A stretch of DNA of 64,000 nt from a virus. Taxonomy: Duplodnaviria; Caudoviricetes. How positions within the stretch are numbered: the first letter of the stretch is position 1; the number at the start of each line of letters is the position of its first letter. A program made the position numbers and the translations under genes. The notes below the pieces were generated by a model. It saw nothing but the letters and a program-made list of their open reading frames with translations, was not told the origin of the DNA and made no database searches. The stretch covers positions 1,312 through 65,311 of IMG/VR virus record IMGVR_UViG_2061766007_000017, one strand, 5' to 3'. Positions 1 to 64,000 of this stretch are shown here, piece by piece.

Positions 1-112
1 TGACAAACGCTTGTTCTTCCTCAAGCGTCATTTTGTCGTGATCGACCTTGTATTTCAAAAAACCAAGGCAATCAGATAACAATTTCTTGACAAGGTTTGA
101 ATCTTCGGACAT
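1..112 (-). CDS. Hypothetical protein, 5' part only (MSEDSNLVKKLLSDCLGFLKYKVDHDKMTLEEEQAFV...), runs off the window edge; possibly a small regulator
   Basis: Manual translation from ATG at 112, open to position 1; not in the ORF track. Confidence 0.6.
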   Translation of the reverse strand, partial: MSEDSNLVKKLLSDCLGFLKYKVDHDKMTLEEEQAFV

Positions 113-126
113 GTTTACTATATTTG
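96..126 (+). promoter_or_regulatory. Bacteroidetes housekeeping-sigma promoter: TTTG (96-99), 19-nt spacer, TATATTTG (119-126)
   Basis: Exact match to TTTG-N19-21-TAnnTTTG; points antisense to the surrounding minus-strand genes. Confidence 0.75.
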
Positions 127-130
127 CAAA

Positions 131-252
131 GTTCCACCTACATAACATTACCCTCCAGCACAGGGAAGGCCATAAGCCCTCGGCCTGTACCGGAAGGTAT
201 TGTTGTAAATGTAGGTGGAACTCTTTTACAAATATGTCCGAGGGCTTTTTTA
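131..252 (+). ncRNA. Putative antisense small RNA (c4-like architecture) ending in an intrinsic terminator
   Basis: Starts just after the promoter; GTTCCACCTACAT (131-143) is complementary to 209-221; AAGCCCTCGG (174-183) pairs with CCGAGGGCTT (238-247), followed by a T run. Confidence 0.55.
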
Positions 253-319
253 TTCCCTCACTTTAATAATCCCTTTGAGATATTTGGAGCGTCGTCTGAT
301 ATGTCTGCCGACATGGGGT

Positions 320-613
320 TTATTTGATAAACATCATCGCGATTGAACCAATCACGAAATAGGCGAGGTTGTGATACCATTTCGGTTCGTAGTCCAGGTC
401 CACCGATTCCGTTTTCTCCCGGTTGATGCCGAGGGAGTGCGCCCAGTTGTGCGCGGCCCATTCCCGCATGATGTTCATCTCGCTCCGCCGCCAAAGCCGA
501 CAGGACGGGTGCAGGGCGCGTATCTTGCACAACTCTGGGTAGAAGTCGGCCTTCTTGACGAGGTACGAGTCAATCAACTTGACCCGGTTGCCGAGGATGC
601 GGTACTCCATCAC
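320..613 (-). CDS. Hypothetical protein with C-terminal hydrophobic helix
   Basis: 97-aa ORF whose start overlaps the stop of the upstream gene; C-terminal LAYFVIGSIAMMFI. Confidence 0.65.
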   Translation of the reverse strand: MMEYRILGNRVKLIDSYLVKKADFYPELCKIRALHPSCRLWRRSEMNIMREWAAHNWAHSLGINREKTESVDLDYEPKWYHNLAYFVIGSIAMMFIK

Positions 614-999
614 GGAACGAGGAGTTCAAGGACATAGAAGATGCCCAGGCACACGGCGAAGAACAGGATGTAGATGCCGATGGTTTTCAGCACCTTCTTC
701 CAGGTTACGACCTCCTTGATGTAACGGAAGTCCTCCTTGATGCCTTCGATGAACCACTTGTCGCCGTACTTGGTCTTGTAGTCATCTTTCCAATGCCACG
801 CAACCTGGGCGATGGTGTAAACAAGGGTCTCCAGGATGGCCGTCACCCAGCACCAACCGAAGAAGGTCTTGAGCCAATGGCCGAACTGACTCATCCCGGC
901 CTCCACGGGTGCGAGGAAGCCGACGATGATGAACGCGATTGCGGAAAGGATTGCAGTCCGAGCAAACCACCGCTTCATAAATTTGATTCTTTCTTCCAT
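610..999 (-). CDS. Integral membrane protein (~3 TM, 129 aa); moron/superinfection-exclusion candidate
   Basis: Likely start ATG 999 (MEERIKF); three hydrophobic stretches; the track's longer N-terminus only translates the tandem repeat. Confidence 0.7.
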   Translation of the reverse strand: MEERIKFMKRWFARTAILSAIAFIIVGFLAPVEAGMSQFGHWLKTFFGWCWVTAILETLVYTIAQVAWHWKDDYKTKYGDKWFIEGIKEDFRYIKEVVTWKKVLKTIGIYILFFAVCLGIFYVLELLVP

Positions 1000-1037
1000 A
1001 TCTTTTCGTTTTGTGGGGGCCCGGAGGCCCCCGGTTT

Positions 1038-1107
1038 CGCAGTATTTTCGCAGTTCACCGCAGTATTTTCGCAGTTCACCGCAGTATTTTCGCAGTATTT
1101 CCGCAGT
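1038..1107. repeat. Seven CGCAGT hexamers at 10-11-bp spacing, next to a GC hairpin (GGGGGCCC-GGA-GGCCCCC, ~1015-1032)
   Basis: Copies start at 1038, 1049, 1059, 1070, 1080, 1091, 1102. Confidence 0.95.
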
Positions 1108-1122
1108 TCGTAAGTCAGTCAA

Positions 1123-1254
1123 TTAGGGCCGAAAGTCTTTGAGTTTGCTTTCTGGCATTGTTCCACTTCCGGGAATCCAATACCACCATTCTCCGTTTTC
1201 CTTGTATTGTGGTATCCCATATCCCCATCCGGGAAAGAACTTTGAATCTGGCAT
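1123..1254 (-). CDS. Micro-protein, 43 aa, W/Y/G-rich (MPDSKFFPGWGYGIPQYKENGEWWYWIPGSGTMPESKLKDFRP)
   Basis: Manual translation; ATG 3 nt after the previous stop; below the track's size cut-off. Confidence 0.5.
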   Translation of the reverse strand: MPDSKFFPGWGYGIPQYKENGEWWYWIPGSGTMPESKLKDFRP

Positions 1255-1257
1255 AAG

Positions 1258-1413
1258 TCATCTAATTAGGGCCGGAAGTGATTGTGTTTCCAACTTTTGC
1301 AGAATCGCCCAGATGTCGAACTTGATGTCATCCTTCAAGTCCCCGTCCGGCAGTCTTTCCGCACGGGCGTGGGCCAGCTCTAGGGCATCCCTCAAAAGTT
1401 TCACCGTGTCCAT
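1258..1413 (-). CDS. Micro-protein, 51 aa, helical (MDTVKLLRDALELAHARAERLPDGDLKDDIKFDIWAILQKLETQSLPALIR)
   Basis: Manual translation; ATG 2 nt after the tail-gene stop. Confidence 0.55.
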   Translation of the reverse strand: MDTVKLLRDALELAHARAERLPDGDLKDDIKFDIWAILQKLETQSLPALIR

Positions 1414-1415
1414 TT

Positions 1416-4400
1416 CTAATCCTTGTAAGGTATTACCATCATTTCCCGTTTCACCATCATCTGCGTGACGGTCGCACCGACCCGCATCACCTTCACATTC
1501 CCGTTCAGTCGGTCAATCGCATAGACGCAGAAGGCATCCTGGGAGACTCCGACGCCACCCCTCGGAAGGTCGGACTGATTCGCCCAGGCCGGGTTGGAGG
1601 AATCGCCGTAAAGGGCGTTTCCGCAGGTAATGCAGAGGCAGAGTTGCTTGTTCTCCGAATTTTCATAGTACCCGATCCAGTCCTCGTGGCGATGTCCGCA
1701 TACGTAGCAGATGAACTCGGTCGTCTCATCCACCACGGAGAAGTCTGCCACCACCGAAACGGTCTGCGTGGTTACATCCGAATCTCCATTGTAGGTCGCT
1801 GAATGGTCTTCGTAGGTGAAGTTCACGGAAGTCCGGGAAATGAACGCATCCACCAGGAGTTCCACCACCCTCTTGTCCACATACGCACCGTCCGGCTCAT
1901 AGGATGCTCCGGTGTTCGGGACGGGCTGGCGGAACACATCATAAGGGGATTCGGCCACCACCTTGTCCTCCGGTGCATGGTAGGCGATTACGATGCCGTA
2001 GCCAGCCGGAGTGGAGAGAAGTGTTGCGATGAGCCAGTCTACCTGGGCCTGTCCTATTCTTCTGCGGTACACACCATCTTCATGCTGATTGAGGACAATC
2101 ACCCGGACTTTCTTGGCATCATAGTCCTTGTAGAAATAGCACTTGGTCGCAGGTGTCCCTGCAGATGCGAGGTATTCGTACTTTGTCGCAAGGTCGGAAA
2201 GGTTGTCGGCAAACAATGTGCTGCTCCCGGTGGGCAGGGATTCGTGGTTTCCGATGCAAGCGATTACATCCGTGTTGTGTTCGTTTGCGAAGTCAAAGAT
2301 GAACTGCGAGGCATCCCGTTTTTGATAGAGGACGGCATCGCCCGTTTCCATGATGAAGTCCACACCAAACTTGTCGCAGTATTCCAACAGGTTCTTCCAC
2401 CTCGGTGCATCCCCGTGCAGGTCGGTGATGTGGGCGAAAATGGGCATGGAATCCATCCCGTTCAATGCACCACCACCCGGAATCAACTCCCTGCGGAGTG
2501 CTTGCAGATTAATCTGCGTTGCCTCGTTCCGACCCACAACATTTTCATCCCGTTCATCGTAGTATTCAATGGCAAGTTTGCCGCTGTCTATGAGAGCCTG
2601 TATGTCGGATGCCAATATTGGTGCAACATAGGATGCAGAATTTGTGGTGTATGCTCGGAACACCGGACGGATGCATAATGCTGTATTTGGTAGGGTTATC
2701 TCGCCTCCGTCCACAAATGCCGCCGAACCACCCGCAAGCACTGAATGGTTTCCGTCGGAAGTTCCTACCCACCAATAGCCGCAAAGAATATAAGGCAAAC
2801 CATCTGGGATTCGGTGGCGAATCCTCATTCCAGGGAAAGGCACACAGATGTTGCTCTTGGTTGTGACTCTTAAGGGGTCATAGGTTGAGTTATGATTCAA
2901 ATGCCCAGATGAACTGGTATCGCAGTTAAGCAGACCACCCAAAGGCAGGGGTTTCCACTTGTTCTCATCTTCCAGGACTCCGCTTTCAATGAACTCCGTG
3001 TAGCCGGATTCGGAATCGTGTATAACGAAATCCTCCCCTCCAATTTTGACGGGTTTGTCATTTGCGACACCATCCACTTGCAGATGGAACGATGCACGGA
3101 TATATGCCGGGTTGTTGTTGCTGAAAGATATGGTTCGCGTTCCCGTGTATCCGTTTGAATTGTAATACACAACGAAATTCTTGTCGGCATCATACGATTC
3201 TATTCTGATGTTTGATGACCCGGCCCCGCCGAATTTCCAAACAATCTCCGTTCCGGGAGTGTATGGAATGAAATCCGTAGTCCCGCAACCATCAAGGTAC
3301 AAGATTTTCCCCTCGTTGATCCGCCCGTCCTCATAATAATTTTTCTTGCTACCGTAGATTGCCTTATCCACACCGATGTTGTTGCGGACGGTTTCCTGCT
3401 CGGTGTCGGTCAACTCCTGGGCGGTTTTGGTGAGGACTTCGGTGTCAATCTCTTCCTGTACCGCCTCAATCGCCTCCCGAACATCTGCGCCAAATCCTTC
3501 GTTCGGGACTTCCACATAGAAATTTCTTTCCGCAGATGCAAGACGGAAAACGAAATAGCAGTCCTCGGTTGCCGTGAAACTCCGTTTCTTTGTAGTGGAA
3601 CTATACTGCGTTCTCACAACATCGGAAACCGCATCACCGACTTCCGGAACATCTGCCGTTTTACCGGAAATAATCCACCCGGATGCGAGGTTGTGATGTA
3701 TCGTGATGGTCTTTCCTGCACTTACGGGAAGATACCAAAGCCGGAAACCCGTCTCTGCGACTATTTCATAAGGGAATGAACTTGTGATGCCTCTTCCGTT
3801 TACATTGGCAATATCCTCCGGCTGAATATTCCTTGTTTCATCAAACGTCAATTCGGCCTCTAACTGGCTGACTTTGGAGTTGGTCGCGTATTCTTCCAGG
3901 GCGACCGAAGTGGTGCCGATATGCACCCAGGAATAGGTGGAATCTCCGACCGTCACATACCTGTCGTAATTACCGGAAGTTCCAGTCGCGACAAGATAGA
4001 TCTTGCCGACGGTGGACGCGCTTGCGGCAAGGCTTCCGGTATAAGAATCGCTATCGTGGGTCACACTCACGCCAGCCGGGATGTTCGCGGCTACGGGAGT
4101 GGATTCCCCGTCCCAGGCTACGACGAACGCGCCGTTGCCGATGGTTTCGATGGAGATTCCCAGGTCTGCGATGTCGCCGTTGATGTCCTCAATATCCTCG
4201 TTGATAGCCGAGGCGATCCCGTCCACATAGGTCTTCACGGATTTCGGGGAGGACGTCTTGACGTCGGATGCCGCGTCCGCAGACACGTCCGTGGAAATGG
4301 TCGGCACGGTGGGAATGACACCACTTGCGAGGTCGGACGCGGGGATGCCGGTTCCTGGTTTCTGGTAGGCCGTGGCACCAGACGCGGCACCGCTTCGAAT

Positions 4401-4748
4401 CGTGGACAGGTCCTGGATGACGTCCTGCTTCCCGGAGACATCGGGTACGACCCCGCTGGCAAGGTCGCTGGCAGGGATACCGCCGGAGGGCTTGCTATAA
4501 GTGCCTGCGCCGATATTCGTCCGTGCCTGGGTTTTCTGCGAATCATTCAGCGACTGCGAGGTGTATTTAACGGCCTCCGGGTCGGAGCCTTCGCCGCTTC
4601 CGCTCTGCGCGGCCTCGTTGATGGCCGCGACGAGGTTGTTCTTCGCGGTGGTGTTCAAGTTGGAAAGGTTGCCAATGGAACTGCGTGCCACCTCGTCCTT
4701 GAGCGAGATGGGAACCCCACCGACAATGACCTGTTTAGCGTCACTCAT
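1416..4748 (-). CDS. Tail fibre/spike protein with C-terminal calcineurin-like metallophosphoesterase domain
   Basis: Fibre-type motifs (IGNLSNLNTTAKNNLVAAINE, YQKPGTGIPASDLA repeats, QARTNIG); C-terminal DLH, GDAV, GNHE, YHAP, GHRH metal-binding motifs. Confidence 0.75.
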   Translation of the reverse strand: MSDAKQVIVGGVPISLKDEVARSSIGNLSNLNTTAKNNLVAAINEAAQSGSGEGSDPEAVKYTSQSLNDSQKTQARTNIGAGTYSKPSGGIPASDLASGVVPDVSGKQDVIQDLSTIRSGAASGATAYQKPGTGIPASDLASGVIPTVPTISTDVSADAASDVKTSSPKSVKTYVDGIASAINEDIEDINGDIADLGISIETIGNGAFVVAWDGESTPVAANIPAGVSVTHDSDSYTGSLAASASTVGKIYLVATGTSGNYDRYVTVGDSTYSWVHIGTTSVALEEYATNSKVSQLEAELTFDETRNIQPEDIANVNGRGITSSFPYEIVAETGFRLWYLPVSAGKTITIHHNLASGWIISGKTADVPEVGDAVSDVVRTQYSSTTKKRSFTATEDCYFVFRLASAERNFYVEVPNEGFGADVREAIEAVQEEIDTEVLTKTAQELTDTEQETVRNNIGVDKAIYGSKKNYYEDGRINEGKILYLDGCGTTDFIPYTPGTEIVWKFGGAGSSNIRIESYDADKNFVVYYNSNGYTGTRTISFSNNNPAYIRASFHLQVDGVANDKPVKIGGEDFVIHDSESGYTEFIESGVLEDENKWKPLPLGGLLNCDTSSSGHLNHNSTYDPLRVTTKSNICVPFPGMRIRHRIPDGLPYILCGYWWVGTSDGNHSVLAGGSAAFVDGGEITLPNTALCIRPVFRAYTTNSASYVAPILASDIQALIDSGKLAIEYYDERDENVVGRNEATQINLQALRRELIPGGGALNGMDSMPIFAHITDLHGDAPRWKNLLEYCDKFGVDFIMETGDAVLYQKRDASQFIFDFANEHNTDVIACIGNHESLPTGSSTLFADNLSDLATKYEYLASAGTPATKCYFYKDYDAKKVRVIVLNQHEDGVYRRRIGQAQVDWLIATLLSTPAGYGIVIAYHAPEDKVVAESPYDVFRQPVPNTGASYEPDGAYVDKRVVELLVDAFISRTSVNFTYEDHSATYNGDSDVTTQTVSVVADFSVVDETTEFICYVCGHRHEDWIGYYENSENKQLCLCITCGNALYGDSSNPAWANQSDLPRGGVGVSQDAFCVYAIDRLNGNVKVMRVGATVTQMMVKREMMVIPYKD

Positions 4749-4770
4749 ATCGTCATGTTTTATTTTGTTC

Positions 4771-5301
4771 CTAACTGAAGACTATTGATTCCGTCGCGGA
4801 GTTGTAGGCAACGGACGAGGATGCCTCCGGGAAGATAAGGGATTCCGTCACGGGATCGTATTCCAGCGCAAGTGCATCCGTCAAGCCGATGTTCGCCCTT
4901 GCCTGTGCCTGCTGCGAGGCTGAAAGCACCTGCGGGGTACACCTGACAACATCCAATACATCCTGATCCTGCAAGGCTGTGTCCGCCTTCTCCAAGGAGG
5001 TCCTCACCGAAAGCGCGAGGTCGGCCTTCGGGATTCCGTAGTTCGGTTTCTGGTAAGCCCTTGCCGCTGCCGCCGCTCCGGAACGGATTGCGTCGAGGTC
5101 GGGAATGGCATCCTGCTTGCCGGCAATCAGCGCCTCTATATCATCGGGCGTAAGGCTTCCGTCTCCCCCGCCTCCGGGTTTGAGGTTTTTCAGTTTTTCT
5201 TCGAGCCGAACCCAGTTGGAGTCACGCACCGCCCTTTCATGGGTGATGGGGAAACGATTCCGTCCTCGTCTGTCTTTGATATAGTCTATCTTGTCTTGCA
5301 T
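4771..5301 (-). CDS. Tail fibre-associated structural protein
   Basis: Shares KQD.I.DL..IRSGA...AYQKP..GIP..DLA and QARANIG motifs with 1416..4748; N-terminus shared with 19053..19433. Confidence 0.7.
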   Translation of the reverse strand: MQDKIDYIKDRRGRNRFPITHERAVRDSNWVRLEEKLKNLKPGGGGDGSLTPDDIEALIAGKQDAIPDLDAIRSGAAAAARAYQKPNYGIPKADLALSVRTSLEKADTALQDQDVLDVVRCTPQVLSASQQAQARANIGLTDALALEYDPVTESLIFPEASSSVAYNSATESIVFS

Positions 5302-5323
5302 GGGGTCAGCGTTTATTCAGGTC

Positions 5324-8300
5324 TTACTGAGCGTCGTAGTCGTTCCAACTGTCAATCGTACCGGCGTATGTGGTAATATCGACATTCTTGAGTTCCATAC
5401 TTCCAAGGAAATGGGTGCCGAGAGCGGCTACCGCTGCGGCCGAGAAGTCGTAAAGCGGAACGCTGGCGGTTGTCCCGGTCGTTTTGTATGCGTATGCGAG
5501 ATAGTATCCGGCGGTAGGTGCGGCAAACAGGCCGTTGTCTGCGTTGAAGAACTTCTCGTGATAAGGGGAATGTTCGTTCTGCCACTGCTTTGTGACGGGG
5601 TTGTAGAACTGCAAGCCTCCGCTCGCCGAGCCGATAACCGTAATCCTCGTCGCGTCGATGTACTGGTACAGGGTGACCGCCTGGTAGGAGGTGGGGTTGT
5701 ACTGGCTGTTCCTTGTCAGTTTGTTCGCGGTGTAGCGCAACCGCGTGGCCCTCCATTCGGGGACGGTCACATCGTATCCGAGTTGCGTGATGCCGTTCGG
5801 GCCGAGGTCGTACATGGCGTTCTCGTCGTCCTCGGCGGAGAAGAACTTCAGCACCGGAGCGGAATCTCCGTTCTCCTGTCCCATCTTGATACGGAGGTTC
5901 CCGTCCACATCATAGAAGCAGATGAGCCCGCCCTGGATGGTGATGTACGAACCGTTGCCTGCGGTGCTGATGAAGTTGGCGAACAGTTCCTCTGCGTTGG
6001 CCTGGATGAAGTTGGCGACCGCTGCCTCAATCACGCCCGTGGCAATCTTGTCGGTCGTGATTGAACCAGGGAGAATGACCGTACCGTCAATCCTCTCCCC
6101 GCCCGGCTTGTCAGCCTCGTCGTTGATTTTCCCGACGAAGATGCCGCCGTCCACATTGACGAGACCGGCGTTCACAATACCAGCCGCAAGCGTTCCGTCC
6201 ACTTCGACCTTTGGGGCGGTGAGGACAATCTTGCCACCACTCGTTCCGAGACCTGCAAGGATTTCGATGCTGGCCTTGAGGTTGTCCCCCTGTCCAACGC
6301 CCGCCCAAATCTTGTCTGACTTGACCTTGATGCCGGAGACCTCGGTGAACGCATCGGAAAGGACGCAGTTCTTCACGTTGGCGACCCACGCCTCGTATTC
6401 AAGTGGACGGTTCGGGACCTCTTCGTACTCATCGAGGAACTCGTCATACGGATAGAGGGTTCCGTCGGACAGGTCCTTCCAGCACTTGCCGGCCTTGCTC
6501 ACGGAAAGGTCAATCTCGTCAGCCTTGATTTCAAGCGCGCCGAGCCTCGTCTCCTGGCCCTCAATATCCTCCACGGCCGCGCTGATCGCGTCTGCGGTCT
6601 GCTTGATACGGGAGAAAGAATCCGTGACAACCGTGAGTTCGTAGTTCGGGTATTTCCATCGTACATACTCCTCGTAGGTGCGCGTCGTAAATACCTCTGC
6701 ATATTCTTCCCGGAAGGCATCGTAGTCGAGGATGACCGGGCCATTGGCGGCGCTGTCGTCAATCCAGCAAAGGGTGTTGGTCTGGACAAGGGAGGTAATC
6801 TGGCCGGGGAACTGGTCGATGACGCTCATCTGGGACGCATACTCCTTAAGGGTCCATCCCTGGCCCTGCATCTCCGTCACATACTGGTTCCTCGTCTTGT
6901 TTGACGGAACGGCGTACCGGGCATACTGCTTCCCGTTAAAGGAGTTCTTCTCCCAGTAGTACCCCATATCGCCCACAATGCTCCGCAACTCGCCGGAGGT
7001 CTGCGTGATGTTGGAGAGGGCGGCACCGACCTCAATCTTCGCATAGCCGAGGACGTTGGTCACATACTGCTCATAGGTGTAGGATGAATAGGTGGACGAG
7101 CGGTTCGCGTATTGCGTCTCGAACGCATCGTAGGAGGCGTATGTGTTGCCGTTCTGCCACATGTATTTCGTCGTGTCCACGGACGCGGAGATTTCGTCCA
7201 CCGCCTGCTTGATCTGGGAGAACTTGCTTACAATGACAACCTCTTCGTAAGGCCCGTCCGGGCGGTTCGCGTCACCATCGGGACCCCCGTCGGCAGGTGC
7301 CTTCTGCATGAAGACACTGTAATCGTAGAGTGTCCCTTCCGGCTCGTCCTCAAGGAAGTCTTCCCAGAAAAGGTCGTAGGGATAAAGCACCTCCTCCCCG
7401 CTAATCGTCTTCTTCCACCAACTCTGGCTCGCGGCGATAACGCTGTTGAGTGCGGCCGAATCGACCGAGATGGTTGCGCTCTGGATAAGTCCACGGACCT
7501 GCTGCTCCGTCAGCCTCGCGGCGAGTTGGCCGAGAAGTCCGTCAAGGGTGATGTTTCCGCCCACCATCGTATTCCCGAAGAAGGTTGAGCCGGTTTGCAG
7601 GAGAATCTGCGCGTTCTGCGCGTTGGCGATGATGTCGGCAAACGCCTTCTTGTCTCCGGTCGCGCTCTGCCAACTGGTCAGAACGCCCCAAAGGCCATTC
7701 TCGTTGATGATTATCTGCTCCACATCGGTCCCGTTGATGCGGTTGAGCCGGTCGCGGAGGTCGCCGAGTTGGTCGGTGATGCTTCCGCCGATGGTGGACC
7801 GAAGGTTCTCCAGCGCCGCGTTCAGCGCGGCGATAACCTCGTTGTAGTGCTGGAGGTCGGCCTCCATATCGTCACGAAGGGCCTCAATCGCCTCCTGGAG
7901 GTCGTTGTACTCCTGCGAGGAATCGCTGTTGAAGTATCTGGCCGTGAAAGCGCTGGAGCGGGTGTATGAGTAGCCTGACGCGAGCGGCTGGTCGTAATTG
8001 ACCTGCATGAAGCAGCGGAGGTACGGATACTGTGCCGTCGGTGTTCCGGCGGTAAGCGACCAGGAGCCGCCAGCCGCGCTGCTCGGATCTGCGACCTCCA
8101 TCGGCGTAGCCTGCACGTTCTCCGAGGCGCACAACTTGTACCAGTTCTGCACGCCCGTGATGGAGCGACCGGGCGTTCCGGGCGTATCATCGTCTCCGCC
8201 ACCTCCACCACCGCTTCCGGAGATTTCCACATAGGCGCGGCCCTGGTCGTCGAGTTTCAGGGCGTACTTCTTCCCGGTGTTCTCGTAGCCGAGTTTCACA

Positions 8301-9103
8301 GTTCCCAACTTGCTCCCCGTAGCGGCCGGGACGGTCGCGTAGGCGCGGTGAACATAGTCCAGCGCGACGGGGAACTTGTCCCCGGACTGCGGGAAACCGA
8401 GGATGATGCCGCCGAGGAAGTCCTCGGACGCGGCAGGCAGGACATATTCGCTGCCACCGCCGCCACCCTCTCCGCCACCGCCAGAGGGGATGGCCTCAAT
8501 CATCTCGCGGAGGACACGGCCCTTGTCCGCTGAAAGCGCGTTGGTCTTGCTGGTGGAGTAAAGCGAATCCACGACGGAGAACGGTAGGCTCCCGCCACCC
8601 TCACCACCACCGCCACCGCCCTGCGTGGAGAACGGGAGGGTGAACGCCTTGCCGTTGGTCAGCCGGACCACGACGCTGGAATGTTCGCCGTCACCGGATT
8701 CCACCACATCGATGGACGCGAGGTTCGTGATGTGCGCAAAGGTGAGTACGGACTTGACCTGCAGGAAAGCGTCTTCGGCAATCACATTGTCGTAGTTTTC
8801 CGCGTCTTCTTCAGAAACGAGTTCAAACGCCTCATGCACATCGAATGAATAGAGGCCGTTCACGGGATCGCGCTCCATAAGGACAAGTTTGTAGTAGCCG
8901 GTCTTGGTCTGCATCCCGGCAAGGAAAGTCCAGGCGATTGCGTTCTCTGTTACGGTGTACACCTTCACGGGGAACTTGTTTCCCCCGCTAACCATGTACA
9001 CTTCCAGTTCCTTGCCCTCGATGTTGTGGATGTCCCCGTTGTTTTCGTACAGGAGCCACTGGATGGCAAGGTTTTTACCTTTTCTGAATCGTTGCGTAGC
9101 CAT
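5324..9103 (-). CDS. Large tail/fibre structural protein (1259 aa)
   Basis: Gly-rich linkers, NALSADKG and YVLPAAS..LGG fibre motifs, coiled coil, repeated S.I.Q...I...V motif; lies in the tail module. Confidence 0.7.
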   Translation of the reverse strand: MATQRFRKGKNLAIQWLLYENNGDIHNIEGKELEVYMVSGGNKFPVKVYTVTENAIAWTFLAGMQTKTGYYKLVLMERDPVNGLYSFDVHEAFELVSEEDAENYDNVIAEDAFLQVKSVLTFAHITNLASIDVVESGDGEHSSVVVRLTNGKAFTLPFSTQGGGGGGEGGGSLPFSVVDSLYSTSKTNALSADKGRVLREMIEAIPSGGGGEGGGGGSEYVLPAASEDFLGGIILGFPQSGDKFPVALDYVHRAYATVPAATGSKLGTVKLGYENTGKKYALKLDDQGRAYVEISGSGGGGGGDDDTPGTPGRSITGVQNWYKLCASENVQATPMEVADPSSAAGGSWSLTAGTPTAQYPYLRCFMQVNYDQPLASGYSYTRSSAFTARYFNSDSSQEYNDLQEAIEALRDDMEADLQHYNEVIAALNAALENLRSTIGGSITDQLGDLRDRLNRINGTDVEQIIINENGLWGVLTSWQSATGDKKAFADIIANAQNAQILLQTGSTFFGNTMVGGNITLDGLLGQLAARLTEQQVRGLIQSATISVDSAALNSVIAASQSWWKKTISGEEVLYPYDLFWEDFLEDEPEGTLYDYSVFMQKAPADGGPDGDANRPDGPYEEVVIVSKFSQIKQAVDEISASVDTTKYMWQNGNTYASYDAFETQYANRSSTYSSYTYEQYVTNVLGYAKIEVGAALSNITQTSGELRSIVGDMGYYWEKNSFNGKQYARYAVPSNKTRNQYVTEMQGQGWTLKEYASQMSVIDQFPGQITSLVQTNTLCWIDDSAANGPVILDYDAFREEYAEVFTTRTYEEYVRWKYPNYELTVVTDSFSRIKQTADAISAAVEDIEGQETRLGALEIKADEIDLSVSKAGKCWKDLSDGTLYPYDEFLDEYEEVPNRPLEYEAWVANVKNCVLSDAFTEVSGIKVKSDKIWAGVGQGDNLKASIEILAGLGTSGGKIVLTAPKVEVDGTLAAGIVNAGLVNVDGGIFVGKINDEADKPGGERIDGTVILPGSITTDKIATGVIEAAVANFIQANAEELFANFISTAGNGSYITIQGGLICFYDVDGNLRIKMGQENGDSAPVLKFFSAEDDENAMYDLGPNGITQLGYDVTVPEWRATRLRYTANKLTRNSQYNPTSYQAVTLYQYIDATRITVIGSASGGLQFYNPVTKQWQNEHSPYHEKFFNADNGLFAAPTAGYYLAYAYKTTGTTASVPLYDFSAAAVAALGTHFLGSMELKNVDITTYAGTIDSWNDYDAQ

Positions 9104-9106
9104 GTG

Positions 9107-9790
9107 CTAATATGCGTTTGCCTTGTTTTGGAAAATGTTTGCCCGCTGGTCTCCGTAGGTCTCCATGACCATAGCAGTAAGCCGGTCTATGATTCTCTGG
9201 CGGAGCAGGCGACTTATCGGGTAGCCTTCGGTGTTTTCGTCGAAGAATTGCTCCTCAACATAGGAAAGCCGCCTTACCGCGCTCGTAGCATCGCCATAGA
9301 GCGATGCGTCCGTGATGGTGTAGTATTTCAGTACCGGGCCGGTCTGCCGTCCCTGGGAAATGACGAGACGCGGACGGTCTGCCCTTCCTCGGATATGGCG
9401 ATTGAGTTGTTTCCGTCCCTCCGGCGAAGCCTCCGCAATCACATCCGTCACCACGATGGGCGAATCGGAGGCTTGGAAGGCTACAAGCCGGAGCATCTTG
9501 GATTCGGGGGGAAGGGTGACGGAAAGAACCCCGTCCTCCGAGATAGTCACCGTGTCCTGTCCGGTGAAATCATGCTCTTTCCCCTCCAACATCGCAACTG
9601 GCGCGGTCAGATGTACGGCATTGATGGCTTCCGGAAGGTTTCTTCTGATGATGTCGTCCAGTGAGGCGTTGTCGCCGTACTCATCTGCAGAACCGTTCTC
9701 GTCTTCGTACATGACCGAACCGTTCGGGTCGAGTTCGTCCAGATTTTTCCGGACGAGTTCGATTGCGGTAGATGGGGAGAGCGTGACCAT
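9107..9790 (-). CDS. Putative head-tail adaptor/structural protein
   Basis: 227-aa ORF in the morphogenesis operon, coupled to the upstream gene; function inferred from position. Confidence 0.5.
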   Translation of the reverse strand: MVTLSPSTAIELVRKNLDELDPNGSVMYEDENGSADEYGDNASLDDIIRRNLPEAINAVHLTAPVAMLEGKEHDFTGQDTVTISEDGVLSVTLPPESKMLRLVAFQASDSPIVVTDVIAEASPEGRKQLNRHIRGRADRPRLVISQGRQTGPVLKYYTITDASLYGDATSAVRRLSYVEEQFFDENTEGYPISRLLRQRIIDRLTAMVMETYGDQRANIFQNKANAY

Positions 9791-10224
9791 TACAGGTTCA
9801 GGTTAGGGAAGGACACGCCAATCTTATCGGCGAAATTCTTGATGGCCTCGGCGCTGCGCAGATTCGTTGCCTTGGCACCCTTTGACTTCAAGTATGCGAC
9901 GGCTTCTTCCTGTGTCGTCACTTCGGGGACGGAGGTTTTCTGGACGACCGCGCCAGCGGCCTTCTCGGTCGCCGCGGCAGGGGAAATGCCTGCGCCCTCG
10001 TTGTTATAGACGCGAAGGAGTTTGATGAGACGACCGAAATACTGGCTATTTTCGATAATCTCCTGCTCCGTCCTGTCTGCCGTAGAATAGGTTGCAGCCT
10101 GGTTGTTCCGGCCATAACCGATGCGGCCACGCTTGAACTCAATCTCCAAGTATGCCTTGTTCGAGTTCGTTGGGATGCGGACAAGGGCTGTCGTCCTGCC
10201 CAGTACACCGTAAACTTTTACCAT
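9790..10224 (-). CDS. Capsid-adjacent hypothetical protein with small C-terminal helical domain
   Basis: 144-aa ORF directly after the MCP. Confidence 0.6.
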   Translation of the reverse strand: MVKVYGVLGRTTALVRIPTNSNKAYLEIEFKRGRIGYGRNNQAATYSTADRTEQEIIENSQYFGRLIKLLRVYNNEGAGISPAAATEKAAGAVVQKTSVPEVTTQEEAVAYLKSKGAKATNLRSAEAIKNFADKIGVSFPNLNL

Positions 10225-10244
10225 GTTGTAGTCGTGTTGTTTTT

Positions 10245-10279
10245 AGAAAGACGGGGGAGGTTATGCCGCCTCCCCCGTC
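10245..10279 (-). terminator. Intrinsic terminator after the MCP
   Basis: 11-bp stem GACGGGGGAGG/CCTCCCCCGTC, 8-nt loop, short U tract. Confidence 0.7.
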
Positions 10280-10294
10280 AGGAATAGTCGTGGA

Positions 10295-12031
10295 TTAAGC
10301 AGCGCGGATGACACCCTCGTAGTAAACCCAGCCGTCGAGATCGACGCTCCATTCGACGACATCTCCCTTGTAGAAGCCGTTCTGGTCGTCGTCGGCGGTG
10401 AGGTAATACTTCTTGGTTTTCGCATCGGCGGTAAGGGCACTGCCGGACGGCAGGGCGCTCACGGACTGGAACTCGGCCTGGATGCCGCCAGTGTTCTTCG
10501 CAGAGAGCGCAAGGCTGGACGGGCAGACAAGGATAGAGTTGTAGCCGTTCAGGGCCACGCAGTCGATACGGCACAGGTTGTGCTCCTTCGCCTCGCGAGC
10601 CTCGCCGGTCTTGGACATGTCACGGGTGGTCTTGTACTCGTTCTTCATGTAGTAACGGGTGGCGTTCTTGAGGTCGAGCACGACCATGTATTCATCATAA
10701 CCGAGGTCGTCAAGGGTGCGATCCCAAACGAACTCCAGCGTACCGAAGTTGTCGGAGTAGTTGCGCACACGGATACCGTAGTCGTTCACTTCGACCTTGC
10801 CGACATCCTTGTACTTGTTCGCGGAGTTCACCAGACGGATGAAACGCTTCATGGCCTTCTTGCCGCAGAACACGGTCGCATCCTCGGACATGGCGTTGTC
10901 CGTGAACATGAGGGTGGTGATAGCGAGCAGGTCGTCGTCCGTGAGGTCGAAGCCGTGGGTGTAGAGCATGTTCACCTGACGGAGCAGGCCGTTCTCTAAG
11001 TACACGCGCTCGCGACCGGTCTCCGGAACCATGATGTCCTTGCTGCCCATCGTGCCGTTCCAGTGGGAGCGGGCGCACTTGCGCTTGAAGTTGTAGGCCG
11101 CGTTGTCGAGAACCTGCTGGGTCTTGTGGGAAATCTTCTTGGTCTGCTCATCGAAGTAGTCCGTGATGACGACGGTCTCAATCTTCTTCTGCAGGAACTG
11201 GTCAAAGCCTTCCGGCAGGTAGGTTTCAGGGGCGACGCGCATCTGGGACTCGGAGCAGGCGGTAGCCATGACATAGAGTTCGGTGTTCGCAGCAAAGGTG
11301 ACGGCAGTGGCAGGATCGGATGTGGAATCCACAGGCGGGTTCACGACATAGAACTTGACCTTATCGCTCCCGTCCTTATGGTCGAGCACATACAGGATCA
11401 TCTCGCCATCGGAAATCTCGTTACCGGAATCGTCCTTCTTGAAGCCTTCAACGCCACGCACGGCCACGGTGGAGTATTCCATAAGGGCCTCGGCATTGTC
11501 GAAGTCAGAGACATCAAGGGTAAGGATACTGGTGCTCGCGGTGAATTTGCCGGAGGTGTTGGCACCTGCGGTGATGGTGAAGGACGAGCCGGTGTACACG
11601 GCCACGAGGTCGGTGGAGCCGCTGCGGTAATGCTTGTGGACGTAACTCTTGACCTTCTGCGGACGGCAACGACGCGCGACATAGGTCTCCAGCGGGAAGG
11701 CGAACTTCTTGAAGTTGTCCACACGGGCATCATAGTCTTCCGCTTCCAGGCCGGCATCAGTTACATCAGTTCCGGTAGCGGCATGGCCCTGGAGTTGGGT
11801 CTTTCCACCCTGCTCGTCGGTCTGGATGGTCTCATCCGCGGGACGGCCACCGGGGTTGGTGCTCGCATTGTAGGTTTCCAGATTATCCGAAGGATTGGCG
11901 TCGGGGGCCAGATCCACCGGATCGACTGCCATAGCAAAGCCGAGGTCTGCTCCCAGCAGAGCGGCGGCAATCACAAGCAGCGCTGACAGGACGCTCATCT
12001 TGTGGGTTTTCAGGAAATTGAAAGTTTTCAT
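10295..12031 (-). CDS. Major capsid protein (HK97-fold, 578 aa) with N-terminal hydrophobic leader
   Basis: Likely start ATG 12031 (MKTFNFLKTHKM); follows the scaffold gene and is followed by a terminator; C-terminal half resembles SU10/DUF5309-type capsids (GLLRQV, VFCG, FGTLEFVWD, VVLDL). Confidence 0.75.
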   Translation of the reverse strand: MKTFNFLKTHKMSVLSALLVIAAALLGADLGFAMAVDPVDLAPDANPSDNLETYNASTNPGGRPADETIQTDEQGGKTQLQGHAATGTDVTDAGLEAEDYDARVDNFKKFAFPLETYVARRCRPQKVKSYVHKHYRSGSTDLVAVYTGSSFTITAGANTSGKFTASTSILTLDVSDFDNAEALMEYSTVAVRGVEGFKKDDSGNEISDGEMILYVLDHKDGSDKVKFYVVNPPVDSTSDPATAVTFAANTELYVMATACSESQMRVAPETYLPEGFDQFLQKKIETVVITDYFDEQTKKISHKTQQVLDNAAYNFKRKCARSHWNGTMGSKDIMVPETGRERVYLENGLLRQVNMLYTHGFDLTDDDLLAITTLMFTDNAMSEDATVFCGKKAMKRFIRLVNSANKYKDVGKVEVNDYGIRVRNYSDNFGTLEFVWDRTLDDLGYDEYMVVLDLKNATRYYMKNEYKTTRDMSKTGEAREAKEHNLCRIDCVALNGYNSILVCPSSLALSAKNTGGIQAEFQSVSALPSGSALTADAKTKKYYLTADDDQNGFYKGDVVEWSVDLDGWVYYEGVIRAA

Positions 12032-12059
12032 AACTATAAAGAATGAATGTGTTTCGTTA

Positions 12060-12833
12060 TTATCCTCTGGACAGGCCGTCCCAGATGTCGTCCTCACGGG
12101 CAGGACGGGGTTGGCGTTCGCGCGTGGCAGCGCCCTGTCCTCCGACAGGTGCCGGGGGCATCCCGTTGGCCGCACTCCGGTCGCGTCGTGCTGCTGCGAT
12201 ACGGGCGTTTCGGCCAGCGACCTCTCCTTCCGCACGGGCCGCGGCGACATCGTTGTCGTGGTGGATGGCGTTGTAGGCAAGGTCGAAGTCCTCTGCGGCA
12301 TACTTGTTCTCCATGCCGTTGAATGTGATGGAAAGGAGACGGAGCATGACATCGCGCTTGTCCTCCAGGGACAGGCTCTTTCCGTTGCCCCATTCTTCCA
12401 GAGCGGAGAGGGATGCCTGCCAGTTACCTTCCGCTTCTGACTGAAGCCGGTCGTTCTCTGCCTTGCGTTCTCTCCAGCCTTCGAGTTGGGACTTGAACCG
12501 CGAGCGGCCTTCCTCGCTCATGCCGAGTTCGTCGCCAAAGGTCTCCACAAGCGCGGTTCGAGGGTCTCCTGTCTCAATCCAGCGGCTGATGAACTCCGCA
12601 GCGGACGGGTCGCTCATCAGAAGGTCGCGGAGACGATTGTTGTTCTCGTCGTATGCGGCCTGCCGGGTGGTGAAGTCCTCCAGCATCTCGTTGATTGCGT
12701 CGTCGAGATTGGCGACATTATCACCGGCCTCTGCACCGATGTCGGCGAAGGTGCGGTCGGGGAAACGCTCACGAGCGCGGGAAAGCAGGTTCTCGCGCGA
12801 GGACGGTTTTTTGTTCTTTTCGGATTTTGCCAT
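12060..12833 (-). CDS. Putative capsid scaffolding protein
   Basis: Charged helical/coiled-coil 257-aa protein directly upstream of the MCP. Confidence 0.6.
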   Translation of the reverse strand: MAKSEKNKKPSSRENLLSRARERFPDRTFADIGAEAGDNVANLDDAINEMLEDFTTRQAAYDENNNRLRDLLMSDPSAAEFISRWIETGDPRTALVETFGDELGMSEEGRSRFKSQLEGWRERKAENDRLQSEAEGNWQASLSALEEWGNGKSLSLEDKRDVMLRLLSITFNGMENKYAAEDFDLAYNAIHHDNDVAAARAEGEVAGRNARIAAARRDRSAANGMPPAPVGGQGAATRERQPRPAREDDIWDGLSRG

Positions 12834-12865
12834 AAGGTAAACGGGTTACTGTACCATAATCTGCC

Positions 12866-12910
12866 CAAAATTACCGCGTCAGTATGTGGTTTTCGGTCTA
12901 TCTTTCCCAA
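12866..12910 (-). promoter_or_regulatory. Putative late promoter 1 (TTGGGAAAGATAGACC-N21-TAATTTTG) for scaffold/MCP/tail
   Basis: One of five identical 16-mers, each 21 nt upstream of a -7-like box. Confidence 0.75.
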
Positions 12911-12983
12911 CTCTACAATGCAGAATCATGTTTTTTGATTATATTTGTCAGTAGGGACTACGCCTTCTGATGCGTTTCTGCCG

Positions 12984-13394
12984 ATGCGAGACACGGAACT
13001 TAAACGGAAGAAGGCGGATGCCCTATACTCCGTCTATAAGAAAGGCTTGCAGGAGGGACGCTTCGCCTCGCTTTATGACGCGGGGAGATGCGTTTCCCGT
13101 TCACCTGCACCTTGCTTTTTCATATCCGCAAAGAGGGCTTCACTTCTTGTCGGCAGGATAACCGCCAGAATCTCGCTCATCAACCTGAATGATTCACAAC
13201 GGAAGATGGCGTGGCGGCTCTGGTTCAACTACCAGCACTACTTGGAGACACACCCAGGCAACACCCTGTCCCGTGAACGGGTGATGGAGATACTGGTGGA
13301 CGAGCCGGCCCCTGAGTTCTACATATCGACTGACGGAGCAAGACGGCTGCTTAAAGAGCGCATCGAGAGGACAAGGAGGGAGAAGGGATGGTGA
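12984..13394 (+). CDS. Hypothetical protein, first gene of the terminase operon (TerS or regulator candidate)
   Basis: Likely start ATG 12984; TATATTTG box at 12940-12947; internally duplicated PAP.F[FY]IS motif. Confidence 0.6.
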   Translation: MRDTELKRKKADALYSVYKKGLQEGRFASLYDAGRCVSRSPAPCFFISAKRASLLVGRITARISLINLNDSQRKMAWRLWFNYQHYLETHPGNTLSRERVMEILVDEPAPEFYISTDGARRLLKERIERTRREKGW

Positions 13395-13876
13395 GAGTCG
13401 TGCTCATAATCGTGCTGGTCGCATTGCAGGTCGTGTTCGGAATCCCTGGATTCATGCAGGGAGGGCCGTACTGGGAGCGTGCACTGCTTTACTCCTTTTT
13501 TCACGCGAACTGGTGGCATCTTGCCGTGAACGGGATTGCCGCTATCAGCATCTTTGCACCTTCGCGCAGAGGTAACATGCCGCATCTATTGTCTGGGTAC
13601 ATAATAGCCGTCCTTGTCTATCCACTTTCGTTCCGTCCGGTCATAGGATTCTCAAATGTCCTTTACGCAGTCCTCGGACTACGAACTCCGTCACTCAAAA
13701 GCGGATGGTGGAAAAGGCCGGAAGTGATAACCTTCCTTGTTGTCACCATCGCGCTCATCTTCGCGCCGCGTTTCAGCGCCACGACCCATATAGCGGCTTT
13801 TATCCTTGGAATGGCCGGCGCATCCGTCAAACGATTCCACAAAGACCTGACAAGTGATTTCAGACGCTATCTATAA
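13388..13876 (+). CDS. Rhomboid-family intramembrane serine protease (minimal)
   Basis: FFHANWWHLAVN (HxxxxHxxxN), GFSN (catalytic Ser motif), TTHIAAFILG (catalytic His); several TM helices. Confidence 0.8.
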   Translation: MVRVVLIIVLVALQVVFGIPGFMQGGPYWERALLYSFFHANWWHLAVNGIAAISIFAPSRRGNMPHLLSGYIIAVLVYPLSFRPVIGFSNVLYAVLGLRTPSLKSGWWKRPEVITFLVVTIALIFAPRFSATTHIAAFILGMAGASVKRFHKDLTSDFRRYL

Positions 13877-15965
13877 CGAGTTCATCGCGGAGAACGAAAA
13901 GCGATGGAAGCGGTTGCGGGCGGAGTACGACCCCGTAACCGGGGAAGGCATCGCCGAACTCACAGGGCTTAAGCGGGTAAGGTTTGAACTACCGGACTAT
14001 GCAATTCCTGTCCAGTGGGTTCCGGAATCCATGATGAAGAACAAACTCATCAGGGAGGTAAAGCGGGCCGGCAGCATCGAAAAGTACATCGAGACGAAGA
14101 AATGGAAGTACGGTGCACCGGACGCGCAGGAAATTGAAAGGAGGATTCGGAGAATCCGTCACAAGCACGACTTTGTGCACTGGGCATACTTCTGCATCTG
14201 GATCAAGCACAAGACCGCGAAGAAACGGGTCCGCTTTGTCCTAAACCTTCCCCAGTTGGAGGTACTGGCGATATGCGAACGGATGAGGGCGGTTGGAGTA
14301 CCCATATCCATCATCATACTGAAAGCGCGTCAGTGGGGCGGTTCAACTTTCTGCTTCTTCTATCAATGCTGGCTACTGTTCAAGTGGAACGAATTCCACG
14401 CTTTTGCCATAGCCGCGCATGTATCGTCGGCATCCGAGACTATCCTGGCCATGCTCAAAAGGAGCATCGAGGACTATCCGGCATGGGATTTGGGACTTCC
14501 GGACGGTACGGAACTGCGTCTTGTGGCGACCGACAGCGCCGGACACGAATACGCCATAAGAGACCAAAACAACAAGCAGGTTCTGGAAGGTCATATCTTC
14601 ATCGGTTCAGCGGAGAAGCCGAACACCCTGCGTTCCAAGGATATTGCCGGCGCGCACTATTCAGAGGTCGGACTATGGCCGAACACTCCGCAGAAACAGG
14701 CGGACGACATTATCGCGGACATCGAGGGCGGCATGACGGACGACGAGGATTCCATGCGCGTCATGGAATCTACGGCCAAGTCCTCGGACGACTATTTCGC
14801 AGACACATGGCGATCGTGCGACGGTGGGAGGGGTGGCTATGAACAGGTATTCGTACCGTCCAGGGACATCATCTTCGACAACAGGAAGATTGACAACCTG
14901 CGCGAGTTCGTGGACTGGCTGGTGTCGCACAGGGACGAGGACATCCCGAACGGTAAATGGAAGGATACCGGCAAATACTATTGGTGGCTCTGGGAACTCG
15001 GTTCGACGCTGGAGCATATCAACTGGTATCGTTACCGTCGTTTGCGTCTATCATTTGCCAAGATGTGCAACGAGGCTCCCGAAACACCGGAACAGGCTTT
15101 CTTCACCGCTGGTAACCATGTGTTCGACCCGTTCCTGGTTCACGAAAAGTTAATGAAATGCCGTGAACCAGTATTCGTGGGCGACCTTGTTGCAAACGGA
15201 GAGAAAGGCGCGGAGGCTCTGGAGGACATCCGCTTCATACCAAACTCGACAGGAAACCTTCGTATCTGGGAGAAACCAGACGACTCGCCAGTGTCGAACC
15301 GCTATATCGTCATTCTTGACCCGCGCCGCGGCGCAAGCGAAGGGGCAGACCCGGCCTGCATTACGGTCATAGACCGTCTTCTGATGATGGAGGAATTTGG
15401 ATTGAACGGAAAGCCGGGCGTAGTCGCGGAGATGAACTACAAGGCAGACCCGGATCTGCAAGCCTACGATGCGATGCGTGTCGCGAAGTGGTACAATGAC
15501 GCGCTGCTCGTCATTGAATCAAACACGATGGAGTCCATGAACAAGGAGCGCAACAACGGCATCGATTCGTTCGAGTACATCATGGACATCGTATCTGGCC
15601 TGTACCGCAATCTCTACATGCGCCGCACCAAGGAGGAAAATGTAAAGGAGGGGACGAACGGGAAATGGGGATTCCACACGAACCCCAGTACGAAACCGAA
15701 GATTATCAACTTCATGAAGGTATGCCTCCGAGACGACCTGTGGGACGAGCCTTCACAACTCTGCTGCTCGCAGATGGCATCATACATGGAAGACCACGGA
15801 AAGACCGATGCCGAACACGGAAAGCATGATGATGTCGTCATGTCCAGGGCAATCGGACTTTGGGTCTGCTACAAGGAGATGGAGCCGCCGGCATGGATAG
15901 TGCCCGCACAACCGCAGCAAGATTCAATCATTCACGGGGACAACCTCGGACTGACAAGATTATAA
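13854..15965 (+). CDS. terL: Terminase large subunit
   Basis: ILKARQWGGST (Walker A), AHYSEVGLW (Walker B), MESTA, RNase H-like IVILDP...ESN...HDDVVM. Confidence 0.92.
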   Translation: MISDAIYNEFIAENEKRWKRLRAEYDPVTGEGIAELTGLKRVRFELPDYAIPVQWVPESMMKNKLIREVKRAGSIEKYIETKKWKYGAPDAQEIERRIRRIRHKHDFVHWAYFCIWIKHKTAKKRVRFVLNLPQLEVLAICERMRAVGVPISIIILKARQWGGSTFCFFYQCWLLFKWNEFHAFAIAAHVSSASETILAMLKRSIEDYPAWDLGLPDGTELRLVATDSAGHEYAIRDQNNKQVLEGHIFIGSAEKPNTLRSKDIAGAHYSEVGLWPNTPQKQADDIIADIEGGMTDDEDSMRVMESTAKSSDDYFADTWRSCDGGRGGYEQVFVPSRDIIFDNRKIDNLREFVDWLVSHRDEDIPNGKWKDTGKYYWWLWELGSTLEHINWYRYRRLRLSFAKMCNEAPETPEQAFFTAGNHVFDPFLVHEKLMKCREPVFVGDLVANGEKGAEALEDIRFIPNSTGNLRIWEKPDDSPVSNRYIVILDPRRGASEGADPACITVIDRLLMMEEFGLNGKPGVVAEMNYKADPDLQAYDAMRVAKWYNDALLVIESNTMESMNKERNNGIDSFEYIMDIVSGLYRNLYMRRTKEENVKEGTNGKWGFHTNPSTKPKIINFMKVCLRDDLWDEPSQLCCSQMASYMEDHGKTDAEHGKHDDVVMSRAIGLWVCYKEMEPPAWIVPAQPQQDSIIHGDNLGLTRL

Positions 15966-15980
15966 CCAAATCAAACACAC

Positions 15981-16376
15981 ATGAAGATTTTCAAGAAATC
16001 CTTCCGGAAACTCGCCGTCGTATTCGTCTCGCTGTGGGCGCGTCTCGCCTACTCGAAGGGCGTGATAGCCGCCGAGGAACGACGGAAGCGCGAAATGCAG
16101 AAACCACATTGGGAAACAGGCAACTGCAAGGTGTACCTCGCCTGCAACTCATTCCGTCCAGACCGCCTCGTCACCTACACCAGGCGGCAGTTCAAGTACG
16201 AAAAGAAAGTCTATGGCAGGGCAGCGCAACTTCTTACAATCAACACGCTTTCCAACGGATGTTATTACTACACCGCAGACCGCTATGGAGGCAACGCGAT
16301 GAGTGAGCGGGAGAAGGATATACGAAGAAAGGCGTTCATCAAAGAACGCCTTCGCCTCGCAGGTCTGCTCCGATAG
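15981..16376 (+). CDS. Hypothetical basic protein
   Basis: 131-aa ORF after terL, convergent with the portal gene. Confidence 0.6.
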   Translation: MKIFKKSFRKLAVVFVSLWARLAYSKGVIAAEERRKREMQKPHWETGNCKVYLACNSFRPDRLVTYTRRQFKYEKKVYGRAAQLLTINTLSNGCYYYTADRYGGNAMSEREKDIRRKAFIKERLRLAGLLR

Positions 16377-16383
16377 GAATCGG

Positions 16384-18384
16384 TTACATCGGTGCGGCAG
16401 GAACCGCCGGGGCACCATACTGAGGAACCGCTTCCGGCGCGGACCCCGTTGGCATCCCGGCCTGTTCCGCTGCTTCCATTTCGGCCTGTCGTGCCTGCCG
16501 TTTCTGGAGGATCTTGTCCACATACGGCTTGCTGCTGGCCTCCAGGTATTCCTCGAATGTGATGAAACCGGCTTGGAGGAAAGTAAGGAGGTCTTGTTCC
16601 TGCATCTCGCGGAAAACGGGAGTGTCCGCACTTTCCTTGATGCGCAGGTCGTATTCGAGGTCTGCTATCTCGTTCAGGTTGATAGCGGACATGTCGTAGA
16701 GAGTGTCGATGCGTCCGGCAATCTTCTCGAACCTGTCCGTATCGTAGAAACTGACGATGTTCTTCATCTTCTTGTTGAGCACGGCCAGTACAAAGTTGTG
16801 GAACTGCTCCATAAGGGCAGCGATAGGCGTGGACGCATTCGCGCTCATCTGGGCATACAGCGTTCCCGATGTGCCAGAGTTCGGCGTTTTGCCCTGCAGG
16901 GCACCGTTCACAGGAGAACCAGCGTCCATGAGGTGCTGGTATGTCGCCAGCAAGCCTCCGACATCGAAAGTCTGAGCAACTCCGTGGAACTGCTTCGGCA
17001 GAAGTTCTTCCTCGCCTGGCCCTATGTCCACATAAACAAGGTCGTCAATGCTTGCCCATGCGCGCGCAAATTCCTTCTCGGTGATTTTCCCTCCGAGTAG
17101 CCTTCGCGGTACGACCGTAACGCCCTTCGCCTGCGAACGGACGAGCCAGTCGTGAAGGACGACCGCCCTGTTCATGGCGATATTGTGGTCGATTGCATCG
17201 TTCATGTAGCCGACAATCCTGCCGTCGATGTATGAGAAGATGCAGAAGTTGAACGGATGCGTGCGGTCTGCGTAAGGGGATTCGCCTTCCCAAAGTATAG
17301 TTCCGTCAGGTGCCAGGAAACGGCAGTACCAGTAAGTGTCGATGAAGAATCCGTTACGCTCCACATCGTCTTTGCCATATCCGTCTCCGATGATGTAAGG
17401 GGCCTCGTCCTCGTCCCAACCGGATGCGACCGCAAGTTTCTTGCGGCGCTCGTTCTCGGACTTTACCTGCTTGCGGTATTCATAATCATCAGCGTCGATG
17501 ATTTCCTCATAGCCGACATTGGTATCGTGCAGACGGATTTTCGCCCGTGTCTCTTTCGTCCAGACCTCGCATACATAGCACTTGGTAGGGTCGTTGGAAC
17601 GCATGAACGATATGCCGCCGTCCTCAAACTTGTCCTCCGGCCCTTCAGGGCTTTCAAGACGGAACGGGCTGGACTGGTCTCCGTAAATTTCCTTCAAGAT
17701 TCCGTAATCGGATGGCTTGCGGACAAACTGGCCGCAGATTTCCTCAAACGCGCCGTAATAGAACCTGCCAACGATTGACAGGTCCCAGAAACGGGGATCT
17801 ACACCACCGCCATCGAAGAAAACAAGGTTTGGGTTGATGTATTGCGTCCAGGAATCGAGCCTTCTATTCGGGCCATGTGTAGCATCGTAGGATTCATAGG
17901 AGACCGCCAGACCGCCCAGGTTCAGGTCCTTAATCCACTTGATGTAGAGTTCGGGCATCACATTCTTGTCGCAGTTGGCCTGTATTGCGTTTGTCACGAC
18001 CTCGCCATACTGCTGCTCGTCGCGGTCGATAGCATGGCATACCGGCTCGTTCCTTTCCTTCACCATCACGCCAGCGATCGTGTCCACGCGGTTCTTTATC
18101 TGGTTGGTCTGAATGACGACATTACCGGTCTGCATGAGATACTGGCGGTAGGTCATGGTCTTGCCGTTCACGGTAATCGGGTCTGCCCACTGGTCTCCGT
18201 CATAGAACCTGTGTCCACGGGCACGCTGCTGGCGGAATGAATCGAGATTCATCCAGACGGCCTCACAGCGTTTTAGCAAGTCCACATCCTTGTCCTTGAC
18301 GCGGATTTCCTTCTTACGCACCCTTACGGAATCCATATCCGCGGGTGTAGATTTCCTTTTTATGAGACGGTCTGCCTTGAACAT
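16384..18384 (-). CDS. Portal protein (P22-like size)
   Basis: ~666 aa; N-terminal R..R..FYDGDQW...N.I...V motif typical of podovirus portals; likely start ATG 18384 (alternative GTG 18399). Confidence 0.85.
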   Translation of the reverse strand: MFKADRLIKRKSTPADMDSVRVRKKEIRVKDKDVDLLKRCEAVWMNLDSFRQQRARGHRFYDGDQWADPITVNGKTMTYRQYLMQTGNVVIQTNQIKNRVDTIAGVMVKERNEPVCHAIDRDEQQYGEVVTNAIQANCDKNVMPELYIKWIKDLNLGGLAVSYESYDATHGPNRRLDSWTQYINPNLVFFDGGGVDPRFWDLSIVGRFYYGAFEEICGQFVRKPSDYGILKEIYGDQSSPFRLESPEGPEDKFEDGGISFMRSNDPTKCYVCEVWTKETRAKIRLHDTNVGYEEIIDADDYEYRKQVKSENERRKKLAVASGWDEDEAPYIIGDGYGKDDVERNGFFIDTYWYCRFLAPDGTILWEGESPYADRTHPFNFCIFSYIDGRIVGYMNDAIDHNIAMNRAVVLHDWLVRSQAKGVTVVPRRLLGGKITEKEFARAWASIDDLVYVDIGPGEEELLPKQFHGVAQTFDVGGLLATYQHLMDAGSPVNGALQGKTPNSGTSGTLYAQMSANASTPIAALMEQFHNFVLAVLNKKMKNIVSFYDTDRFEKIAGRIDTLYDMSAINLNEIADLEYDLRIKESADTPVFREMQEQDLLTFLQAGFITFEEYLEASSKPYVDKILQKRQARQAEMEAAEQAGMPTGSAPEAVPQYGAPAVPAAPM

Positions 18385-18408
18385 ACGGAAAAAGTGCACT
18401 TTATGTTG

Positions 18409-18453
18409 CGAATGTCATAAAATGCACTCCGTTTCTTGGTCTATCTTTCCCAA
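18409..18453 (-). promoter_or_regulatory. Putative late promoter 2 (16-mer-N21-GACATTCG) for the portal
   Basis: Identical 16-mer at 18438-18453. Confidence 0.7.
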
Positions 18454-18467
18454 TCGGCTTCTTTTGC

Positions 18468-18971
18468 CTAAACTGGTAACACTTTTCCCAGCATGGCGAG
18501 CAGCGGCTTCCGGAAGATCCATGCGAGGCATGCGACGAGACCGCCGAGAAGCCACCAGAAAGCCCGTAGGCGGACCTTTTGCCACCAAGACAAGGGTTTC
18601 TCCACCTTGACTTCATGCGTGATGATATGAGCCCTTTCCGTAGTGTTCGTAACGGTGGTGGTCAAGATTCGCTCCGGCCACTTGAAATCATACGCAATCG
18701 GTGTTCGCTTGTTCTCCAAAGTGTGATGAAGAAATCCGTCATTCCCGACGAAGGCGACAGATTCGGCGACCGATGTGGACAACCGTGATGTGTCTCCCAC
18801 TTGGACGATAACCTGGTCGGATTCCAAAGGGATAGGGACATAGAGGGTCGTATCCCGCCAAACGAGACTATCCCTCACCTCAGTTTGCGTGATGGTGATG
18901 ATGCGTTCAGTAATCTTTGGGGAGCAAGACGCCAGGCTCGCAGCCAGCAGAAATATGATTATCTTCTTCAT
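18468..18971 (-). CDS. Unimolecular spanin-like lipoprotein
   Basis: N-terminal lipobox LASC, beta-rich middle, C-terminal TM (FWWLLGGLVACLAWIF); last gene of the lysis cassette. Confidence 0.65.
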   Translation of the reverse strand: MKKIIIFLLAASLASCSPKITERIITITQTEVRDSLVWRDTTLYVPIPLESDQVIVQVGDTSRLSTSVAESVAFVGNDGFLHHTLENKRTPIAYDFKWPERILTTTVTNTTERAHIITHEVKVEKPLSWWQKVRLRAFWWLLGGLVACLAWIFRKPLLAMLGKVLPV

Positions 18972-18976
18972 AGGAT

Positions 18977-19008
18977 AAAAGACGGGGGCATTTCACAACG
19001 CCCCCGCC
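18977..19008 (-). terminator. Intrinsic terminator-like hairpin
   Basis: GGCGGGGGC...GCCCCCGTC followed by TTTT on the minus strand. Confidence 0.55.
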
Positions 19009-19052
19009 ACACAAAAAACAACCCTTATCAATATGAGAAACTAAAAGGATTC

Positions 19053-19433
19053 TCACTGAATCATGTTTTTTCTCCACCTCACATTGCTGCCGGAGACGAT
19101 CTCGGTTTCATTGGCATATACAATCATGTCAATGAACGACTCACCGTCATCCTCGTAACTGAGGAAAACAACTCTTTCGGAAAGCGCCTTGCGCACATCG
19201 TCGAAGTCGGTGCCGTCAGAAGGAGTAAAAGCACCAGTATTGACCGTCCCATTGACAATCAACGGAGCAGCCGCCACGCCGCCGGCATCCAGCATGTTTT
19301 CGACTGCGGCTTCGAGCAAATTCAGTTTTTCCTCCAGGGTCACCCAATTGGAGTCGCGGATGCCCTTTTCGTGTGTGACCGGATAGCGCTTGCGACCCCG
19401 GCGATCCTTGATGTACTTAATCTTGTCTTGCAT
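19053..19433 (-). CDS. Hypothetical protein (126 aa) with N-terminus shared with the tail protein at 4771..5301
   Basis: Likely start ATG 19433 (MQDKIKYIKDRRG). Confidence 0.7.
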   Translation of the reverse strand: MQDKIKYIKDRRGRKRYPVTHEKGIRDSNWVTLEEKLNLLEAAVENMLDAGGVAAAPLIVNGTVNTGAFTPSDGTDFDDVRKALSERVVFLSYEDDGESFIDMIVYANETEIVSGSNVRWRKNMIQ

Positions 19434-19441
19434 ATTCTTTC

Positions 19442-20068
19442 CTATTTGTTTTTGATATAGTCCTCTATCCCCTGCGTTATGACATGGATGCACGACCCAA
19501 TACCCCTGTCTGAGAGAAGGAAACGGACATCGAGTTTGTTGTCCTGGAAGAAGTTCTCCACAAGGACAGCCGGACATAGGGTATTCGTAAGGAGATAGAA
19601 GTTTTCCTCAAAGTCTCGCTCCAGATACTTATCCCATTTCTTTCGGACGGTGAGCGGACTCAAAAACTCTTTTTTCGCGACCTGATAAATGGCCTCTGCG
19701 AGATAGTCTGATTTCGTAACGCCCGGACTGGTATAGATGGACCAACCCCTTGCGTTCATCCACCGGCTCCCGTCTCCAGCCGCGTTGTTATGGACTGACA
19801 CGAGCAGCACATTGTCCTTGCCGTATTTCCGGCAGAAGTCGTTCGCCCGTTTTGTGCGGACTGAAAGCGGGATGTCATTTTCCTCCGGGACAAGGAGCCA
19901 CGCCTGTAATCCACGCGCCTGGAGGACATCGCAACAAGCCTGCGAGACCTTGCGCGTCCACGAATACTCGCGGAAATACAGGGTCGAACCAGTCTGCCCT
20001 TTCAGTGCATCCGGCGAACCCTTGCCGCGCGTTTCCACGCCATGCCCGTTGTCGATGAGGACGATCAT
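19442..20068 (-). CDS. Endolysin, N-acetylmuramoyl-L-alanine amidase (Amidase_3)
   Basis: LIDNGHG, RE, LVSVHNNA, PAVLVENFF Zn-amidase motifs. Confidence 0.92.
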   Translation of the reverse strand: MIVLIDNGHGVETRGKGSPDALKGQTGSTLYFREYSWTRKVSQACCDVLQARGLQAWLLVPEENDIPLSVRTKRANDFCRKYGKDNVLLVSVHNNAAGDGSRWMNARGWSIYTSPGVTKSDYLAEAIYQVAKKEFLSPLTVRKKWDKYLERDFEENFYLLTNTLCPAVLVENFFQDNKLDVRFLLSDRGIGSCIHVITQGIEDYIKNK

Positions 20069-20430
20069 TTGCTATTGATGATTTTGTATGCTTCCAGTTC
20101 TTTTTCGAGACGGGCCACCTTCTCGGAAAGGCTCTTGTTTTCTTCTTCGAGTTGGGCGACCCGTTTGTCACTTTCCATTTTCTTTTTGGCGATGTCGAGA
20201 AGTTCCTTCCGAACCTGCGCCAATGTATCACTTTGCTGGCGGTATAGTTCTTCCATGCTTCGTATCTGGTTCTGCAACGATTCAAATCGGGCATCCTTTG
20301 CTTCCAGTACGGCTTGTTCTGCCCGCGCCTGGTACTCCTTCTTGGTTGAGCGGAAGAACAGGAACTGGAAAATGTTCAGTCCTCCTAACAGGGCAAGCAG
20401 GCTTGATAGAATAATCGTAATCAGTTCCAT
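20065..20430 (-). CDS. Putative holin/antiholin-like protein (N-terminal TM + coiled coil)
   Basis: Hydrophobic first ~25 aa then a heptad coil; overlaps the amidase start. Confidence 0.55.
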   Translation of the reverse strand: MELITIILSSLLALLGGLNIFQFLFFRSTKKEYQARAEQAVLEAKDARFESLQNQIRSMEELYRQQSDTLAQVRKELLDIAKKKMESDKRVAQLEEENKSLSEKVARLEKELEAYKIINSK

Positions 20431-20455
20431 TTTTGCGTAGTTGTAGTTTACACAA

Positions 20456-20500
20456 CGAAAATAGGGACGGCAAGCCGTCCCCTTGGTCTATCTTTCCCAA
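20456..20500 (-). promoter_or_regulatory. Putative late promoter 3 (16-mer-N21-TATTTTCG) for the lysis cassette; spacer is a terminator hairpin (GGGACGGC-TT-GCCGTCCC)
   Basis: Identical 16-mer at 20485-20500. Confidence 0.75.
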
Positions 20501-20501
20501 A

Positions 20502-23276
20502 CTACCGAAGTTTGTTCGTGAATCTGGTTTCGTAGTCGATGTCCACCCAAGAAATTCGCTCGCCCGGCGACAGGTTCGTCAGAAGGATCATACTGAACAT
20601 CTTGTACGAACCTCCATGCAGCGAAGGTAACTGCTTCCAGTGAATCCCATCGAACGAACCGAGAAGGATATATCTTGCATCTCCCCTGTTGAACATGCCT
20701 CGGATTCGGAGACTCCGTATGATTTTGCGGACATCTGATTCGCCCAGGTCGAATGAACGGGTAAAAATGAGACCGGGTGCCACCTCCGTACCTTCGGATT
20801 CCAGCACGACGGAGAAGTTATACAACGACTGACCGCCCTGGTCGCCAATCACTATGGCCGCTTCCGGGAATGAGTTGAGAACGCGGACAGGGGTGCCGAG
20901 TCCCATGTTCATCCTGTGCCATGTATTCGTGTCAAACTTGTACACATACATCGTCCGATACGAATCATTCATGAGAATTATGCGAGAACTTGCATAGTCG
21001 TATGCAATATGACACCCCTTCAGGAACTGGTGAAAAGGCTGGGCGGGTTCAAGTTGCATACCGTCAAAGTGGTCGGCCGATAACTTGTCGGCCAGCACGG
21101 GGTCGATGTCGAAAACAGGTCCTTCGATTGCATCCGATACTTTCGTAACCGTGGAGCCCTGGAGCAGCAGAAGGCCGCGAGCGGCGGCGAAGAAAACGCC
21201 CTGTTCAATTCCGGCTACAGCCTTACTGGAAATGAGAATGTCACGGCTTACAGTATGAGCGTTCCTAAACTGGCCCTCGTCTCCTACTGAGAGCGCAAAC
21301 ACGCCCTCATCCGTGAACACATAGAGAGGGAACTGTCCGAACTGTCCTTCGGAGAGGGCCTTCGTAGCCACGGCAAGGTTCAGTATCTCGCCAGCCGTGA
21401 ATGTTACTGAATCCTCCACGGGGAACACGAAAGGGTTGTTTGCCTTGGAGACCAGCAGGGTGTTCGGCTGCTTGTAAAGATTGTTCTCCGAAGGTCGATA
21501 CATGGCAAGGCTGTAACCCCTCTGCTGTCCGAAACCAATGAAGGCGTAGGCCACATCCGCCTGATCAAGCGGACGCATCTGAAGCGATGCGACCATCGTC
21601 TGCCAGGAGTACATGTAAATTTCCATTCGATAGCACCGGGAATCGGGATAGGCGAACCATGCGGTCGGGAATTCCTCGTACTGGTCTTGTGAACCTTCCA
21701 CTATTGCCCTGCGCCTTGCGGTGATTTCCTCGCCGCCGTTCACATTCTTTGTTACGACGATATTCTCGCCGTTCTCTCCGCGTAGGTAGAACACGAAACC
21801 GTAGCGGGCCTGGGTTGGATTGCTCGGCGCAATCCACTTCGAGGAATGGATGAACGGATAACCCCCATACAACACCTGTTCCGTGTCGGTCATAAGGAGC
21901 CGCTTGTTGTAGTTGAACAGGCCGTTGCCCTTGGTGTGGTGCATGCTGCGCGGTGTCTCTTTCAACGCCTCCTGCACCAGGATATAGTCCGAGGAAGTGT
22001 CGATGTCAAGCACATAGCCAGACGATAAGTTCCCGAACTCCTCCAATGTGAAAGATTTTGCAAGGAAGGTGTTCTGGTGGTTCAAAACCAGTTTCTCCTG
22101 ATTCTCCTCCATATAGAACGGATCGAGAACGAAGTTATCTATCTTATACCAGTTGGCCCCGGTGTTTATAGCGCCGGGCGTCCCCTGCTGCCTTGCGTAT
22201 TTCATATCGAACCTTGCGGCGTTCCTTTGTACGGGTTTCATCTGGGGAGAAACGAAAATATCCACGGATTTCACGATGTCCTCCCAGCCTTCGTACAAAT
22301 CACCGGAGACCTCGTCTATCACGATTGAATACGGCTCTGCCAACTTGACGAAGGTGGCCGCCACGGTCATCACGTGTTTTTCCGTTCCGTCTCCGCTTAT
22401 GCGAAGTCCTTGAAAAACGACACCTTTCTCGTCCACGAACTTCTCTATGTCGGCACCGAGAAGGACCGGGATCGACTGCGCATAATGCGTACCGTCGTAA
22501 AGCCGTACAGCATAGCGGACGAACATCGGAAACACCGCCTTGCCGCTCCTGGATATATCCGCTAACTGCCTGTCAATCTCTCCCCATGTCAAATCAAGGA
22601 ACTCGTTCCAGAATCCATTTTGAAAATCGGGGTCGAAAACATATTTCTTTGCGGAATAACCATAATTCGTCACATCGCCGATATTCTCGTGAGGAAATAT
22701 TACCATATCATCGCCCAGGCGAGAAAGCCCAAATTCGGTATCCGTTGGCGGGTCATCGAAATCTTCAACGACCGGAACCTCGCGGGGTGAAGAAAGTTCC
22801 CCGATCCGGAACCCGATGCTGGGAACGGGAATCTGGTTGCCGATAAGACGGTACGAGCCTTCCTTCCAGAGGATATAGTACATATCCTTCGTGGACGAGA
22901 TGATGAGCGTGTTGCCGATGGCGGTTATGTCATTGATTTCCTCGCCGGCCTCAAACCCATCATAAACGAGGCCGTCCGTTCCCTCGCCCTTCGGGAGAAT
23001 CACAGAATATCGGAGTTCGCTCCCGGATTGGTAAATTAGGTTTTCGTACCCAATACCCTTGTGGATATAAAGAATGTCCCCACTGACATTTATCTCGTTC
23101 CCGTTTCCGTCCTTCGCCTTTACAGGCTTTGCCATCGGAGCGATTTCGCCGGCTTGCAGTTGTACATTCAGGCTCTCAGCGCACCCGCCGTCGGAAGTGA
23201 GCCTGTCCGACGGGGTGCGCGAGATGCCGCGTAATTGGATTTTCTTAATCATTCTTACCGATGTTAGAGATTTCAA
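20502..23276 (-). CDS. Tail tubular/stabilisation protein (P22 gp10/T7 gp12-like)
   Basis: 924 aa, beta-rich; DGGCAESLN N-terminus; FGQFPLYVFTDEGVFAL; follows the internal proteins. Confidence 0.7.
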   Translation of the reverse strand: MKSLTSVRMIKKIQLRGISRTPSDRLTSDGGCAESLNVQLQAGEIAPMAKPVKAKDGNGNEINVSGDILYIHKGIGYENLIYQSGSELRYSVILPKGEGTDGLVYDGFEAGEEINDITAIGNTLIISSTKDMYYILWKEGSYRLIGNQIPVPSIGFRIGELSSPREVPVVEDFDDPPTDTEFGLSRLGDDMVIFPHENIGDVTNYGYSAKKYVFDPDFQNGFWNEFLDLTWGEIDRQLADISRSGKAVFPMFVRYAVRLYDGTHYAQSIPVLLGADIEKFVDEKGVVFQGLRISGDGTEKHVMTVAATFVKLAEPYSIVIDEVSGDLYEGWEDIVKSVDIFVSPQMKPVQRNAARFDMKYARQQGTPGAINTGANWYKIDNFVLDPFYMEENQEKLVLNHQNTFLAKSFTLEEFGNLSSGYVLDIDTSSDYILVQEALKETPRSMHHTKGNGLFNYNKRLLMTDTEQVLYGGYPFIHSSKWIAPSNPTQARYGFVFYLRGENGENIVVTKNVNGGEEITARRRAIVEGSQDQYEEFPTAWFAYPDSRCYRMEIYMYSWQTMVASLQMRPLDQADVAYAFIGFGQQRGYSLAMYRPSENNLYKQPNTLLVSKANNPFVFPVEDSVTFTAGEILNLAVATKALSEGQFGQFPLYVFTDEGVFALSVGDEGQFRNAHTVSRDILISSKAVAGIEQGVFFAAARGLLLLQGSTVTKVSDAIEGPVFDIDPVLADKLSADHFDGMQLEPAQPFHQFLKGCHIAYDYASSRIILMNDSYRTMYVYKFDTNTWHRMNMGLGTPVRVLNSFPEAAIVIGDQGGQSLYNFSVVLESEGTEVAPGLIFTRSFDLGESDVRKIIRSLRIRGMFNRGDARYILLGSFDGIHWKQLPSLHGGSYKMFSMILLTNLSPGERISWVDIDYETRFTNKLR

Positions 23277-26200
23277 GAATCATTTCCTTCCGTACCGCAT
23301 CCTGTTCCCTCATGAGGGCCTTGCGGTCTTTCTTGTCGGTGGTTGCCTTAAGTTCGTCGTTGTAGTACTGGAACTGGGACTTGTAAGAATCGTAAATATT
23401 CATGATCTCATAGTCCTCGCTCTCATAAATGCGGTCAAGTTTCTTTTCGTCCCCGTTCTTACGATAGGTGTTAATCATCTTCTTCGTGTGTTCGGCCTCG
23501 GCCTTGTAGTAGTCGAACAACTCCGTGGTGTGCGCGTTCCGGTATCGGTCGTCCGTGACCGTGACCAGACGGGACAGGAACGGGGTATTGCGCACGGAGA
23601 AGTCCTCACCAAGAATCTGGCCGAATGTACCACGATAGAACTTGCCGATAGTCGTACCTGCGCCACCCGTCGCACCTTGTAGGATATGTTCCCATGCGGC
23701 AGGGTTATTGACGGGGTTAATCCACCCGGCATCGGCATAGTCTCCACCGGTCATCCAGTTCGCAAACTGGGACAGGAGGACATAAACCCTGCCGGTTCCC
23801 TGGAACGCACGCTGGTAGGCCGGCGTGCGCTTCCGTTCCTCATCTGAAAGGTAGCGCAGATCGTTGAAAATCTTCGCGCCCTTGTAGTCGCGGTTCATTG
23901 CGACCTCTACGACTGGCGTAAGTGCGGACGGAGCCAGGGCAGCGAGACCTCCGGAAGGATTGAGCGGGGCGATGTCGGAAAGGACTGATGCAATCTCTCC
24001 GGCCCAACCGCCAACCGAAGCCTTATGAGGTTCACGACCGAGAGCATGATTGACAACCATGTCGCCGATGGCGTAGAACACGCGGGCCTCCTGCGGAATC
24101 GCCCATTTGAAGTACACGCCATTCCCACCTATCAGGAGGTTGTTCCTGCGCTCATAGTCCGGAATGTCAAGATAATCATCATCGTCGTCCAGCATAGCGT
24201 GGATTGCCGCCTGTATCACACCGAGAGCAAAGAACCCAGCCGTCCACAGGGCCATCCTCTTTCCGTCCTTCTTGTATAGTTTGAACATGGCGTTCAAGCC
24301 CTGCGTCGATGCGTTGAAGAACATGATGAATCTGCGCCCATATACCGGAATCCAAGACGCACCCACGACAAAAGCCTTCTGGAGGGCGGTCAGTTTCTTG
24401 CCGTCCTTCGTACGGAGCCGTCCTGCCTCCTTGAACGAGATTGCCTTACCGCTTCCCTTTCGGTTGAAGTTCACGGTGAGTTCCTTCGCATCGTTCACGG
24501 CATCCTTGATTTCCTTACCCTGTTCACGGGCGGTGATGTAAGCGGAGAACCGCGTCATCTGCTCGATTGCCTCGCCGAAGTGCTGCACCTTCTCGAATAC
24601 GGTCTTTACGGCCTGCATCGCTTTCTTCTGGTCGCCTGTGAACTTGCGGAGTTCCAGTTCCCATTCCTCATTGTTTTTGAGGGTGGTATAGCCGGTAACC
24701 CCACCATTCTCGACAAACTCCTTATAGAGCCTGTCAAGACGCTCGTCACCGAGTTCTCCGCTATCCAGTTTCTTCTTCAACGAATACGCGCCTCCTTTCT
24801 TTCCAGGAGTCAGTGTCGCCTTGACAAGTTGGCCGAGATTCTTTCGGAATGCTTCGTTGTATTCCGGATCTTCCTTCACATTGACCGACATGAGGGCAAA
24901 CAGTATATCCCTTTGTGCATTGGACAGCCAGAACTCAGGGTTGTAACTGGTGTTGATGCCGGAGAACCAGCGCAACACCTTGCCAAACACCTTCTGATAG
25001 TCAGCGCTCATTTCCACATTCAGTTCGTTGTTGATAGCCTGCGCCGCACGGGGATTCCCGTTGATGTACATCATCATGTCGCGGCCACCAACCTTGAACT
25101 TGATAACATGGGAAGTCTTCTGGCTTTCGTCTATATGGATTACGCTGCCTTTCAGGTTCAGTTTCTTTCCACCCTTGAAAGCAAATCCGGCCTTTGCTTC
25201 CTCCTGCATCTGCTTTTCCCATTCCTCATAGGCCCGCTTTGCATCTTCTCCGCTCAAGTCTTCCTTGAACGGGGGATATACGGGAGTGAAGATGCGCTTA
25301 CCAAATTCGTCCACGCCGGTATTCTTATACCATACCTCGGAAATTGTCACAAGGTCATTCTCCGCCCGGTTCGACACGAAGTAGTACAGGGCCAGTTTGG
25401 TCTCGTTCTTCATGTCCGCAGCGATACCGCTGGAAGCCATAGAGCCGATGTATCCGAAAGGCGATTCCGCCTCGGTGCTACGGCCCTTCGCTTTCAGGAG
25501 TGGCGGCGTGAAGTCGTTACGCTGGTCGGACTGGTAGTAGTCGTACATGTCCTCTGCGGTATTGTCGGCAAACCCACGCAGCGGAACATAATACTTGAAC
25601 ATGCCGCTGACGGCCTGGTACTGTTCGCGGCTCATCATGTTCGCGTCGTACTGGTGTTTCAGCGTGCTCTTTGTCGCGGCATTGATGCGCTTCCAGAGTT
25701 CCTTGACGGCAGCGTCATGGCCATTCTCGAACTCGTTCACTTCCTGCTGAGCCGCTTCCTCGGTAGCGGCCATGTCCACATGCTCGCGACCGGCCTCATC
25801 GGTGTATGTGTACTTTGGATGACGGGCTTTCAGCACGCGGGCCTGGTATTCTTCCTCGGACTCCACGCCTTCCATGAACGGCTCGATGGGGTCGTATTCG
25901 GAATACATCGCAGTAAGACCGCCATAGTCCTGTTCGCGAAGTTCAAGATACTTCCTGTCGGTTCCGGCATCAATGGCCTCGAAATGTTTCGTCAGTTTCG
26001 CGTCCTCCTTTCCGATGAGCGTTTTCTTCATCTCGTCGTCAATCTTGTCGGAGTTTTCGATAGCATTCACAGCCTTGTCGTGTGCGTCCTGATAGAACTC
26101 GCGTGCGTCACGCTTGGCAAAAACCTCGTTACGCTCCAGTCCGTGTTTAATCATGACATAACGCTCGACAGCGTGCAAATCGATGCCCTTTTCATTCATG

Positions 26201-29200
26201 AGTGAACGGATGGCCTCCTGCATGGGTGCCCAGCACTCTCGCTCGAACTTCTCGATTGCGGCAAGACCCTTGGAACTCTGTTGGTTCAGCGCGAGACGGA
26301 TGTCCTCGAAAGCCTTTGCAGCCTTTCCGGTCGCCTTCTCGATTGCGTTCACAAGTTGGTGGACGGCATTGTCTTTGTCCACCCATGTCTCATGTAGGCG
26401 GTTGAACCAGTACAGCACATCCTTGTTATATATCCGAGCCGCAGGTGCCAGGGTTTCTTCTGCGATCCTGTTTCTGGAAAGTTGTACGGCCTCGTATTTT
26501 TCGGACTGTTGTTTCAGCGTAAATCCGAGCGCGTTGGCTACTACCTGCCGTCTTGCCTCGACCGTCGGGTCCGTCTCATGGTTCGCCATAGCGGACTGGA
26601 CCATCAGCCATTTCACATCGCGGATGGATAAGGGGACATTGATTCCGACTTTCGCCAGCACCCTGCGCAGGGCATCACGGATGATGTCCCACACATTCCT
26701 GCGATAGTTTTTATAGTCGATTGTTTCGGAAGTTTCGGCCAACCATTCCTCGGTGGACTCGAACATGGCTTCCTTTCCCACCTCGCGGATAACATCGTTT
26801 GCGGCAAAACGCTCCACTGATTCCACGACATTACCGCCATACTTCGTTACCGCATCGTTCGCAATCTTGGCACGCACGGCTTTCGGCAGGCTGATGAACA
26901 AGTCGAGGCAGAAGTCTCGCATATTCTCGTTACCGATGAGCCTGCGCAGTCCGTTGTGGCCGACCCCTTCGTGAAGGACGGTGCGCACCACATCGTCATT
27001 GTCGCGACAGTGTTCCAGGCAAACCGACATCTTGCCGTTTAGCCAGCGCCCGGCCAGCGGTTTCCCGTTGAAACGCATCTGCGAGGAAGGACGGAACTCG
27101 ATGTCCACACCGAACCTGTTGGCAATCTCCATAGCGGCCTTACGCTTGTCTCCCATGCTCCCGTTCGCAGTCTCGTCCGCAAGGATTATCTGACTGGCAC
27201 GCTCCACATCCTCGGTGGACTCCGCGAGGGTGTTCCTTCTTTCCTCGTCGGTCATATCCATCCGTTTCTGCACATTTCGGGCCTCCACCTCTCCGGATAT
27301 GGATTGGTATAGCCTATACTGCTCGTTGCTGATTTCTTCTTTCAGCGATTTCCCCTCTTTCTTAAGGCTTTGAATTTCTTCGCTATTGTCAATTACCTCC
27401 TTCTTGCGTGCCTCGGCTTCGCGCATGACTGGTTCAAGTTCTTCTACGGTGTATTTTCTTATACGACCGCCAAACCATTCATAACTTGGATAGCGTGGTT
27501 TGTTCTTGAGAAGTTCCCACCTTATGTCGGCTTGTTTTTGGAGTTCCTTCGTCGCATCTTCATCGCTCATTTTCTTTGCGAGCCTTGCCTTCCTTACCTC
27601 GGCAATCCTATCTTCCGTCTCATTCCACCTCTTTTGGTATTCCTCATCCTCGGCCTCGAACTTTGCGACAGCATCGTTCCACCTTTTTTGATGCTCCTTA
27701 TACCCATCGCTTTCCTCGTCCTTCATTCGCTCATATCGTTCGTTGAGTTCGCGATACTTGTCATCGGAGTTAAGGATTTCCTCAATTCTTTGCGCTATCT
27801 GCTCCTGCCTTGACTTCAGTTCCGCTATATTACCATACTTGTCCACGATTGAAGTGTTGCCGCCCTGTGCGAATCCCTCGATATGTTGTATCACATGTTG
27901 TATCTCGTGGAGCATTGTGCTGGACAGTTCCTTCGCATCCGGCTTCTTGGTAAATAGCCAACCTGCCCCCTTGGGGTTAAGCATCAGTTTCTTGGTGACG
28001 GGGTTATAATATCCCCTTGTCAAGTTGAAAAAATCGAACCAGGAATCGTTATAGAAAGACACCTTGATTTCGGAGAGTTCGGGATACTCGGTGAAAAGCA
28101 TATCCTTCGCTTGCCCGTCTTTCAAAATCTGGCCGAGCGGATATGTCTCGCTGGACAGTTCGTCAAGGCTCTTTCCCTGTATGTGTTGGAGGAAGTCTTC
28201 ATTTATGGACACATCGCTTTCCTCGTATCTCCATTTTCCGTCCCTGCCAACTTCCCACCCGGTTGCCCGTTTGATGTCCTCCGGTCTTATCCCGTCTGCC
28301 TGCATCTTCTTTGCGATATTGAGGTTGTCAATCCGCGTGACCGCAGTTTCAACCGTCTTGAACTTCTTGCTGCCGAAAAGTTTAGCAAGACCCTTCCTCG
28401 GCACTTCGACCGTTTCCATACGGCGCTCAATGGGGCTTACTGCATCTGCCCTGTCCGCTCCCTTTTCACCGATGAAACGGAACATCATCTGGCCCTGCAT
28501 GACGGATTCACGCATTTCCGGAGTGACCCTGACGGCATGAGCCTCAACGAAAAGTCCACGGTTAAGGCCAACAAGCAAATCATTGGTGGACACACCCCAT
28601 TTTTTGCCGTACTTGTTCATAAAGCGCGGCAGGATCTCGTCATAGAAACCCCTCATGCCCTGTCCACCTATACGGAGATTATCACCGCGGATGAAATCGC
28701 CTTCTTTCATTGAGAGCATCTTGACGGAAAGTTCCTTCCCGACTATCTCTGATAGGTTCTTCCCATTGAAGTCTGCTACAGTCGTAGATACGACATTTCC
28801 ATTATCGTCCGTGGTAATGTATTTTGAATGGTCTCTACCTTTCAGAAAGACTATGAACTGCTTTTCATTGAGGTTCCTATCTTTCATTCTCCCAATCTCT
28901 TCGACAACGCCCCCGATATTGTATCTTTCAGACTGCTGGTTGCCGGTAGTCCATGCCACATAGTCGTATCCTTCCTCGGCAGCAAGACGGAGCATCCGCT
29001 TCATGGCCAGTTCGTGCCAGTTCTTCTCAAAGGGTGCGGCAGGAACACCACCTTGTTTCCTTAACTCGGAAATTCGATTATTGTAATCCGCGGCTCGTTG
29101 TTTTTCTTCCGATGTCGCCACATCGTCGAGCGTTTCGACTTCCACACCGTGCTTCTTTGCGATTTCATCAACAAATTCATCGTACTCTTTTTCGAGTTTT

Positions 29201-32200
29201 TTCAGTTCTTCGCTGGCATATCCTTTTTCCCTCGCGTCCTGGTGCCGCTTGGATTGGATCTCGTCGATGAAAAGCACCCTGCGCCGTCTGATCCCACCAC
29301 GGGCATTAGTCCGTCCAGCAAAAGCGTCCCTTTCGTCCCTTGCGGCTAAGAAAGCATCACGGTTTTCGTCCGAAGGTTCCTTGTCTGCCTTATCGAAAGC
29401 ATCCTTGACTTTCTTATTCAGGCGTTCAAGTTCGGCCTTATCTTCGGGTTTCACGACAACTTCTTCGTCCACGAAGGCATCACCGAACCTTGCCCACGCG
29501 ATAGCACGCCCCTCACCAGCATCGCCGAAATGGATATTGTCTTGCTGATTCCACGGCTCAATCGTCGGGACGGTCAGCGCGATCTCGCGCTTGTTGGAAA
29601 GGCCATCCGTAGTATAAGTAATCCTGGTAGGATGAATGGTTCTACCATATTTGATGCGCATCTGGCCGTCTCCATAATCAGCAATCCTTTCTGCTATCTG
29701 TTTCATCCAATACATATCGAGCCGAGAATACGGCTGTCCTTCGTTTGGAGTCACAATCTGGTAGTCATAGTCGTAATCATGTTGGAGTCTGCGATAAACA
29801 TCCGCAGCCACATCCTCGTCCACGAACTCCGTGGAGGTTCCTCCGTCCCCAGGATAGAAACGGAAAGCCGAGAAAACATCGCGTCCATAACGCTGCTCAA
29901 CTATCTGATTCCACTCATTATCGCCGCCCATCGGGATATTGTCCGCATCAGTGTAGGCCACATCATCAATCTGAATCTTGTTCTGATTGATATATTCCAG
30001 GACCTCCTGCTTGGTGAGCGTCTTGCGGTCTGAGGCTTCGAGCCAATCGGACAGGCCAATCCACTTGTCCTCTCCGGCTTTGAGACCGCCCTTGCCCTCA
30101 ATCATCTTCAACCACTGCTGGGGAGTAGCCTTCTCCATCTGGATTGCATTGACCGCAGCCTCCGCATTGGAAATGAAGCCGTCCACGCCAGCGACGCGGT
30201 TTCGTACCACATCCCCCTCGCGTAATTGCGGTTCACGCCCGGCAGCACGGACAATCTCGTCCACTTCATCGTTCGAGAGGATGCGATTGACCTTCATGGC
30301 TCCGGTGATAATCCAGGGGTCGGTTTCCGGATTCGGGTTAGTGCGGTATCGGTAAAAACCATCTTCCGGGACCCGTTTCAATCCGGCAAGGGAGTGCTGG
30401 AACTTACCGTTTGCATTGATGCCTTCGGCCTCAGCGTCCTTCTGATAGTCGTTGTCGGCAGCATATTCAACCTCGGCCCAAACAAAGTCACGCGGGAACA
30501 GTTCTTTCTGACCATTCGCAGGGTTAATCCTGTTGAACTGGATAGCGTAAGGGATTTCGCCAAGATGCCAGCCAGGACGATATGCGAGCGTACCACTTCC
30601 ACCCTGCGTTCCTTTGCCGCCTGCCTTGACTTGTGGACGGCCCGTTTTGCTCTGACCAGCCACAGGTGCCGCATCTGCATCAAGCCATACTCCAACGGGT
30701 GTTGCCTCGCCATTGGGATTGGCGACCATAGGAGGATAGAGTTTCCCGTCTTTTCCACGATAGAACACCTTATAGCCTATGCCGGTTTTCTTGGGAGCAG
30801 GTTTAGTGCGGAGTCGATAATGCGTAACTCCTTCATCATAAATGCCGGAAGTATTTGGATTCTCAAAAAAATCAATTATATTTGCAATGTCATTCAGGTC
30901 ATCACTGCTGACGTCAGCGAAAGTCATTCGCTGTTCGGCAATGATGGCCTTGATTCTTTCTTTGTCCAGATACTTTGCCCGGCCATACTTGATCCAGCGC
31001 ACCCACTCGTCCGTATCCTTCGGATAAACAGTCCTGATACTGTTAATCTCCAGTCGCTGACCGCCAACCACGGGATTCAGATACAGGCCGACGACAAAGT
31101 TTTTCCCATTGTGTTCTATCTCAACGATAAGGTCTCTCGCCACATCATCGCCCTTACCCCTTGCAAAAACCGCAATTGGATTATTGATTGCATCTACAAG
31201 GCCACTTAACTCATCGAGTGTGTAATCGTGATTATTCGCTTTTTCGGCAAGACGGGATGCGGCAAGATTGATAGGCATGTTCGGCACGCCTACACTACGG
31301 AGAATGGCACCAGGGAGGCCAAGTTTATGAACATAGCCTGCCGGGAGCGTTCCTTCGATTTGTCTCTTAAGGCTATTCTCGAAAGTATTGGCCGCTTCTT
31401 CCTCCAGACGGGCGTAAGAGGCGACAAGCATTTCTCGGATAGTATCATCCGTGATGTAGGTATCCCTGCCCGTAATGGTGGAAATGAGATTGCGGACGGC
31501 TTCAAGTATCCTGCGCCACAGGCCACGCTCGGCCTTTGTGTAGTCGGTCTTTTGCGCCAGTCCTGCAATGTATTCCTCGGCTGCGTATTCCAGGGTCCAG
31601 TCGTTTTCTTCGGCCATGTCCTGAATCTTCGCACGGATGCTTGGAGCAGCCTTTTCCAGGACATCTGCGATGAAGTCCTTCATCCCCTGTTCGCCGAGCA
31701 TTTCGCGCAGTCCAAAATGGGCCACACCTTCATGGAGCAGGGTTTCAACGGCATCGTCCACGGATTCGCAGTTGGCAAGATTGATTCGCACGAAGTCGGT
31801 GCCTTCGGTGTACGCACCCTTGCTTTGCAGTCCGCTATCGAATACGACACGAAGTCCAAGTCGCTTTGCAAGTCTGTTCACGGAAGAAACGGCCTGTGCG
31901 ACTACGGTAGGATCATTCATATTCAACTTCGGCGCATTCCTATTTACTTCGCTATTGTGCGTCTCTCCTTCACCGTCCTCGTCCTCGTCCATGACTACAC
32001 CTTCAAGCCGCTGACTCAAACCGGCCATTTCGTTGGGTGTGCCATGATTTGCCATTTCAGCGTACTTCTTTTCCTTTTCGGCCATTTCAGCCTTCATCTT
32101 CTCGGTGTAGTCCTTGACGACTTCCTCCTGCTTCTGAAGTTTGTCCTCGTCGGCGAAAGGCTTACCGCGACGCTGCAGCATCAAGTCGTTGTCCGCATTG

Positions 32201-35200
32201 AGACGGGAGATTGTATTTTCCAGGTTGGTGACGGCCTGCTCAAAGTATTTCCCGGATGCGAATGTAGCGATAAATTCCTGTGGAATGTCTTTGATTCCGT
32301 TCATGCCGCCCATGATATAGTGCCCTACAAGCCCGATGGACGGGCAGGAATACTCTACGCGGGTTCGCATGACAGGCTTGTACTGGTAGGTCTTGTCGTT
32401 CCACTCCTGAGTGCGGTCTATACCAACCTTCACATCAACGGAAACGCCGTCGAAGGTCATGGTATAATGCTTGTCCTCGGTCGTGAATCCGCGATCGTTC
32501 CTACGACGCTCCACCAGTTCGCGAAGCGGCCCGGTAATCTTTTCCTTGATAGCCTCCCCAATCTGCTCCGCACCCTTCGCCTTACGGCCAGAGATTGTGA
32601 TTTCCTTCACGCTGCCGTCCGGGAAAGTGCTCTTTACCTTGGCAAGGTTCGCCTTTGCCTCGTCAATGAGTTTCTTGTCGTATTCTATCCGGTTGTTATT
32701 GTCTTTCAGTGTGCGCTCGATGTAAATCTGGTCCTGCCTGTACTGCTCCTTCTTGTTGCGGAGTTTACGCAGTTCGCGCTCGGCCTGCGATTTCAGCAGC
32801 GCATACTGACTTCCGGAAAGGACGGCCACAGGATTGTCGAACTCGCCTTCCTCGGCTTCCTCCAACACACGGTTGTCCATGCCGTTGGCAAGCAGAGGCT
32901 TTCCGTCCATGACGGAGTTGATGAACTTGCTCTTGGTAGAGAGACGCTGGTAGGCGGTCACATCCAGGGAATCCTCCACACCGAAACGGACGACGCGGAC
33001 GGGGATGCCCCAGTCGCGATGCAGGTTGCCCTGCCGAAGGATACGGCCATTCCGCTGGGTGTAGTCCATCGGACGGTTCGGTGCGTCCAGATGCGCCTCG
33101 AAGAACAGGCGTTCCTGGATGTTCACGCCGGTTCCAAGCGTGGCCGTTGTTCCCATGATGACGCGCACCTCGCCCGAATTGACACGGGCGAAGATTTTCT
33201 CCTTCAAAGCCGTGTTCATGCCGGACTTCATGATTACGATCTGGTCTTCCGGAACGCCAGCCGCCATGAGTTTGCGCTTGATTTCCTCGAAGATGTTGAA
33301 TCCCTCCGTGCGCCGGCCAGCAGCATCCGTGTCCCAACGACGGAAGTTGTCGCAGAACAGGGCGCATGTGCCGTTGTACCGCTCGCTATCCTTCAGTGCT
33401 TTCAGCGTTTCCTCGACCGCCCTGTTCGTCTTGGAGAGCGGTTCGTCAGGTGCCTGGCTATCCACAAGGCGCGGGTCGATAGCGGCCATCTTCGCAATGC
33501 CGAACATGGTAAGCGGGATATGGCTGTTCTCCTTCTTCTCCTTACCGGACATTTTTTCGTACTCTTCGAGGTGCTGACGGACATAGTTCATGATGTCCAC
33601 AAGCGAACCGGACTGAGGCAGATAGATGTCACGGGCCTGGTTCACATGCTCGCGCCCATCCGCGCCCGTCCAGTTTTCCATCTTCGGTTGCTTGTCCTCC
33701 AGTTTCTCGCCACCCTCGGCCACGGCATCCTCGGAACGGACAGTATCGCAAACCGACCACCAGATGCGGATAAGTTCGGGCAGGTTGGTGTAAGAGGCAA
33801 ATCTGGTGTTCTCCTTGAACTTGCCACTTGTCGTGAACTCCAGGCTTTGCGCGATGTTACCGAAGTTGCGGACGAAATCATCGAAGTAGTAGATATGGTT
33901 CTGACGCATCATGTCGTCCGGCATGAGGTACTTCATGAAGGTCCAGATCTCCGCTGCGGTGTTGGATATAGGCGTACCTGTCGCAAAGATTACATTCTTC
34001 CAGCCGGCCTTATCAAAGACAGCGCGAGTCTTGAGATATACGCCGGCAGATTTCTTGGAGCCCGTAGAATCCACGCCTTTAACTCCGCGCTGCATGGCGG
34101 TCGAGAATCCAAGGTGCTTGTAGGAATGGGCCTCATCGACAAGCAGTGCATCAATGCCCATGTCGTCGAAGTCGGACACATCGTCCGTCCTGCGGTCGAG
34201 TTGTTTCTGCGCCCTTGCAGCGGCATTGACTTTCGCCTCGGCTTCCTTCTTCGCATCTTTCTTACCTGCCTTGCCCTTCTTCGGCGGCTTCTCGCCATAC
34301 TGGTATTCATACTGCAGGTCTTCCAGTTCCTTCTTCAACTGACGCTCAGCACTGGCATTATTGGCCTGCTTTGCCTGTTCGAGGATGAACATCTTCTCGT
34401 CAATCTTCTCCTGGATGAACGCACGCTGGCGTTCCTCGCTATCCGGAATCATCTCGAACACCGACTGCGGGACGATAATCATGTCCCAGTCGTTGTACTT
34501 GATTTTTGCATAGAAGGCTGTGCGCCCCTCAACGGTGCGGTCTGCTTCGGAAATGGTTAGAACCTTAGCGTTCGGATAGAGTTCCTTCGCTGAACTGACA
34601 AACTGGCCCAGTGTCGCGTTCTGCACGACAATCATGGGTTTCTTTGCCGTACCGAGCCGGCGCATCTCCATCGCGGTCGCTATGAGCGTGAAGGTCTTTC
34701 CGGTTCCGACTTCGTGAGCCAGCATAAGCGGCTCGGTCGTGCCACGGATAACCGCCTTGGACTGATGTTCGCGCAGGTGGAGTTCCTTGCCGTTGTTCAG
34801 TTTGGTGGCCATGCCCTCGAAATGAGCAGGGAGGAATGTGTCCTTGATTTCTTTCGGGACAATCGCGTTGAAAGTGTCGTTGTACACCTTCCCGATACGC
34901 TGGGCAAGTTCCGGTTCGTCCAGCATCTTTGCGCGCGCCCATTCCTTGAAATCGTCTCTCATCTCGGACATCTTCGCGGTAGCGGCCTGCGTTGCCTCCT
35001 TGTCATGTTCCGTGATGGTCTGGCCCGTCACGGGGTCCTTGTAGGAACGCGAGAACACGACGGAACTATTGTTCATGGCCGCGATCATGAGTTCATGCCC
35101 TCGCTTGTCGATGTTCAGCACATTACTGCGAACACCGGCAGCGCGGTTCTTCTCCGTGCGGACATTCATCTCCCACTCGTTATCGGAAATCGTCCAGGAA

Positions 35201-38200
35201 CCGCCAAGCATGAAAGGCTTGAAGTTGTCATTGACATCAAACTTTTCCTTGGCATAACTGGTGTAGAGTTCCACCGGCATCCAGTCCGAACCGAGCGAGA
35301 ACTCGATAAGGTGTGCAGGAATATCGGCAGGGACGACTTTCTCCAGCGCGGAGATATTCTTGTCGTACTTCCCTTCTTCGTTGTGCTGGCGGGCGTATTC
35401 CAGTTTTTCGCGCACATTTCCGGACAGGTATTCGTACTCAACCTCGATGCCGCCGGTCAGCGGATTCTCGAATCCAAGACCGCTATCGAGGATTTCCTGA
35501 CGCACGGTATCCTCGTCCTTGTTGAGCGCGTCTGCGATGAATGGTACATCAATCCGACCGAACTGGTTCATGGACACGATAACGCCGTCCTTCGCGTCCT
35601 TCGGGGTCGGGACGCGCTTCGCACCAAGGACACGACCGGAGAAGATGCTGGTTTTCTTCACATCGATCTTGACCTTGCCGTCAATGGTTTTCTTCTCCTT
35701 GTAGTCCTCCACGGCGGCGATAGCCGGGAAGTCCACATCGTTGCGAAGGAACGAAATGGCCGTGTTGCGGTTCAGTCTGGAATAGCGGTGCGCAAAGGTG
35801 TCGTACGCCCTGTTCAGTTTCGACAGGAGAGGCTTCAATCCTTCGTCCGACTCATTCTTCAACTGATAGTCCAGGACTTCGTTGATGGCTGTTTTCAGCG
35901 CGTTGTAGTCAGAAAGCACCTGCGCCTTGGAATATCCCTTCACTTTCTGGGCATTAACGCCCAAGGGAATCGCCTTTCCGCTGCGGGAGATACATATCTC
36001 TCCCTTGGAGTTGGTGACAAGTTGTCCTTCCTTGGTCGCATTGGATTCCTCCACTTCGGTTTCGGCCGGAGCGGTGACGGCCTGCTCCTCAACTTGCATG
36101 GACGAGAACTGCTTCGCCCATTTCGCAAGACGCTTGTTCTGGTCAATCTTCTCGGACGGCCAGAGCGCGGAACTTCCGGGGCGATAGGTATCCTTGTGCT
36201 CGAATCCGAATCCCATTTCGCCGCCCATGTTCTCCGGGTGCTCAACGAAATAGGTATTGAGTTCCATCGCCGCCTTTCCGGTCTTGTACTCATAGGCGCG
36301 GGTCTTGGGATTCCATTCCCTATCGTCAAGCACATAATCCTCGCGACGGGTGATCTGCGTGTCGGTCACATCAATCGCGTTGGGAGACACCTTGCCATTG
36401 ACGCGCTTGCGGACTACGATGATGTCGGAAGTTGCTCCGGTTCCCTCGAAGGTCTCATTGTTCAGACGGAACGCTCCGATTACATCGGCCTCTCCCTCGT
36501 TCACAATCCACTGGCGAAGTGCCTTGCTGCTGTTATCCAGCGTGCCACGGGTTGAGATGAAGATGCCGAGACCGCCTGGGGCGAGTTTGCGGATATTCTT
36601 CGCGATGCAGAAGTCGTGGATCTTGCCTCCGAACTTCCTCGTGATGTCCTTTTCCTTGGAATCATAGACATTGATGTCCCCGAACGGAACATTGGTAATG
36701 GCAAGGTCTATGCTTCCATTGGGGATGTCCGTTTCCTGGAATCCCTGCACATGCACCGTTGCGTCAGGGTACAGGAGACCGAGGATGCCGCCCGTGATGT
36801 TGTCCAATTCGACGGCGGTGATTGCGCTACGCTCGCTGATGTTTTTCGGCATGGAGGCAAGGATAGCACCAGTTCCAGCAGACCCTTCGAGGATATTGCC
36901 GCCCTGGAAACCGAGACGCTTTGCTACCTCCCACATGTTGTCAATGACCTCGACAGGGGTGTAGTATGCCGTGTTGATGGAAAGGGCCGCGGCCTCCATT
37001 TCCTCATCGGTAAGCAAGGATTTGAGTTCACGGTGTTCCGCAGAGTATTCGTTGTTGAAGTAACCGCCAAGACCACCCCAGCCGGTATATTGACGGAGCA
37101 CGGCCATTTGTTCCTTGGTCGCGTTCTTTCCGCTATCCTGCAATTCTTTCAGCAGACGGATGGCGGCGATATTTGCCTTGAATCGTGCGGCAGGTGTCTT
37201 GGGATAGACGACCTCGCCCTTCGCAACGCGATTGTTGCGTGTATTCCGCTTTACGGAATCATCATATCGAGGTCGCAGAGCCCGTGAGCGGCCATGAAGG
37301 TCTCCCTCGCGTCCTCCTTCTCCGCCTCGGTCAGGTCGGACACTTTCTTGCCCAGCGCTTTCGCCTTGGCTTCCAGTGCCTGCTGGTACTCCTTGTGGTT
37401 GTTCACTACGGTCATTGTCTGTATCGTTTACAGGTTCTTCAATCTTGCTTATCTGCTCCCACTCTACAACCTCATAGAGAACTGGAGCGAGGCCGGCATC
37501 AAGCACGGGCCGTCCGTCATTCTCGAAATCGTAAATGGTAGCCTCCTGGGTGGAACGGTCTCCCTGGCTGGGCCTGTACTGAACCTTCTCCCCAATCCTG
37601 TATCCGTTCACCTCGGTCGGCTTGACCCTGGCGGCAGGCGCGTCGGTGTTTACCTCATCTACTGGAGCGGGTTCCTCCGCATCGTAAAGAGTGGCGAAAA
37701 GACCGCCAAGGGCGGCATCCCCTTCCTCTTGCGAAGATACGGTTTTTTTCTTGGATTTCCTATTCTTTTCGGCCTGTTCTTTAGCGACTTGCAGTACATC
37801 GACAGGACCTGTTTGGACTTGTGACTCCGGCAGATAATCGCGAGCGGCATTCCGGACACCACGGAGGATTTCGTCATAGGTTGCATTATAACTGGTGTAG
37901 TAATTCCGTCCGTATTTTTCGGCTCCGGTAGCGGAGGGATTCTCGACACGATACATGATGTCAAGTCCCTGAATACCTACGGCCAGTCCGCGGATCATGA
38001 GACTATCATCTGCATCCGGTTCCATGTGGATGTCCACATAGAGTTCACGCCCCTCATTGAGAGGGAGCCGGAAGGTCACATCACCACCGGCAGGCGCGAT
38101 ATTAGCCTTGGCGAGTTGCTTCCGACCGACATTGAGTCCCAAATCCGCAGCCAGTCTTTTAGCCAACTTGTCTGCATCCTTCACGGCCTTCTTCTCGGCA

Positions 38201-41200
38201 GACTTCATGTAGCCGTAACTCTCATGGAACGGTTCGGTCTGGTCAGCCTTGTAGTATCCGAGCAGGGCGAGTTGGTCGTCGATGGACTCCAGGGCGTTGT
38301 CTATACGGGTGACTACTTCTGCGGCTGCTTGCTCTCCTGTGCCCTCTGCTTCCGCAAGAGATTGCGCTTCGACTGCAATAGATGCCGCTTCGCTGACAAT
38401 AGTTGCTGTATCTGCTGCTGTCTCGACATCGGTTTGTTGTTCGGCATTTTCAGGTGCGTTTATTGTGTTGAACTTGATTGCGTCTTCCTCGTTCTCGAAC
38501 AGGAATCCCTTGGCACCGCCATAAGACGAATAGTAGCCGCCAAGTTCCTTTGCACGGGATTTGAGTTGCTTGAACTCGTCTTTGGTCAGCCTGTCGCCCG
38601 TCAGACGGACAATGGACATCTCCTGTCCGGTCTTTGTATGGGTGTACTTGCCCAGTTCGCCCAGGGTCTGGCCAGAGGCTTCCACAGACTGAACGGGTTC
38701 CGTAAAGGCATGAAGTCTATCCTTCATCCCTTTAACCAACGATTCTTTGTCGGATTCTTTGTTTTCCTGTTCAGTTCCGGGGATTGGCTCCCCGCTCGCG
38801 GATTCCCAAATGGTGATCGGCGGTTCGCCGAAATTGACTACATTACTTTTCCAGACGGCTGATGCAAAGAGCCGTTCGTCCTGGGATGCAGTTCCTCTTT
38901 CTCCCAGAGCCGCTTGAAGGATTTCGTCCACATTGCCTTGTCCTGCTCCGTTGCCGGTTTCTCGTAGGGCTCCAGCATGCTCTCCTCCCATTCCAGATAG
39001 GCGGCTAATCCTTCTTCGTAACTCTTGTACTTGTCTTTCAGATAGTTCATAGACTGATTCTTTTATGCTCTTGTCAGCAAACTTTCGGAATGTGCTATTC
39101 GGTTTATCGCCGATGCTTTTCAGGTACTGCAGGCTCAAATACCGGCCAGTCCGCGCAAATCTGGACGCGGCCCGCATGATGGATGCTTCCTCGGTCACAT
39201 CGTTAAAGCACAGTTCGACCGAGTAACCGGCGACCCGTAAAGGCAGGGCAATCTCATTGATAATACTTGCGCCTCCAATCTTGGGGATGACGATGTTCTC
39301 GCCACGCTCCGCCGCCTTGATAATCGCCTCGTCAGCGACCTTTGCGGATGCAGCGTTCACATAGTTGGCACCGACACCGCCATTGTAGTTTCGGAGCCAG
39401 GGCTTCACGATGTCGCTGTCAATGATGCGTGCCTTGTGCTGCTTGGACAACGGATCTGCGAATACGCTGCTCTTTCCTCCTGCCGGACGGCCAATGACGA
39501 TGAACGCTTTCTTTTCCCTTGCGACAGGACCGGAGTAATCGTTTTTCCCTGCATAACTGCCGTTGTCGTCGGCAAGAAGGCGGTCTGAATACGCCTGTAC
39601 TTCTTCGTCAGTCAGGACGAGTGATTCACTTCCCGTTTCCTCCTTCGCACGGACACCAACATCCTTGATGGCTTTCTCCGCATCAATGACCTCCTGCAGT
39701 TTCTCCAGTTCCGTGACAGGAATAACCACATTGTCCTCCGACGCTTCCGTAATGAAGGCCAGTTCAGGCTTTGCAAATTCCGGGTTTTCGTTGGCAAAGA
39801 ACTCACGCGCCTGGGCGGTCATGTAAGTCCGATAATCGGACGCATCGACACCCACTTCGCTCTCTTGCAAAGTTACTGAAACTTCGGGAGTTTTCCTACT
39901 GTTTTCGGTAGTTTCTTCCACACTCACAGGGGTCGCGAAGTCGGAAGTTCTTACCTCGTTCCGCTTGCCGCGTGCAAGGTCATTGACAGCACCAAACAGG
40001 GAGTTCACATCGACTTGCTGGACTGGAGCGACAGGCTCCGGTTGTGATGCCTCCTTGGGTTGCGTAACGGGTTGTTCAATTCCGATAGAGTTCACATCAA
40101 TACCGTCCACGGCTGACGCGGAATCCATGTCGCCCTTGAACGGCTCCATGCCAGGAAGGTCGCGAGCGCCGTTGTAGATGGCTTTCAGATAGGGACGGAT
40201 AGCGTCGCCCAGGTCTTTAATCATGCGCTGGGCGAAGTCCACGAACTTACGGGCACCGGCCTCAACATGGTAAGCGGCCATCTGCGCGCCGATGAAGAAC
40301 ACTTCCGGGTCAAACCCTGCATTGAGTTGGCCCAGTTTCTCTCTCATCCGCTTTTTCAGTTCCTCATACTTGTCGGTCGTGATGATGGTGTTCTGCGAGC
40401 CGTATGCAGGAGCGGGTTCGGTTTGTTCCTCAACGGATTCGGTCTCCGCTTGCGGATTGACAAGCCGGTTATAGAGTTCGGCAGTCCGGCGTACCATTTC
40501 ATCCTTGGATTCCTTGCTGATGCCGTTCTTCCGAAGGTCGGAAAGAATGGTGTCAATTTCCTGCGCCACATCTTCCCCGAAGAAGTCCTGGTATGATTCC
40601 AAGGTGTGCACTACCCTTGCATAGTTCCCGTTTTGGGCAAAGTTGTCGAGGGCGTTTTTGACAAATCCGAGCGCATCCTCGGCGCTTTCCTCCTTTTTCG
40701 CGTCCTCTTTCGGCAGTTCCACCTTGACGATGTAGTCAATGAGGTCCTTCGTCTCGGTGAAGGTCTCGCCGTATGGCGCTGCCTTCTTTGCGCGGTCATT
40801 GAGGATGAACCGCATGAACTCGATGGCGTGATTTATCGCATCCTTACGGCTGCTGTACGGGATATAACTTGCCTTGAAGGTCGGTAACACGCTCCCCCAG
40901 GACGAACCGACACCTCCGTCAGCCGTGATGTAGGTGGATTCATACCATTTTCCTTCTTTTTCAGCAAGTGCCACTTTCGGGACGGAACTTGTCCTGTCCG
41001 CACCGGGCATGGTGATGATCTGCGGATTCGTGCAGACCCTTTCAGCAATCCAATGGAAGTTGCCGGGCGTGCCTTCTTCATCTTCAAGCGTGAAGCGCGG
41101 CTCGCTTTCCTCGTCGGATTCTTCTGGTGCCTCGACTACTTCTCCACCGAACAGGTCCACGCCAGCCTGGGCCTTGCGCTTGGTGGTCTTTTTCTTGACC

Positions 41201-44200
41201 TTACTTCCCTTCTTCGGACTTTCCTTGACGGCAGGAGCCTCGGCCACGGGTTCTTCCACGACCTCGCCGCCGAACAGGTCTCCCTGTGTTCCCTCAATGC
41301 CGGCATCGGACAAATCTACGCGCATTACGGTGTTCACCACTCCTTCTTCCAGTAAAGCCTGTGGAAGGGTTTTGGACTGGAGCGTAGATAACAGGTTGTC
41401 GCGGTCTTTGGTCTGCCTGTTCTTTTCCGTATGTCGCTGCTGCTCATATTTCAGTGCCTCAATGACGGACTTGATAGCCTCCGACTTAGTATTGTGTTCG
41501 GTTCTATCCATTCCGAGCGAACCGCCACCAGTCCCGTATGATGTGGAACCGCCAGCATGCCACTTGTCCTTATCGTCCTGCCAGAAGTACGCATACGAAA
41601 AATTGGCCCATCCCTTCTTACTTGAAGGGAGTTCGATACGGATAGGATTCATGCAGACGCCATGTCTGTTGATCCAGTATCCGTGCTTGTTCTTTCGCGA
41701 CTTGTCTTTGCTGAGGCACTTGAACTTGTTCGCCTTGAAGTATTTGAGAAGATAGTCAGTCGTAACGGTCGCCTCACGCCGGTCAGTGTGTTCGGCACCG
41801 GGCATCCATTTCCAGATTGTGACGCTATCATTCTTGAATGACCCATGACTAAGTGCGCCTATCGAGAGGGTCTGAATCTTTTCTCCTGTCTTTTTGCTCT
41901 GGTATTCGGTGAAACTGCCGTTGTAGATAAATTCTTCGAGTTCATCCTGGGTGTATGTCTGCTTGGCTACCGTCAGCACGGAAGCATTACCCTTAACGAC
42001 ATACGGCTTTTCCTCCTTTTTCGTCCCCTTTCCTTTTCCGTTCTTCCCCTTTTTCCCCTTGGTGGGTTCCGGTTCATCGTCCTCATCTTCGGGGATTTCC
42101 TCTACATCGGCATCCTCCTGGTATTCCTCATCGACAAGTTCCTCCTCGGCAACTTCATCGATTTCTTCTTCTGCGAGTTGTCCATACTTTTCAATGAGTT
42201 CGTCCACATACTCCTGTACCGGGGCATGTGCTTCCTGCTGCGCCATTTCCAGCCGGTCTATTTCGGCCTGCGCTGCTTTCTTTTTCTTCTTGTCCGATGA
42301 ATGAAGGTCAGCATCGAGACGGGTGTATGCCTCGCCAACCGCATCGTTGAACGGCAGGAAAGACTCCCAGCGACGGACGAACTCGGCAACTTCCTCGTCA
42401 GTCATGTAGTCGGTAAGGTTGTACTCACCGACATTACCCTGTTCGAGGATGACCGCGACTTCCTCGCGATCGTACTGGGCGCGATTTACCTGGCTTCCCT
42501 CACCGCCTTGAACAGGAGCAGGAGTTTGTTCTGTTTCTGCTGCGGCGACTGGCCGGTCTGCTGGGCCTGCCGGTTCTGCGGGCTCTCGTTGTTCCGCTGC
42601 CCGTTCGGAAGTGTCGTAGATGATTCTGGTGTCATATCCAAGGAATTCTAAGATGTTGCGAAGAATGGCCTCCCTCGTCAGGACATCGCCCGTGAGCAGG
42701 CTCATCTGGCCGTTTGCCGACTCCACCGCATCCCTGTTGTACAAAGATAGCACTTTTTTCAGGAATGAAGTCTTGCGGTCGTTGATTGCATCTGCAAGGA
42801 GTTGGACGGATGCCTCGGCGACCACATCGTCCATGAACAGGTGCTGCTGGCGGATGTAGTCCTGCACGCTTTCACCGAACTTGATTTCGCCAAGGGCCTT
42901 GCCGTTGGCGACAAGGGTGATGGCGTCGGTCAGTTCCGTGCGGAGGATGTAGTCGTTCAAGGTGTTGCCGACAAGGATCTGCGAGATAGCGGACACAACG
43001 GACTTGCGGATGCTCTTGTCGGACATGGCAACGCGCACGGCTTCCTCGTCCAGGGCCGCACCGATAAGCGTGCTTTCGAGCAAGTCCATTCCCGCACCGG
43101 ACAGGGTATCGCCGTCACGGAGTGCCGCAACCTGCTCCTGCGAGATGACTTCTGCAGAAAGAAGGATGTCCAGTAGTTCGTTCACTCCTTCCTTGCTGTT
43201 GTACAGGGCGTTGATGTCGTCGTACCTGTCCACAAGCGTTGCGAGGGAGGCCAGTGATTCAGCATTGAGCGTCTTCCCCGCTTTGACGGCCTTTTCAGTC
43301 TTGGACTGGGATTTCTTTTCCTCCGCGTTGAACTTGGCAAATGTGGCCGCATTATAGGGCATGGCGGTATCGGGGACGAACACCACGCGAGGGTGCTGGA
43401 ACTGGCCGACCTGCTCCTTGGTAAAGCCGTACTTCTGCGAATACTTGGCGAGATATTCCAAATACGCGCCGTCGGTATTCTGCGCTGCCGCAATCTGGCT
43501 TGCCATAGTGCGGTCGTTACCGGATAGGACAACGCCGTCAGCGGAAACAATTACAGGCGTTTGCAGGGCACGCTGGTCGTATTTGGCCGCTTTATCCAGG
43601 ACGGACTGCTGCGCTGCCCTGTCGCGCTCGTAGTCGCGGTCATTCACGGTCTTTCCGTTCTCGTCCACAGGGAATCCCTCCGTCATGGAAAATCCGTTGG
43701 CCGGGTTATGGGATGGAGTAGGGGCAAACGCCTCGGTAAGCACATAGTTACCGGTGACAGTCTCCCCGTTCGGCAGACGGATCTCGTCTGGTGCACCGAC
43801 AATCTTCGGTGTCTCGTTCCATCTTTGCTGGATGCCAGGGAAACCAGCCTTCTGCTCTTGCTTGACCTGTTCTGCAGCGGCCTTTCGCTGCTCGCCCGCC
43901 ACGGTCTGACCGGCCTCGGCAGGCAGGTTATATTTGTTCAGAATGGATTGCAGGAGTTCACGCCTGTCGAGTTTCGCACCCAGGGCGGCTTCCATGTTGT
44001 CCATCTCGTCTTCGTCGATGCCTTTCAGCGCGGCTTTCTGGACGGCCTTTGTATCCTTCTCGATTTCCTTGTTGAGTTCGGTAAGGGTGTATTCAATCCG
44101 TTCCTTGCTCGTCACGCGCTGGCTGGGGTTCGAGTCGTTCCAACGCGCCCACGCCTCCGGGTCTTTGTTCCACAGGGCGTTCTGGTCCACGGTCTGCTGG

Positions 44201-47073
44201 CCGGTCTTTTTGTTGGTGCGCATCGGGAGCGGATTCCCGCGGAAGTCACGGGGAGTATCGTCGGCGGGAACCGGCTCGGTCTGCTCGGCAACATCAACGG
44301 CAGGTGTCTGCTCGGACATGCCGATAATGGAGTTCAACTGGTCTTCCGTGAAGAAGTCAAGAACCGTATGCCCGTTCTCATTGTAGTCCACCTGATAACG
44401 AAGGCCAGTCGATGTCTCAAACGGAGTATGCACCATGATGAGTTCCATGTCGCCTTCACGACCAAGGGCGGGGGCGATGTTCCGTCCGATCATGGACCTT
44501 GCCTTGTCGCGTAGATTGTTACGCCGTTCGATTTCCTCCGCGTCAGCGGCCTCCTGCTGCTCCTGCGTTGGCGGAGTTAGCGGAAGGTCGAGGATATTGG
44601 CCATTTCCTGTTTAGTGTACTGGTGCACGGAACCGTCAGAACCCTGTACGATGAATAGACCGCCATCGTATTGCAGAATCGTTCCCTCGACGGGGTTTTC
44701 AACCGTGCCGATGTTCACTACTGTCTGCGGTTGGGCGCGGCGCATCAGTTCCGTCTCGTTCTGCAATTGCTCCAACTCCACGCGCTGCTGGTCGTCTGCC
44801 TTCTTCTTGATGTCCGTCTGCTTGTCCAGGTAATCGAACAACTCCTGTTCGCCATTGTCGGTAAGAGAGCCGTCTGCTATACCGACCGCAAGTTCCTCCG
44901 TGGAAAGAAAGGTCTTGTTCCCCTGCCTGTCCACAAGGGCCAACCCGTTTTCGTCCCGCGCTGTGACAAAACGCTCGTTGCCGTCAGCGTCCGTGATGAT
45001 GCGTACATAACTCACGCCGTTCTTCGCTGCATGATGCCAGTTCGCGTTCCCCATCTGGGTGTTCAGTTCCGTCAGCCGGCGACCGCGGTCGATGTCCTTC
45101 TGCTCCTCGAAGATGCCTGTCATGACCTTGTACTGGGAATCGGCCTGAACATAGTCCATGACGGCTTTGTATGCCGTGGCAGCATCGCCACCGTTCTCGA
45201 CGATCTGCTGATAGACATCGGCAAGGTGGTGTGCCAGTTCCTCCGGAGTCTTGAACGAATCCGTATTGAGAAGGGCTTTCTTTGCCTCAGTGCTCAACTT
45301 GTCCATGCTGATAACTTCAAGCGCTTTCTCCAAGGAAGTCCCGGCTTTTTTGAGAGAACGGGATGCGGCGGTATATTGCGCGAGCGTCAATGGCAGTCCA
45401 AGGAAGGACATGGGGGCAAACGCACCGGCGGTGATAAGTTGCTGGTCAATGGTCGCAAAGTCTTTCAGGGCGTTCTTATCCACGCCTGTCATGACGCGAA
45501 GGGCGTTGCCCGTCCATTCCTCAACCATTTCCTCGATAAAGCCGTGATAGCCGGCCTGTCTCAAAGCAGATGCGACCGCGGAGTTCCGCATGGCCTTCGC
45601 CCAGTCTGGGAACTTGACACGGGAAAGAGGAATACCTGCCAGTTCCATTGGGACGCTGCCGACGGTCTCGGATATGTTCTCGATGACAACATCTCCGATT
45701 GCGCGAGCCACGGCTTTGCCAGACAAATCCACACCGCCCGCATCGTTGAACTGGAGTATGTTGTTCATGAGGTTGTTATAGGTGGACGGCATCAGCGGAG
45801 TCATGGCAAGGGCCTTTACCGTACCATACAGGGTTTCCGCTCCTATCTTGGCAATTTCGTTCCGACCAGCAGACTTGACAAGGTTTCCGGCGACCGCTTC
45901 AGCCGCCTTCTCGCCTGCACCTCCGACCATCATGAAGTCCAGCATGAATCCGAGCGACTGCACGGCACTCTGGCCGGACTGATATGAACGCGATATTGTA
46001 TCTCCACGACCGCCCTCCACCTCGGCCTTCTTCACGAAAGCCTTGACGAGTTCCTTTTCGCCAGCGTTGAGATAACCGATGTCGTTGAACTTGTCGTCCT
46101 TTACCAGGTCGAGGATGCTTACATCTTTCCCTTCCGCGTTCTGAATCTTCTTGATTGCATCTACAAGGTGCATGTTAAGGCCGGCACGAACGAGTTGAGC
46201 CTCAGACAAGGCTTCTGGCGCTCCGTCCTTGATACCACGCCAAAAGTCGCTCCACGCGCCTTTGTCGTCACCGCCATACCTGGACGGTGCAGTGGCCGCT
46301 TTCTTCGCGTCATTCAGCATAAGACGGGCAGCGGAAAGGCTTTCCATCGAACTGTTGTATTCGGGATCGGATTCCAACATTTTGACCGCCGCAAGTCCCA
46401 TTCCTTGTGGGCCAGTAATGGCAAGACGGTTGGCCGTCTCATAATTCCGTGCCGCCTCCTTGTTATCCTTTCGCAGGTCTGACTGCATCTTGTCGATGCG
46501 TGCGTAGTCCTCGTCAATGCCGTTGTTCACGCTCGCCCAGTACCGCTTCCATGCAGGGTTTTCCTCCCTCATGCGATAGAGTTGGTCGAGTTCCTTGTTG
46601 ATTTCCGCACGACGGGCAAGGCCGGCCTTCTCCTTCGTAACGCGGCCAGCCTCGACAACAAGGTCTTCGTCGGCCATGTTGCGGAGATCCGCTGCGTTGG
46701 TTTCGGCAGGAAGTCCTTCCAACTCTGCTTTCAGTTCGGACTCCCTGTCATAGATTTCGCCCAGTTTGTCTCCATAATAGTCCACTTGACGGATACGAGA
46801 CACCTGCACATCGGGATATGCCGCATAAATCTTGTCCTGCTTCGCGGCAAAGTCCTTTGCACTTATCTGTGTCGGTTCAGTCGTGCCAGGGATGTTGATG
46901 AAGAAGTCGGAATCCCCGATTTCCTCACCAGCCTTGTAGTCCTGCATCTCCACGACATTCGCCTCTGGATAGGCTTCGTGCAGTTTGTCTTTCTTCGCAT
47001 CATAATCGCCCTGGGAAAGAACGGTCGGTTGAGTAGTCCCAGGGATATAGACATAGTATTTCTTTTCGGGCAT
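23245..47073 (-). CDS. Giant polyvalent DarB-like protein (7942 aa): ParB-like domain, zeta-toxin-like kinase, N6-adenine methyltransferase, SNF2-type helicase, zincin-like peptidase modules, LPD-type modules
   Basis: VLSGNDRT (~43500), GRPAGGKS (~39480), YTGWGG/EGSAGTG/NVPF (37100-36680), HEVGTGKT/DEAH/ATGTPISN/QRNGR (34720-33030), HEGVAH, HEIQH, HEGVGH. Confidence 0.85.
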   Translation of the reverse strand: MPEKKYYVYIPGTTQPTVLSQGDYDAKKDKLHEAYPEANVVEMQDYKAGEEIGDSDFFINIPGTTEPTQISAKDFAAKQDKIYAAYPDVQVSRIRQVDYYGDKLGEIYDRESELKAELEGLPAETNAADLRNMADEDLVVEAGRVTKEKAGLARRAEINKELDQLYRMREENPAWKRYWASVNNGIDEDYARIDKMQSDLRKDNKEAARNYETANRLAITGPQGMGLAAVKMLESDPEYNSSMESLSAARLMLNDAKKAATAPSRYGGDDKGAWSDFWRGIKDGAPEALSEAQLVRAGLNMHLVDAIKKIQNAEGKDVSILDLVKDDKFNDIGYLNAGEKELVKAFVKKAEVEGGRGDTISRSYQSGQSAVQSLGFMLDFMMVGGAGEKAAEAVAGNLVKSAGRNEIAKIGAETLYGTVKALAMTPLMPSTYNNLMNNILQFNDAGGVDLSGKAVARAIGDVVIENISETVGSVPMELAGIPLSRVKFPDWAKAMRNSAVASALRQAGYHGFIEEMVEEWTGNALRVMTGVDKNALKDFATIDQQLITAGAFAPMSFLGLPLTLAQYTAASRSLKKAGTSLEKALEVISMDKLSTEAKKALLNTDSFKTPEELAHHLADVYQQIVENGGDAATAYKAVMDYVQADSQYKVMTGIFEEQKDIDRGRRLTELNTQMGNANWHHAAKNGVSYVRIITDADGNERFVTARDENGLALVDRQGNKTFLSTEELAVGIADGSLTDNGEQELFDYLDKQTDIKKKADDQQRVELEQLQNETELMRRAQPQTVVNIGTVENPVEGTILQYDGGLFIVQGSDGSVHQYTKQEMANILDLPLTPPTQEQQEAADAEEIERRNNLRDKARSMIGRNIAPALGREGDMELIMVHTPFETSTGLRYQVDYNENGHTVLDFFTEDQLNSIIGMSEQTPAVDVAEQTEPVPADDTPRDFRGNPLPMRTNKKTGQQTVDQNALWNKDPEAWARWNDSNPSQRVTSKERIEYTLTELNKEIEKDTKAVQKAALKGIDEDEMDNMEAALGAKLDRRELLQSILNKYNLPAEAGQTVAGEQRKAAAEQVKQEQKAGFPGIQQRWNETPKIVGAPDEIRLPNGETVTGNYVLTEAFAPTPSHNPANGFSMTEGFPVDENGKTVNDRDYERDRAAQQSVLDKAAKYDQRALQTPVIVSADGVVLSGNDRTMASQIAAAQNTDGAYLEYLAKYSQKYGFTKEQVGQFQHPRVVFVPDTAMPYNAATFAKFNAEEKKSQSKTEKAVKAGKTLNAESLASLATLVDRYDDINALYNSKEGVNELLDILLSAEVISQEQVAALRDGDTLSGAGMDLLESTLIGAALDEEAVRVAMSDKSIRKSVVSAISQILVGNTLNDYILRTELTDAITLVANGKALGEIKFGESVQDYIRQQHLFMDDVVAEASVQLLADAINDRKTSFLKKVLSLYNRDAVESANGQMSLLTGDVLTREAILRNILEFLGYDTRIIYDTSERAAEQREPAEPAGPADRPVAAAETEQTPAPVQGGEGSQVNRAQYDREEVAVILEQGNVGEYNLTDYMTDEEVAEFVRRWESFLPFNDAVGEAYTRLDADLHSSDKKKKKAAQAEIDRLEMAQQEAHAPVQEYVDELIEKYGQLAEEEIDEVAEEELVDEEYQEDADVEEIPEDEDDEPEPTKGKKGKNGKGKGTKKEEKPYVVKGNASVLTVAKQTYTQDELEEFIYNGSFTEYQSKKTGEKIQTLSIGALSHGSFKNDSVTIWKWMPGAEHTDRREATVTTDYLLKYFKANKFKCLSKDKSRKNKHGYWINRHGVCMNPIRIELPSSKKGWANFSYAYFWQDDKDKWHAGGSTSYGTGGGSLGMDRTEHNTKSEAIKSVIEALKYEQQRHTEKNRQTKDRDNLLSTLQSKTLPQALLEEGVVNTVMRVDLSDAGIEGTQGDLFGGEVVEEPVAEAPAVKESPKKGSKVKKKTTKRKAQAGVDLFGGEVVEAPEESDEESEPRFTLEDEEGTPGNFHWIAERVCTNPQIITMPGADRTSSVPKVALAEKEGKWYESTYITADGGVGSSWGSVLPTFKASYIPYSSRKDAINHAIEFMRFILNDRAKKAAPYGETFTETKDLIDYIVKVELPKEDAKKEESAEDALGFVKNALDNFAQNGNYARVVHTLESYQDFFGEDVAQEIDTILSDLRKNGISKESKDEMVRRTAELYNRLVNPQAETESVEEQTEPAPAYGSQNTIITTDKYEELKKRMREKLGQLNAGFDPEVFFIGAQMAAYHVEAGARKFVDFAQRMIKDLGDAIRPYLKAIYNGARDLPGMEPFKGDMDSASAVDGIDVNSIGIEQPVTQPKEASQPEPVAPVQQVDVNSLFGAVNDLARGKRNEVRTSDFATPVSVEETTENSRKTPEVSVTLQESEVGVDASDYRTYMTAQAREFFANENPEFAKPELAFITEASEDNVVIPVTELEKLQEVIDAEKAIKDVGVRAKEETGSESLVLTDEEVQAYSDRLLADDNGSYAGKNDYSGPVAREKKAFIVIGRPAGGKSSVFADPLSKQHKARIIDSDIVKPWLRNYNGGVGANYVNAASAKVADEAIIKAAERGENIVIPKIGGASIINEIALPLRVAGYSVELCFNDVTEEASIMRAASRFARTGRYLSLQYLKSIGDKPNSTFRKFADKSIKESVYELSERQVQELRRRISRLSGMGGEHAGALRETGNGAGQGNVDEILQAALGERGTASQDERLFASAVWKSNVVNFGEPPITIWESASGEPIPGTEQENKESDKESLVKGMKDRLHAFTEPVQSVEASGQTLGELGKYTHTKTGQEMSIVRLTGDRLTKDEFKQLKSRAKELGGYYSSYGGAKGFLFENEEDAIKFNTINAPENAEQQTDVETAADTATIVSEAASIAVEAQSLAEAEGTGEQAAAEVVTRIDNALESIDDQLALLGYYKADQTEPFHESYGYMKSAEKKAVKDADKLAKRLAADLGLNVGRKQLAKANIAPAGGDVTFRLPLNEGRELYVDIHMEPDADDSLMIRGLAVGIQGLDIMYRVENPSATGAEKYGRNYYTSYNATYDEILRGVRNAARDYLPESQVQTGPVDVLQVAKEQAEKNRKSKKKTVSSQEEGDAALGGLFATLYDAEEPAPVDEVNTDAPAARVKPTEVNGYRIGEKVQYRPSQGDRSTQEATIYDFENDGRPVLDAGLAPVLYEVVEWEQISKIEEPVNDTDNDRSEQPQGVPAGTGSQGESAGQESVRPDRGGEGGREGDLHGRSRALRPRYDDSVKRNTRNNRVAKGEVVYPKTPAARFKANIAAIRLLKELQDSGKNATKEQMAVLRQYTGWGGLGGYFNNEYSAEHRELKSLLTDEEMEAAALSINTAYYTPVEVIDNMWEVAKRLGFQGGNILEGSAGTGAILASMPKNISERSAITAVELDNITGGILGLLYPDATVHVQGFQETDIPNGSIDLAITNVPFGDINVYDSKEKDITRKFGGKIHDFCIAKNIRKLAPGGLGIFISTRGTLDNSSKALRQWIVNEGEADVIGAFRLNNETFEGTGATSDIIVVRKRVNGKVSPNAIDVTDTQITRREDYVLDDREWNPKTRAYEYKTGKAAMELNTYFVEHPENMGGEMGFGFEHKDTYRPGSSALWPSEKIDQNKRLAKWAKQFSSMQVEEQAVTAPAETEVEESNATKEGQLVTNSKGEICISRSGKAIPLGVNAQKVKGYSKAQVLSDYNALKTAINEVLDYQLKNESDEGLKPLLSKLNRAYDTFAHRYSRLNRNTAISFLRNDVDFPAIAAVEDYKEKKTIDGKVKIDVKKTSIFSGRVLGAKRVPTPKDAKDGVIVSMNQFGRIDVPFIADALNKDEDTVRQEILDSGLGFENPLTGGIEVEYEYLSGNVREKLEYARQHNEEGKYDKNISALEKVVPADIPAHLIEFSLGSDWMPVELYTSYAKEKFDVNDNFKPFMLGGSWTISDNEWEMNVRTEKNRAAGVRSNVLNIDKRGHELMIAAMNNSSVVFSRSYKDPVTGQTITEHDKEATQAATAKMSEMRDDFKEWARAKMLDEPELAQRIGKVYNDTFNAIVPKEIKDTFLPAHFEGMATKLNNGKELHLREHQSKAVIRGTTEPLMLAHEVGTGKTFTLIATAMEMRRLGTAKKPMIVVQNATLGQFVSSAKELYPNAKVLTISEADRTVEGRTAFYAKIKYNDWDMIIVPQSVFEMIPDSEERQRAFIQEKIDEKMFILEQAKQANNASAERQLKKELEDLQYEYQYGEKPPKKGKAGKKDAKKEAEAKVNAAARAQKQLDRRTDDVSDFDDMGIDALLVDEAHSYKHLGFSTAMQRGVKGVDSTGSKKSAGVYLKTRAVFDKAGWKNVIFATGTPISNTAAEIWTFMKYLMPDDMMRQNHIYYFDDFVRNFGNIAQSLEFTTSGKFKENTRFASYTNLPELIRIWWSVCDTVRSEDAVAEGGEKLEDKQPKMENWTGADGREHVNQARDIYLPQSGSLVDIMNYVRQHLEEYEKMSGKEKKENSHIPLTMFGIAKMAAIDPRLVDSQAPDEPLSKTNRAVEETLKALKDSERYNGTCALFCDNFRRWDTDAAGRRTEGFNIFEEIKRKLMAAGVPEDQIVIMKSGMNTALKEKIFARVNSGEVRVIMGTTATLGTGVNIQERLFFEAHLDAPNRPMDYTQRNGRILRQGNLHRDWGIPVRVVRFGVEDSLDVTAYQRLSTKSKFINSVMDGKPLLANGMDNRVLEEAEEGEFDNPVAVLSGSQYALLKSQAERELRKLRNKKEQYRQDQIYIERTLKDNNNRIEYDKKLIDEAKANLAKVKSTFPDGSVKEITISGRKAKGAEQIGEAIKEKITGPLRELVERRRNDRGFTTEDKHYTMTFDGVSVDVKVGIDRTQEWNDKTYQYKPVMRTRVEYSCPSIGLVGHYIMGGMNGIKDIPQEFIATFASGKYFEQAVTNLENTISRLNADNDLMLQRRGKPFADEDKLQKQEEVVKDYTEKMKAEMAEKEKKYAEMANHGTPNEMAGLSQRLEGVVMDEDEDGEGETHNSEVNRNAPKLNMNDPTVVAQAVSSVNRLAKRLGLRVVFDSGLQSKGAYTEGTDFVRINLANCESVDDAVETLLHEGVAHFGLREMLGEQGMKDFIADVLEKAAPSIRAKIQDMAEENDWTLEYAAEEYIAGLAQKTDYTKAERGLWRRILEAVRNLISTITGRDTYITDDTIREMLVASYARLEEEAANTFENSLKRQIEGTLPAGYVHKLGLPGAILRSVGVPNMPINLAASRLAEKANNHDYTLDELSGLVDAINNPIAVFARGKGDDVARDLIVEIEHNGKNFVVGLYLNPVVGGQRLEINSIRTVYPKDTDEWVRWIKYGRAKYLDKERIKAIIAEQRMTFADVSSDDLNDIANIIDFFENPNTSGIYDEGVTHYRLRTKPAPKKTGIGYKVFYRGKDGKLYPPMVANPNGEATPVGVWLDADAAPVAGQSKTGRPQVKAGGKGTQGGSGTLAYRPGWHLGEIPYAIQFNRINPANGQKELFPRDFVWAEVEYAADNDYQKDAEAEGINANGKFQHSLAGLKRVPEDGFYRYRTNPNPETDPWIITGAMKVNRILSNDEVDEIVRAAGREPQLREGDVVRNRVAGVDGFISNAEAAVNAIQMEKATPQQWLKMIEGKGGLKAGEDKWIGLSDWLEASDRKTLTKQEVLEYINQNKIQIDDVAYTDADNIPMGGDNEWNQIVEQRYGRDVFSAFRFYPGDGGTSTEFVDEDVAADVYRRLQHDYDYDYQIVTPNEGQPYSRLDMYWMKQIAERIADYGDGQMRIKYGRTIHPTRITYTTDGLSNKREIALTVPTIEPWNQQDNIHFGDAGEGRAIAWARFGDAFVDEEVVVKPEDKAELERLNKKVKDAFDKADKEPSDENRDAFLAARDERDAFAGRTNARGGIRRRRVLFIDEIQSKRHQDAREKGYASEELKKLEKEYDEFVDEIAKKHGVEVETLDDVATSEEKQRAADYNNRISELRKQGGVPAAPFEKNWHELAMKRMLRLAAEEGYDYVAWTTGNQQSERYNIGGVVEEIGRMKDRNLNEKQFIVFLKGRDHSKYITTDDNGNVVSTTVADFNGKNLSEIVGKELSVKMLSMKEGDFIRGDNLRIGGQGMRGFYDEILPRFMNKYGKKWGVSTNDLLVGLNRGLFVEAHAVRVTPEMRESVMQGQMMFRFIGEKGADRADAVSPIERRMETVEVPRKGLAKLFGSKKFKTVETAVTRIDNLNIAKKMQADGIRPEDIKRATGWEVGRDGKWRYEESDVSINEDFLQHIQGKSLDELSSETYPLGQILKDGQAKDMLFTEYPELSEIKVSFYNDSWFDFFNLTRGYYNPVTKKLMLNPKGAGWLFTKKPDAKELSSTMLHEIQHVIQHIEGFAQGGNTSIVDKYGNIAELKSRQEQIAQRIEEILNSDDKYRELNERYERMKDEESDGYKEHQKRWNDAVAKFEAEDEEYQKRWNETEDRIAEVRKARLAKKMSDEDATKELQKQADIRWELLKNKPRYPSYEWFGGRIRKYTVEELEPVMREAEARKKEVIDNSEEIQSLKKEGKSLKEEISNEQYRLYQSISGEVEARNVQKRMDMTDEERRNTLAESTEDVERASQIILADETANGSMGDKRKAAMEIANRFGVDIEFRPSSQMRFNGKPLAGRWLNGKMSVCLEHCRDNDDVVRTVLHEGVGHNGLRRLIGNENMRDFCLDLFISLPKAVRAKIANDAVTKYGGNVVESVERFAANDVIREVGKEAMFESTEEWLAETSETIDYKNYRRNVWDIIRDALRRVLAKVGINVPLSIRDVKWLMVQSAMANHETDPTVEARRQVVANALGFTLKQQSEKYEAVQLSRNRIAEETLAPAARIYNKDVLYWFNRLHETWVDKDNAVHQLVNAIEKATGKAAKAFEDIRLALNQQSSKGLAAIEKFERECWAPMQEAIRSLMNEKGIDLHAVERYVMIKHGLERNEVFAKRDAREFYQDAHDKAVNAIENSDKIDDEMKKTLIGKEDAKLTKHFEAIDAGTDRKYLELREQDYGGLTAMYSEYDPIEPFMEGVESEEEYQARVLKARHPKYTYTDEAGREHVDMAATEEAAQQEVNEFENGHDAAVKELWKRINAATKSTLKHQYDANMMSREQYQAVSGMFKYYVPLRGFADNTAEDMYDYYQSDQRNDFTPPLLKAKGRSTEAESPFGYIGSMASSGIAADMKNETKLALYYFVSNRAENDLVTISEVWYKNTGVDEFGKRIFTPVYPPFKEDLSGEDAKRAYEEWEKQMQEEAKAGFAFKGGKKLNLKGSVIHIDESQKTSHVIKFKVGGRDMMMYINGNPRAAQAINNELNVEMSADYQKVFGKVLRWFSGINTSYNPEFWLSNAQRDILFALMSVNVKEDPEYNEAFRKNLGQLVKATLTPGKKGGAYSLKKKLDSGELGDERLDRLYKEFVENGGVTGYTTLKNNEEWELELRKFTGDQKKAMQAVKTVFEKVQHFGEAIEQMTRFSAYITAREQGKEIKDAVNDAKELTVNFNRKGSGKAISFKEAGRLRTKDGKKLTALQKAFVVGASWIPVYGRRFIMFFNASTQGLNAMFKLYKKDGKRMALWTAGFFALGVIQAAIHAMLDDDDDYLDIPDYERRNNLLIGGNGVYFKWAIPQEARVFYAIGDMVVNHALGREPHKASVGGWAGEIASVLSDIAPLNPSGGLAALAPSALTPVVEVAMNRDYKGAKIFNDLRYLSDEERKRTPAYQRAFQGTGRVYVLLSQFANWMTGGDYADAGWINPVNNPAAWEHILQGATGGAGTTIGKFYRGTFGQILGEDFSVRNTPFLSRLVTVTDDRYRNAHTTELFDYYKAEAEHTKKMINTYRKNGDEKKLDRIYESEDYEIMNIYDSYKSQFQYYNDELKATTDKKDRKALMREQDAVRKEMILEISNIGKND

Positions 47074-47085
47074 GGCCTGTTCGGA

Positions 47086-48327
47086 TTATAGGCTGTTGAT
47101 TAAGTCCTGCGTAGATTTCTTATTGCCGGTCGCGTAACCGGGCGTGTTCGTATCGGGTGACGCGGTTTCTGGTCTTTCCACATAGTTTTCGGGCCGTGTT
47201 CCGTACTGGCTCAAAACGGAACGACGCTCCGGGACCTGCGTAGCAAAGTCGTAGATGATGCTCTTTCGCTCGATGTCGGTCGCTGCCCTCCGGTACGCCT
47301 TCTGGAAGTCCTCGTTGTCCTTGACCGATGCGTAGGACTGTTCCACGAACTTGTCATATTCCGTGGCCGTCATATAGACCGGCGTTAGTTGTCCGTTCGC
47401 ATCGTAATAGAACAGGGTATTCCGGCTTGCACCACTTCCCCCACCAGAGCCAGCACGGAGAGCCGCCTGCGTGACAGGAGAGTTCGGATCGATTTCGTAC
47501 TCTCCCTTGTCGTTCTTCCGCAGTCCGTATCGTGCCGCGGTGATTGCCGCGTTCTCCCGTCTTGCCGCGGCACTTTCGCGCCGAGCCGCGGCCTGTTCTT
47601 CGAGTTGGCGTTCGTGAAGGTCCACATTGATTCCCGTAACGACCCCCTGCGTCCTGGCGGCACCGGCCTCCTTCGCGGTCTGCATCTTGACATTCATGGG
47701 AGCCGTAGCGGTCTGGTAGCCGACCTGTGCGGACTGCGCACCATGCTGATAGGCTTGGTCGGCCTGTCTGGTTGCCATGTTCAGCGCGGTTCCGGCATCC
47801 CCCATGCGTAGTTGAATAAGTTGCTGCTGAAGGGCGCGCTGACGGTCGCGGAGATTGTCGAACCTCGCCCGGTTCTGCTTCCAGTTCTCGTCGGCCTTTT
47901 TCATCCAGTCCTGCGAATAGGAGTGATACTGCTGGCTGACCGCATTATGACCGCCCACGGCAATCATGTTCGCTATGGATGCGGCCAGTTCGGTCGCACC
48001 AGTCCAACGGGCGGCATTCTGCTCGTTGTTGTATTGCTCGATTGCTTCCTGCTGGGCTTGGTCGGCTCTGGCCTTCTCCCCTGCGATGATGTCGGCGAAC
48101 TGGGTGTAACCCTCGTCCATCCGCTGCTTGTATATCTGCTGGGCCTGGTTGTAGGCTTCAGTCCTGGCTTGGTTGGCCGCGTCGAGGCTCTGCTGGTACT
48201 GCTGGCCTGCAGTAGTGAGGCCGGTCACAACTTCCTGCCCGGTCTGCTCCAGTTGTTGTGCCTGCTGCTCGTATGCCTCCTGCGCCTGTTGCGCTCTTGT
48301 TTTCTTCTTGTCCGGCATGGCTGTCAA
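47086..48327 (-). CDS. Putative internal virion (ejection) protein
   Basis: 413 aa, Q/A-rich helical, weakly hydrophobic patch; between the small ejection gene and the giant protein. Confidence 0.6.
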   Translation of the reverse strand: MTAMPDKKKTRAQQAQEAYEQQAQQLEQTGQEVVTGLTTAGQQYQQSLDAANQARTEAYNQAQQIYKQRMDEGYTQFADIIAGEKARADQAQQEAIEQYNNEQNAARWTGATELAASIANMIAVGGHNAVSQQYHSYSQDWMKKADENWKQNRARFDNLRDRQRALQQQLIQLRMGDAGTALNMATRQADQAYQHGAQSAQVGYQTATAPMNVKMQTAKEAGAARTQGVVTGINVDLHERQLEEQAAARRESAAARRENAAITAARYGLRKNDKGEYEIDPNSPVTQAALRAGSGGGSGASRNTLFYYDANGQLTPVYMTATEYDKFVEQSYASVKDNEDFQKAYRRAATDIERKSIIYDFATQVPERRSVLSQYGTRPENYVERPETASPDTNTPGYATGNKKSTQDLINSL

Positions 48328-48860
48328 GCGTCAGTTTTCTCTATTTCGTTCTTTTTCTTTGTAAGGCCGACATCCTGCCCGACGAGATTGATTCCTGCAT
48401 TGACGGCCTGACTTGCGGCCTGTGCGGTCTGCGCGGCTTGTTGCTGGTAAGATGCGGCCTGTTGCTGATTGAGAGCCGCATCCTGGGCGCGGTACTGCTG
48501 CTCAATCCTGTCCTTGTAACTGGAAGCCTGGGACGCGATGTCGGTCATGGTGTCCGACAGGGACTTGTTCGCGGCCTGTTGCTGGGCGACAAGTGCCCCA
48601 TCCGTGCCTCCTGCAACCACATTGGTCGCGCGGGCGCGGTCGTACTGCTCTTTCAGGAGTTCACGCTGACGGGTGATTGCCGCCTGTACATCTGAACGCT
48701 GGGTATAGTCCCTTGCCATCTGGATCTCATACCAACGGCGGTTATCATTCCGCTGCTGGTCTATGAGTTGTCTTGCCCTGTTATTGGCGACGGATGACTT
48801 GACTCCCCCGTAGATTGCAGAGCCGAGAGCAGCGGCTGCGCCTATCAATGCTGTTACCAT
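48324..48860 (-). CDS. Putative ejection protein (P22 gp7-like)
   Basis: N-terminal ALIGAAAALGSAIYGG followed by Q/A-rich coil. Confidence 0.65.
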   Translation of the reverse strand: MVTALIGAAAALGSAIYGGVKSSVANNRARQLIDQQRNDNRRWYEIQMARDYTQRSDVQAAITRQRELLKEQYDRARATNVVAGGTDGALVAQQQAANKSLSDTMTDIASQASSYKDRIEQQYRAQDAALNQQQAASYQQQAAQTAQAASQAVNAGINLVGQDVGLTKKKNEIEKTDA

Positions 48861-48884
48861 AGTGCACTTTCATTAACGATTGCA

Positions 48885-48929
48885 CGAATTAACGAAAAGC
48901 ACCGCTCGCTCTTGGTCTATCTTTCCCAA
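48885..48929 (-). promoter_or_regulatory. Putative late promoter 4 (16-mer-N21-TTAATTCG) for the ejection/giant/tail-tube operon
   Basis: Identical 16-mer at 48914-48929. Confidence 0.7.
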
Positions 48930-48972
48930 CAAAGCCACTACTCTCCACTACTTTAGTGGGGGTGTGACAAAT

Positions 48973-48999
48973 AACACCCCGAATTGCAGTCGGGGTGTT
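48973..48999. terminator. Bidirectional-looking intrinsic terminator after rusA
   Basis: AACACCCCGA/TCGGGGTGTT 10-bp stem with T runs on both strands. Confidence 0.7.
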
Positions 49000-49006
49000 T
49001 TCTTCG

Positions 49007-49372
49007 TCAGACTTCGACAAGACGGAATTCAATGTGAGGATTCGCCTTGTCAATGAACTTCTCCGCGACAATCTTCACGCACTTGTTGTCGTTCTTGATT
49101 GTACGGGTGTATTGCAGGCAGTCCAGGATGATTTTGAGGGCATTGTCAAGGTCGTGGCTCATCGACGCGAAATAGATGCGCAGATGAAACTCAAAATAGC
49201 CCTGTATCATCATGTTCCGATACGGACCTACCTGCATGTAGAAAGTGTTCTCGTAAGCCTTAAGACCAGGCGTTTTCGCAAGACTACCGTGACCGGCAAT
49301 CGTGACTATCTTATAGGAATTTGATTTGGAAGGAGCCTGTCCTACGATTGTCTGCCAGGGATGCTCTGTCAT
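49007..49372 (-). CDS. rusA: RusA-like Holliday junction resolvase
   Basis: DLDNALKIILDCLQ...IKNDNKCV motif. Confidence 0.8.
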   Translation of the reverse strand: MTEHPWQTIVGQAPSKSNSYKIVTIAGHGSLAKTPGLKAYENTFYMQVGPYRNMMIQGYFEFHLRIYFASMSHDLDNALKIILDCLQYTRTIKNDNKCVKIVAEKFIDKANPHIEFRLVEV

Positions 49373-49677
49373 TTGCGCGTCTTTTCTTCCGATAGTTCGT
49401 CCAACTCGTCCTTAAAGGTCTTGACAGGCACCTCACCCTTGTATTCCACGGATGCCATCTTCGGGGATATGTACGGAAGGAGTTGGAGCATGATGGAGCA
49501 TTTCTTCTCAGGATCGTCTATGCTGTCGTAGTTGTGAAGGAATTCCTCCCATTTGCTCTCCACGAACTTCGAGATAAGTTCACGCACCTCTTTGGTGGAC
49601 TTGTTAGGCGTTCCCTTTACCCGTCCACCCTGCCGCCCCTTTCCGTCGGCCTTCTCCCTTTTGTTCCCACCGGCCAT
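49369..49677 (-). CDS. Terminase small subunit-like protein
   Basis: Likely start ATG 49677 (MAGGNK); GGRVKGTPNK motif followed by helices. Confidence 0.5.
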   Translation of the reverse strand: MAGGNKREKADGKGRQGGRVKGTPNKSTKEVRELISKFVESKWEEFLHNYDSIDDPEKKCSIMLQLLPYISPKMASVEYKGEVPVKTFKDELDELSEEKTRK

Positions 49678-49681
49678 GTCT

Positions 49682-50260
49682 CTACTTGTACTTGTATGCC
49701 GGGCCGAACGGCTGCATCGGACGCTTGACGATTGACGCACCGCTGAATCCGCTTACGATGGCATCCTCAATTTCCTTCAACTGAGAGCCATATACTGAAG
49801 CCTGCGGCATACCGAACTGGGAATACCAGTCGAACAGGGCACCAAAGACAAGGAAACGATGGATGTATTCTGCCAGCGGACGGAGCATCTGGTCGTTAAA
49901 CTCCGCATCCAGAACAAGGTCGTACACATACTTGCCTTCTTCCAGCGTGATCTGGTCATTGGCATATCCGTTTTTCCTTGGATTAAGGACGGACTGAATC
50001 TTTGTCCGGAGTTTCGCGTCACGGAATTCAACATACCGCATGAGCACTGCACCGTCCACATCCTCGGATGAATCGGACGACACGGCATTACCAGTTCGGT
50101 CTGCCATGTCCGTCCGTGCGTCCACATGCTTGTGGGTGTTCAGGTTGATGTCCTTGAACACCTCGCCCTTTATAATCTCTATCTTGCGCTCCTTGGTCTC
50201 GTTTGCTTCATCGGAGTCAGCGAGGATGATTGGGGCGATGAATCCGTATCTGCGTGTCAT
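49682..50260 (-). CDS. Putative adaptor/ring protein (paralog 3)
   Basis: Helical-beta-helical layout similar to its two upstream neighbours; in a late operon. Confidence 0.5.
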   Translation of the reverse strand: MTRRYGFIAPIILADSDEANETKERKIEIIKGEVFKDINLNTHKHVDARTDMADRTGNAVSSDSSEDVDGAVLMRYVEFRDAKLRTKIQSVLNPRKNGYANDQITLEEGKYVYDLVLDAEFNDQMLRPLAEYIHRFLVFGALFDWYSQFGMPQASVYGSQLKEIEDAIVSGFSGASIVKRPMQPFGPAYKYK

Positions 50261-50718
50261 ACTCTCGGCGGTTTCTTGGTGTAAAGTATGCTTTCTATCT
50301 CGTTCCCCGCTTCAATGGCAAGAAGGCTATGCTTGTTTGACAAATCTACGAGCGAGACAATGGAATAGAATTTCGTAAGGGCGTACTCCACCATAAAGGT
50401 GTTCATGGCTTCTTCCAGCGGAATGGCCGTACCGACGGCCCTCCTTTCTGACAGGACGAACTCGAACACATATTCTGGCGGAAGTTCATGCTGATTGTCT
50501 TTCTCCCACTTGAAGTCGGCCTTAAGGAATCTTGCGACCACCGCGCGACCGGCGAGACGGGACGCGGCCTCGGAGACGCACCGCTCTATTTCGTACATCT
50601 TCTCCGTTCCGGCCTCTGCCCTGTAACGGGCATCGGCATCCTCGATGACGGACACCTCACGATGCGAGACGGAGCGGAGTTTGTCCAGAATCTCCTGTGT
50701 GTGTAGCGTGATTACCAT
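50257..50718 (-). CDS. Putative adaptor/ring protein (paralog 2)
   Basis: Overlapping stop/start coupling with neighbours; similar layout. Confidence 0.5.
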   Translation of the reverse strand: MVITLHTQEILDKLRSVSHREVSVIEDADARYRAEAGTEKMYEIERCVSEAASRLAGRAVVARFLKADFKWEKDNQHELPPEYVFEFVLSERRAVGTAIPLEEAMNTFMVEYALTKFYSIVSLVDLSNKHSLLAIEAGNEIESILYTKKPPRV

Positions 50719-51185
50719 TGCGTAACTGGATGCTTGCGGTATTTGAGAAGCGCAACGGCCTTGTCCATAGAGGACTGGGTGCGTGCGGTGTATTCAGGGA
50801 CCAATGCCGGCCTGCGCTGCTGGAACAGGGCGTTGCATGAGAACAGGACAATGTAACGGTCAAGTTCGGAATCCATCGTTGCGGCCATTGTCTCGTCGAA
50901 GTCCGGGACATGGAACAGGAGACGGGGAATGACACCGGAAATCTCGCGCGGGTCTTCGTCGGAGTGTACGGCCAGCGGAGCGTACTTGGTAACATCGAAC
51001 TCCCGCTTGACGAAAGCGCTCACCGCATCGTCGATGAATCGGTCGATGGTGCTCCTGTCCTTTTCCGTCAGGACGATGCTGTCATATAGAGCCGTCCCAG
51101 TGTCGGAATATGCTTCGTCAGCGACCTTCGACACTTCCTCGTCTATCATGTCCCACAGGCGGGATTTGTCTATCACATAATACAT
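50712..51185 (-). CDS. Putative adaptor/ring protein (paralog 1)
   Basis: First gene after late promoter 5. Confidence 0.5.
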   Translation of the reverse strand: MYYVIDKSRLWDMIDEEVSKVADEAYSDTGTALYDSIVLTEKDRSTIDRFIDDAVSAFVKREFDVTKYAPLAVHSDEDPREISGVIPRLLFHVPDFDETMAATMDSELDRYIVLFSCNALFQQRRPALVPEYTARTQSSMDKAVALLKYRKHPVTQW

Positions 51186-51189
51186 ATCG

Positions 51190-51234
51190 CGAATATATCT
51201 GCAGGTTATCGTTTTCGTGGTCTATCTTTCCCAA
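51190..51234 (-). promoter_or_regulatory. Putative late promoter 5 (16-mer-N21-TATATTCG)
   Basis: Identical 16-mer at 51219-51234. Confidence 0.75.
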
Positions 51235-51318
51235 ATGGGAAGGGTTGGAGAGGCTCACACCCGTCCAACCCAGCAACCGCACAACAACAAAAACGGCAAA
51301 AAAAATGTGCGGCATTCA

Positions 51319-52059
51319 TCAGTTCAATTCATAGTGGTTTCTCAATATAGTCTCAAGCGTGGGGCTCCATCCGGCGTTTGTGTTGGTTATCCATGTAACG
51401 CTGCCAACTGGACGCAAACATGGATGCGAGGTCTTAACTTCGTCCTTGAAAGTGTCGGACCACCAGATAACACCGCCGTAGAATCCCTCGTTAAAGTAAA
51501 TGTTCTCCACGATGTAACTCTCATGATCGCAACCGTACCTGTCGTAGATTGATAACAACTTCTTCCGTTCATAGTACACAGGGAGGTGGCACACCCAGTT
51601 TCTTTCAGACATTTTCTCTTTCCGGCACAACTCCCTCGTCTTTCCAAGATCCCGCCACCATCCTGTCTCTTTCCTATAATCGAAGTCCGGAATGACCCCG
51701 GCATCATCTTCCATCTTAAGGGCCTTTACAGTGTCGAGCGTAAAGTCCTTTACGGCATACATGTCGTCACAGGCATAAATGAATCCATCCGTATCCGGAT
51801 ACGCATCCATTACCTTCCTGAACTTGTGAACCATGTCCAGATGAGGAAGGTACTGACCAGGAACAGGGTCTATGCGAGGGCATTCAATGAAGGTGATGTC
51901 GTCTCCCGTGTCCACGATCGGGTCATGGTCGCCGACCACCACGATGTGATACGGCTCCTTGAAATGCTTGCGCCAGCCGGTCACGGCCAGTTCCAGCTCT
52001 CTCCCCTGGGCCTCTTTCGCAAGGTATGGGATTACTACCAATATTTCTTTATTCTCCAT
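51319..52059 (-). CDS. Glycosyltransferase-like protein (GT-A fold candidate)
   Basis: ILVVIPY first strand, IVVVGD, FIYACDD (DxD-like). Confidence 0.55.
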   Translation of the reverse strand: MENKEILVVIPYLAKEAQGRELELAVTGWRKHFKEPYHIVVVGDHDPIVDTGDDITFIECPRIDPVPGQYLPHLDMVHKFRKVMDAYPDTDGFIYACDDMYAVKDFTLDTVKALKMEDDAGVIPDFDYRKETGWWRDLGKTRELCRKEKMSERNWVCHLPVYYERKKLLSIYDRYGCDHESYIVENIYFNEGFYGGVIWWSDTFKDEVKTSHPCLRPVGSVTWITNTNAGWSPTLETILRNHYELN

Positions 52060-52072
52060 AATGAGTTATCTA

Positions 52073-52157
52073 TAAAAGCCACGGATGAACCGCAAAGACC
52101 CGTGGCAGGACTGTACTAAAACCGAAATAACGATATGCGTAGTTTGCGGTTCCATCG
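52073..52157 (-). promoter_or_regulatory. Terminator/antiterminator-like RNA switch in the leader of the GT-like gene
   Basis: GCCACGG/CCGTGGC stem + TTTTAT; its loop pairs 10/10 with an upstream GAACCGCAAA (plus-strand 52143-52152 vs 52087-52096). Confidence 0.5.
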
Positions 52158-52179
52158 TCTCACGACGGGTTTTATCTTG

Positions 52180-52359
52180 CTACTTCTTGATGGCCCCCAG
52201 GCAATCGTCGCAGATGTGACGGTCACCCATAGACCAGCCACGACGGACAAACTCTGCCTTGATACTTTCCACGGTATCATTGGCCGTGTACACGCGCCTG
52301 CCGCACCGGTCGCACTGGACGGACGAGGCGAGCCTGCTGTTTGGATAATTCTTGATCAT
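52180..52359 (-). CDS. Small zinc-ribbon protein (59 aa; CDRC...CDDC)
   Basis: Manual translation. Confidence 0.6.
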   Translation of the reverse strand: MIKNYPNSRLASSVQCDRCGRRVYTANDTVESIKAEFVRRGWSMGDRHICDDCLGAIKK

Positions 52360-52361
52360 GG

Positions 52362-52877
52362 TTATCTTTTTCCGTTGTTAGTAAACCGCGCGATGTCGCT
52401 ATCCGAGAAGATGTTTCGCGTTGGCATCTGCCGTAGCAACTTAAAGAGTTTCCCGTAGGTGTCTTCGTCGTAGATGCGGTCGGCATAGAGCATGAGCAGA
52501 CGCACGCCGACATTGGCGGCCCCATTGAAGGCGTCGTAGCGCTGGGCTCCGGTGAGCCCGTCGTTGTCGTCTCCGGCGAAGAAGGTCGCGTCCTCTATGA
52601 GCGGTTCAATCTTGTTGAAGAAGTGCCACCCTGCGGCCTTGACGGACTTGCAGTAGTCGGTGAGGCCCTTGAGGATCTCGTTGTCGTTGGTAGGCCGGAA
52701 GCCGTGCCTGGCATAGACGCCTTTGATGCGGTTGAACACATCCTCGACGACGACCTGGCATGAGTTGGCGAGTTGTACCATCAGTTTGATCTCGCTGGGT
52801 ATTGAGGACGCATGGATGTCCCTGTCCGCCGCTTTCGCGGCTGCGGCATTGATGTCGCTGCGTGTCTTATCCGCCAT
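52362..52877 (-). CDS. Hypothetical helical protein (171 aa)
   Basis: Likely start ATG 52877 (MADKTRS), overlapping the previous stop. Confidence 0.65.
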   Translation of the reverse strand: MADKTRSDINAAAAKAADRDIHASSIPSEIKLMVQLANSCQVVVEDVFNRIKGVYARHGFRPTNDNEILKGLTDYCKSVKAAGWHFFNKIEPLIEDATFFAGDDNDGLTGAQRYDAFNGAANVGVRLLMLYADRIYDEDTYGKLFKLLRQMPTRNIFSDSDIARFTNNGKR

Positions 52878-53040
52878 AGTAGTAGTCCTTTCGTTCATAG
52901 AATGGACATTCTCCTTCATGGTAGTCGGGGTCCATTTCCGGGGCCTCGAAGTCCTCGTTGTTCAGCCATTCCTGATGTCGTTTACAGGACATCCGCAGGG
53001 GGCAGGCTTCGCCGGAGCAGAGCAGGTAGTTAGTCTTCAT
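52867..53040 (-). CDS. Small Cys-rich protein (57 aa; CSGEACPLRMSC...C)
   Basis: Manual translation; overlaps both neighbours. Confidence 0.6.
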   Translation of the reverse strand: MKTNYLLCSGEACPLRMSCKRHQEWLNNEDFEAPEMDPDYHEGECPFYERKDYYYGG

Positions 53041-53170
53041 CTTCCTTCTCGTTAAGGTATCGGATAATCTCGTTGATTTTCTCCATTAGTTCCAGATTGG
53101 TCGGAACACTCTTGCCATAAACATCCCCGTACCGGTCTATGATGTCGTAAGTTTCTATTTCTTTAATCAT
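53030..53170 (-). CDS. Micro-protein (46 aa; MIKEIETYDII...MEKINEIIRYLN)
   Basis: Manual translation. Confidence 0.55.
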   Translation of the reverse strand: MIKEIETYDIIDRYGDVYGKSVPTNLELMEKINEIIRYLNEKEDED

Positions 53171-53186
53171 TTCTCGTCCTCCTTTT

Positions 53187-53522
53187 CTACTTGATGAGTT
53201 TGTACATCTTCATAAATCCGTTTTCCTCTTTAATCGGAATGTATCCGCACTTCATATAGAAATCCTGCACCCAGTCAGTAAGGTTCGAGTTAAGGTCGAT
53301 ACGGAAGATGCCATTTTCGAGGCAATAAGACTCGCAGGCAAGCATAAGGTGCTTTGCGATTCCCTTCCTTCTTTGCGGAGCTATGACGGAAAGGCCGGAA
53401 AGGTAGCATACGCCGGGCTGGCTGTCCTCAAAGGACATTTCCACGATTGCGCTTCCGTCTGATTTAATAATCTTTACGGTCTTGCCCCACGGCCAGGTGT
53501 TGTGATGCCAGATTAGTTTCAT
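53187..53522 (-). CDS. GNAT family N-acetyltransferase
   Basis: Motif A LSVIAPQRRKGIAKHLM; FYMKCGY motif B. Confidence 0.85.
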   Translation of the reverse strand: MKLIWHHNTWPWGKTVKIIKSDGSAIVEMSFEDSQPGVCYLSGLSVIAPQRRKGIAKHLMLACESYCLENGIFRIDLNSNLTDWVQDFYMKCGYIPIKEENGFMKMYKLIK

Positions 53523-53557
53523 ATCTCATTTAATTAGGGCCGGAAAGTAGAGATGAT

Positions 53558-53794
53558 TTAATCTTCTTCGAGGATGGTCACCTTTGTAACGATTGCTTTG
53601 GGAAAAGTCATTGTATCACTGACAAGTTCATCGTCCGCATCATAGTTCTGCGCGATACAAATTATATCGTCAGTTTCTTTAATAACCATTCCAAAAGAAA
53701 CGCACCGCATAACATCGGCAACAACATTATCTATGTGCTGCCAATTTGGTGTTCCTGAACAAATGTCCAACCATTCAATCTTTACAATCTTCAT
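53558..53794 (-). CDS. Small beta-barrel-like hypothetical protein
   Basis: 78 aa; VKIEWLD...CVSFG...FPK pattern. Confidence 0.6.
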   Translation of the reverse strand: MKIVKIEWLDICSGTPNWQHIDNVVADVMRCVSFGMVIKETDDIICIAQNYDADDELVSDTMTFPKAIVTKVTILEED

Positions 53795-54056
53795 CGGTTA
53801 TAACTTTTATTTTGTCAATCGTTATTGGCTTATAAACCCGTATCTGCCAACATCCATCAGTATAATTGTTATCTTTACTATTTATAAACGGGTCATAATC
53901 AACTTGAAGAACTATCTCTCCATAGCATTTTGCTTCTTGAATGTCAGCGGCCAAATAAGTACACCTACTCGCACCAAGTCCTCTTACTCCAAATAGAACA
54001 CCTTCTGTTTGAATTTGTTTCCAACATTCTTTGCTGGTTCCGTGATACCAAATCAT
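53775..54056 (-). CDS. Minimal ADP-ribosyltransferase-fold protein
   Basis: WYHGT first strand, YLA, A..YG, WQIRVY strand: H-Y-type ART core. Confidence 0.5.
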   Translation of the reverse strand: MIWYHGTSKECWKQIQTEGVLFGVRGLGASRCTYLAADIQEAKCYGEIVLQVDYDPFINSKDNNYTDGCWQIRVYKPITIDKIKVITDEDCKD

Positions 54057-54078
54057 ATTAGTTTATTTGGGCCGAAAG

Positions 54079-54255
54079 TTAATGAGTTCGTAACTCCTTC
54101 CGATAGTCATTCATTTCATTGTACCGCACCATCTTATGATAGCAATCTGCACAAATGATTTGCCCCCAATAATTAAACCCTTCGTGCCTTGTGTCAAACC
54201 CTTTATTACAATGGGGGCAAACGGCTCGGTATTTAAAATCTTTGTTCTTGCTCAT
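54079..54255 (-). CDS. Small zinc-finger protein (58 aa; CPHC...CADC)
   Basis: Manual translation; starts at the stop of the upstream gene. Confidence 0.6.
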   Translation of the reverse strand: MSKNKDFKYRAVCPHCNKGFDTRHEGFNYWGQIICADCYHKMVRYNEMNDYRKELRTH

Positions 54256-54256
54256 T

Positions 54257-54619
54257 TCATTCTACCTCAACGCTATACCTCTCCGGTACATCATCGGAAA
54301 ATACAGGCTCGCAATAGTCGTAATCGGTCTCATAGACCTCCTCCACGGTCCCGTCCTCCGGGTCGTCCTTTTCCTCAACCGTGGAAGGGTCGTAGAACAC
54401 CGCGTCAAGACTGCACCAGTACGGGTCGTTTTTGCTCCACCACTCGCTGATAACTTTCAACGCCCGCTCCCGGCTCTCCGCAGAAACGAAAAAGCGGAAC
54501 TCGCGATACACCTCATGGTCCACATCATAGACACCGCTGCCACGCCAATACATCGGACAGTTCACATCGCGCTCCCAGACCGTGCCGACAGCGCAGACAT
54601 CGATTTCAAAGAGTTTCAT
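54257..54619 (-). CDS. Acidic hypothetical protein
   Basis: Likely start MKLFEIDV at 54619. Confidence 0.6.
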   Translation of the reverse strand: MKLFEIDVCAVGTVWERDVNCPMYWRGSGVYDVDHEVYREFRFFVSAESRERALKVISEWWSKNDPYWCSLDAVFYDPSTVEEKDDPEDGTVEEVYETDYDYCEPVFSDDVPERYSVEVE

Positions 54620-54645
54620 TTCACGCCCTCCCTTCTTATTCATGG

Positions 54646-54921
54646 CTATAACGAGAGTTTAAGTTGGGGAGGTTCTATGAAATAGCACATGACGCGGGCC
54701 TTCTCTCCTCCAGCGGTTTCCACAACGCATGGTGACTTCTTTATTTCCGTGTGCCCGTCCTCGTTGATAAGTTCCGAGATCCGCGTTGCAAGTTTCATGG
54801 TGCCGACCTTTTTCAGGGCATCCAATGGAGTAAGACAGCCTCCGTCTTGGAGGTATGCAAGTATTCGTTCCTTCTGTGAATGGGAACGGATCGGATTGGG
54901 GTTGTTGTTTTCGTTTGCCAT
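54646..54921 (-). CDS. Winged helix-turn-helix protein
   Basis: QKERILAYL...LTPLDA...KLATRISEL. Confidence 0.75.
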   Translation of the reverse strand: MANENNNPNPIRSHSQKERILAYLQDGGCLTPLDALKKVGTMKLATRISELINEDGHTEIKKSPCVVETAGGEKARVMCYFIEPPQLKLSL

Positions 54922-54926
54922 GACAA

Positions 54927-55238
54927 TTAGTGTCTGATAGATAGGTTTGGTTTGATTATCCTATAAACAAGGTCCTTGCAGCAATATCGCTGCATCAACG
55001 GCCAAATGATTGGCTTGATGATGGAGAGATTCGACGGCCTGTCTGGTGAAGGTGGTACTTCAAGCCACCGATAAAGTGTTTCTGAGCAGAACAGGTAAAA
55101 CTTCCCGTCTCCGTAGTTCCACCCAACATGGCTTGGCCGAGCAGCCCGTATAACATCGTCCGGCGCGTTATTCCTTTCCAGCGCCGCCTGTACCTGGCTC
55201 CAGACGGCAGGCCAGTTCACGTCGTGTTTCCTACTCAT
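54927..55238 (-). CDS. Hypothetical protein
   Basis: 103-aa ORF coupled in the early operon. Confidence 0.55.
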   Translation of the reverse strand: MSRKHDVNWPAVWSQVQAALERNNAPDDVIRAARPSHVGWNYGDGKFYLFCSETLYRWLEVPPSPDRPSNLSIIKPIIWPLMQRYCCKDLVYRIIKPNLSIRH

Positions 55239-55932
55239 CGTCCACCTCCATACCTGCTTGTCTGCGTATCTCTGCGGCCTGTCTGCGTACCTTCTCCCTG
55301 TGCGCTGCCAACTCCTCGTCCGTGTAGGTTTTCTTCGCCTGCTGCCGGTTTATGCGGTTGGCCGAGAAATCCGGCAACTTTACTTTCCCGTCTTTCTCGG
55401 CTTCGTAGAGTTCGCGGAAAAAACGGGATTGCGCGTCTCGCTCGGCCTGTTCGTGCCGGCGGTGGAAAATTGCAGTCGCAACCGCTTTTTTCTCGCTCCT
55501 GATGAAGCCCTTCAGAAATCCATACATTGATACCGCTGTAAGACCGAAATAGTCTCCATATTCCTTGAACACGCCATTCTTAAACGCCTCCTGCATTTCG
55601 GCGAGTGTCAGATCACGAAGGATGGAATCATTCATGATTCTTTCATCCAATGCTGAAATGTCGATGCTTACGGATTCTGCGGTGAGATTGGTGTGCGTGA
55701 GTGCGCTCAAACCGAAGAATTGTTTTGCAAGCCAATCCAGACGGTCTCGGTTACCACCGTCTGCGTATCTTGCATGAAGGCGGTTGCCCTCGGCATCCAC
55801 GGCAGCACGGAAATTGGCAAGTTGTTCCGCTGTGGCTATTTCACTGCCCGCTTTGGAAATCTGGAGTGCCGCCTCCCTGTATTGTGTCAATGCCCCCATA
55901 TAGTGCGTTTTGGAATCTTGTGTACTCATCAA
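55231..55932 (-). CDS. Hypothetical protein following the replication initiator (helicase-loader position)
   Basis: Position analogous to lambda P; LTLAE...AF..G...YG motif. Confidence 0.55.
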   Translation of the reverse strand: MMSTQDSKTHYMGALTQYREAALQISKAGSEIATAEQLANFRAAVDAEGNRLHARYADGGNRDRLDWLAKQFFGLSALTHTNLTAESVSIDISALDERIMNDSILRDLTLAEMQEAFKNGVFKEYGDYFGLTAVSMYGFLKGFIRSEKKAVATAIFHRRHEQAERDAQSRFFRELYEAEKDGKVKLPDFSANRINRQQAKKTYTDEELAAHREKVRRQAAEIRRQAGMEVDDE

Positions 55933-56788
55933 CTATGTTTTGTATCCTGTCCGGCTTCCGTCCGTCAATCCTTTGGGCGGAAACAACGACCGGCCTCTCG
56001 TCGTAACTTCCTTCATAGACCCTCGACCAGTTTTTCGCATTCTTGAACACCCAGTCGAAATCTGCCGACCACCCACTCTTGTTGTCACCCTGGCAGAACT
56101 TACTGGAACATACTTTCGTGAAAACCGTCCGGCACACTTCGACTGGATCACCAACTTCCTTGAACTCTTTCCAGCGGACACGCATCTTCTTTTTCCGTTC
56201 CTCGGAGAGTGTCTTCACTTTCGGAAGGGTTGAGTTCGTTTCCGTCACGGTCCTGTTCCAGAAGTCAATCACATTCTGGCAATGCCGGTTAGTAAGAACT
56301 TCATTATCGGTTTCTGATGCAGCGTCCGACGGCTGAGCCGGACACATTCCGTCAGGAATGATAATATCTTCTTCCATTCTTACATTCTTATCATTCTTGT
56401 TTGTTGTCGGTCGTTTGTCGGTTGCTTGTCGGTCGTTTGTCGGTTGCTTGTCGGTCGTTTGTCGGACAGGCTCATTGAGAACTTGGTATTTATCATAGTT
56501 AGAGACAGTTACGAGCGTATATTTGTTTGTCGTTTTTTTCACAATCTCGCCAGTGCGCTCCAAACGAGAAAGGCATGTCCTTAAGGTTCTAATTGAGAGT
56601 CCGCTAATCTCCGAAAGGCTATTCAGCGAGGTCAGAACCTGCCCTCTTTCTATGATTGTACCCTGCCATCTTCTTTCCTCATGGTTGGCTTCCAGGAGCA
56701 GGATGACAAACAGCGACACCGTTTCCGGTGAGCCGAGCCACTCCCACTCCAGGAACCTGCGATGCAGTTTTATCCAACCTTCGTCCAT
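55841..56788 (-). CDS. Phage replication initiator (lambda O-like layout)
   Basis: N-terminal GWIKLHR wHTH; internal iteron array; C-terminal domain with W..DFDW..K...W.RVYEG.Y. Confidence 0.8.
   Translation of the reverse strand: MDEGWIKLHRRFLEWEWLGSPETVSLFVILLLEANHEERRWQGTIIERGQVLTSLNSLSEISGLSIRTLRTCLSRLERTGEIVKKTTNKYTLVTVSNYDKYQVLNEPVRQTTDKQPTNDRQATDKRPTTNKNDKNVRMEEDIIIPDGMCPAQPSDAASETDNEVLTNRHCQNVIDFWNRTVTETNSTLPKVKTLSEERKKKMRVRWKEFKEVGDPVEVCRTVFTKVCSSKFCQGDNKSGWSADFDWVFKNAKNWSRVYEGSYDERPVVVSAQRIDGRKPDRIQNIVDEYTRFQNALYGGIDTIQGGGTPDFQSGQ
56404..56465. repeat. Iteron array (six TTGTCGG copies at 11-bp period); probable replication origin
   Basis: Alternating TTGTCGGTCGT/TTGTCGGTTGC units inside the initiator gene. 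Confidence 0.8.
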
Positions 56789-56797
56789 GACGGCCTC

Positions 56798-57964
56798 CTA
56801 CATTTCGGGAATGTACTGTGGCTTAAGTTCCGACTTGATGTAGCCGGGGAAACGAGCCCTGATGATACCGTGAGCGTCGTCCTCTGCGAAACTCTCGAAA
56901 CCGGGCCAACTGTCCGCATCCCTGCACTGCTTCACGATGTCGATGGCCTGCTGGTACTTGTACTTGCCGCAGGCCAGATCTTCCGCATCGAGCCACAGGA
57001 GGAAACACTGGAACGGGATGCAGGTCTGGGCGACGAGCATGAGCGTACCCGTGAACTTGCGACCGGTAATCTCGCTCGCAACCTGCAGGTACATGCCCTC
57101 GGCAAGTTCATAGCGGTACTTTGCCGCGTCTCGCATGAATCCGTCGATGCTGGTCGCGGAAGTGGTCTTTACGGACAGGATGATGTTCGCGCCGACCTGT
57201 TCCTCCAGCAGCAAGCAGTCGGGCCGTATCTTGACCTTCAATCCCGTGGAAGAATCCCTACCATACATGGACACCTCCGTCCTCCCCTGGGCCACCAGAC
57301 GCGGAAGGATGCCGCCGCCGTAGGTTCGGTACGACGACTGGACAATCTTCACGACCTGCATCATGTCCGGGTCGATGAATGTGTAGCCTTCCTTCTTCGC
57401 GGACATTTCAAGGTCAAACAGGACCTCCTTCAGATCATCCATCTTCATTTCGGCGAGGAAAGCGTCCGGGGAGATTCCGAGAAGGTTCCAGTAATACTTG
57501 ATAAGGGCCTGTATTCCAGCCTTGGACGAACGATTGCCCTCGGCAGGGAGCACCTTTACCTTTGCGAACTTTGAAGGCTCCAGAAAGGCGGAATGGCAGA
57601 AAGTGCCGAGGGTGAAATGGCTCTCGTCCTTTCCGTGCAGGTCTTCATTCTTGTAGATGAGATAGTGGCGCGGACTTTTCAGCACCTCTTTCAGCGCGGA
57701 ACTGGATTCCGCGTTGGCATGAAGGTACTTCTCCATCCGGTCCTGCACGACCCTGCCATTTACGGACAGGGAACGGCATGACGGCTTCTTGCCCCTGCAC
57801 TTGGCCGGGATGTCGGACAGGAGCCACTTCAACTGCTCGAAGTCCGTGTACTCGTTCTTATCGAACCGGAGTTCACCAGTCCCCAGTTCGGGCCCTTCGG
57901 TCGATGCCTCCGAGAGTTCGGAGACATCGAAACCGAAAGTGTTCTTAACACCCTGCGCGTCCAT
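56798..57964 (-). CDS. PD-(D/E)XK exonuclease (RecE/exonuclease VIII-like)
   Basis: SSSALK..L.SP.HY, GT..H...LEP, KIRPD, SVKTT, Y..A..Y.Q motifs. Confidence 0.8.
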   Translation of the reverse strand: MDAQGVKNTFGFDVSELSEASTEGPELGTGELRFDKNEYTDFEQLKWLLSDIPAKCRGKKPSCRSLSVNGRVVQDRMEKYLHANAESSSALKEVLKSPRHYLIYKNEDLHGKDESHFTLGTFCHSAFLEPSKFAKVKVLPAEGNRSSKAGIQALIKYYWNLLGISPDAFLAEMKMDDLKEVLFDLEMSAKKEGYTFIDPDMMQVVKIVQSSYRTYGGGILPRLVAQGRTEVSMYGRDSSTGLKVKIRPDCLLLEEQVGANIILSVKTTSATSIDGFMRDAAKYRYELAEGMYLQVASEITGRKFTGTLMLVAQTCIPFQCFLLWLDAEDLACGKYKYQQAIDIVKQCRDADSWPGFESFAEDDAHGIIRARFPGYIKSELKPQYIPEM

Positions 57965-57965
57965 G

Positions 57966-58388
57966 CTATTTCACGATAAGGGGTTTGACGCTCCATGAGT
58001 CAGCGAACTTGCCGGTGTTGGTCTTCTTCTTCCCCAGGTATGTGATGAGGAAAGGCTGGCCGGGTCTGAGGTCTCTGGCGAACTGCTCGAACGCTCCGTA
58101 GAGACGGGCGCTGCCGTTGCGTATGGTACGGAACTCGCTCCCCTGTTTCTCGACGAACTTGACGATTGGGAGTTCGCGGGTTTCGCCGGTCTCCTGCTCG
58201 ATCACGCTCTGCGTGTCGAATCCGGCGAAGAACACGCGCTTGCTCTCACCGGGGTTTTCGGGACTCCAGTATTCGCCCAGGAGTTCGGTAGGTGCGACCT
58301 CTGCGTTGGAGAGGTCAGGAAGTGTGGTCAGCGCAGGGAATCCTGCGGTCTGGGCAGCGACTTGCTGCGTTTCATTGGTTTTTGCCAT
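57966..58388 (-). CDS. Putative OB-fold ssDNA-binding protein
   Basis: Beta-rich 140 aa next to the exonuclease; ITYLGKKK. Confidence 0.45.
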   Translation of the reverse strand: MAKTNETQQVAAQTAGFPALTTLPDLSNAEVAPTELLGEYWSPENPGESKRVFFAGFDTQSVIEQETGETRELPIVKFVEKQGSEFRTIRNGSARLYGAFEQFARDLRPGQPFLITYLGKKKTNTGKFADSWSVKPLIVK

Positions 58389-58424
58389 GATAGTTTGTAT
58401 TAAGGGTTGAAAAGTGTGTTCTCA

Positions 58425-58452
58425 TAAAGGGGCGGCGGCGGGATGCCGCCCC
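58425..58452 (-). terminator. Intrinsic terminator-like hairpin in the early operon
   Basis: GGGGCGGC/GCCGCCCC stem + TTTAT. Confidence 0.6.
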
Positions 58453-58533
58453 TGGGACTAACACCAACTGATATGAATCCAATTCAACATGGTTCCCCCG
58501 CCTTTTTATCTTCGTTGTATCTTTTACACAGGT

Positions 58534-58734
58534 TCATAGTATGGAGTCTTTTCGCATGTTGTTGAAATAGTCCTGGAAAGCGAGCGCGATGTCGTGCGTC
58601 AGTTTCCTAACCCTACCGATGGACGGCTGTGTACGGATGCGCAGTTCGTCCTCCTTCCCCTCATTGACGATGATGGAGACGGTCTGCGCACCGCGGACGC
58701 GCTCGATGAAGTATCTGGATGCGCTGTCAAGCAT
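58534..58734 (-). CDS. Hypothetical protein (66 aa)
   Basis: Likely start MLDSAS at 58734. Confidence 0.55.
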   Translation of the reverse strand: MLDSASRYFIERVRGAQTVSIIVNEGKEDELRIRTQPSIGRVRKLTHDIALAFQDYFNNMRKDSIL

Positions 58735-58900
58735 TATCCCTGTCTTTGTACTCCTGCCGGCCCTGTTCAAACAGGCAGGATGGGATCATGGCGCAAGCGA
58801 ACAGGAATGCCGCGAGAAAATCGTGGTAACTCGCCCAGGCGAGGAAGGCGGCGAACAGGAGGCCGAAACAGGCCACGACGGAGAGTATCATCTTCTTCAT
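58727..58900 (-). CDS. Small membrane protein (57 aa, 2 TM)
   Basis: Manual translation MKKMILSVVACFGLLFAAFLAW... Confidence 0.6.
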   Translation of the reverse strand: MKKMILSVVACFGLLFAAFLAWASYHDFLAAFLFACAMIPSCLFEQGRQEYKDRDNA

Positions 58901-58904
58901 GGCA

Positions 58905-59300
58905 CTACGATTTGTCGGTCAGGAGGAACCAAGCCTCGTTCATCATGTCAAGGAGTTCCTTCACATCGTCCTCGTCGATGCCGTAGATGCGGAGTAAGAT
59001 GCTGCTCTCGGTGCGGCTTACGCCGGTTGCGCTGTCGTCCGAGCAACTGACGAAGCCGGGCATTTTGTTCTTAATCCTCCACTGGAATCCGAGTTGGTAG
59101 GTATCCAGCGGGTCCTTCCTGAACACCCATGCGCCGGTGCGTCCCTTCACAATGAGTTCGCGGAATACGGAGGCCGCTGCGTTGGCGAAATCGGAGTCGG
59201 TGAATCCGCCGTCGGTGATGATGTCGTAGTTCTCGTCCGCAATGACGGACATGGCGCAGTCATAGAAATGGTCTGCAAGTGCCGATTTTGTTCTTTCCAT
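58905..59300 (-). CDS. Hypothetical acidic protein
   Basis: 131-aa ORF in the early operon. Confidence 0.6.
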   Translation of the reverse strand: MERTKSALADHFYDCAMSVIADENYDIITDGGFTDSDFANAAASVFRELIVKGRTGAWVFRKDPLDTYQLGFQWRIKNKMPGFVSCSDDSATGVSRTESSILLRIYGIDEDDVKELLDMMNEAWFLLTDKS

Positions 59301-59328
59301 ATTGAATTGGTATTAAGTGTTGGTATCA

Positions 59329-59607
59329 TCATATCTCGTCCTGCAGCAGGAGCCGCGCGTGTTGGCGTTCTGCGGCCCGCAGGCAGTCCAGTTGGTGCCG
59401 CGAGTATATCCACCTTCCCCCGACCCTGTGCGCATCGGCAAGGCCCTTCTCCTTCATGGCCAGGAGCCAGCGTGTCCCATACGCTTGCTTGGCCTCCCTC
59501 TCCGACAGGTCGTCCCGTACCGGCGAGGTCCTTTTCAGTATGGCATCTGCCACAAGGTTGGAGAATGTCTCTGCCTGCTCCATCAGGTCACGGACTGTGG
59601 GAATCAT
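59329..59607 (-). CDS. Excisionase/MerR-like winged-helix protein
   Basis: LSEREA...YG..WL...GL...R.G.RW.YSR; directly after cro. Confidence 0.55.
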   Translation of the reverse strand: MIPTVRDLMEQAETFSNLVADAILKRTSPVRDDLSEREAKQAYGTRWLLAMKEKGLADAHRVGGRWIYSRHQLDCLRAAERQHARLLLQDEI

Positions 59608-59846
59608 CTTGCAGGGAAAAGGGTTTTCGATATAACGCGAGAGCCAACGACCTTGCTCACGATCCGAGCGACATGAATCCTCGTGTCATTCGTGCTCGGT
59701 TGAGTCTTGCCGTTAGCCCAGTTCCAGACCGTCTGCCTGGTCGTGCAGCAACCTTCCTGTATCAGGGCGGTGCTAATGGAGTATTGCTGCCCTTCTGTCA
59801 GTCCTGCCCATATTATGGGGAAAGAATCCGTGTTTATCTCTTGCAT
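59604..59846 (-). CDS. Cro-like HTH repressor
   Basis: TRQTVWNWANGKTQP recognition helix; divergent from cI. Confidence 0.7.
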   Translation of the reverse strand: MQEINTDSFPIIWAGLTEGQQYSISTALIQEGCCTTRQTVWNWANGKTQPSTNDTRIHVARIVSKVVGSRVISKTLFPAR

Positions 59847-60013
59847 ATTACAATTATATCTTGTATTTTTGCACTTACCGCGCGATTGTCAAAGGCTTTG
59901 ACACGCTATATTAGCGCGATAATTGCTATATCCAGCAGCAAAGTAAAGCAATATATCGCAATTCTGCAAATAATTTTGCAATTATTTTTGTTATTTTATT
60001 ACAAGTGGTTGCT
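59847..60013. promoter_or_regulatory. Lysis-lysogeny switch: divergent promoters/operators
   Basis: AT-rich; minus-strand TTTG-N20-TTACTTTG (59970 to 59939), plus-strand TAATTTTG (59971-59978), near-palindrome TGCAAATAATTTTGCA (59965-59980). Confidence 0.65.
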
Positions 60014-60661
60014 ATGGCCGAAATTGATTTGAAGGCATTCCGTAAAGAAAACGGAGTGAGCCAGCAGGAATTGGCCAACTACCTCGGTGTTGGCCAGGGG
60101 TATGTTTCACAGATGGAGCGCGGAGAGCGCCCCATCCAGAAAGCAATCATCGAGAAGATAAAGGCAAACCCGGACTGGACGGTTCGCACGATAGTAGAAG
60201 AACCAAAGAAAAACCGCATCCCACTGTATGAGGATGTGGCGACCTTCGGCGGCAGGAACGACATGGTTGCGGACACAAGCAGCCAGCACCGCGTAACCGA
60301 GTGGATTGATGCCGGCGACTGGTTCCCTGGAGCGACCGCAGCGATACACCACTACGGAGATTCTATGATTGAGTATCCGAGCGGTTGCATCCTCGCCTTG
60401 CGCAGGGTGTACGATACGACCTTACTCATCAACGGCCAGAACTATGTGATTGAAACGGACGAGTTCAGAATCACCAAGCAGATCCAGGACGACGGCGGCG
60501 ATTACATCATGGCTTATTCGTCCAACCGCGAGACATATCCTGACGGACACCTCGTCCACGCGCCGATTAGGATTCCGAAGGCATCCATCCGGCACCTCGA
60601 CCTGGTGCTCGGATATGTCGTGAAGAACTTCAGCAACCGGCCCATTATGATTATGAAATAG
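60014..60661 (+). CDS. cI: CI-like repressor (HTH_XRE + S24 peptidase-like domain)
   Basis: SQQELANYLGVGQGYVSQMERG HTH; GDSM serine and RITK lysine retained. Confidence 0.9.
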   Translation: MAEIDLKAFRKENGVSQQELANYLGVGQGYVSQMERGERPIQKAIIEKIKANPDWTVRTIVEEPKKNRIPLYEDVATFGGRNDMVADTSSQHRVTEWIDAGDWFPGATAAIHHYGDSMIEYPSGCILALRRVYDTTLLINGQNYVIETDEFRITKQIQDDGGDYIMAYSSNRETYPDGHLVHAPIRIPKASIRHLDLVLGYVVKNFSNRPIMIMK

Positions 60662-60665
60662 GACG

Positions 60666-60684
60666 AAGTTGTATTATAGTTGTA
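60666..60684 (+). repeat. Integrase arm-type repeat, left copy (AAGTTGTATTATAGTTGTA)
   Basis: Exact 19-bp direct repeat with 60888-60906, flanking the att core. Confidence 0.75.
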
Positions 60685-60748
60685 TATCGGACCGGACGAA
60701 CAACTCTTTACTAATTGGGTTACAATCAGTTGCAAGGATTAGCAAGTT

Positions 60749-60803
60749 AGACTTAGGATCTGGTGGCGCAAGCCGTGGGGGTTCGAGTCCCCCCACCCGT
60801 ACA
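60749..60803 (+). other. attP core: 3' half of tRNA-Leu (anticodon TAG), not a complete tRNA
   Basis: AGACTTAGGATCT anticodon arm, long variable arm, GGGGGTTCGAGTCCCCC T arm, 3' acceptor strand; no 5' acceptor strand or D arm. Confidence 0.85.
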
Positions 60804-60887
60804 AGACTGATTTTCAGCATATTACAAACAGACCACAAAGGCGAACCCTTGCATTTGTACCCGAATAATGAGTACATTTTAACGCAA

Positions 60888-60906
60888 AAGTTGTATTATA
60901 GTTGTA
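60888..60906 (+). repeat. Integrase arm-type repeat, right copy
   Basis: Identical to 60666-60684; 6 nt before the int start. Confidence 0.75.
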
Positions 60907-60912
60907 CTTTCT

Positions 60913-62133
60913 ATGGCACGGATTACCTTTGCACCCGTCATCTACACCCAGTACAAGCGTCAGGACGGTACTTATAGCGTCAAGATGCGCGTCACATTCA
61001 AGAAAAAATCGAGGTACATCACAACCAGCGAAATCGCCTCGCCGTCCCAACTCACGAAAAAACTTGCCATCAAAGATGCGGAGTTGCTTAACCGGATGCT
61101 CCGCCTTGAGACTAAGATGCGAGATGCCGTGAGCGACCTCGACATGTACACTCTCGAACAACTTGACATAGACGAGATCCTCTCGCACATGAACCGCAGG
61201 ATAAACGGGGACTTCCGGCTGGACTTCCTCGCGTTCTGGCCGCAGGCCGTGGCAGACAAGCCCAAAGGCAGCAGGGAGAATTACATGGTAGCATACAGGG
61301 CGTTCAAGCGATTCGTCGGTACTGATACGCTGGACATCTCCCGCGTCACATCAAGACTGATGCGTGAATACGAATCGTTCCTGGAGAAAAAGCATGGGAA
61401 AGGCGCGAGGGCCGTCACCATGTACACCGCAGCCGTAAAGCATGTCCATTCGCTCGCACGGAAGAAGTACAACAACGACGAGACCGGCGAACAGCCTATC
61501 CGAAACCCGTTCGAGTTCTATTCGCCACCGAAACAGGCACCGGCGACCAGGCACCGTGATGTGGAAATAAGTGTCCTCCAGCAGATGATTGACACACGGG
61601 AGACGCTGAAAGGCAGGGAGCGAAGGGCCGTAGATGCGTTCCTTATCTCGTTCGCACTGATGGGAATGAACGCACCAGACCTGCTGAACTGCCGGCCACC
61701 GAAGGACGGCATCATCATTTACAACAGGCAGAAAACGAAAGACCATAGGCCGGACAAGGCCGAGATGCGCGTCAGGATAGAGCCGTGCGTAGCGCCCCTG
61801 TTTGAGGAATGGGCAGACGACGACGGGAAGCACGCTTTTTCTTTCCACCAGTTCCATGAGAACTTCAAGCAGTTCACATGGGCACTGGCGAAAGGTCTAA
61901 AGAAGTACAGGGAAAGGGTTGGAATCCCGGACGGAGAACTTGACTTTTATAGCGCGAGGCACACATGGGCTACCACGGCCTTCAACATCGGAATCAACGA
62001 GAGTATCGTTAATGATTGCCTATGTCATGTGGACCAAGGCATGAAGGTTACGAACATCTACATCAATAAGGACTGGTCAGTCCTATGGGAAGCGAACAGG
62101 AAGGTACTCGCCCAACTTCGCTGGCCTCAATGA
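60913..62133 (+). CDS. int: Tyrosine recombinase/integrase
   Basis: N-terminal arm-binding domain, SAM-like domain, RQKT, FYSARHTWAT, LCH...IY catalytic motifs; adjacent to attP. Confidence 0.93.
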   Translation: MARITFAPVIYTQYKRQDGTYSVKMRVTFKKKSRYITTSEIASPSQLTKKLAIKDAELLNRMLRLETKMRDAVSDLDMYTLEQLDIDEILSHMNRRINGDFRLDFLAFWPQAVADKPKGSRENYMVAYRAFKRFVGTDTLDISRVTSRLMREYESFLEKKHGKGARAVTMYTAAVKHVHSLARKKYNNDETGEQPIRNPFEFYSPPKQAPATRHRDVEISVLQQMIDTRETLKGRERRAVDAFLISFALMGMNAPDLLNCRPPKDGIIIYNRQKTKDHRPDKAEMRVRIEPCVAPLFEEWADDDGKHAFSFHQFHENFKQFTWALAKGLKKYRERVGIPDGELDFYSARHTWATTAFNIGINESIVNDCLCHVDQGMKVTNIYINKDWSVLWEANRKVLAQLRWPQ

Positions 62134-62525
62134 CAGTGCGAGCACCCCAACTCGCACACTACATCTGCGAGGTCACGGGCGGCATCCCCTGCAACATAGG
62201 CCGGCGTTTCCCCTTCGAGGTCTATGCCGAGTTCCGCTGCAATAGCCACGGCAAGGTGGTGAATCTCATGGACGAGCGTGTCCGTGAACTCCGCTCCGCT
62301 TGTTGTCGGGCCTATTACGACGACTGCGCGTTTAATCTTCGGGTTCGCGAATGTGAAACCGCAGTTGTAGTCACATGTCCGCATAAGGTCGTCTGCCTGT
62401 TCCATTGCAAATCCAGACGCTCCGCAATCCCGGAGGCACGCCATTACGCCGTCCTCGTCGAACTTACTCTTGCTGAAAAGGAAGTCCACCATCCATCGAC
62501 CGATTATGAGTGCGCGATGGATCAT
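62127..62525 (-). CDS. Hypothetical protein with HEIHH zincin-like motif
   Basis: LVHEIHHL...E..AY; convergent with int. Confidence 0.6.
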   Translation of the reverse strand: MIHRALIIGRWMVDFLFSKSKFDEDGVMACLRDCGASGFAMEQADDLMRTCDYNCGFTFANPKIKRAVVVIGPTTSGAEFTDTLVHEIHHLAVAIAAELGIDLEGETPAYVAGDAARDLADVVCELGCSHCH

Positions 62526-62923
62526 ATCACATCTTCCCAGTCAATCGGGATTCCCAAGGCCACGGTCTTGATGTATAGTTCATCGAAAGCCCTGCTGCTG
62601 GAGCCGTCGATGTCGTCGAGATAGTCCTTCACGAACAAAGCCAGATGTGCATCGTCAATGATGGACGAACCATAGTAGTCCATCTTTGCCATCATGAACA
62701 CATAGGGGACATCATACGCCCTGTTGTTTTTGACCGAAACGCCATGTTTCTCAAGCATCTGCCTAACCTCATCTTTCTCCATAGGCTTTGCTTTGTTCCC
62801 GTTTTTGTCTCTCATCATGGAGACAGCCCACAGGTACATCTGTTTCGAGATATGCCGTCCGTAGTTGCTCAAATACTCGTCCATCCCGGAAGGACGGATG
62901 TCGTAGTAGTCCAGTCTATCCAT
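62522..62923 (-). CDS. Hypothetical helical protein
   Basis: 133-aa ORF coupled to the next gene. Confidence 0.7.
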   Translation of the reverse strand: MDRLDYYDIRPSGMDEYLSNYGRHISKQMYLWAVSMMRDKNGNKAKPMEKDEVRQMLEKHGVSVKNNRAYDVPYVFMMAKMDYYGSSIIDDAHLALFVKDYLDDIDGSSSRAFDELYIKTVALGIPIDWEDVI

Positions 62924-62963
62924 ATTCGTTCAAATATGGGGCGAGTTTCCCCGCCCCTGGTTA

Positions 62964-63197
62964 CTACATGTAGCGGCCTCGACCGTCGCGCCCACGGCGT
63001 TCTTCATAGTCGCCCCAGTCCTCGCGACGACGGTAACTGCCGCCAACGCGCATGTGGGAGCCGCGCTCGCCGTACTGTTCCTCCATTTCATCGGTCAGTT
63101 CGCAGATGGTCTCGATTGCTTCCTTGGCCATCTTGACGGCTTTCTTGTACTCGCGGAGGTCGTCTCCGCCGCGTTCCATAATATGAATGATACCCAT
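62964..63197 (-). CDS. Small charged protein ending in an RG-rich tail (RRGRDGRGRYM)
   Basis: Likely start MGIIHI at 63197. Confidence 0.65.
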   Translation of the reverse strand: MGIIHIMERGGDDLREYKKAVKMAKEAIETICELTDEMEEQYGERGSHMRVGGSYRRREDWGDYEERRGRDGRGRYM

Positions 63198-63199
63198 TG

Positions 63200-63691
63200 T
63201 TAATCCTCCTTTTGTTTCGTTCCGAGGACCGCAGAGAGCATACGCTTCATCTCGGCAAGTTCCCCTTTCAGTTCTGCCACATCCTTTGCGTTCTGCATTT
63301 CCTTCTGCTTCTCCGGATTGAGGGAGAGCAGCAGAGCATCGCACTTGTCTCTAAGCGCCCGGTGAGCCTCGTAACTGTCCACGACACGCTGACTGTTGTC
63401 GCGCATGGCTGTCAGTTCATTGATGACCATTCCCTGGTCCTCGCTGACATACATGCCCCTGTCTGGGAAATTGGCTACTGAGGCCGTGGCCGGAAGGCCG
63501 GCAAATGGAATAGTTTCGTTGCCGACGGCAACATTCAGGTCAGTTACCATGCCACCGAACATAGCCTGTGGCTGGCTTGGGTTGAACTGCGGAAGGTGCG
63601 TATTGACGGAGATCACACGACCCTTCTCCATCCGGGGTTCGTTCTTGTAGAGTATGTAGAGCGTGGCTCCCTGCGATAATCCTTGGAACAT
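63200..63691 (-). CDS. Hypothetical protein (beta N-terminus, coiled-coil C-terminus)
   Basis: 163-aa ORF in the right-end cluster. Confidence 0.7.
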   Translation of the reverse strand: MFQGLSQGATLYILYKNEPRMEKGRVISVNTHLPQFNPSQPQAMFGGMVTDLNVAVGNETIPFAGLPATASVANFPDRGMYVSEDQGMVINELTAMRDNSQRVVDSYEAHRALRDKCDALLLSLNPEKQKEMQNAKDVAELKGELAEMKRMLSAVLGTKQKED

Positions 63692-63722
63692 GGTGATTTG
63701 TATTTATTGGTTGATGAATCCC

Positions 63723-64000
63723 CTACGCCGTAGGAGCGAGAGGCGAAACGAGTTGGAGAGTTCCCGTGTAGAAATTGTGGAACACCTTGATGATTCCAGT
63801 CCCTACAAGGTCTGCCGCCGTAACAGCCGTCCCACCAAAGTTCGTCAGAACACGGGTCGAGCCGTTAAGGGTGAAACGGACAGGGAGCGTACCGGTTGCA
63901 CCATCAGGAATCGCATTTGCGATGTTGATGGTAAGATCTCCGATTGGGTCAATAGGACGGAAGCCAAGAGCGAAATCTACGGCTTCCGTACCTACGGTAA
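63723..64000 (-). CDS. Beta-rich hypothetical protein, 3' part only (...TVGTEAVDFALGFRPIDP...LQLVSPLAPTA)
   Basis: Manual translation, open from the window edge to TAG at 63723. Confidence 0.65.
   Translation of the reverse strand, partial: TVGTEAVDFALGFRPIDPIGDLTINIANAIPDGATGTLPVRFTLNGSTRVLTNFGGTAVTAADLVGTGIIKVFHNFYTGTLQLVSPLAPTA

Follow-up and report, generated by a model that had tools for sequence, protein, structure and literature searches.

A strand-specific junction element of about 28 nucleotides, with the family consensus (A)CTTY-CGGCCC-TAA-W-TGA-Y-TGA-NNT-ATG, is positioned immediately behind gene ends in a set of phages infecting rumen Bacteroidales-type hosts, all of them uncultivated and most of them temperate. 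Judged from its sequence and from comparisons among its carriers, the element probably acts (we put the chance at about 60%) as a portable stop/restart linker that is also a recombination point for cassette shuffling. Four copies lie in the window, by which we mean the whole 64-kb stretch of DNA analyzed here (GC 0.535), taken from the 65.3-kb genome of a temperate phage.

Four copies of the motif flank small genes at two loci

The sequence-only reading had pointed to four same-strand copies of a shared motif at the junctions of small genes in two distant loci, and these copies are real: a pattern search of the window returns exactly four matches (1122–1136, 1265–1279, 53533–53547 and 54065–54079), as compared with 0.42 expected from shuffles, and a count of four was reached in 0 of 100 shuffles. 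The minus strand is the coding strand at all four copies, and the copy at 53.5 kb carries a one-base insertion in its 5' half (ACTTTCCGGCCC). A profile made from 40 members of the motif family retrieves the same four sites only (E 6e-9 to 2e-4; next match E>1), and the remainder of the 65,311-bp genome contains zero additional copies.

The stop and start geometry is as had been noted, with ORFs ending at the copies and an ATG following the CCC of CGGCCC after 14, 14 and 12 nt in copies 2, 3 and 4, respectively. The ATG at 1254–1252 lies at +20 from the C of CGGCCC in copy 2, as does the GNAT gene ATG at 53522–53520 in copy 3, and the one at 54056–54054 lies at +18 in copy 4; copy 1 has ACG in place of the expected ATG and is not followed by a cassette. 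All three reading frames are closed in copy 1 (TAA, TGA, TGA), in copy 2 (TAA, TAG, TGA), although its middle codon differs, and in copy 3 (TAA, TAA, TGA), whereas copy 4 closes two frames only.

Table 1. Coordinates of the motif copies and neighboring features in the window
Feature	Position	Strand	Remarks
GC hairpin (1015-1032) and 21-nt tandem repeat (1038-1096)	1015..1107	-	between copy 1 and gene 610-999
Motif copy 1	1110..1136	-	terminal copy of array A; 32.1 bits, E 5.6e-9
43-aa Trp-rich cassette ORF	1123..1254	-	start codon: copy 2 ATG at the canonical +20
Motif copy 2	1252..1281	-	array A; 26.7 bits
51-aa ORF	1258..1413	-	directly after tail-fibre gene, runs into copy 2
Tail-fibre-like gene, 1110 aa	1416..4748	-	metallophosphoesterase-like end
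GNAT acetyltransferase cassette, 111 aa	53187..53522	-	Pfam
Motif copy 3	53520..53546	-	array B; 25.6 bits
Two-ORF cassette between copies 4 and 3	53558..54056	-	GC 0.36-0.38
78-aa ORF	53558-53794	-	phrog_25889
93-aa ORF	53775-54056	-	possible ART-like fold
Motif copy 4	54054..54081	-	degenerate first copy of array B (CCCAAAT); 18.1 bits, E 1.6e-4
58-aa zinc-ribbon ORF	54079..54255	-	TAA overlaps first base of copy 4

The tail-fibre-like gene has array A behind it, an arrangement shared with about 20 other phage loci. The 51-aa ORF terminates (..PALIR*) at the third stop (TGA) of copy 2, and the 43-aa ORF terminates (..KDFRP*) at the TAA within copy 1; a 48-aa ORF in another frame (1115–1261) is a less likely alternative to the latter. 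The ..DFRP* ending recurs on unrelated ORFs in contigs L083 and L213. The GC hairpin that follows array A (GGGGGCC-TCCG-GGCCCCC) is found in other phages immediately after the terminal motif.

The block around array B, which had looked AT-rich by eye between 53.5 and 54.3 kb, is indeed so, with a GC content of 0.36–0.47 per ORF from 53030 to 54255 against 0.535 for the window. Among the cargo assignments made earlier, Pfam bears out the GNAT acetyltransferase, whereas the Pfam matches behind the zinc finger of the 58-aa ORF are all weak and the ART fold of the 93-aa ORF is a possible one, taken from a protein-atlas lead. The 93-aa ORF has no relative in IMG/VR and so gives no sign of cargo mobility, and the 78-aa ORF stops 18 nt ahead of the CGGCCC of copy 3. 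The GNAT cassette occurs in seven other phage contigs, where nucleotide homology does not extend beyond the ORF; L083 and L084 instead have the motif at its 3' end.

Gene starts in this genome are A-rich and devoid of GGAGG, which points to a host without Shine-Dalgarno initiation, and the five late operon starts are marked by a separate, invariant, promoter-like 16-mer. The sole integrase of the genome, a tyrosine integrase assigned to the generic phrog_1, is encoded at 60913–62133, 4–7 kb from both arrays, and the genome, designated G000, also encodes a RecE-family PDDEXK exonuclease. The window contains no Rfam family and no tRNA.

The motif family is probably confined to uncultivated phages

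We identified about 260 distinct motif contexts among rumen-type viral and metagenome contigs, and the family occurs at more than 120 additional metagenome loci. The extended consensus is kept in phages that otherwise lack nucleotide similarity. Each genome harbors 1–10 clustered copies, the densest arrays comprising 10 copies within 1.4 kb with micro-ORFs between them. Within arrays, the motif bounds promoterless, small, unrelated ORFs of the same orientation, and in tail-fibre genes it stands at the 3' end. Behind many copies there is a hairpin or terminator and no gene, the GC hairpin being found only after terminal copies.

A scan of bacterial genomes yielded 21 matches, fewer than expected by chance; four of them resemble the family in context, and these all come from short, probably phage, contigs in two rumen MAGs. 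The family is absent from GenBank (cultured) phages, and the 10-copy array has no blastn match among 50,697 GenBank phage records. Two sets of sequences were set aside as separate contexts, namely a human-gut group of L070 and similar sequences, in which an inverted motif-like pair lies inside an iteron region, and the Verrucomicrobia-MAG contigs L092 and L104; their resemblance to the motif is possibly coincidental.

The element mostly closes all three frames and often precedes a start codon at a fixed distance

In 100 of 119 instances, no frame is left open by the TAA-n-TGA-n-TGA run, a property of 0.8% of random 14-mers of equal composition. Across instances, the stop codons are conserved and the spacer positions vary. 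Where the second or third stop differs from the consensus, the variant is still a stop in 19 of 43 cases, not all independent of one another, compared with about 22% expected. Among 22 ORFs running from one motif to the next, 14 terminate on the motif stops, using all three frames (five at +6, four at +10 and five at +14), giving unrelated proteins endings such as ..RP*, ..GPN* and ..ALID*. An ATG follows at +18 to +23 in 61 of 119 instances, most often at +20, 3 nt past the last stop.

The conserved three-frame stop and fixed ATG indicate a role in translation. This supports part of the earlier proposal of a translation or processing signal; the other part, a host-wide substitute for the Shine-Dalgarno site, fails since the motif does not occur in bacterial chromosomes. 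Restart can be at most a part of the function because no ORF follows about 40% of copies (50 of 119 lack an ATG), and the motif stops are often redundant, as many upstream genes stop 3–15 nt before the core. Moreover, stop/restart logic does not account for the role of CGGCCC, the most conserved part of the element.

Gene gain, loss and replacement map to the motif

Comparison of related phages showed that gene gain, loss and replacement map to the motif, as anticipated by the suggestion that it is a recombination junction. G003 and G004, otherwise unrelated genomes, share a 478-bp block of 97% identity that spans exactly from CGGCCC to CGGCCCTAA, and G003 also has a half-site in which CGGCCCTAA is followed by unrelated DNA. 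L121 and L161 differ by one 380-bp motif-bounded unit between flanks that are 99.8–100% identical, and the two copies bordering the L121 cassette have little in common beyond the core. L007 and L078 share the motif and hairpin alone, their fibre C-termini and downstream genes being unrelated. In G000 and G004, which are 76–81% identical, arrays occupy the same two loci and differ in content.

A one-sided partner was detected at 18 of 31 informative motif junctions, compared with 130 of 372 gene ends elsewhere (OR 2.6, p=0.018). Breakpoints are enriched only about 2.5-fold relative to ordinary gene ends. The homology of divergent contigs often begins or ends at the 9-nt core CGGCCCTAA. Among pairs with the same downstream and different upstream sequence, divergence starts at position -1 in 16 of 32, a sharpness that is partly a selection effect, as instances were chosen for containing the exact core. 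Every junction is compatible with short-homology recombination and equally with site-specific exchange; the identity shared at the motif extends over nine to twenty bases, which is short for homologous recombination.

A proposed portable linker and its alternatives

We propose that the motif works as a plug-and-play junction. Any ORF joined upstream would be terminated, and the terminating ribosome would be let go 3–11 nt ahead of the next ATG, where it could restart. Such restart would couple the translation of neighboring ORFs in a host lacking Shine-Dalgarno initiation, and this proposed coupling at the linker would explain how promoterless cassettes are expressed. The shared linker sequence would also be the place where cassettes and fibre tips are added, deleted and swapped, most likely by short-homology recombination relying on phage or host functions.

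The sequence-only reading had likened the junction to those of integron cassettes. Our comparisons favor a recombination junction of single-gene cassettes; a specifically integron-like mechanism we consider unlikely. According to that alternative, the core CGGCCCTAA would be an integron-like site-specific site at which a putative recombinase, the phage integrase or another candidate, cuts in or beside the core, excises micro-gene cassettes in circular form and inserts them at resident copies; the site of this phage-owned system would double as a three-frame stop/restart adaptor, and any captured ORF would be expressed without a promoter or Shine-Dalgarno site. The arrays of up to 10 promoterless, one-orientation cassettes, the cassette ORFs that stop inside the site as they do in attC, the tyrosine integrase encoded by G000, the G003 half-site and the paucity of sequence beyond the core shared by the copies around the L121 cassette are all in keeping with such a system. 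All the mosaic junctions that we inspected are likewise compatible with exchange within the 9-nt core, but this fit is partly built in because the comparison took in exact cores only. The element, however, shows neither dyad symmetry nor a hairpin (pairing over 73 instances and a 40-sequence alignment), and the integrase adjoins neither array. A blastp comparison detected no protein common to all the motif-bearing genomes G000–G004, the overlap between G002 and G000 amounting to a fibre fragment only, and the L121–L161 difference is explicable by a short direct-repeat deletion that needs no enzyme.

Quite unlikely, in our estimation, is that the element serves chiefly to bind a regulator, whether a protein on DNA or a protein or RNA on mRNA, and that recombination is a by-product of its conservation. 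Accessory genes would then be switched on and off as by the SAS or stoperators of mycobacteriophages or by a RegA-type translational operator. This would account for the invariant CGGCCC, otherwise without explanation, and agrees with an asymmetric element found in one orientation only at gene junctions, overlapping stop codons, with an ATG at a fixed distance, absent from host genomes and tied to unrelated genes, all of them traits that SAS are likewise reported to have (PMC3203893). Against it, the divergent carriers G000–G004 have no common candidate factor by blastp, each genome has merely 1–10 clustered copies, a hairpin or terminator takes the place of a gene behind many of them, and stop codons, not bases, are preserved under variation. 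We regard as very improbable that the element is a promoter of a phage-specific or host RNA polymerase holoenzyme producing short-leader or leaderless accessory transcripts, even though it is a conserved stretch of about 25 nt that precedes ATGs on the sense strand and contains TTGACT, and the PeSLs of T4 set a precedent for shuffling mediated by mobile promoters (PMC2839356). The element departs from the Bacteroidota -33/-7 pattern, a sigma-70 scan is at chance, and the operon starts of the genome are occupied by the separate invariant 16-mer; the copies lie between tightly packed genes and not at operon starts, and many are followed within 15 nt by a terminator hairpin or a canonical host-type promoter.

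Further candidates were rejected. Matches to 16S rRNA of the TURBS or Shine-Dalgarno-like kind (7–10 nt with G-U allowed; the 16S gene was taken from a genome in the family of the Cryptobacteroides MAG) are at chance level, one of them falling in the h45/3'-tail region. Pairing probability over 73 instances is flat and at background, which does not indicate a conserved RNA structure. Counts of sigma-70-type promoters and intrinsic terminators at the copies are not above those of shuffles. A restriction-site hot spot was likewise discarded, as the genome shows no avoidance of GGCC or CCGG.

Implications for phage modularity

Phage genomes are mosaic, yet the sites of module exchange can seldom be recognized in their sequence. 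In the present case, phages with nothing else alike at the DNA level have one short linker in common, which delimits exchanged tail-fibre tips, the determinants of host range, and also arrays of micro-genes, whose cargo probably serves host takeover or anti-defence. With stops in all frames and a start 3 bases further on, the linker suggests a way in which captured promoterless genes could be expressed without Shine-Dalgarno initiation, and this stop-start design makes the old linker hypothesis of modular phage evolution directly testable. Searching for the motif retrieves accessory-gene arrays and fibre ends from rumen viromes, and the linker could be a natural junction part for the engineering of Bacteroidales phages.

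Relationship to known junction elements

The element is a newly found variant of mobile junction elements such as PeSLs, attC and SAS. Integron attC sites are imperfect inverted repeats of 57–141 bp that fold as single-stranded DNA and are cut by an IntI encoded next to the array. In both systems, unrelated small genes without promoters stand in arrays in one orientation, and every gene is closed off by a site copy within which the cassette border lies and the ORF often stops; single cassettes are gained or lost. In contrast to attC, the rumen-phage element is about 28 nt long and asymmetric, resides in phage genomes and has no linked IntI-like gene or attI.

In T-even and lambdoid phages, short conserved patches at module borders enable unrelated fibre tips or nin-type genes to be swapped from phage to phage. 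Tetart (1998) and Clark (2001) are said to have described conserved-motif recombination at T-even tail-fibre/adhesin loci, and Susskind and Botstein (1978) reportedly dealt with the boundary or linker sequences found in lambdoid phages. The patches consist of coding motifs or of ordinary regulatory sites that are conserved within one phage group, whereas the present element is a single non-coding linker found across phages without other nucleotide similarity. The stoperator of Cluster A mycobacteriophages is a repressor-bound site dispersed 24–30 times through the genome, as opposed to the 1–10 clustered copies of the rumen-phage motif.

The SAS of Cluster K mycobacteriophages is 13 bp long, contains a Shine-Dalgarno core and is present in 11–19 copies per genome (PMC3203893). 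Like our element, it is a short repeat that is asymmetric and keeps to one orientation; it precedes the ATG of unrelated non-structural genes by a few bases, often contains the stop of the upstream gene, is absent from the host genome and has a putative function (PMC3203893). The rumen-phage element, however, lacks GGAGG and has 16S complementarity at chance, and a three-frame stop or cassette-boundary role is not described for SAS (PMC3203893). The PeSLs (promoter-early stem-loop cassettes) of T4-type phages combine a terminator-like stem-loop with a sigma-70 early promoter (PMC2839356, PMC4122927). They too are short conserved intergenic elements flanking small variable ORFs, in their case in hyperplastic regions (PMC2839356, PMC4122927); in both systems, it is at the element that close relatives differ by indels and replacements, and shuffling by recombination between copies is thought likely. 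The rumen-phage element, in contrast, lacks a promoter consensus, forms no hairpin itself, conserves a three-frame stop and a fixed ATG, a translational and not a transcriptional design, and additionally bounds tail-fibre genes.

Anatomy of the junction element

The junction element, a ~28-nt sequence around the core CGGCCC, is a cassette boundary that joins a three-frame stop in actual use to a fixed start codon. It always lies directly after a gene end: among 29 instances with the upstream frame open throughout the 300-nt context, the upstream stop falls 3–15 nt before CGGCCC in 23 and within the element in six. The TAA-n-TGA-n-TGA run provides one stop per reading frame. Of 119 unique instances, selected by the element's 5′ half only, 100 close all three frames; composition-matched random 14-mers do so at a rate of 0.8%. 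Variable positions coincide exactly with the two spacer bases that separate the stops, and where the second or third stop departs from TGA, 19 of 43 cases carry TAA or TAG instead (~22% expected under neutral change). Among 22 ORFs running from the canonical ATG after one copy to the next copy, 14 end on the element's stops (five at +6, four at +10 and five at +14, counted from the C of CGGCCC), and unrelated micro-proteins therefore end in ..RP, ..GPN or ..ALID. In 61 of the 119 instances the next ATG follows at +18 to +23, most often at +20, 3 nt past the last stop. The 50 instances with no ORF behind them are followed by a GC hairpin, a terminator or a canonical Bacteroidota-type promoter; the hairpin is often GGGGGCC-TCCG-GGCCCCC, identical to one in the window. 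The hairpin GGGGGCCTCCGGGCCCCC stands directly behind the motif in contigs L007, L010, L016, L025, L078 and L095.

Copies and settings in the window

With up to two mismatches allowed, ACTTYCGGCCCWAAT matches the window four times (0.42 expected from shuffles; four reached in 0 of 100), and a profile built from 40 family members recovers the same sites (E 6e-9 to 2e-4) and no other site in the window with E<1. Each copy is on the minus strand, which is the coding one at both loci, and the remainder of the source record, a complete 65,311-bp virus genome with terminal repeats of which the window is bases 1312–65311, contains no additional copy. The same-strand copies, their stop and start geometry (in three copies the next ATG follows CCC by 14, 14 and 12 nt) and the AT-rich cargo block described in the sequence-only reading are confirmed. 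Pfam also bears out its GNAT cargo and weakly supports a zinc ribbon for its zinc finger; its ART fold is no more than a lead. We found no relatives of the 93-aa cargo ORF of array B in IMG/VR.

The window's phage is temperate with a lambda-like layout, encoding an integrase, a CI-like repressor, a RecE-family PDDEXK exonuclease, a replication initiator, RusA, late operons and tail fibres. Array B occupies a nin-like run of small genes that separates replication from RusA, and array A sits where the last late operon ends, right behind the 1110-aa tail-fibre gene. This post-fibre setting is general: the first copy directly follows a 444–1173-aa gene in ~20 loci, and 17 proteins of these loci (275–1173 aa, some truncated by the locus end) have related N-termini and divergent C-termini, two of them matching tail-fibre PHROGs. 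Downstream of the first copy come zero to three tiny unrelated ORFs, each ended by another copy.

Features of the window discussed in the text
Feature	Coordinates	Strand	Remarks
Element copy 1 (array A)	1122–1136	−	holds the TAA stop of a 43-aa Trp-rich ORF; ACG in place of the next ATG
Element copy 2 (array A)	1265–1279	−	last TGA is the stop of a 51-aa ORF; middle stop TAG
Element copy 3 (array B)	53533–53547	−	
Element copy 4 (array B)	54065–54079	−	
GC hairpin	1015–1032		
21-nt tandem repeat CGCAGTATTTTCGCAGTTCAC	1038–1096 (region with hairpin, 1015–1107)		2.8 copies, between terminal copy 1 and GC hairpin GGGGGCCTCCGGGCCCCC
16-mer TTGGGAAAGATAGACC	first bases 51234, 48929, 20500, 18453, 12910	−	invariant; ahead of five operons
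GNAT gene	53187–53522		
Cargo block	53.0–54.3 kb		GC 0.36–0.47 (window 0.535)
7,942-aa single ORF	23245–47073	−	36% of the genome
T7 gp14-like internal virion protein (weak)	48324–48860		precedes the 7,942-aa ORF
Replication-initiator gene	55841–56788		
22-nt tandem repeat TTGTCGGTCGTTTGTCGGTTGC	56404–56465		perfect, 2.8 copies; inside the initiator gene

A phage-specific family

Two scans of IMG/VR with exact patterns yielded 29 and 39 loci, and a metagenome scan at least 120 among the matches listed; most are not chance matches, because conservation extends beyond the searched pattern. The consensus is (A)CTTY-CGGCCC-TAA-W-TGA-Y-TGA-NNT-ATG, with CGGCCC and the AA of the following TAA unchanged throughout the alignment. 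Among the carriers are a close relative of the window's phage (G004, 76–81% nucleotide identity), a distant one (G003, 20–45% protein identity) and two genomes with almost nothing in common with it (G001 and G002). Complete genomes have 1–10 copies, which invariably share the strand of the neighbouring genes and mostly form clusters. Arrays contain up to 10 cores within 1,465 bp; this 10-copy array has no match among GenBank phages.

Across 185,579 bacterial and archaeal genomes the pattern matched 21 times, fewer than expected by chance, with a family-like context in four: canonical copies on short contigs of a rumen Candidatus Cryptobacteroides MAG (L095, L108) and motif-like copies next to tandem repeats on short contigs of a rumen Verrucomicrobia MAG (L092, L104), all four probably phage. 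Given this scarcity, the element is phage-specific and not a host signal. Gene starts in carrier genomes lack a Shine-Dalgarno sequence and are rich in A around −12 to −14, which fits a Bacteroidota host.

In one contig group (L062, L064, L068, L070, L072, L081 and L082, and also L135, L140, L149, L174, L185 and L188), some of whose members come from human-gut metagenomes, a motif-like TTCCGGCCCTAATTGATTGA occurs as an inverted pair ~50 bp apart within an GGAACAATGT iteron region that has a long inverted repeat. This setting differs from that of the cassette linker, could be an origin and may have nothing to do with the linker.

Evidence for exchange at the element

Between G003 and G004, which otherwise have next to no nucleotide similarity, a 478-bp block is 97% identical; it starts at CGGCCC of one copy and stops at CGGCCCTAA of the next, with unrelated flanks on either side. 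Contigs L121 and L161 are 99.8–100% identical on either side of a junction at which L161 has a single copy and L121 exactly one additional 380-bp unit between two cores, consisting of the element's 3′ half, ATG, a 117-aa ORF and the element's 5′ half. Over their first 984 nt, the L007 and L078 fibre genes match at 94% identity, and thereafter they are unrelated; identity resumes for just ~55 nt, covering motif and hairpin, and is gone again in the next gene. Arrays occupy the same two loci in the window's genome and G004, with different cassettes.

Relatives of the window's GNAT gene occur in seven other contigs (L083–L089; 72–83% nucleotide identity), with homology that is confined to the ORF and stops at its ends, and different neighbours in each; two of these contigs have the element at the gene's 3′ end, where its TAA closes the ORF after ..DFRP. 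The GNAT gene behaves as a single-gene mobile unit.

The proposal that gene gain and loss breakpoints map to the motif is supported more broadly. Of 31 informative motif junctions, 18 had a partner with homology on one side only, versus 130 of 372 other gene ends (OR 2.6, p=0.018). Among 259 element contexts with exact cores, in 32 non-redundant pairs with the same downstream and different upstream sequence, identity was lost at −1 in 16 and within −4 in 25, and 20 pairs with the same upstream and different downstream sequence diverged from +9 onward; since exact cores alone were compared, identity inside the core is built in, and the informative part is how tightly divergence hugs it.

G003 has two copies of a 255-bp stretch of the transferred cassette (1373–1627 and 64577–64831, 97.6% identity), one of them at the contig's very end; either the cassette is duplicated, or assembly or terminal redundancy accounts for the second copy.

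Proposed mechanism and alternatives

We infer two linked functions, one translational and one recombinational. In the former, every ORF joined upstream would be terminated, and the ribosome would be freed 3–11 nt ahead of the next ATG, where it could restart; this would be a sensible route to expressing genes that lack a promoter where the host does not initiate by Shine-Dalgarno pairing. In the latter, crossovers would fall in the linker because it is the sole sequence common to otherwise unrelated phages, and this would let cassettes and fibre tips with good copies on either side spread. Short-homology exchange is the simpler reading, since a RecE-type exonuclease is present, the L121/L161 difference could be a direct-repeat deletion, the element has neither dyad nor hairpin, and blastp across the window's genome and G001–G004 finds no enzyme common to all carriers. 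Site-specific recombination acting at CGGCCCTAA is less likely but would account for the invariant core.

That the element might bind a regulator, as proposed for the start-associated sequences (SAS) of Cluster K, we consider about as probable as site-specific exchange. A promoter role is unlikely: promoter and terminator scans at the element found nothing, and the separate 16-mer TTGGGAAAGATAGACC, which probably marks late promoter or activator sites, shows that the junction element is not this phage's late promoter. Tests of the element for 16S rRNA complementarity and RNA structure, searches of the window for Rfam and tRNA matches and a check of the genome for restriction-site avoidance of GGCC were negative.

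The conserved patches behind fibre and nin-region mosaicism are among the closest known parallels; the element has its logic in common with them while failing defining features. The same holds for integron attC sites, T4-type PeSLs (PMC2839356, PMC4122927) and SAS (PMC3203893), which are defined by a hairpin and linked IntI, by a promoter plus stem-loop and by an SD core, respectively, all lacking here. Of the integron-like junction first envisaged, the cassette boundary with gain or swap at the motif is supported. We rate the element as a mobile junction of translational, not transcriptional, design.

Other features of the genome

The 7,942-aa ORF has homologues in G004, where it is cut by contig ends, and in G003 (5,360 aa, 26% identity). 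The TTGTCGGTCGTTTGTCGGTTGC repeat looks like origin iterons. A number of short palindromes are strongly avoided in the window's genome (observed versus expected: ACGT, 13 vs 224; AGCT, 3 vs 128; CTAG, 1 vs 59; GATC, 88 vs 311; CGGCCG, 6 vs 41), which suggests pressure from several host restriction systems.

Follow-up and report, generated by a model that had tools for sequence, protein, structure and literature searches.

A predicted rhomboid protease and a hydrophobic capsid-protein leader travel together in Bacteroidales phages: a candidate membrane step in head assembly

The head locus and its products

The window, by which we mean the whole 64,000-nt stretch of DNA that was analysed, covers nearly all of a complete 65-kb genome of a podovirus-like Bacteroidales phage, whose integrase and repressor genes mark it as temperate. 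Its head genes are organized in two operons that point apart from a 150-bp gap (12834..12983), as an earlier note on this DNA had described, and the gap carries one Bacteroidota-type TAnnTTTG (−7-type) element per strand (12866-12873 on the minus strand and 12940-12947 on the plus strand), identified by match to a consensus that occurs 17 times in the window. On the minus-strand side, the gap is followed by a gene for an acidic, helical protein (12060..12833), a scaffolding-protein candidate by position and composition that is present in 11/11 genomes compared, and then by the gene for the major capsid protein (MCP) precursor (10295..12031, 578 aa). On the plus-strand side, a conserved gene of ~137 aa (12984..13394), possibly a DNA-binding regulator and retained in relatives whose MCP has no leader, overlaps the start of a rhomboid gene (13388..13876), the stop of which in turn overlaps the GTG start, at 13854, of the gene for the terminase large subunit (TerL; 13854..15965, plus strand, PHROG 2). 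A P22-like portal protein, assigned by profile match, is encoded further along on the minus strand (16384..18399).

The MCP scores above the cut-off of PF17236 (SU10_MCP), and its fold matches to the VP1 capsid (E 1e-20) and the crAss001 capsid (E 2e-12) place it in the HK97 fold. A longer, 685-aa reading of the MCP frame from 12352 was rejected, as it overlaps the scaffold gene and homologs begin at the Met at 12031. What distinguishes the precursor is its first 35 residues (11927..12031, minus strand), a leader that comprises, in order, a basic amphipathic n-region, a hydrophobic helix (residues 12-26), a Gly-rich turn and a conserved Met34-Ala35; past the helix, the protein reads GADLGFAMA-VDP. 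The hydrophobic start and the small and Gly residues behind it (LLGADLGFAMA-VDP), both remarked on in the earlier note, are thus real features of this protein. In its order of basic n-region, hydrophobic h-region and polar c-region, the leader has the layout of a Sec/SPI signal peptide; a lipoprotein (Sec/SPII) signal can be set aside, as a lipobox cysteine is found in 0/55 leaders. The leader has pN 0.08 vs pS 0.37 against close relatives, is shared by 97/116 representatives of full-length MCPs, some with as little as ~22% identity, and occurs in the isolated phage BF1-TP2. Could the leaderless MCPs simply be artefacts of start calling? This explanation was rejected, because the sequence immediately before them has in-frame stops and the context expected of a real start.

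The rhomboid gene encodes a minimal, 162-aa protein with six predicted helices that matches PF01694 at 29.2 bits (cut-off 22.6) and carries both catalytic residues that had been proposed for it, Ser89 in GFSN (with G87) and His134 in TTH. Across 47 rhomboid homologs with a mean column identity of 23%, H39, H44, N48, G87, S89 and H134 are invariant. Its AF2 model (pLDDT 95) has the GlpG fold, as does the outcome of a structure search (TM 0.6-0.73, prob 1.0), and comparison with GlpG gives Z 12.6 over 135 aligned residues at an rmsd of 3.2. Judged from sequence and model, the protein is an intact, predicted protease of S54/PF01694, and the positive-inside rule would put both of its termini in the cytoplasm and its active site towards the periplasm.

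The locus had also drawn attention for its apparent lack of a prohead protease. Profile searches for S78, S49, S14 and S77 proteases returned none in the whole phage record or in four relatives, so this part of the earlier claim stands and extends beyond the window. As an argument for maturation by the rhomboid it does not stand: leaderless, rhomboid-less relatives have no such protease either, and the missing enzyme is therefore uninformative. The phages compared are scaffold/P22-portal phages. An S24-type domain and, in a giant protein, an HExxH motif are likewise encoded in the genome; neither represents a prohead protease.

Distribution of the rhomboid and the leader

Co-occurrence across related phages, suggested earlier as a way to probe the pairing, proved to be highly structured. 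The case set in advance as damaging, a rhomboid alongside a leaderless MCP homolog, was never met in ~450 related loci. Among phage loci, 42 clusters have the leader with the rhomboid in place, and six that appeared to have a leader without a rhomboid turned out to carry the rhomboid relocated within the record; in 22 leaderless clusters, the rhomboid slot is deleted. Among leaderless records that are at least 90% complete, a rhomboid is present in 1/24, and that record (G006) is no counter-example, as the rhomboid in question is part of another head module in it, one that does have a leader. When 11 genomes were compared gene family by gene family, the rhomboid was the sole family present in 6/6 leader genomes and 0/4 leaderless ones.

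A dispersed system in rumen Prevotella provides a separate view of the same association. Here, an intact phage-type rhomboid is found in 14/14 leader-bearing MAGs, even where it lies apart from both MCP and TerL, vs 0/7 leaderless MAGs (uncorrected Fisher p 9e-6); in 6/7 of the leaderless MAGs, the assembly includes the gene that otherwise precedes the rhomboid, and no rhomboid follows it. The Prevotella losses count as 3-4 distinct events (a single clade is rejected by AU test, p 9e-6), which together with one phage clade amounts to 4-5 independent losses of the leader, each accompanied by loss of the rhomboid. The independent contrasts thus number only 4-5, and a sign test on the starred branches gives p 0.125. 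One might ask whether the rhomboid is tied to TerL rather than to the MCP; this reading was rejected, since in several phages and in Prevotella the rhomboid is apart from TerL and still follows the leader. The association is not symmetrical. In three lineages the MCP has its leader although the head module contains no phage rhomboid (the complete record G037 together with L374; L142; and a long-leader clade from the environment), and so the phage rhomboid is not universally required; for one of them the absence spans a complete genome (G037), and for the environmental long-leader contigs it covers the head module only. Taken together, the co-distribution over ~450 loci and the concordant losses support a functional link between rhomboid and MCP leader, which is the pairing first proposed from the single locus, and the co-loss points to a candidate membrane step in head building.

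A possible membrane route to the capsid

Which way would the leader sit in the membrane? A basic N-region is present in 53/53 leader clusters and the segment after the leader junction is acidic, and for these reasons the positive-inside rule suggests an N-in orientation, as in a signal peptide; the helix would then fall on the non-prime side of the putative cleavage site. Canonical type I/III rhomboid substrates have an N-out orientation, and in them the cut comes before the helix (PMC2941825). The leader would therefore be the reverse of a TatA-type substrate, and the membrane-tethered assembly put forward in the earlier note is accordingly a conjecture. At the candidate site, MA|x, P1 is small in 50/55 leaders and P4 hydrophobic in 36/55, P2' is hydrophobic in 6/55, and the full P4/P1/P2' motif occurs in 5/55.

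We consider it probable that the MCP precursor enters the inner membrane by its leader, the basic end of which stays in the cytoplasm, and that the phage rhomboid cuts the leader off. The hydrophobic helix would cross the membrane and the Gly-rich segment would turn at the periplasmic face, beside the rhomboid active site. With an N-in leader a hairpin must be assumed, as the polar stretch past the site has to recross the membrane; the chain would return towards the cytoplasm, possibly via the Sec channel or the rhomboid-thinned bilayer, and the HK97 domain would fold on the cytoplasmic side, the compartment of the leaderless scaffold protein. A cut at or just before Met-Ala|X, with A35|V36 as the best candidate, would free a mature MCP whose N-terminus would match the natural start of leaderless homologs. 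Phages that lose the leader would then drop the rhomboid because it has no other essential substrate. What might such a detour be for? One speculation is a holding or timing step, in which the MCP stays membrane-bound and assembly-incompetent until the rhomboid/terminase operon is expressed; another is that the MCP is concentrated near membrane-bound initiators. The broader claim, that a widespread Bacteroidota tailed-phage family builds its HK97 head from a membrane-inserted precursor with assembly gated by a virus-encoded, N-in leader peptidase of the rhomboid type, we hold to be slightly better than an even bet.

Other readings of the same leader deserve consideration. That host SPase I (or a host rhomboid) removes it, leaving the phage rhomboid, as a quality-control enzyme, to clear the inner membrane of the many leader stubs or of mis-inserted MCP precursors, seems unlikely to us, although it would accommodate the n/h/c anatomy, the fit of AMA|V to the −3/−1 small-residue rule in the window phage, and the lineages with a leader and no phage rhomboid; on this reading, too, the rhomboid would be expected to disappear along with the leader, and all MAG hosts searched have a rhomboid of their own. 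Against it, the −3/−1 rule holds at the candidate site in 31/55 leaders and fails in 24/55, and Gln at +1, which most Bacteroidetes SPase I substrates have as a majority rule rather than an absolute one (PMC5837995), is seen in 0/55, so the site does not have the small −3/−1 plus Gln+1 pattern of a Bacteroidota Sec/SPI site. Moreover, SPase I normally cleaves after export, which would leave the MCP on the wrong side of the membrane from the DNA and from a scaffold that has no leader. We give still less credence, as a distinctly improbable case, to the leader as a Sec off-switch or decoy, by which MCP made without rhomboid, for example through leaky expression in a lysogen, would be exported, degraded or hidden from capsid-sensing defences until the rhomboid rescued it for the cytoplasm. 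The cleavage would be the same as in the rhomboid route that we prefer and the purpose would be sequestration rather than assembly. Signal-peptide topology and a temperate lifestyle suit this proposal, the phage having an integrase and a repressor and its relatives being prophages in Bacteroidales genomes, but a single divergent promoter region appears to serve both the rhomboid operon and the MCP operon, which are therefore probably co-expressed.

A further alternative is that the rhomboid has another substrate, whether a membrane protein of the host or a different protein of the phage, with co-loss as a side effect. The small number of independent contrasts leaves some room for this, and the rhomboids of Stenotrophomonas phages DLP3/DLP5 are accessory genes away from the head genes (PMC7326821); nevertheless, no other gene family tracks the rhomboid, the concordant losses occurred 4-5 separate times, and even after scattering in Prevotella chromosomes no rhomboid with a leaderless MCP is seen, all of which makes a different substrate very improbable. 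There is scarcely any probability left for a dual start, in which the junction Met would initiate a soluble capsid protein and the long form would be a minor, membrane-anchored isoform. An automatic pick places a Met at the junction in ~55/59 leaders, and this position corresponds to the first residue of leaderless homologs, but the context of a start codon is missing: the 21 bases before the junction Met have an AT of 0.40 with A at −3 in 20%, whereas true starts, with their Bacteroidota signature, have 0.79-0.81 and 63-74%, and several homologs have Leu, Phe, Val or Ala in place of the Met. The dual start is thus largely refuted.

Should cleavage by the rhomboid be the correct reading, a substrate would, to our knowledge and within the literature searched, have been assigned to a virus-encoded rhomboid for the first time, and intramembrane proteolysis would for the first time be seen to mature the capsid protein of a tailed phage, here in a large family that infects gut and rumen Bacteroidales. 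We found no description of a rhomboid-capsid leader pairing in the literature outside subscription journals on phage/viral rhomboids, Bacteroidales, BF1-TP2 or DUF5309, and rhomboids go unmentioned in the Benler 2021, LoVEphage and 2026 Bacteroidales prophage papers. Knowledge of which natural substrates bacterial rhomboids cleave has long had a gap, and the present system offers a minimal 162-aa enzyme with a single, abundant candidate substrate, together with natural knock-outs and hundreds of naturally occurring pairs. The reversed orientation of the substrate would also probe whether rhomboids cut hairpin or signal-peptide-like substrates. Inducible prophages in the type strains of Bacteroides congonensis and Phocaeicola massiliensis, as well as the isolated phage BF1-TP2, are available as material.

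Relation to known systems

The coat protein of M13, procoat (pVIII), has a cleavable membrane leader that is cut by the host leader peptidase. It resembles the phage MCP in being a coat protein made with a membrane leader, the cleavage of which is a proposal in the latter case; M13 differs in being filamentous, in using a host enzyme and in a mature coat that stays in the membrane and forms no HK97 shell. In T4, the prohead assembles on the inner membrane and gp21 cleavage releases it (PMC9958956), so that membrane-associated assembly followed by proteolytic release, with removal of an N-terminal piece of the MCP, is common to T4 and our proposal. Unlike in our proposal, the T4 tether is through the portal, the prohead protease is soluble and gp23 has no hydrophobic leader.

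Among rhomboids, one parallel is AarA of Providencia stuartii, which activates TatA (PMC2941825). The phage enzyme has the six-helix fold and Ser-His dyad of AarA and of E. coli GlpG, the fold reference (PDB 2IC8), and in both TatA activation and our proposal a rhomboid removes a short N-terminal extension and thereby licenses assembly of an oligomer; a small P1 and a hydrophobic P4 mark the TatA site and are the commoner state at the candidate phage site. TatA is N-out and keeps the helix, which follows the cut, whereas the phage leader helix lies before the candidate site and would be lost from the product, an HK97 capsid protein in soluble form; the phage enzyme, a viral one, lacks a soluble domain. 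Rhombosortase/GlyGly-CTERM systems (TIGR03902; PMC3237569, PMC6219818) similarly pair a dedicated rhomboid with a co-distributed terminal signal made of Gly-rich, helical and basic parts, and TIGR03902 is the top NCBIfam match for 23/47 phage rhomboids, with that of the window at 17.4 bits, below the equivalog cut-off of 84. The rhombosortase signal is C-terminal and runs GlyGly-helix-basic, and that of the phage is N-terminal and runs basic-helix-Gly-rich; the proteins on which rhombosortase acts are exported to the surface and become lipid-linked. A further comparison is with Bacteroides phage BF1-TP2 itself (PQ571263), on which our literature search found no paper and whose annotation does not link rhomboid and leader: at ~21% identity in the MCP and ~33% in the rhomboid, this isolated relative has its genes in the same order, and both a rhomboid, annotated as such, and a leader on the MCP are present.

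The rhomboid and the capsid leader

The virus record is complete (65,311 bases with direct terminal repeats; the window covers positions 1312-65311), and its genes for an integrase, a repressor, a P22-like portal, TerL (the terminase large subunit), an internal protein resembling T7 gp14 and a polyvalent protein of 7942 aa mark the phage as temperate and podovirus-like. Related phages reside as prophages in Bacteroides, Phocaeicola, Prevotella, Muribaculaceae and other Bacteroidales; Bacteroides phage BF1-TP2, the sole relative found as an isolate, has an identical head-gene order.

An earlier note placed an intact rhomboid protease in the terminase operon and a hydrophobic helix at the start of the major capsid protein (MCP), and both features are real. 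The rhomboid (13388..13876, + strand), which overlaps the start of TerL, scores above the Pfam cut-off, and its AF2 model (pLDDT 95) has GlpG as its structural match. Among 47 diverse homologs with a mean column identity of 23%, the sole invariant residues are H39, H44, N48, G87, S89 and H134, a pattern that suggests an enzyme kept active. From the loop charges, both termini are predicted to lie inside along with loops 2 and 4, which would turn the active site towards the periplasm. As an enzyme it belongs to an established family, of which it is a new member. Upstream, a conserved gene that is possibly a late regulator (12984..13394, + strand) heads the packaging operon, and the rhomboid slot always lies downstream of it.

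Residues 1-35 of the MCP (10295..12031, - strand; 578 aa, HK97 fold) run from a basic start through a hydrophobic helix and a Gly-rich turn to Met-Ala; the linker that comes next is acidic and of low confidence. Purifying selection acts on this leader (pN 0.08, pS 0.37), which can be recognised in 97 of 116 full-length MCP representatives, at identities down to 22%. Since the n-region is positive in all leaders examined, they should insert N-in. As a candidate rhomboid site, Met-Ala|X has a small P1 in 50, a hydrophobic P4 in 36 and a hydrophobic P2' in 6 of 55 leaders. The -3/-1 rule of signal peptidase (SPase) is satisfied there in 31 of the 55; Gln at +1 occurs in none, contrary to the Bacteroidetes Q-rule, by which most SPase substrates have Gln at +1 (PMC5837995).

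Concordant loss of leader and rhomboid

What links the two genes is their shared distribution. In an MCP tree built with the leader left out, a leaderless clade is nested among leader-bearing MCPs; its loci are genuinely leaderless on inspection, and their upstream conserved gene directly adjoins TerL, which indicates that the rhomboid slot was deleted. The co-occurrence that the earlier note wanted checked is borne out: among 401 phage loci, forming 82 clusters at 80% identity, leader and rhomboid are both in place in 42 clusters and both missing in 22, and the leader stands without a rhomboid in the locus in 8, 6 of which have one elsewhere in the record. In whole-record searches, 34 of 37 leader-bearing records yielded a rhomboid, the exceptions being two fragments (16% and 39%) and the complete G037; 1 of 37 leaderless records did so. 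The latter, IMG/VR record L099/G006, was rejected as a counter-example: it is a chimera or tandem prophages with two different head modules of the family, one leaderless and one leader-bearing, and its rhomboid goes with the leader-bearing one. When 11 whole genomes are compared, no family but the rhomboid occurs in every leader-plus-rhomboid genome (6/6) and in none of those without a leader (0/4), and the leaderless genomes showed no gene that might compensate. TerL is inverted relative to its usual orientation in several leaderless phages (L031, L037, L050, L365, L382, L399 and L404).

Rumen Prevotellaceae metagenome-assembled genomes (MAGs), in which the same head genes lie scattered among host genes, provide replicates. 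An intact phage-type rhomboid is present in all 14 MAGs with a leader-bearing MCP, its leader weaker, and in none of the 7 leaderless MAGs; in 6 of these 7 the upstream neighbour gene is assembled and continuous sequence follows with no rhomboid behind it, a control for incomplete bins. Monophyly of the leaderless Prevotellaceae rows is rejected (p-AU 9e-6), and leader loss occurred there in 3-4 separate events. With the phage clade this gives 4-5 concordant independent losses and no discordant one, a number that is still too low for significance by sign test (p 0.125).

The link holds in one direction, as expected if the enzyme is useless without its MCP-leader substrate and the leader can at times be processed by a host enzyme. 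Leaders without a phage rhomboid occur in G037/L374, in L142 and in one environmental clade (metagenomic loci L509-L559). The leaders of this clade are longer, with about 35-40 uncharged residues against a median of 23, and its head modules, the part covered, contain neither rhomboid nor small upstream gene; here a host protease may be used, or the anchor kept. L097 (from G037, complete at 59 kb) and L374 form a sister lineage placed close to the leaderless clade; their leaders have acidic residues behind the helix, the rhomboid is missing, and the state may be an intermediate one.

Proposed mechanism and alternatives

Judged from sequence comparison, the feature is real and the leader-rhomboid link strong; the mechanism is putative. 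Probably, the rhomboid cuts off the leader and thereby frees mature MCP. The leader helix would run outward across the membrane, N-in, with the Gly-rich turn at the periplasmic face, after which the chain would pass back inward by way of the active site. Rhomboid substrates that have been characterised show N-out topology and a prime-side helix, with motif and helix as separable elements (PMC2941825), and we infer that such a hairpin is the simplest reconciliation; the second hydrophobic stretch that follows the turn in long leaders fits it. MCP export for periplasmic assembly is unlikely, because the scaffolding-protein candidate lacks a membrane signal and is common to leaderless phages. That heads assemble while tethered to the membrane, as the earlier note proposed, is a tentative idea that we doubt somewhat more than we favour. 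The note also cited the absence of a conventional prohead protease; none is indeed found in this phage genome, but the argument carries no weight, since the leaderless relatives have none either.

Lineages with a leader and no phage rhomboid keep alive the rather unlikely alternative that a host peptidase cuts the leader, with the rhomboid disposing of stubs or misinserted precursor. We consider it improbable that the leader serves export or acts as an off-switch or decoy, and more improbable still that the rhomboid has an unrelated substrate. Use of the junction Met as a second start is scarcely credible and was rejected: the bases upstream resemble coding sequence in being GC-rich (AT 0.40, where true starts have about 0.8), and the residue can instead be Leu, Phe, Val or Ala.

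Comparison with known systems

No paper on the leader-rhomboid pairing was found in the literature searched, and, as far as that literature extends, the system has no described counterpart. It is proposed to work as AarA does on TatA, where assembly is licensed once an N-terminal extension has been taken off. Rhombosortases are likewise dedicated rhomboids co-distributed with a Gly-rich, helical and basic terminal signal (PMC3237569, PMC6219818); however, the signal here is at the opposite terminus in reversed order and the enzyme scores 17 bits against a cut-off of 84, so it is not a rhombosortase. T4 proheads are membrane-bound and released by proteolysis, although their tether is the portal and their protease soluble (PMC9958956). 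The rhomboids of DLP3 and DLP5 are unlinked accessory genes (PMC7326821).

Additional observations

About 24 species genomes of rumen Prevotellaceae (L111-L177 cluster; for example, L490-L491 at G075:C1:305000-341580, and L492-L494) carry the head genes as separate pieces that span 25-40 kb or sit on different contigs: an MCP-adaptor-fibre-lysin cassette, the small gene with the rhomboid, the scaffold, and TerL. The ORFs are intact and the flanking host genes (apparent serB, heavy-metal ATPase) conserved, and the set is a candidate domesticated, GTA-like particle system. In the window, the polyvalent protein (23245..47073, - strand), probably an ejected virion protein, carries SNF2/helicase, MuF_C, LPD23, LPD38, ddrB-like ParB and zeta-toxin-like domains and an HExxH metallopeptidase motif at residue 6389. 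A gene about 35 kb from TerL (49369..49740, - strand) has a GGRxKG motif and is the probable small terminase subunit.

Follow-up and report, generated by a model that had tools for sequence, protein, structure and literature searches.

Does the major capsid protein of this tailed phage open with a genuine membrane-targeting signal, and if so, what, if anything, would remove it? Tailed-phage heads are the textbook example of cytoplasmic assembly; we know of no HK97-fold capsid protein with a membrane-targeting signal, and of no phage that uses a rhomboid. The window analysed here, a stretch of 64,000 nucleotides, comes from a complete 65-kb record of a rumen Bacteroidales phage. Its positions 11930–12031 (minus strand) are codons 1–34 of the capsid open reading frame (ORF), which runs from 12031 to 10295, and the initial annotation had read them as a signal-peptide-like leader on a capsid protein, with a neighboring rhomboid as one possible processing enzyme.

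The capsid protein and its head module

The identity of the protein was borne out by profile and fold. PF17236 (SU10_MCP, formerly DUF5309) matched capsid residues 310–480 (42.2 bits against a cut-off of 24.1, E = 9.5e-11), and a Foldseek search with the AF2 model (pLDDT 66) retrieved the VP1 capsid 9in6 (1.6e-17) and crAss001 (6e-11), as well as SU10 and HK97 itself. A sequence search with the capsid family profile found no solved relative in the PDB. Profile matches and synteny placed the gene in a head module, alongside genes for scaffold, portal and terminase (Table 1). The position of the scaffold-like gene is identical across all related loci, and the 149-aa product is taken, by position alone, to be the small terminase subunit. 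Profile scans found no second capsid protein in this phage, leaving the product of 10295–12031 as the only one found. Pfam or PHROGs scans of 32 window ORFs for a standard prohead protease (HK97 gp4, T4 gp21 or ClpP/S49 type) gave no match, in a search that small or very divergent proteases could escape. Three cultured Bacteroides phages, BF1-TP2, BS-TP4 and BKO1-TP3, have the same module. The 'YajC' label on gp5 of BS-TP4, a possible hint at Sec machinery, had no Pfam support and was set aside.

Table 1. Positions of the capsid gene, the parts of its leader and the neighboring head genes in the window.
Feature	Position	Strand	Basis
Major capsid protein, 578 aa	10295..12031	(-)	HK97 fold; Pfam SU10_MCP/DUF5309
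Leader n-region, codons 1–11, MKTFNFLKTHK	11999..12031	(-)	Net positive; dN/dS 0.27
Leader h-region, codons 12–28, MSVLSALLVIAAALLGA	11948..11998	(-)	Hydropathy 2.40; dN/dS 0.27
Leader c-region, codons 29–35, DLGFAMA, predicted junction after A35	11927..11947	(-)	dN/dS 0.12
Acidic flexible linker, codons 36–105, leading to N-arm motif DEQGGKTQLQG...	11717..11926	(-)	Composition; low pLDDT
Scaffold-like protein, 257 aa, immediately upstream of capsid gene	12060..12833	(-)	phrog_22323 1.4e-29
149-aa protein, small-terminase-subunit position, overlapping rhomboid start	12945..13394	(+)	Conserved synteny
Phage mini-rhomboid, 162 aa, six predicted TM segments	13388..13876	(+)	Pfam PF01694
Large terminase subunit, overlapping rhomboid gene end	13854..15965	(+)	phrog_2 'terminase large subunit' 1.3e-13
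Portal protein (P22-like)	16384..18399	(-)	Pfam PF16510 3.9e-23

A three-part, signal-like leader under purifying selection

The first 11 residues contain three lysines and one histidine (K2, K8, H10 and K11) and no acidic residue. They are followed by the only transmembrane (TM)-like stretch of the capsid protein, residues 12–28 (MSVLSALLVIAAALLGA), with a mean Kyte-Doolittle hydropathy of 2.40; the next best 17-residue window scored 1.08, and only 11 of 20,000 shuffles of the protein gave such a hydrophobic window within the first 45 residues. Among the 48 larger window ORFs, only the capsid protein and the rhomboid have an N-terminal TM-like opening, and the capsid protein is the sole non-rhomboid ORF of at least 70 aa with an N-terminal TM segment. 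The c-region has Ala at both −3 and −1 (A33-M34-A35), with M34 and A35 invariant in the close-family alignment (A1), and comparison of homologues showed a conserved G27-A28-D29-(P/L)-G31 at the helix end. Composition, hydropathy and the A-x-A motif agree with the basic n-region, ~17-aa core and putative cleavage site described initially. The acidic linker was recovered as well: residues 36–105 hold 16 Asp/Glu against three Lys/Arg, Pro/Gly/Asn/Thr/Ser/Gln make up 43% of them, and AF2 pLDDT is mostly low in this region (<50 over much of 27–111), ahead of a conserved N-arm motif. The layout is that of a Sec-type signal, with a 17-residue h-region at the long end for a signal peptide.

Other classes of N-terminal segment fitted less well. 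A lipoprotein signal was rejected, as the leader has no Cys, and where some homologues have one, at position 30, the preceding G-A-D does not make a lipobox. A prepilin-type leader has its cleavage site and hydrophobic stretch in the opposite order. The leader is too short for an HK97-like delta domain and is not amphipathic, and a separate scaffold protein is present.

The start codon, previously left between 12031 and 11998, could be placed at 12031, because most homologues have an in-frame stop just upstream of M1 and some have Leu at residue 12. Initiation at M12 (11998) was rejected on that same replacement and on the constraint seen over codons 2–11. A gene-calling artefact is likewise at odds with the stops just before M1 and with protein-level selection on the leader, where dN/dS was 0.25 compared to 0.23 in the capsid core, at dS ~0.9. 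Purifying selection on the leader thus matches that on the capsid core, and within the leader the c-region has the lowest dN/dS (Table 1).

The leader is the usual state in its capsid family

A leader was present in every full-length homologue at 65–96% identity among the matches listed. Further out, 95 of 116 distant family representatives, down to ~22% identity, had a leader of the same build, namely a basic start, a hydrophobic core and a small-residue junction. The n-region was net positive in 99% of 90 leaders, and the 40 residues after the junction had a mean net charge of −5 in the 51 of these with a locatable MA junction; some distant leaders have no Met at the junction. The expectation that such a leader would be an exception therefore does not hold within this capsid family, and on this distribution the leader is old there. 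The leaderless proteins begin M-A-E, aligned to the ...M-A-E/D junction of the sister group, with stops a few codons upstream. Scans of viral contigs yielded no relatives of two leaderless representatives, P0134 and P0168.

These comparisons bear on whether the leader is removed at all. It might instead be retained, to anchor the protein in the membrane while heads assemble, or to pack as a hydrophobic N-terminal helix within the shell or onto the scaffold. The AF2 model has helices at residues 2–9 and 14–25, and conservation of the h-region is similar to that of the core, both of which would suit such a role. However, functional leaderless relatives start exactly at the junction, and hence the shell can do without the leader. 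The strongest constraint (dN/dS 0.12) lies in the small-residue c-region, as is typical of a processing site, and a soluble capsid could hardly accommodate several hundred such strongly hydrophobic helices per shell. Retention would also leave the link to a protease, described below, unexplained, and we consider it improbable.

A phage mini-rhomboid accompanies the leader

The identification of the neighboring gene as a rhomboid was upheld. Its product matched PF01694 (29.2 bits against a cut-off of 22.6; E = 4.7e-8 in a whole-record search), and the catalytic residues are intact: H39, H44, N48, G87-x-S89 and H134 (HxxxxHxxxN plus the catalytic Ser/His) are invariant in 10–29 phage homologues. 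These residues, together with six hydrophobic segments read off the sequence, are those of MEROPS family S54. By manual count, ~12 Lys/Arg lie on the presumed cytoplasmic loops and three on the others, indicating an N-in, C-in protein; the active site would therefore face the periplasm. The genomes of the bacterial hosts encode one to three rhomboids of their own.

The phyletic pattern ties this gene to the leader. A rhomboid was found in 17 of 18 leader-bearing phage records but in none of 23 leaderless ones (records mostly 90–100% complete), and a whole-record PF01694 search gave 13/13 versus 0/23; the leader status of four records from a third phage group was verified individually. At the level of loci, a rhomboid is encoded at each of the 21 IMG/VR loci from this phage group that include upstream flank and at 46 of 47 loci of the leader-bearing sister group, and is absent at 27/27 loci of the leaderless clade. 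A second, independent leaderless lineage has none over ~55–60 kb. In the third group, both the leader-capsid gene and the rhomboid gene are kept ~10–20 kb apart, and adjacency is therefore not the cause of the pairing. Conversely, every rhomboid-bearing phage with a readable capsid gene has the leader. The junction itself follows the same pattern, with MA or MxA in 50 of 51 distinct leaders at rhomboid loci compared to four of 20 with no rhomboid in reach (a set from which locus L006, whose stretch has no upstream flank, was left out).

The reverse does not always hold. A leader occurs without a rhomboid in one phage (G037, locus L173) whose record is complete, with terminal repeats, and in ~19 small capsid modules of Bacteroidales chromosomes, where the 10 kb to each side contain no rhomboid. 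Some chromosomal modules consist of a scaffold and a leader-bearing capsid protein with no terminase or portal nearby. Across the genomes compared, the coupling is one-way: a phage rhomboid occurs only where there is a leader, and a leader sometimes occurs without the rhomboid. In elements of the latter kind, a host enzyme is presumably able to handle the leader; the hosts have their own rhomboids. Few independent events lie behind the pattern: two leader losses and at least two rhomboid absences. A literature search found no paper describing the pair, nothing relevant on phage rhomboids, signal-peptide capsid proteins, DUF5309 or BF1-TP2, and no paper on the cultured relatives BF1-TP2, BS-TP4 and BKO1-TP3.

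A possible membrane step in head assembly

The leader-rhomboid pattern points to a putative, so far undescribed membrane step in the building of tailed-phage heads. We propose, with a little short of even confidence, that the leader targets the membrane as a cleavable propeptide and is processed by the phage's own rhomboid. The capsid protein would be made as a precursor in which residues 1–35 act as a Sec-type leader, to be removed at, or one or two residues from, the conserved A33-M34-A35|V36, and the mature N-terminus would then match the natural start of the leaderless relatives. The processing enzyme would most likely be the mini-rhomboid, co-transcribed with the terminase genes and standing in for a prohead protease in this phage group. 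Before or during head assembly, capsid subunits might thus be transiently tethered to the membrane. We infer cleavage, its site, the rhomboid as the enzyme and the transient tether from sequence comparison.

The main difficulty is topological. Known bacterial rhomboid substrates are N-out and are cut N-terminal to a TM helix; TatA, itself N-out, is cut at IATA|A, which resembles FAMA|V of the capsid leader. In its residues, the leader resembles a TatA-type substrate, with a small P1 (the invariant A35) and helix-destabilizing residues in G27-A28-D29-(P/L)-G31. By the positive-inside rule, however, its n-region (+3) and negative downstream flank predict an N-in helix with the acidic side out, and its conserved junction motif lies on the C-terminal side of that helix, so that the charge prediction departs from the TatA-type orientation (N-out, motif N-terminal to the helix). 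The predicted topology argues against a standard rhomboid cut. It would also place the capsid domain across the membrane from where it is needed: cleavage at the periplasmic face would create the new N-terminus outside, whereas heads have to be built in the cytoplasm, next to DNA and terminase. A leader oriented N-out would suit the rhomboid and cytoplasmic assembly alike, but contradicts a charge difference of ~8 units, and the helix would stay on the protein after a standard cut. Our broader suggestion is more tentative, and we hold it as possible yet somewhat doubtful: that a large clade of Bacteroidota tailed phages would route its capsid protein via the inner membrane, tethered there and released by a phage rhomboid that cuts an N-in helix on its C-terminal side. 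To our knowledge, this geometry has not been described for any rhomboid.

Alternatively, the leader might be removed by a host enzyme, either signal peptidase I acting at A-M-A|V or one of the host's own rhomboids, with the phage rhomboid as an accessory. Host genomes do encode rhomboids, the leader is built in the classic n/h/c manner, with Ala residues at −3 and −1, its N-in orientation is mismatched to a standard rhomboid substrate, and the leader-bearing elements lacking a phage rhomboid imply that the phage enzyme is not strictly needed. Yet cleavage by signal peptidase I takes place during export, on the periplasmic side, and would again leave the capsid protein outside the cytoplasm. 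Nor would a host enzyme explain why the phage rhomboid never occurs without a leader-bearing capsid protein, or why MA/MxA junctions go with it (50/51 versus 4/20). The accessory role might be to rid the membrane, late in infection, of the tens of thousands of leader peptides left there, or to cut some other target, but a freed peptide would be N-in as well and would suit a rhomboid no better. We judge this reading, host removal with an accessory phage rhomboid, unlikely, if by no means negligible.

For the bulk of the capsid protein, the topology problem would disappear altogether if most subunits were translated from an internal start at Met34, leaderless and cytoplasmic, with the full-length protein as a minor membrane isoform and perhaps the rhomboid target. 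M34 is invariant in the close family, Met stands at or beside the junction in 50 of 51 leaders at rhomboid loci, and the leaderless relatives start at the same Met. Against this, M34 is preceded by GC-rich coding bases (GGAGCAGACCTCGGCTTTGCT-ATG), in contrast to the AT-rich stretch before M1, and the junction Met is absent from some distant leaders. We see only a slim chance that two starts are used.

Finally, the capsid protein, or part of its pool, might truly be exported across the inner membrane for a role outside the head. Taken by itself, the leader looks like a cleavable Sec signal, the acidic region behind it favors translocation, and the chromosomal scaffold and leader-capsid modules without nearby terminase or portal could be read in the same way. 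But the gene belongs to a complete head module, in a 65-kb phage that is itself complete, and encodes the only capsid protein found, and DNA packaging requires cytoplasmic ATP, terminase and DNA. We regard export as very improbable.

Comparison with known systems

Processing by the phage rhomboid can be set beside several known systems. HK97 gp5, whose delta domain is cut by gp4, and T4 gp23, cut by gp21, undergo prohead-protease processing. They resemble the capsid leader, as interpreted here, in having a dispensable N-terminal segment on an HK97-fold protein and a phage protease gene in the head module. Their propeptides are, however, long, soluble and scaffold-like and are cut inside the prohead by a soluble protease, whereas here the segment is a signal-like hydrophobic leader of 35 residues, the scaffold is separate and the candidate protease is an integral membrane protein. 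M13 procoat (gene VIII protein), which is cut by host leader peptidase, is likewise a major coat protein with an N-terminal signal that inserts into the inner membrane before assembly, as is proposed for our capsid protein. Unlike a terminase-filled HK97-fold shell, though, the M13 coat is a 50-residue helix, its virion is extruded through the membrane and no phage-encoded protease takes part.

Among rhomboids, Providencia stuartii AarA, as outlined by Fritsch et al. (2012, PMC3712462), cuts a short N-terminal extension off membrane-inserted pre-TatA, which becomes active for large-complex assembly. Removal of an N-terminal extension (proposed for the capsid protein) and a small residue before the cut are common to both. 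The TatA extension precedes the TM helix, whereas the capsid junction comes after a helix predicted to be N-in; TatA remains in the membrane, whereas the capsid protein must leave it; and AarA is a host housekeeping enzyme, in contrast to the capsid-linked mini-rhomboid, which is a phage gene.

A closer parallel in the kind of evidence is the GlyGly-CTERM sorting signal, described in outline as a Gly-rich motif, a TM helix and a basic cluster, and as occurring in step with a dedicated subfamily of rhomboids (Haft and Varghese, 2011, PMC3237569). On the same account, its targets often adjoin a rhombosortase gene and the pairing comes from phylogenetic profiling (PMC3237569), so that both there and here enzyme and target were matched by phyletic profile. 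GlyGly-CTERM, as outlined there, is C-terminal and sits on exported proteins, whereas the capsid leader is N-terminal on a protein with no other TM segment. The leader is an N-terminal mirror image (basic cluster, TM helix, Gly/Ala motif), and the chain would consequently cross the membrane the opposite way. Rhombosortases are, besides, a dedicated subfamily, to which the phage mini-rhomboids need not belong.

[quoted passage not shown] HCV core and our capsid protein would share a membrane segment on a viral capsid protein and, as proposed here, intramembrane proteolysis. HCV is nevertheless a eukaryotic RNA virus, its anchor lies C-terminal to core, and the enzyme is a host aspartyl protease that needs type II segments rather than a virus-encoded serine rhomboid.

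If the phage rhomboid does process the leader, head assembly in very abundant gut and rumen phages would include a membrane step and a new protease class, and for the first time an intramembrane protease would be seen to take part in the morphogenesis of a tailed phage. The pair would also provide a rare natural enzyme and substrate for the study of bacterial rhomboids, and the enzyme may turn out to cut its segment in an orientation so far considered off-limits. BF1-TP2, BS-TP4 and BKO1-TP3, being in culture, make the leader-rhomboid pairing directly testable. For annotation, signal predictors will label such capsid proteins as secreted or membrane proteins. We also noted that the matching terminase is annotated as a tail spike in two GenBank records.

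The leader-bearing protein is the major capsid protein

The IMG/VR phage record (65,311 bp, direct terminal repeats, rated 100% complete) is covered almost entirely by the window, which encodes an integrase and a CI-like repressor, indicating that the phage is temperate. Close relatives occur in Bacteroidales genomes from rumen and gut, integrated as prophages. The product of the capsid gene, P0001, matched Pfam SU10_MCP over the cut-off, and its AF2 model (pLDDT 66) resembled solved HK97-fold capsids, VP1 being the best match (1.6e-17), followed by crAss001 and SU10. These matches uphold the initial annotation of P0001 as a major capsid protein with an HK97 fold. P22-like portal and large terminase genes adjoin the capsid region; no standard prohead protease was found by Pfam or PHROGs among the 32 window ORFs scanned.

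Coordinates of features in the window and, where a locus is named, in loci of other records
Feature	Position	Strand	Remarks
Scaffold-like gene	12060-12833	-	upstream of capsid gene, 28 bases between
Capsid gene	ORF start 12031	-	product P0001, 578 aa
Phage rhomboid	13388-13876	+	162 aa; Pfam Rhomboid match over cut-off
Membrane protein	610-1122	-	170 aa
Tail-fibre-like protein	1416-4748	-	1,110 aa
Membrane protein	18801-19460	+	219 aa
Amidase_3 endolysin	19442-20068	-	
Giant ORF	23245-47073	-	7,942 aa
T7 gp14-like internal virion protein gene	48324-48860		giant 7,942-aa ORF downstream of it
Mini-module, locus L289	6525-15947		Bacteroidales genome
Mini-module, locus L287	7899-11933		Bacteroidales genome
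Terminase gene labelled tail spike, locus L029	3984-6011		
Terminase gene labelled tail spike, locus L309	2045-4141		

The leader is translated and constrained like the shell domain

Three Lys and one His, but no acidic side chain, occur among residues 1-11 of P0001 (n-region); residues 12-28 (h-region) form its sole TM-like stretch (mean hydropathy 2.40 vs 1.08 for the next best window), and residues 29-35 (c-region) read DLGFAMA. Past this point, residues 36-105 hold 16 Asp/Glu vs 3 Lys/Arg, and model confidence is mostly low. A comparable hydrophobic window arose within the first 45 residues in only 11 of 20,000 shuffles of P0001. The basic start, hydrophobic core and acidic linker described previously were therefore all recovered at the coordinates given.

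Either 12031 or 11998 had been considered as the true start, and our results place it at 12031. In most homologues an in-frame stop lies no more than 11 codons upstream of M1, and M1 is preceded by AT-rich DNA. Several homologues have Leu at residue 12, hence the alternative start at 11998 is absent there. Across 18 coding sequences, dN/dS was 0.27 for the n-region, 0.27 for the h-region and 0.12 for the c-region; the value for the whole leader (0.25) was close to that for the capsid core (0.23), with a leader synonymous divergence of ~0.9. Together with the upstream stops, these values indicate that the leader is translated from 12031 under constraint equal to that on the shell domain. Such constraint is unusual for a generic signal peptide, and suggests a specific partner.

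The leader was kept in all full-length homologues listed at 65-96% identity. In a distant-homologue search performed without a word index, which reached down to ~22% identity, a leader of the same build was present in 95 of 116 full-length representatives. The n-region was net positive in 99% of 90 complete leaders (mean +2.6), and net charge averaged -5 over the 40 residues past the MA junction (51 leaders with the junction located). Leaderless proteins were a minority of the full-length representatives. The main leaderless clade is a single derived clade on the tree. In the DNA of 80 of its IMG/VR loci, the start reads M-A-E and follows a stop by a few codons; in alignment it coincides with the M-A-E/D junction of the leader-bearing sister group. 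A functional capsid protein can thus start right at the junction, and of the evidence at hand this start best indicates where the mature N-terminus lies.

A reduced rhomboid accompanies the leader in one direction only

The phage rhomboid gene overlaps both of its neighbors, a 149-aa gene at the small-terminase-subunit position and the large terminase gene. H39, H44, N48, G87, S89 and H134 are invariant among its phage homologues. Loops 2 and 4 and the two ends of the chain together hold about 12 Lys/Arg, and loops 1, 3 and 5 hold 3, a distribution that predicts the standard N-in, C-in topology, in which the active site opens toward the periplasm. In each of the MAGs G042-G045, which come from hosts of related prophages, one or two chromosomal rhomboids score strongly (75-107 bits). 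The prophage mini-rhomboid scores weakly in the same MAGs (22-37 bits), and the phage enzyme is a distinct, much reduced rhomboid subfamily rather than a recent copy of a host gene.

In the phage group of the window, the rhomboid sits at the same position in 21/21 loci with upstream flank. Two cultured Bacteroides phages, BS-TP4 and BF1-TP2 (whose capsid protein is 21% identical), have it there as well. When viral contigs were searched with the rhomboid as query, every capsid gene within reach carried a leader. A leader is also present in a third phage group, where the rhomboid lies next to portal and terminase and ~10-20 kb from the capsid gene. PF01694 was found in 13/13 leader-bearing whole records vs 0/23 leaderless ones, most of the latter being 90-100% complete. 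The leader-bearing sister group has a rhomboid at 46/47 loci, and the main leaderless clade lacks it at 27/27. Bacteroidales genomes also contain another leaderless lineage, unrelated to the first, and no phage-type rhomboid lies within ~55-60 kb there.

The converse does not hold. The sister group includes a complete phage, G037 (IMG/VR record 3300045988_175236, locus L173; 59,119 bp with direct terminal repeats), whose 472-aa capsid protein, shorter C-terminally, bears a leader. A rhomboid is found nowhere in this record, and a small-terminase-like gene overlaps the large terminase gene directly: G037 is a natural 'rhomboid knockout'. Moreover, 401 sampled Bacteroidales genomes gave 29 capsid-gene matches, about 19 of them small modules. 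In these chromosomal mini-modules (L280-L299) a scaffold and a leader-bearing capsid protein are joined by two head-associated genes; terminase, portal and rhomboid are all absent from the 10 kb to either side. The three examined in full have housekeeping genes on both sides, and at least one mini-module has an apparent integrase (judged by eye), possible lysis genes and a long fibre-like gene. The mini-modules resemble satellites that form capsids, or capsid modules that have been domesticated. The rule therefore runs one way: a phage rhomboid entails a leader and no leader entails no rhomboid, but leaders without a phage rhomboid exist.

The junction was MA or MxA in 50 of 51 distinct leaders at rhomboid loci vs 4 of 20 where no rhomboid was in reach, the latter usually reading (L/I/V)-A-A; because most of these 20 belong to one clade, the contrast is suggestive only.

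In the deposited records of BF1-TP2 (GenBank PQ571263.1, locus L029) and BS-TP4 (PQ571277.1, locus L309), the gene syntenic with the large terminase gene of the window is labelled 'tail spike protein', and structure-based notes within the same records indicate a terminase. A 'YajC' label on BS-TP4 gp5 received no support from Pfam. The capsid proteins are labelled DUF5309 or DUF2951.

A proposed role for the rhomboid and a geometric objection

The initial annotation had offered host signal peptidase I or the neighboring rhomboid as the cleaving enzyme and had left the topology open. Our results support that interpretation in part: the leader is real, old, under selection and tied to the phage rhomboid, and mechanism and topology are still predictions from sequence. 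The one-way pattern is read most simply if the rhomboid is present because of the leader. The leader would be a cleavable membrane-targeting propeptide, cut by the phage rhomboid at or near the bond between A35 and V36. Hosts encode 1-3 rhomboids of their own, and in elements that lack the phage gene the cut would fall to host enzymes or, perhaps, to a helper phage. In their behavior the leaderless relatives match P22-type phages, which do without a protease.

The main objection to a rhomboid cut is geometric, as the leader is predicted to lie N-in and the rhomboid active site to be periplasmic. Known substrates of bacterial rhomboids are N-out segments that are cut N-terminally to the helix, and after a cut at the periplasmic face the capsid domain would be stranded on the wrong membrane side. 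We can only speculate on three ways out. A conserved turn, G-A-D-(P/L)-G, might fold the FAMA-V strand back into the active site; the cut might be made on an early hairpin intermediate, after which the acidic linker slides back; or translation of the bulk of the protein might start at M34, with only a minor isoform at the membrane.

Five systems come nearest as working analogies: AarA and TatA (PMC3712462); the GlyGly-CTERM/rhombosortase pairing, which was inferred from co-distribution (PMC3237569), as is the pairing proposed here, of which it is a mirror image; hepatitis C virus core protein, which signal peptide peptidase releases (PMC7366577); the cleavage of capsid propeptides by prohead proteases; and the filamentous-phage procoat. 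In none of these five does an HK97-fold capsid protein occur together with a signal-like leader and an intramembrane protease encoded by the virus, and in the literature we found no paper on an HK97-fold capsid leader paired with such a protease.

Other genes of the window

The 170-aa membrane protein has two TM-like segments, and the 219-aa membrane protein, which has a C-terminal TM segment, is encoded next to the Amidase_3 endolysin. Both are lysis-partner candidates in a window without an annotated holin. Close to the C-terminal end of the tail-fibre-like protein, residues 771-927 form a calcineurin-like metallophosphoesterase domain (Pfam PF00149, 7.9e-9). The halves of the giant ORF matched Zeta toxin, ddrB-ParB, SNF2/helicase C, MuF_C, LPD38 and LPD23 domains, and its product is a giant 'polyvalent protein', a kind known from phages and conjugative elements. 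Since the ORF lies downstream of the T7 gp14-like internal virion protein gene, this protein may be ejected.
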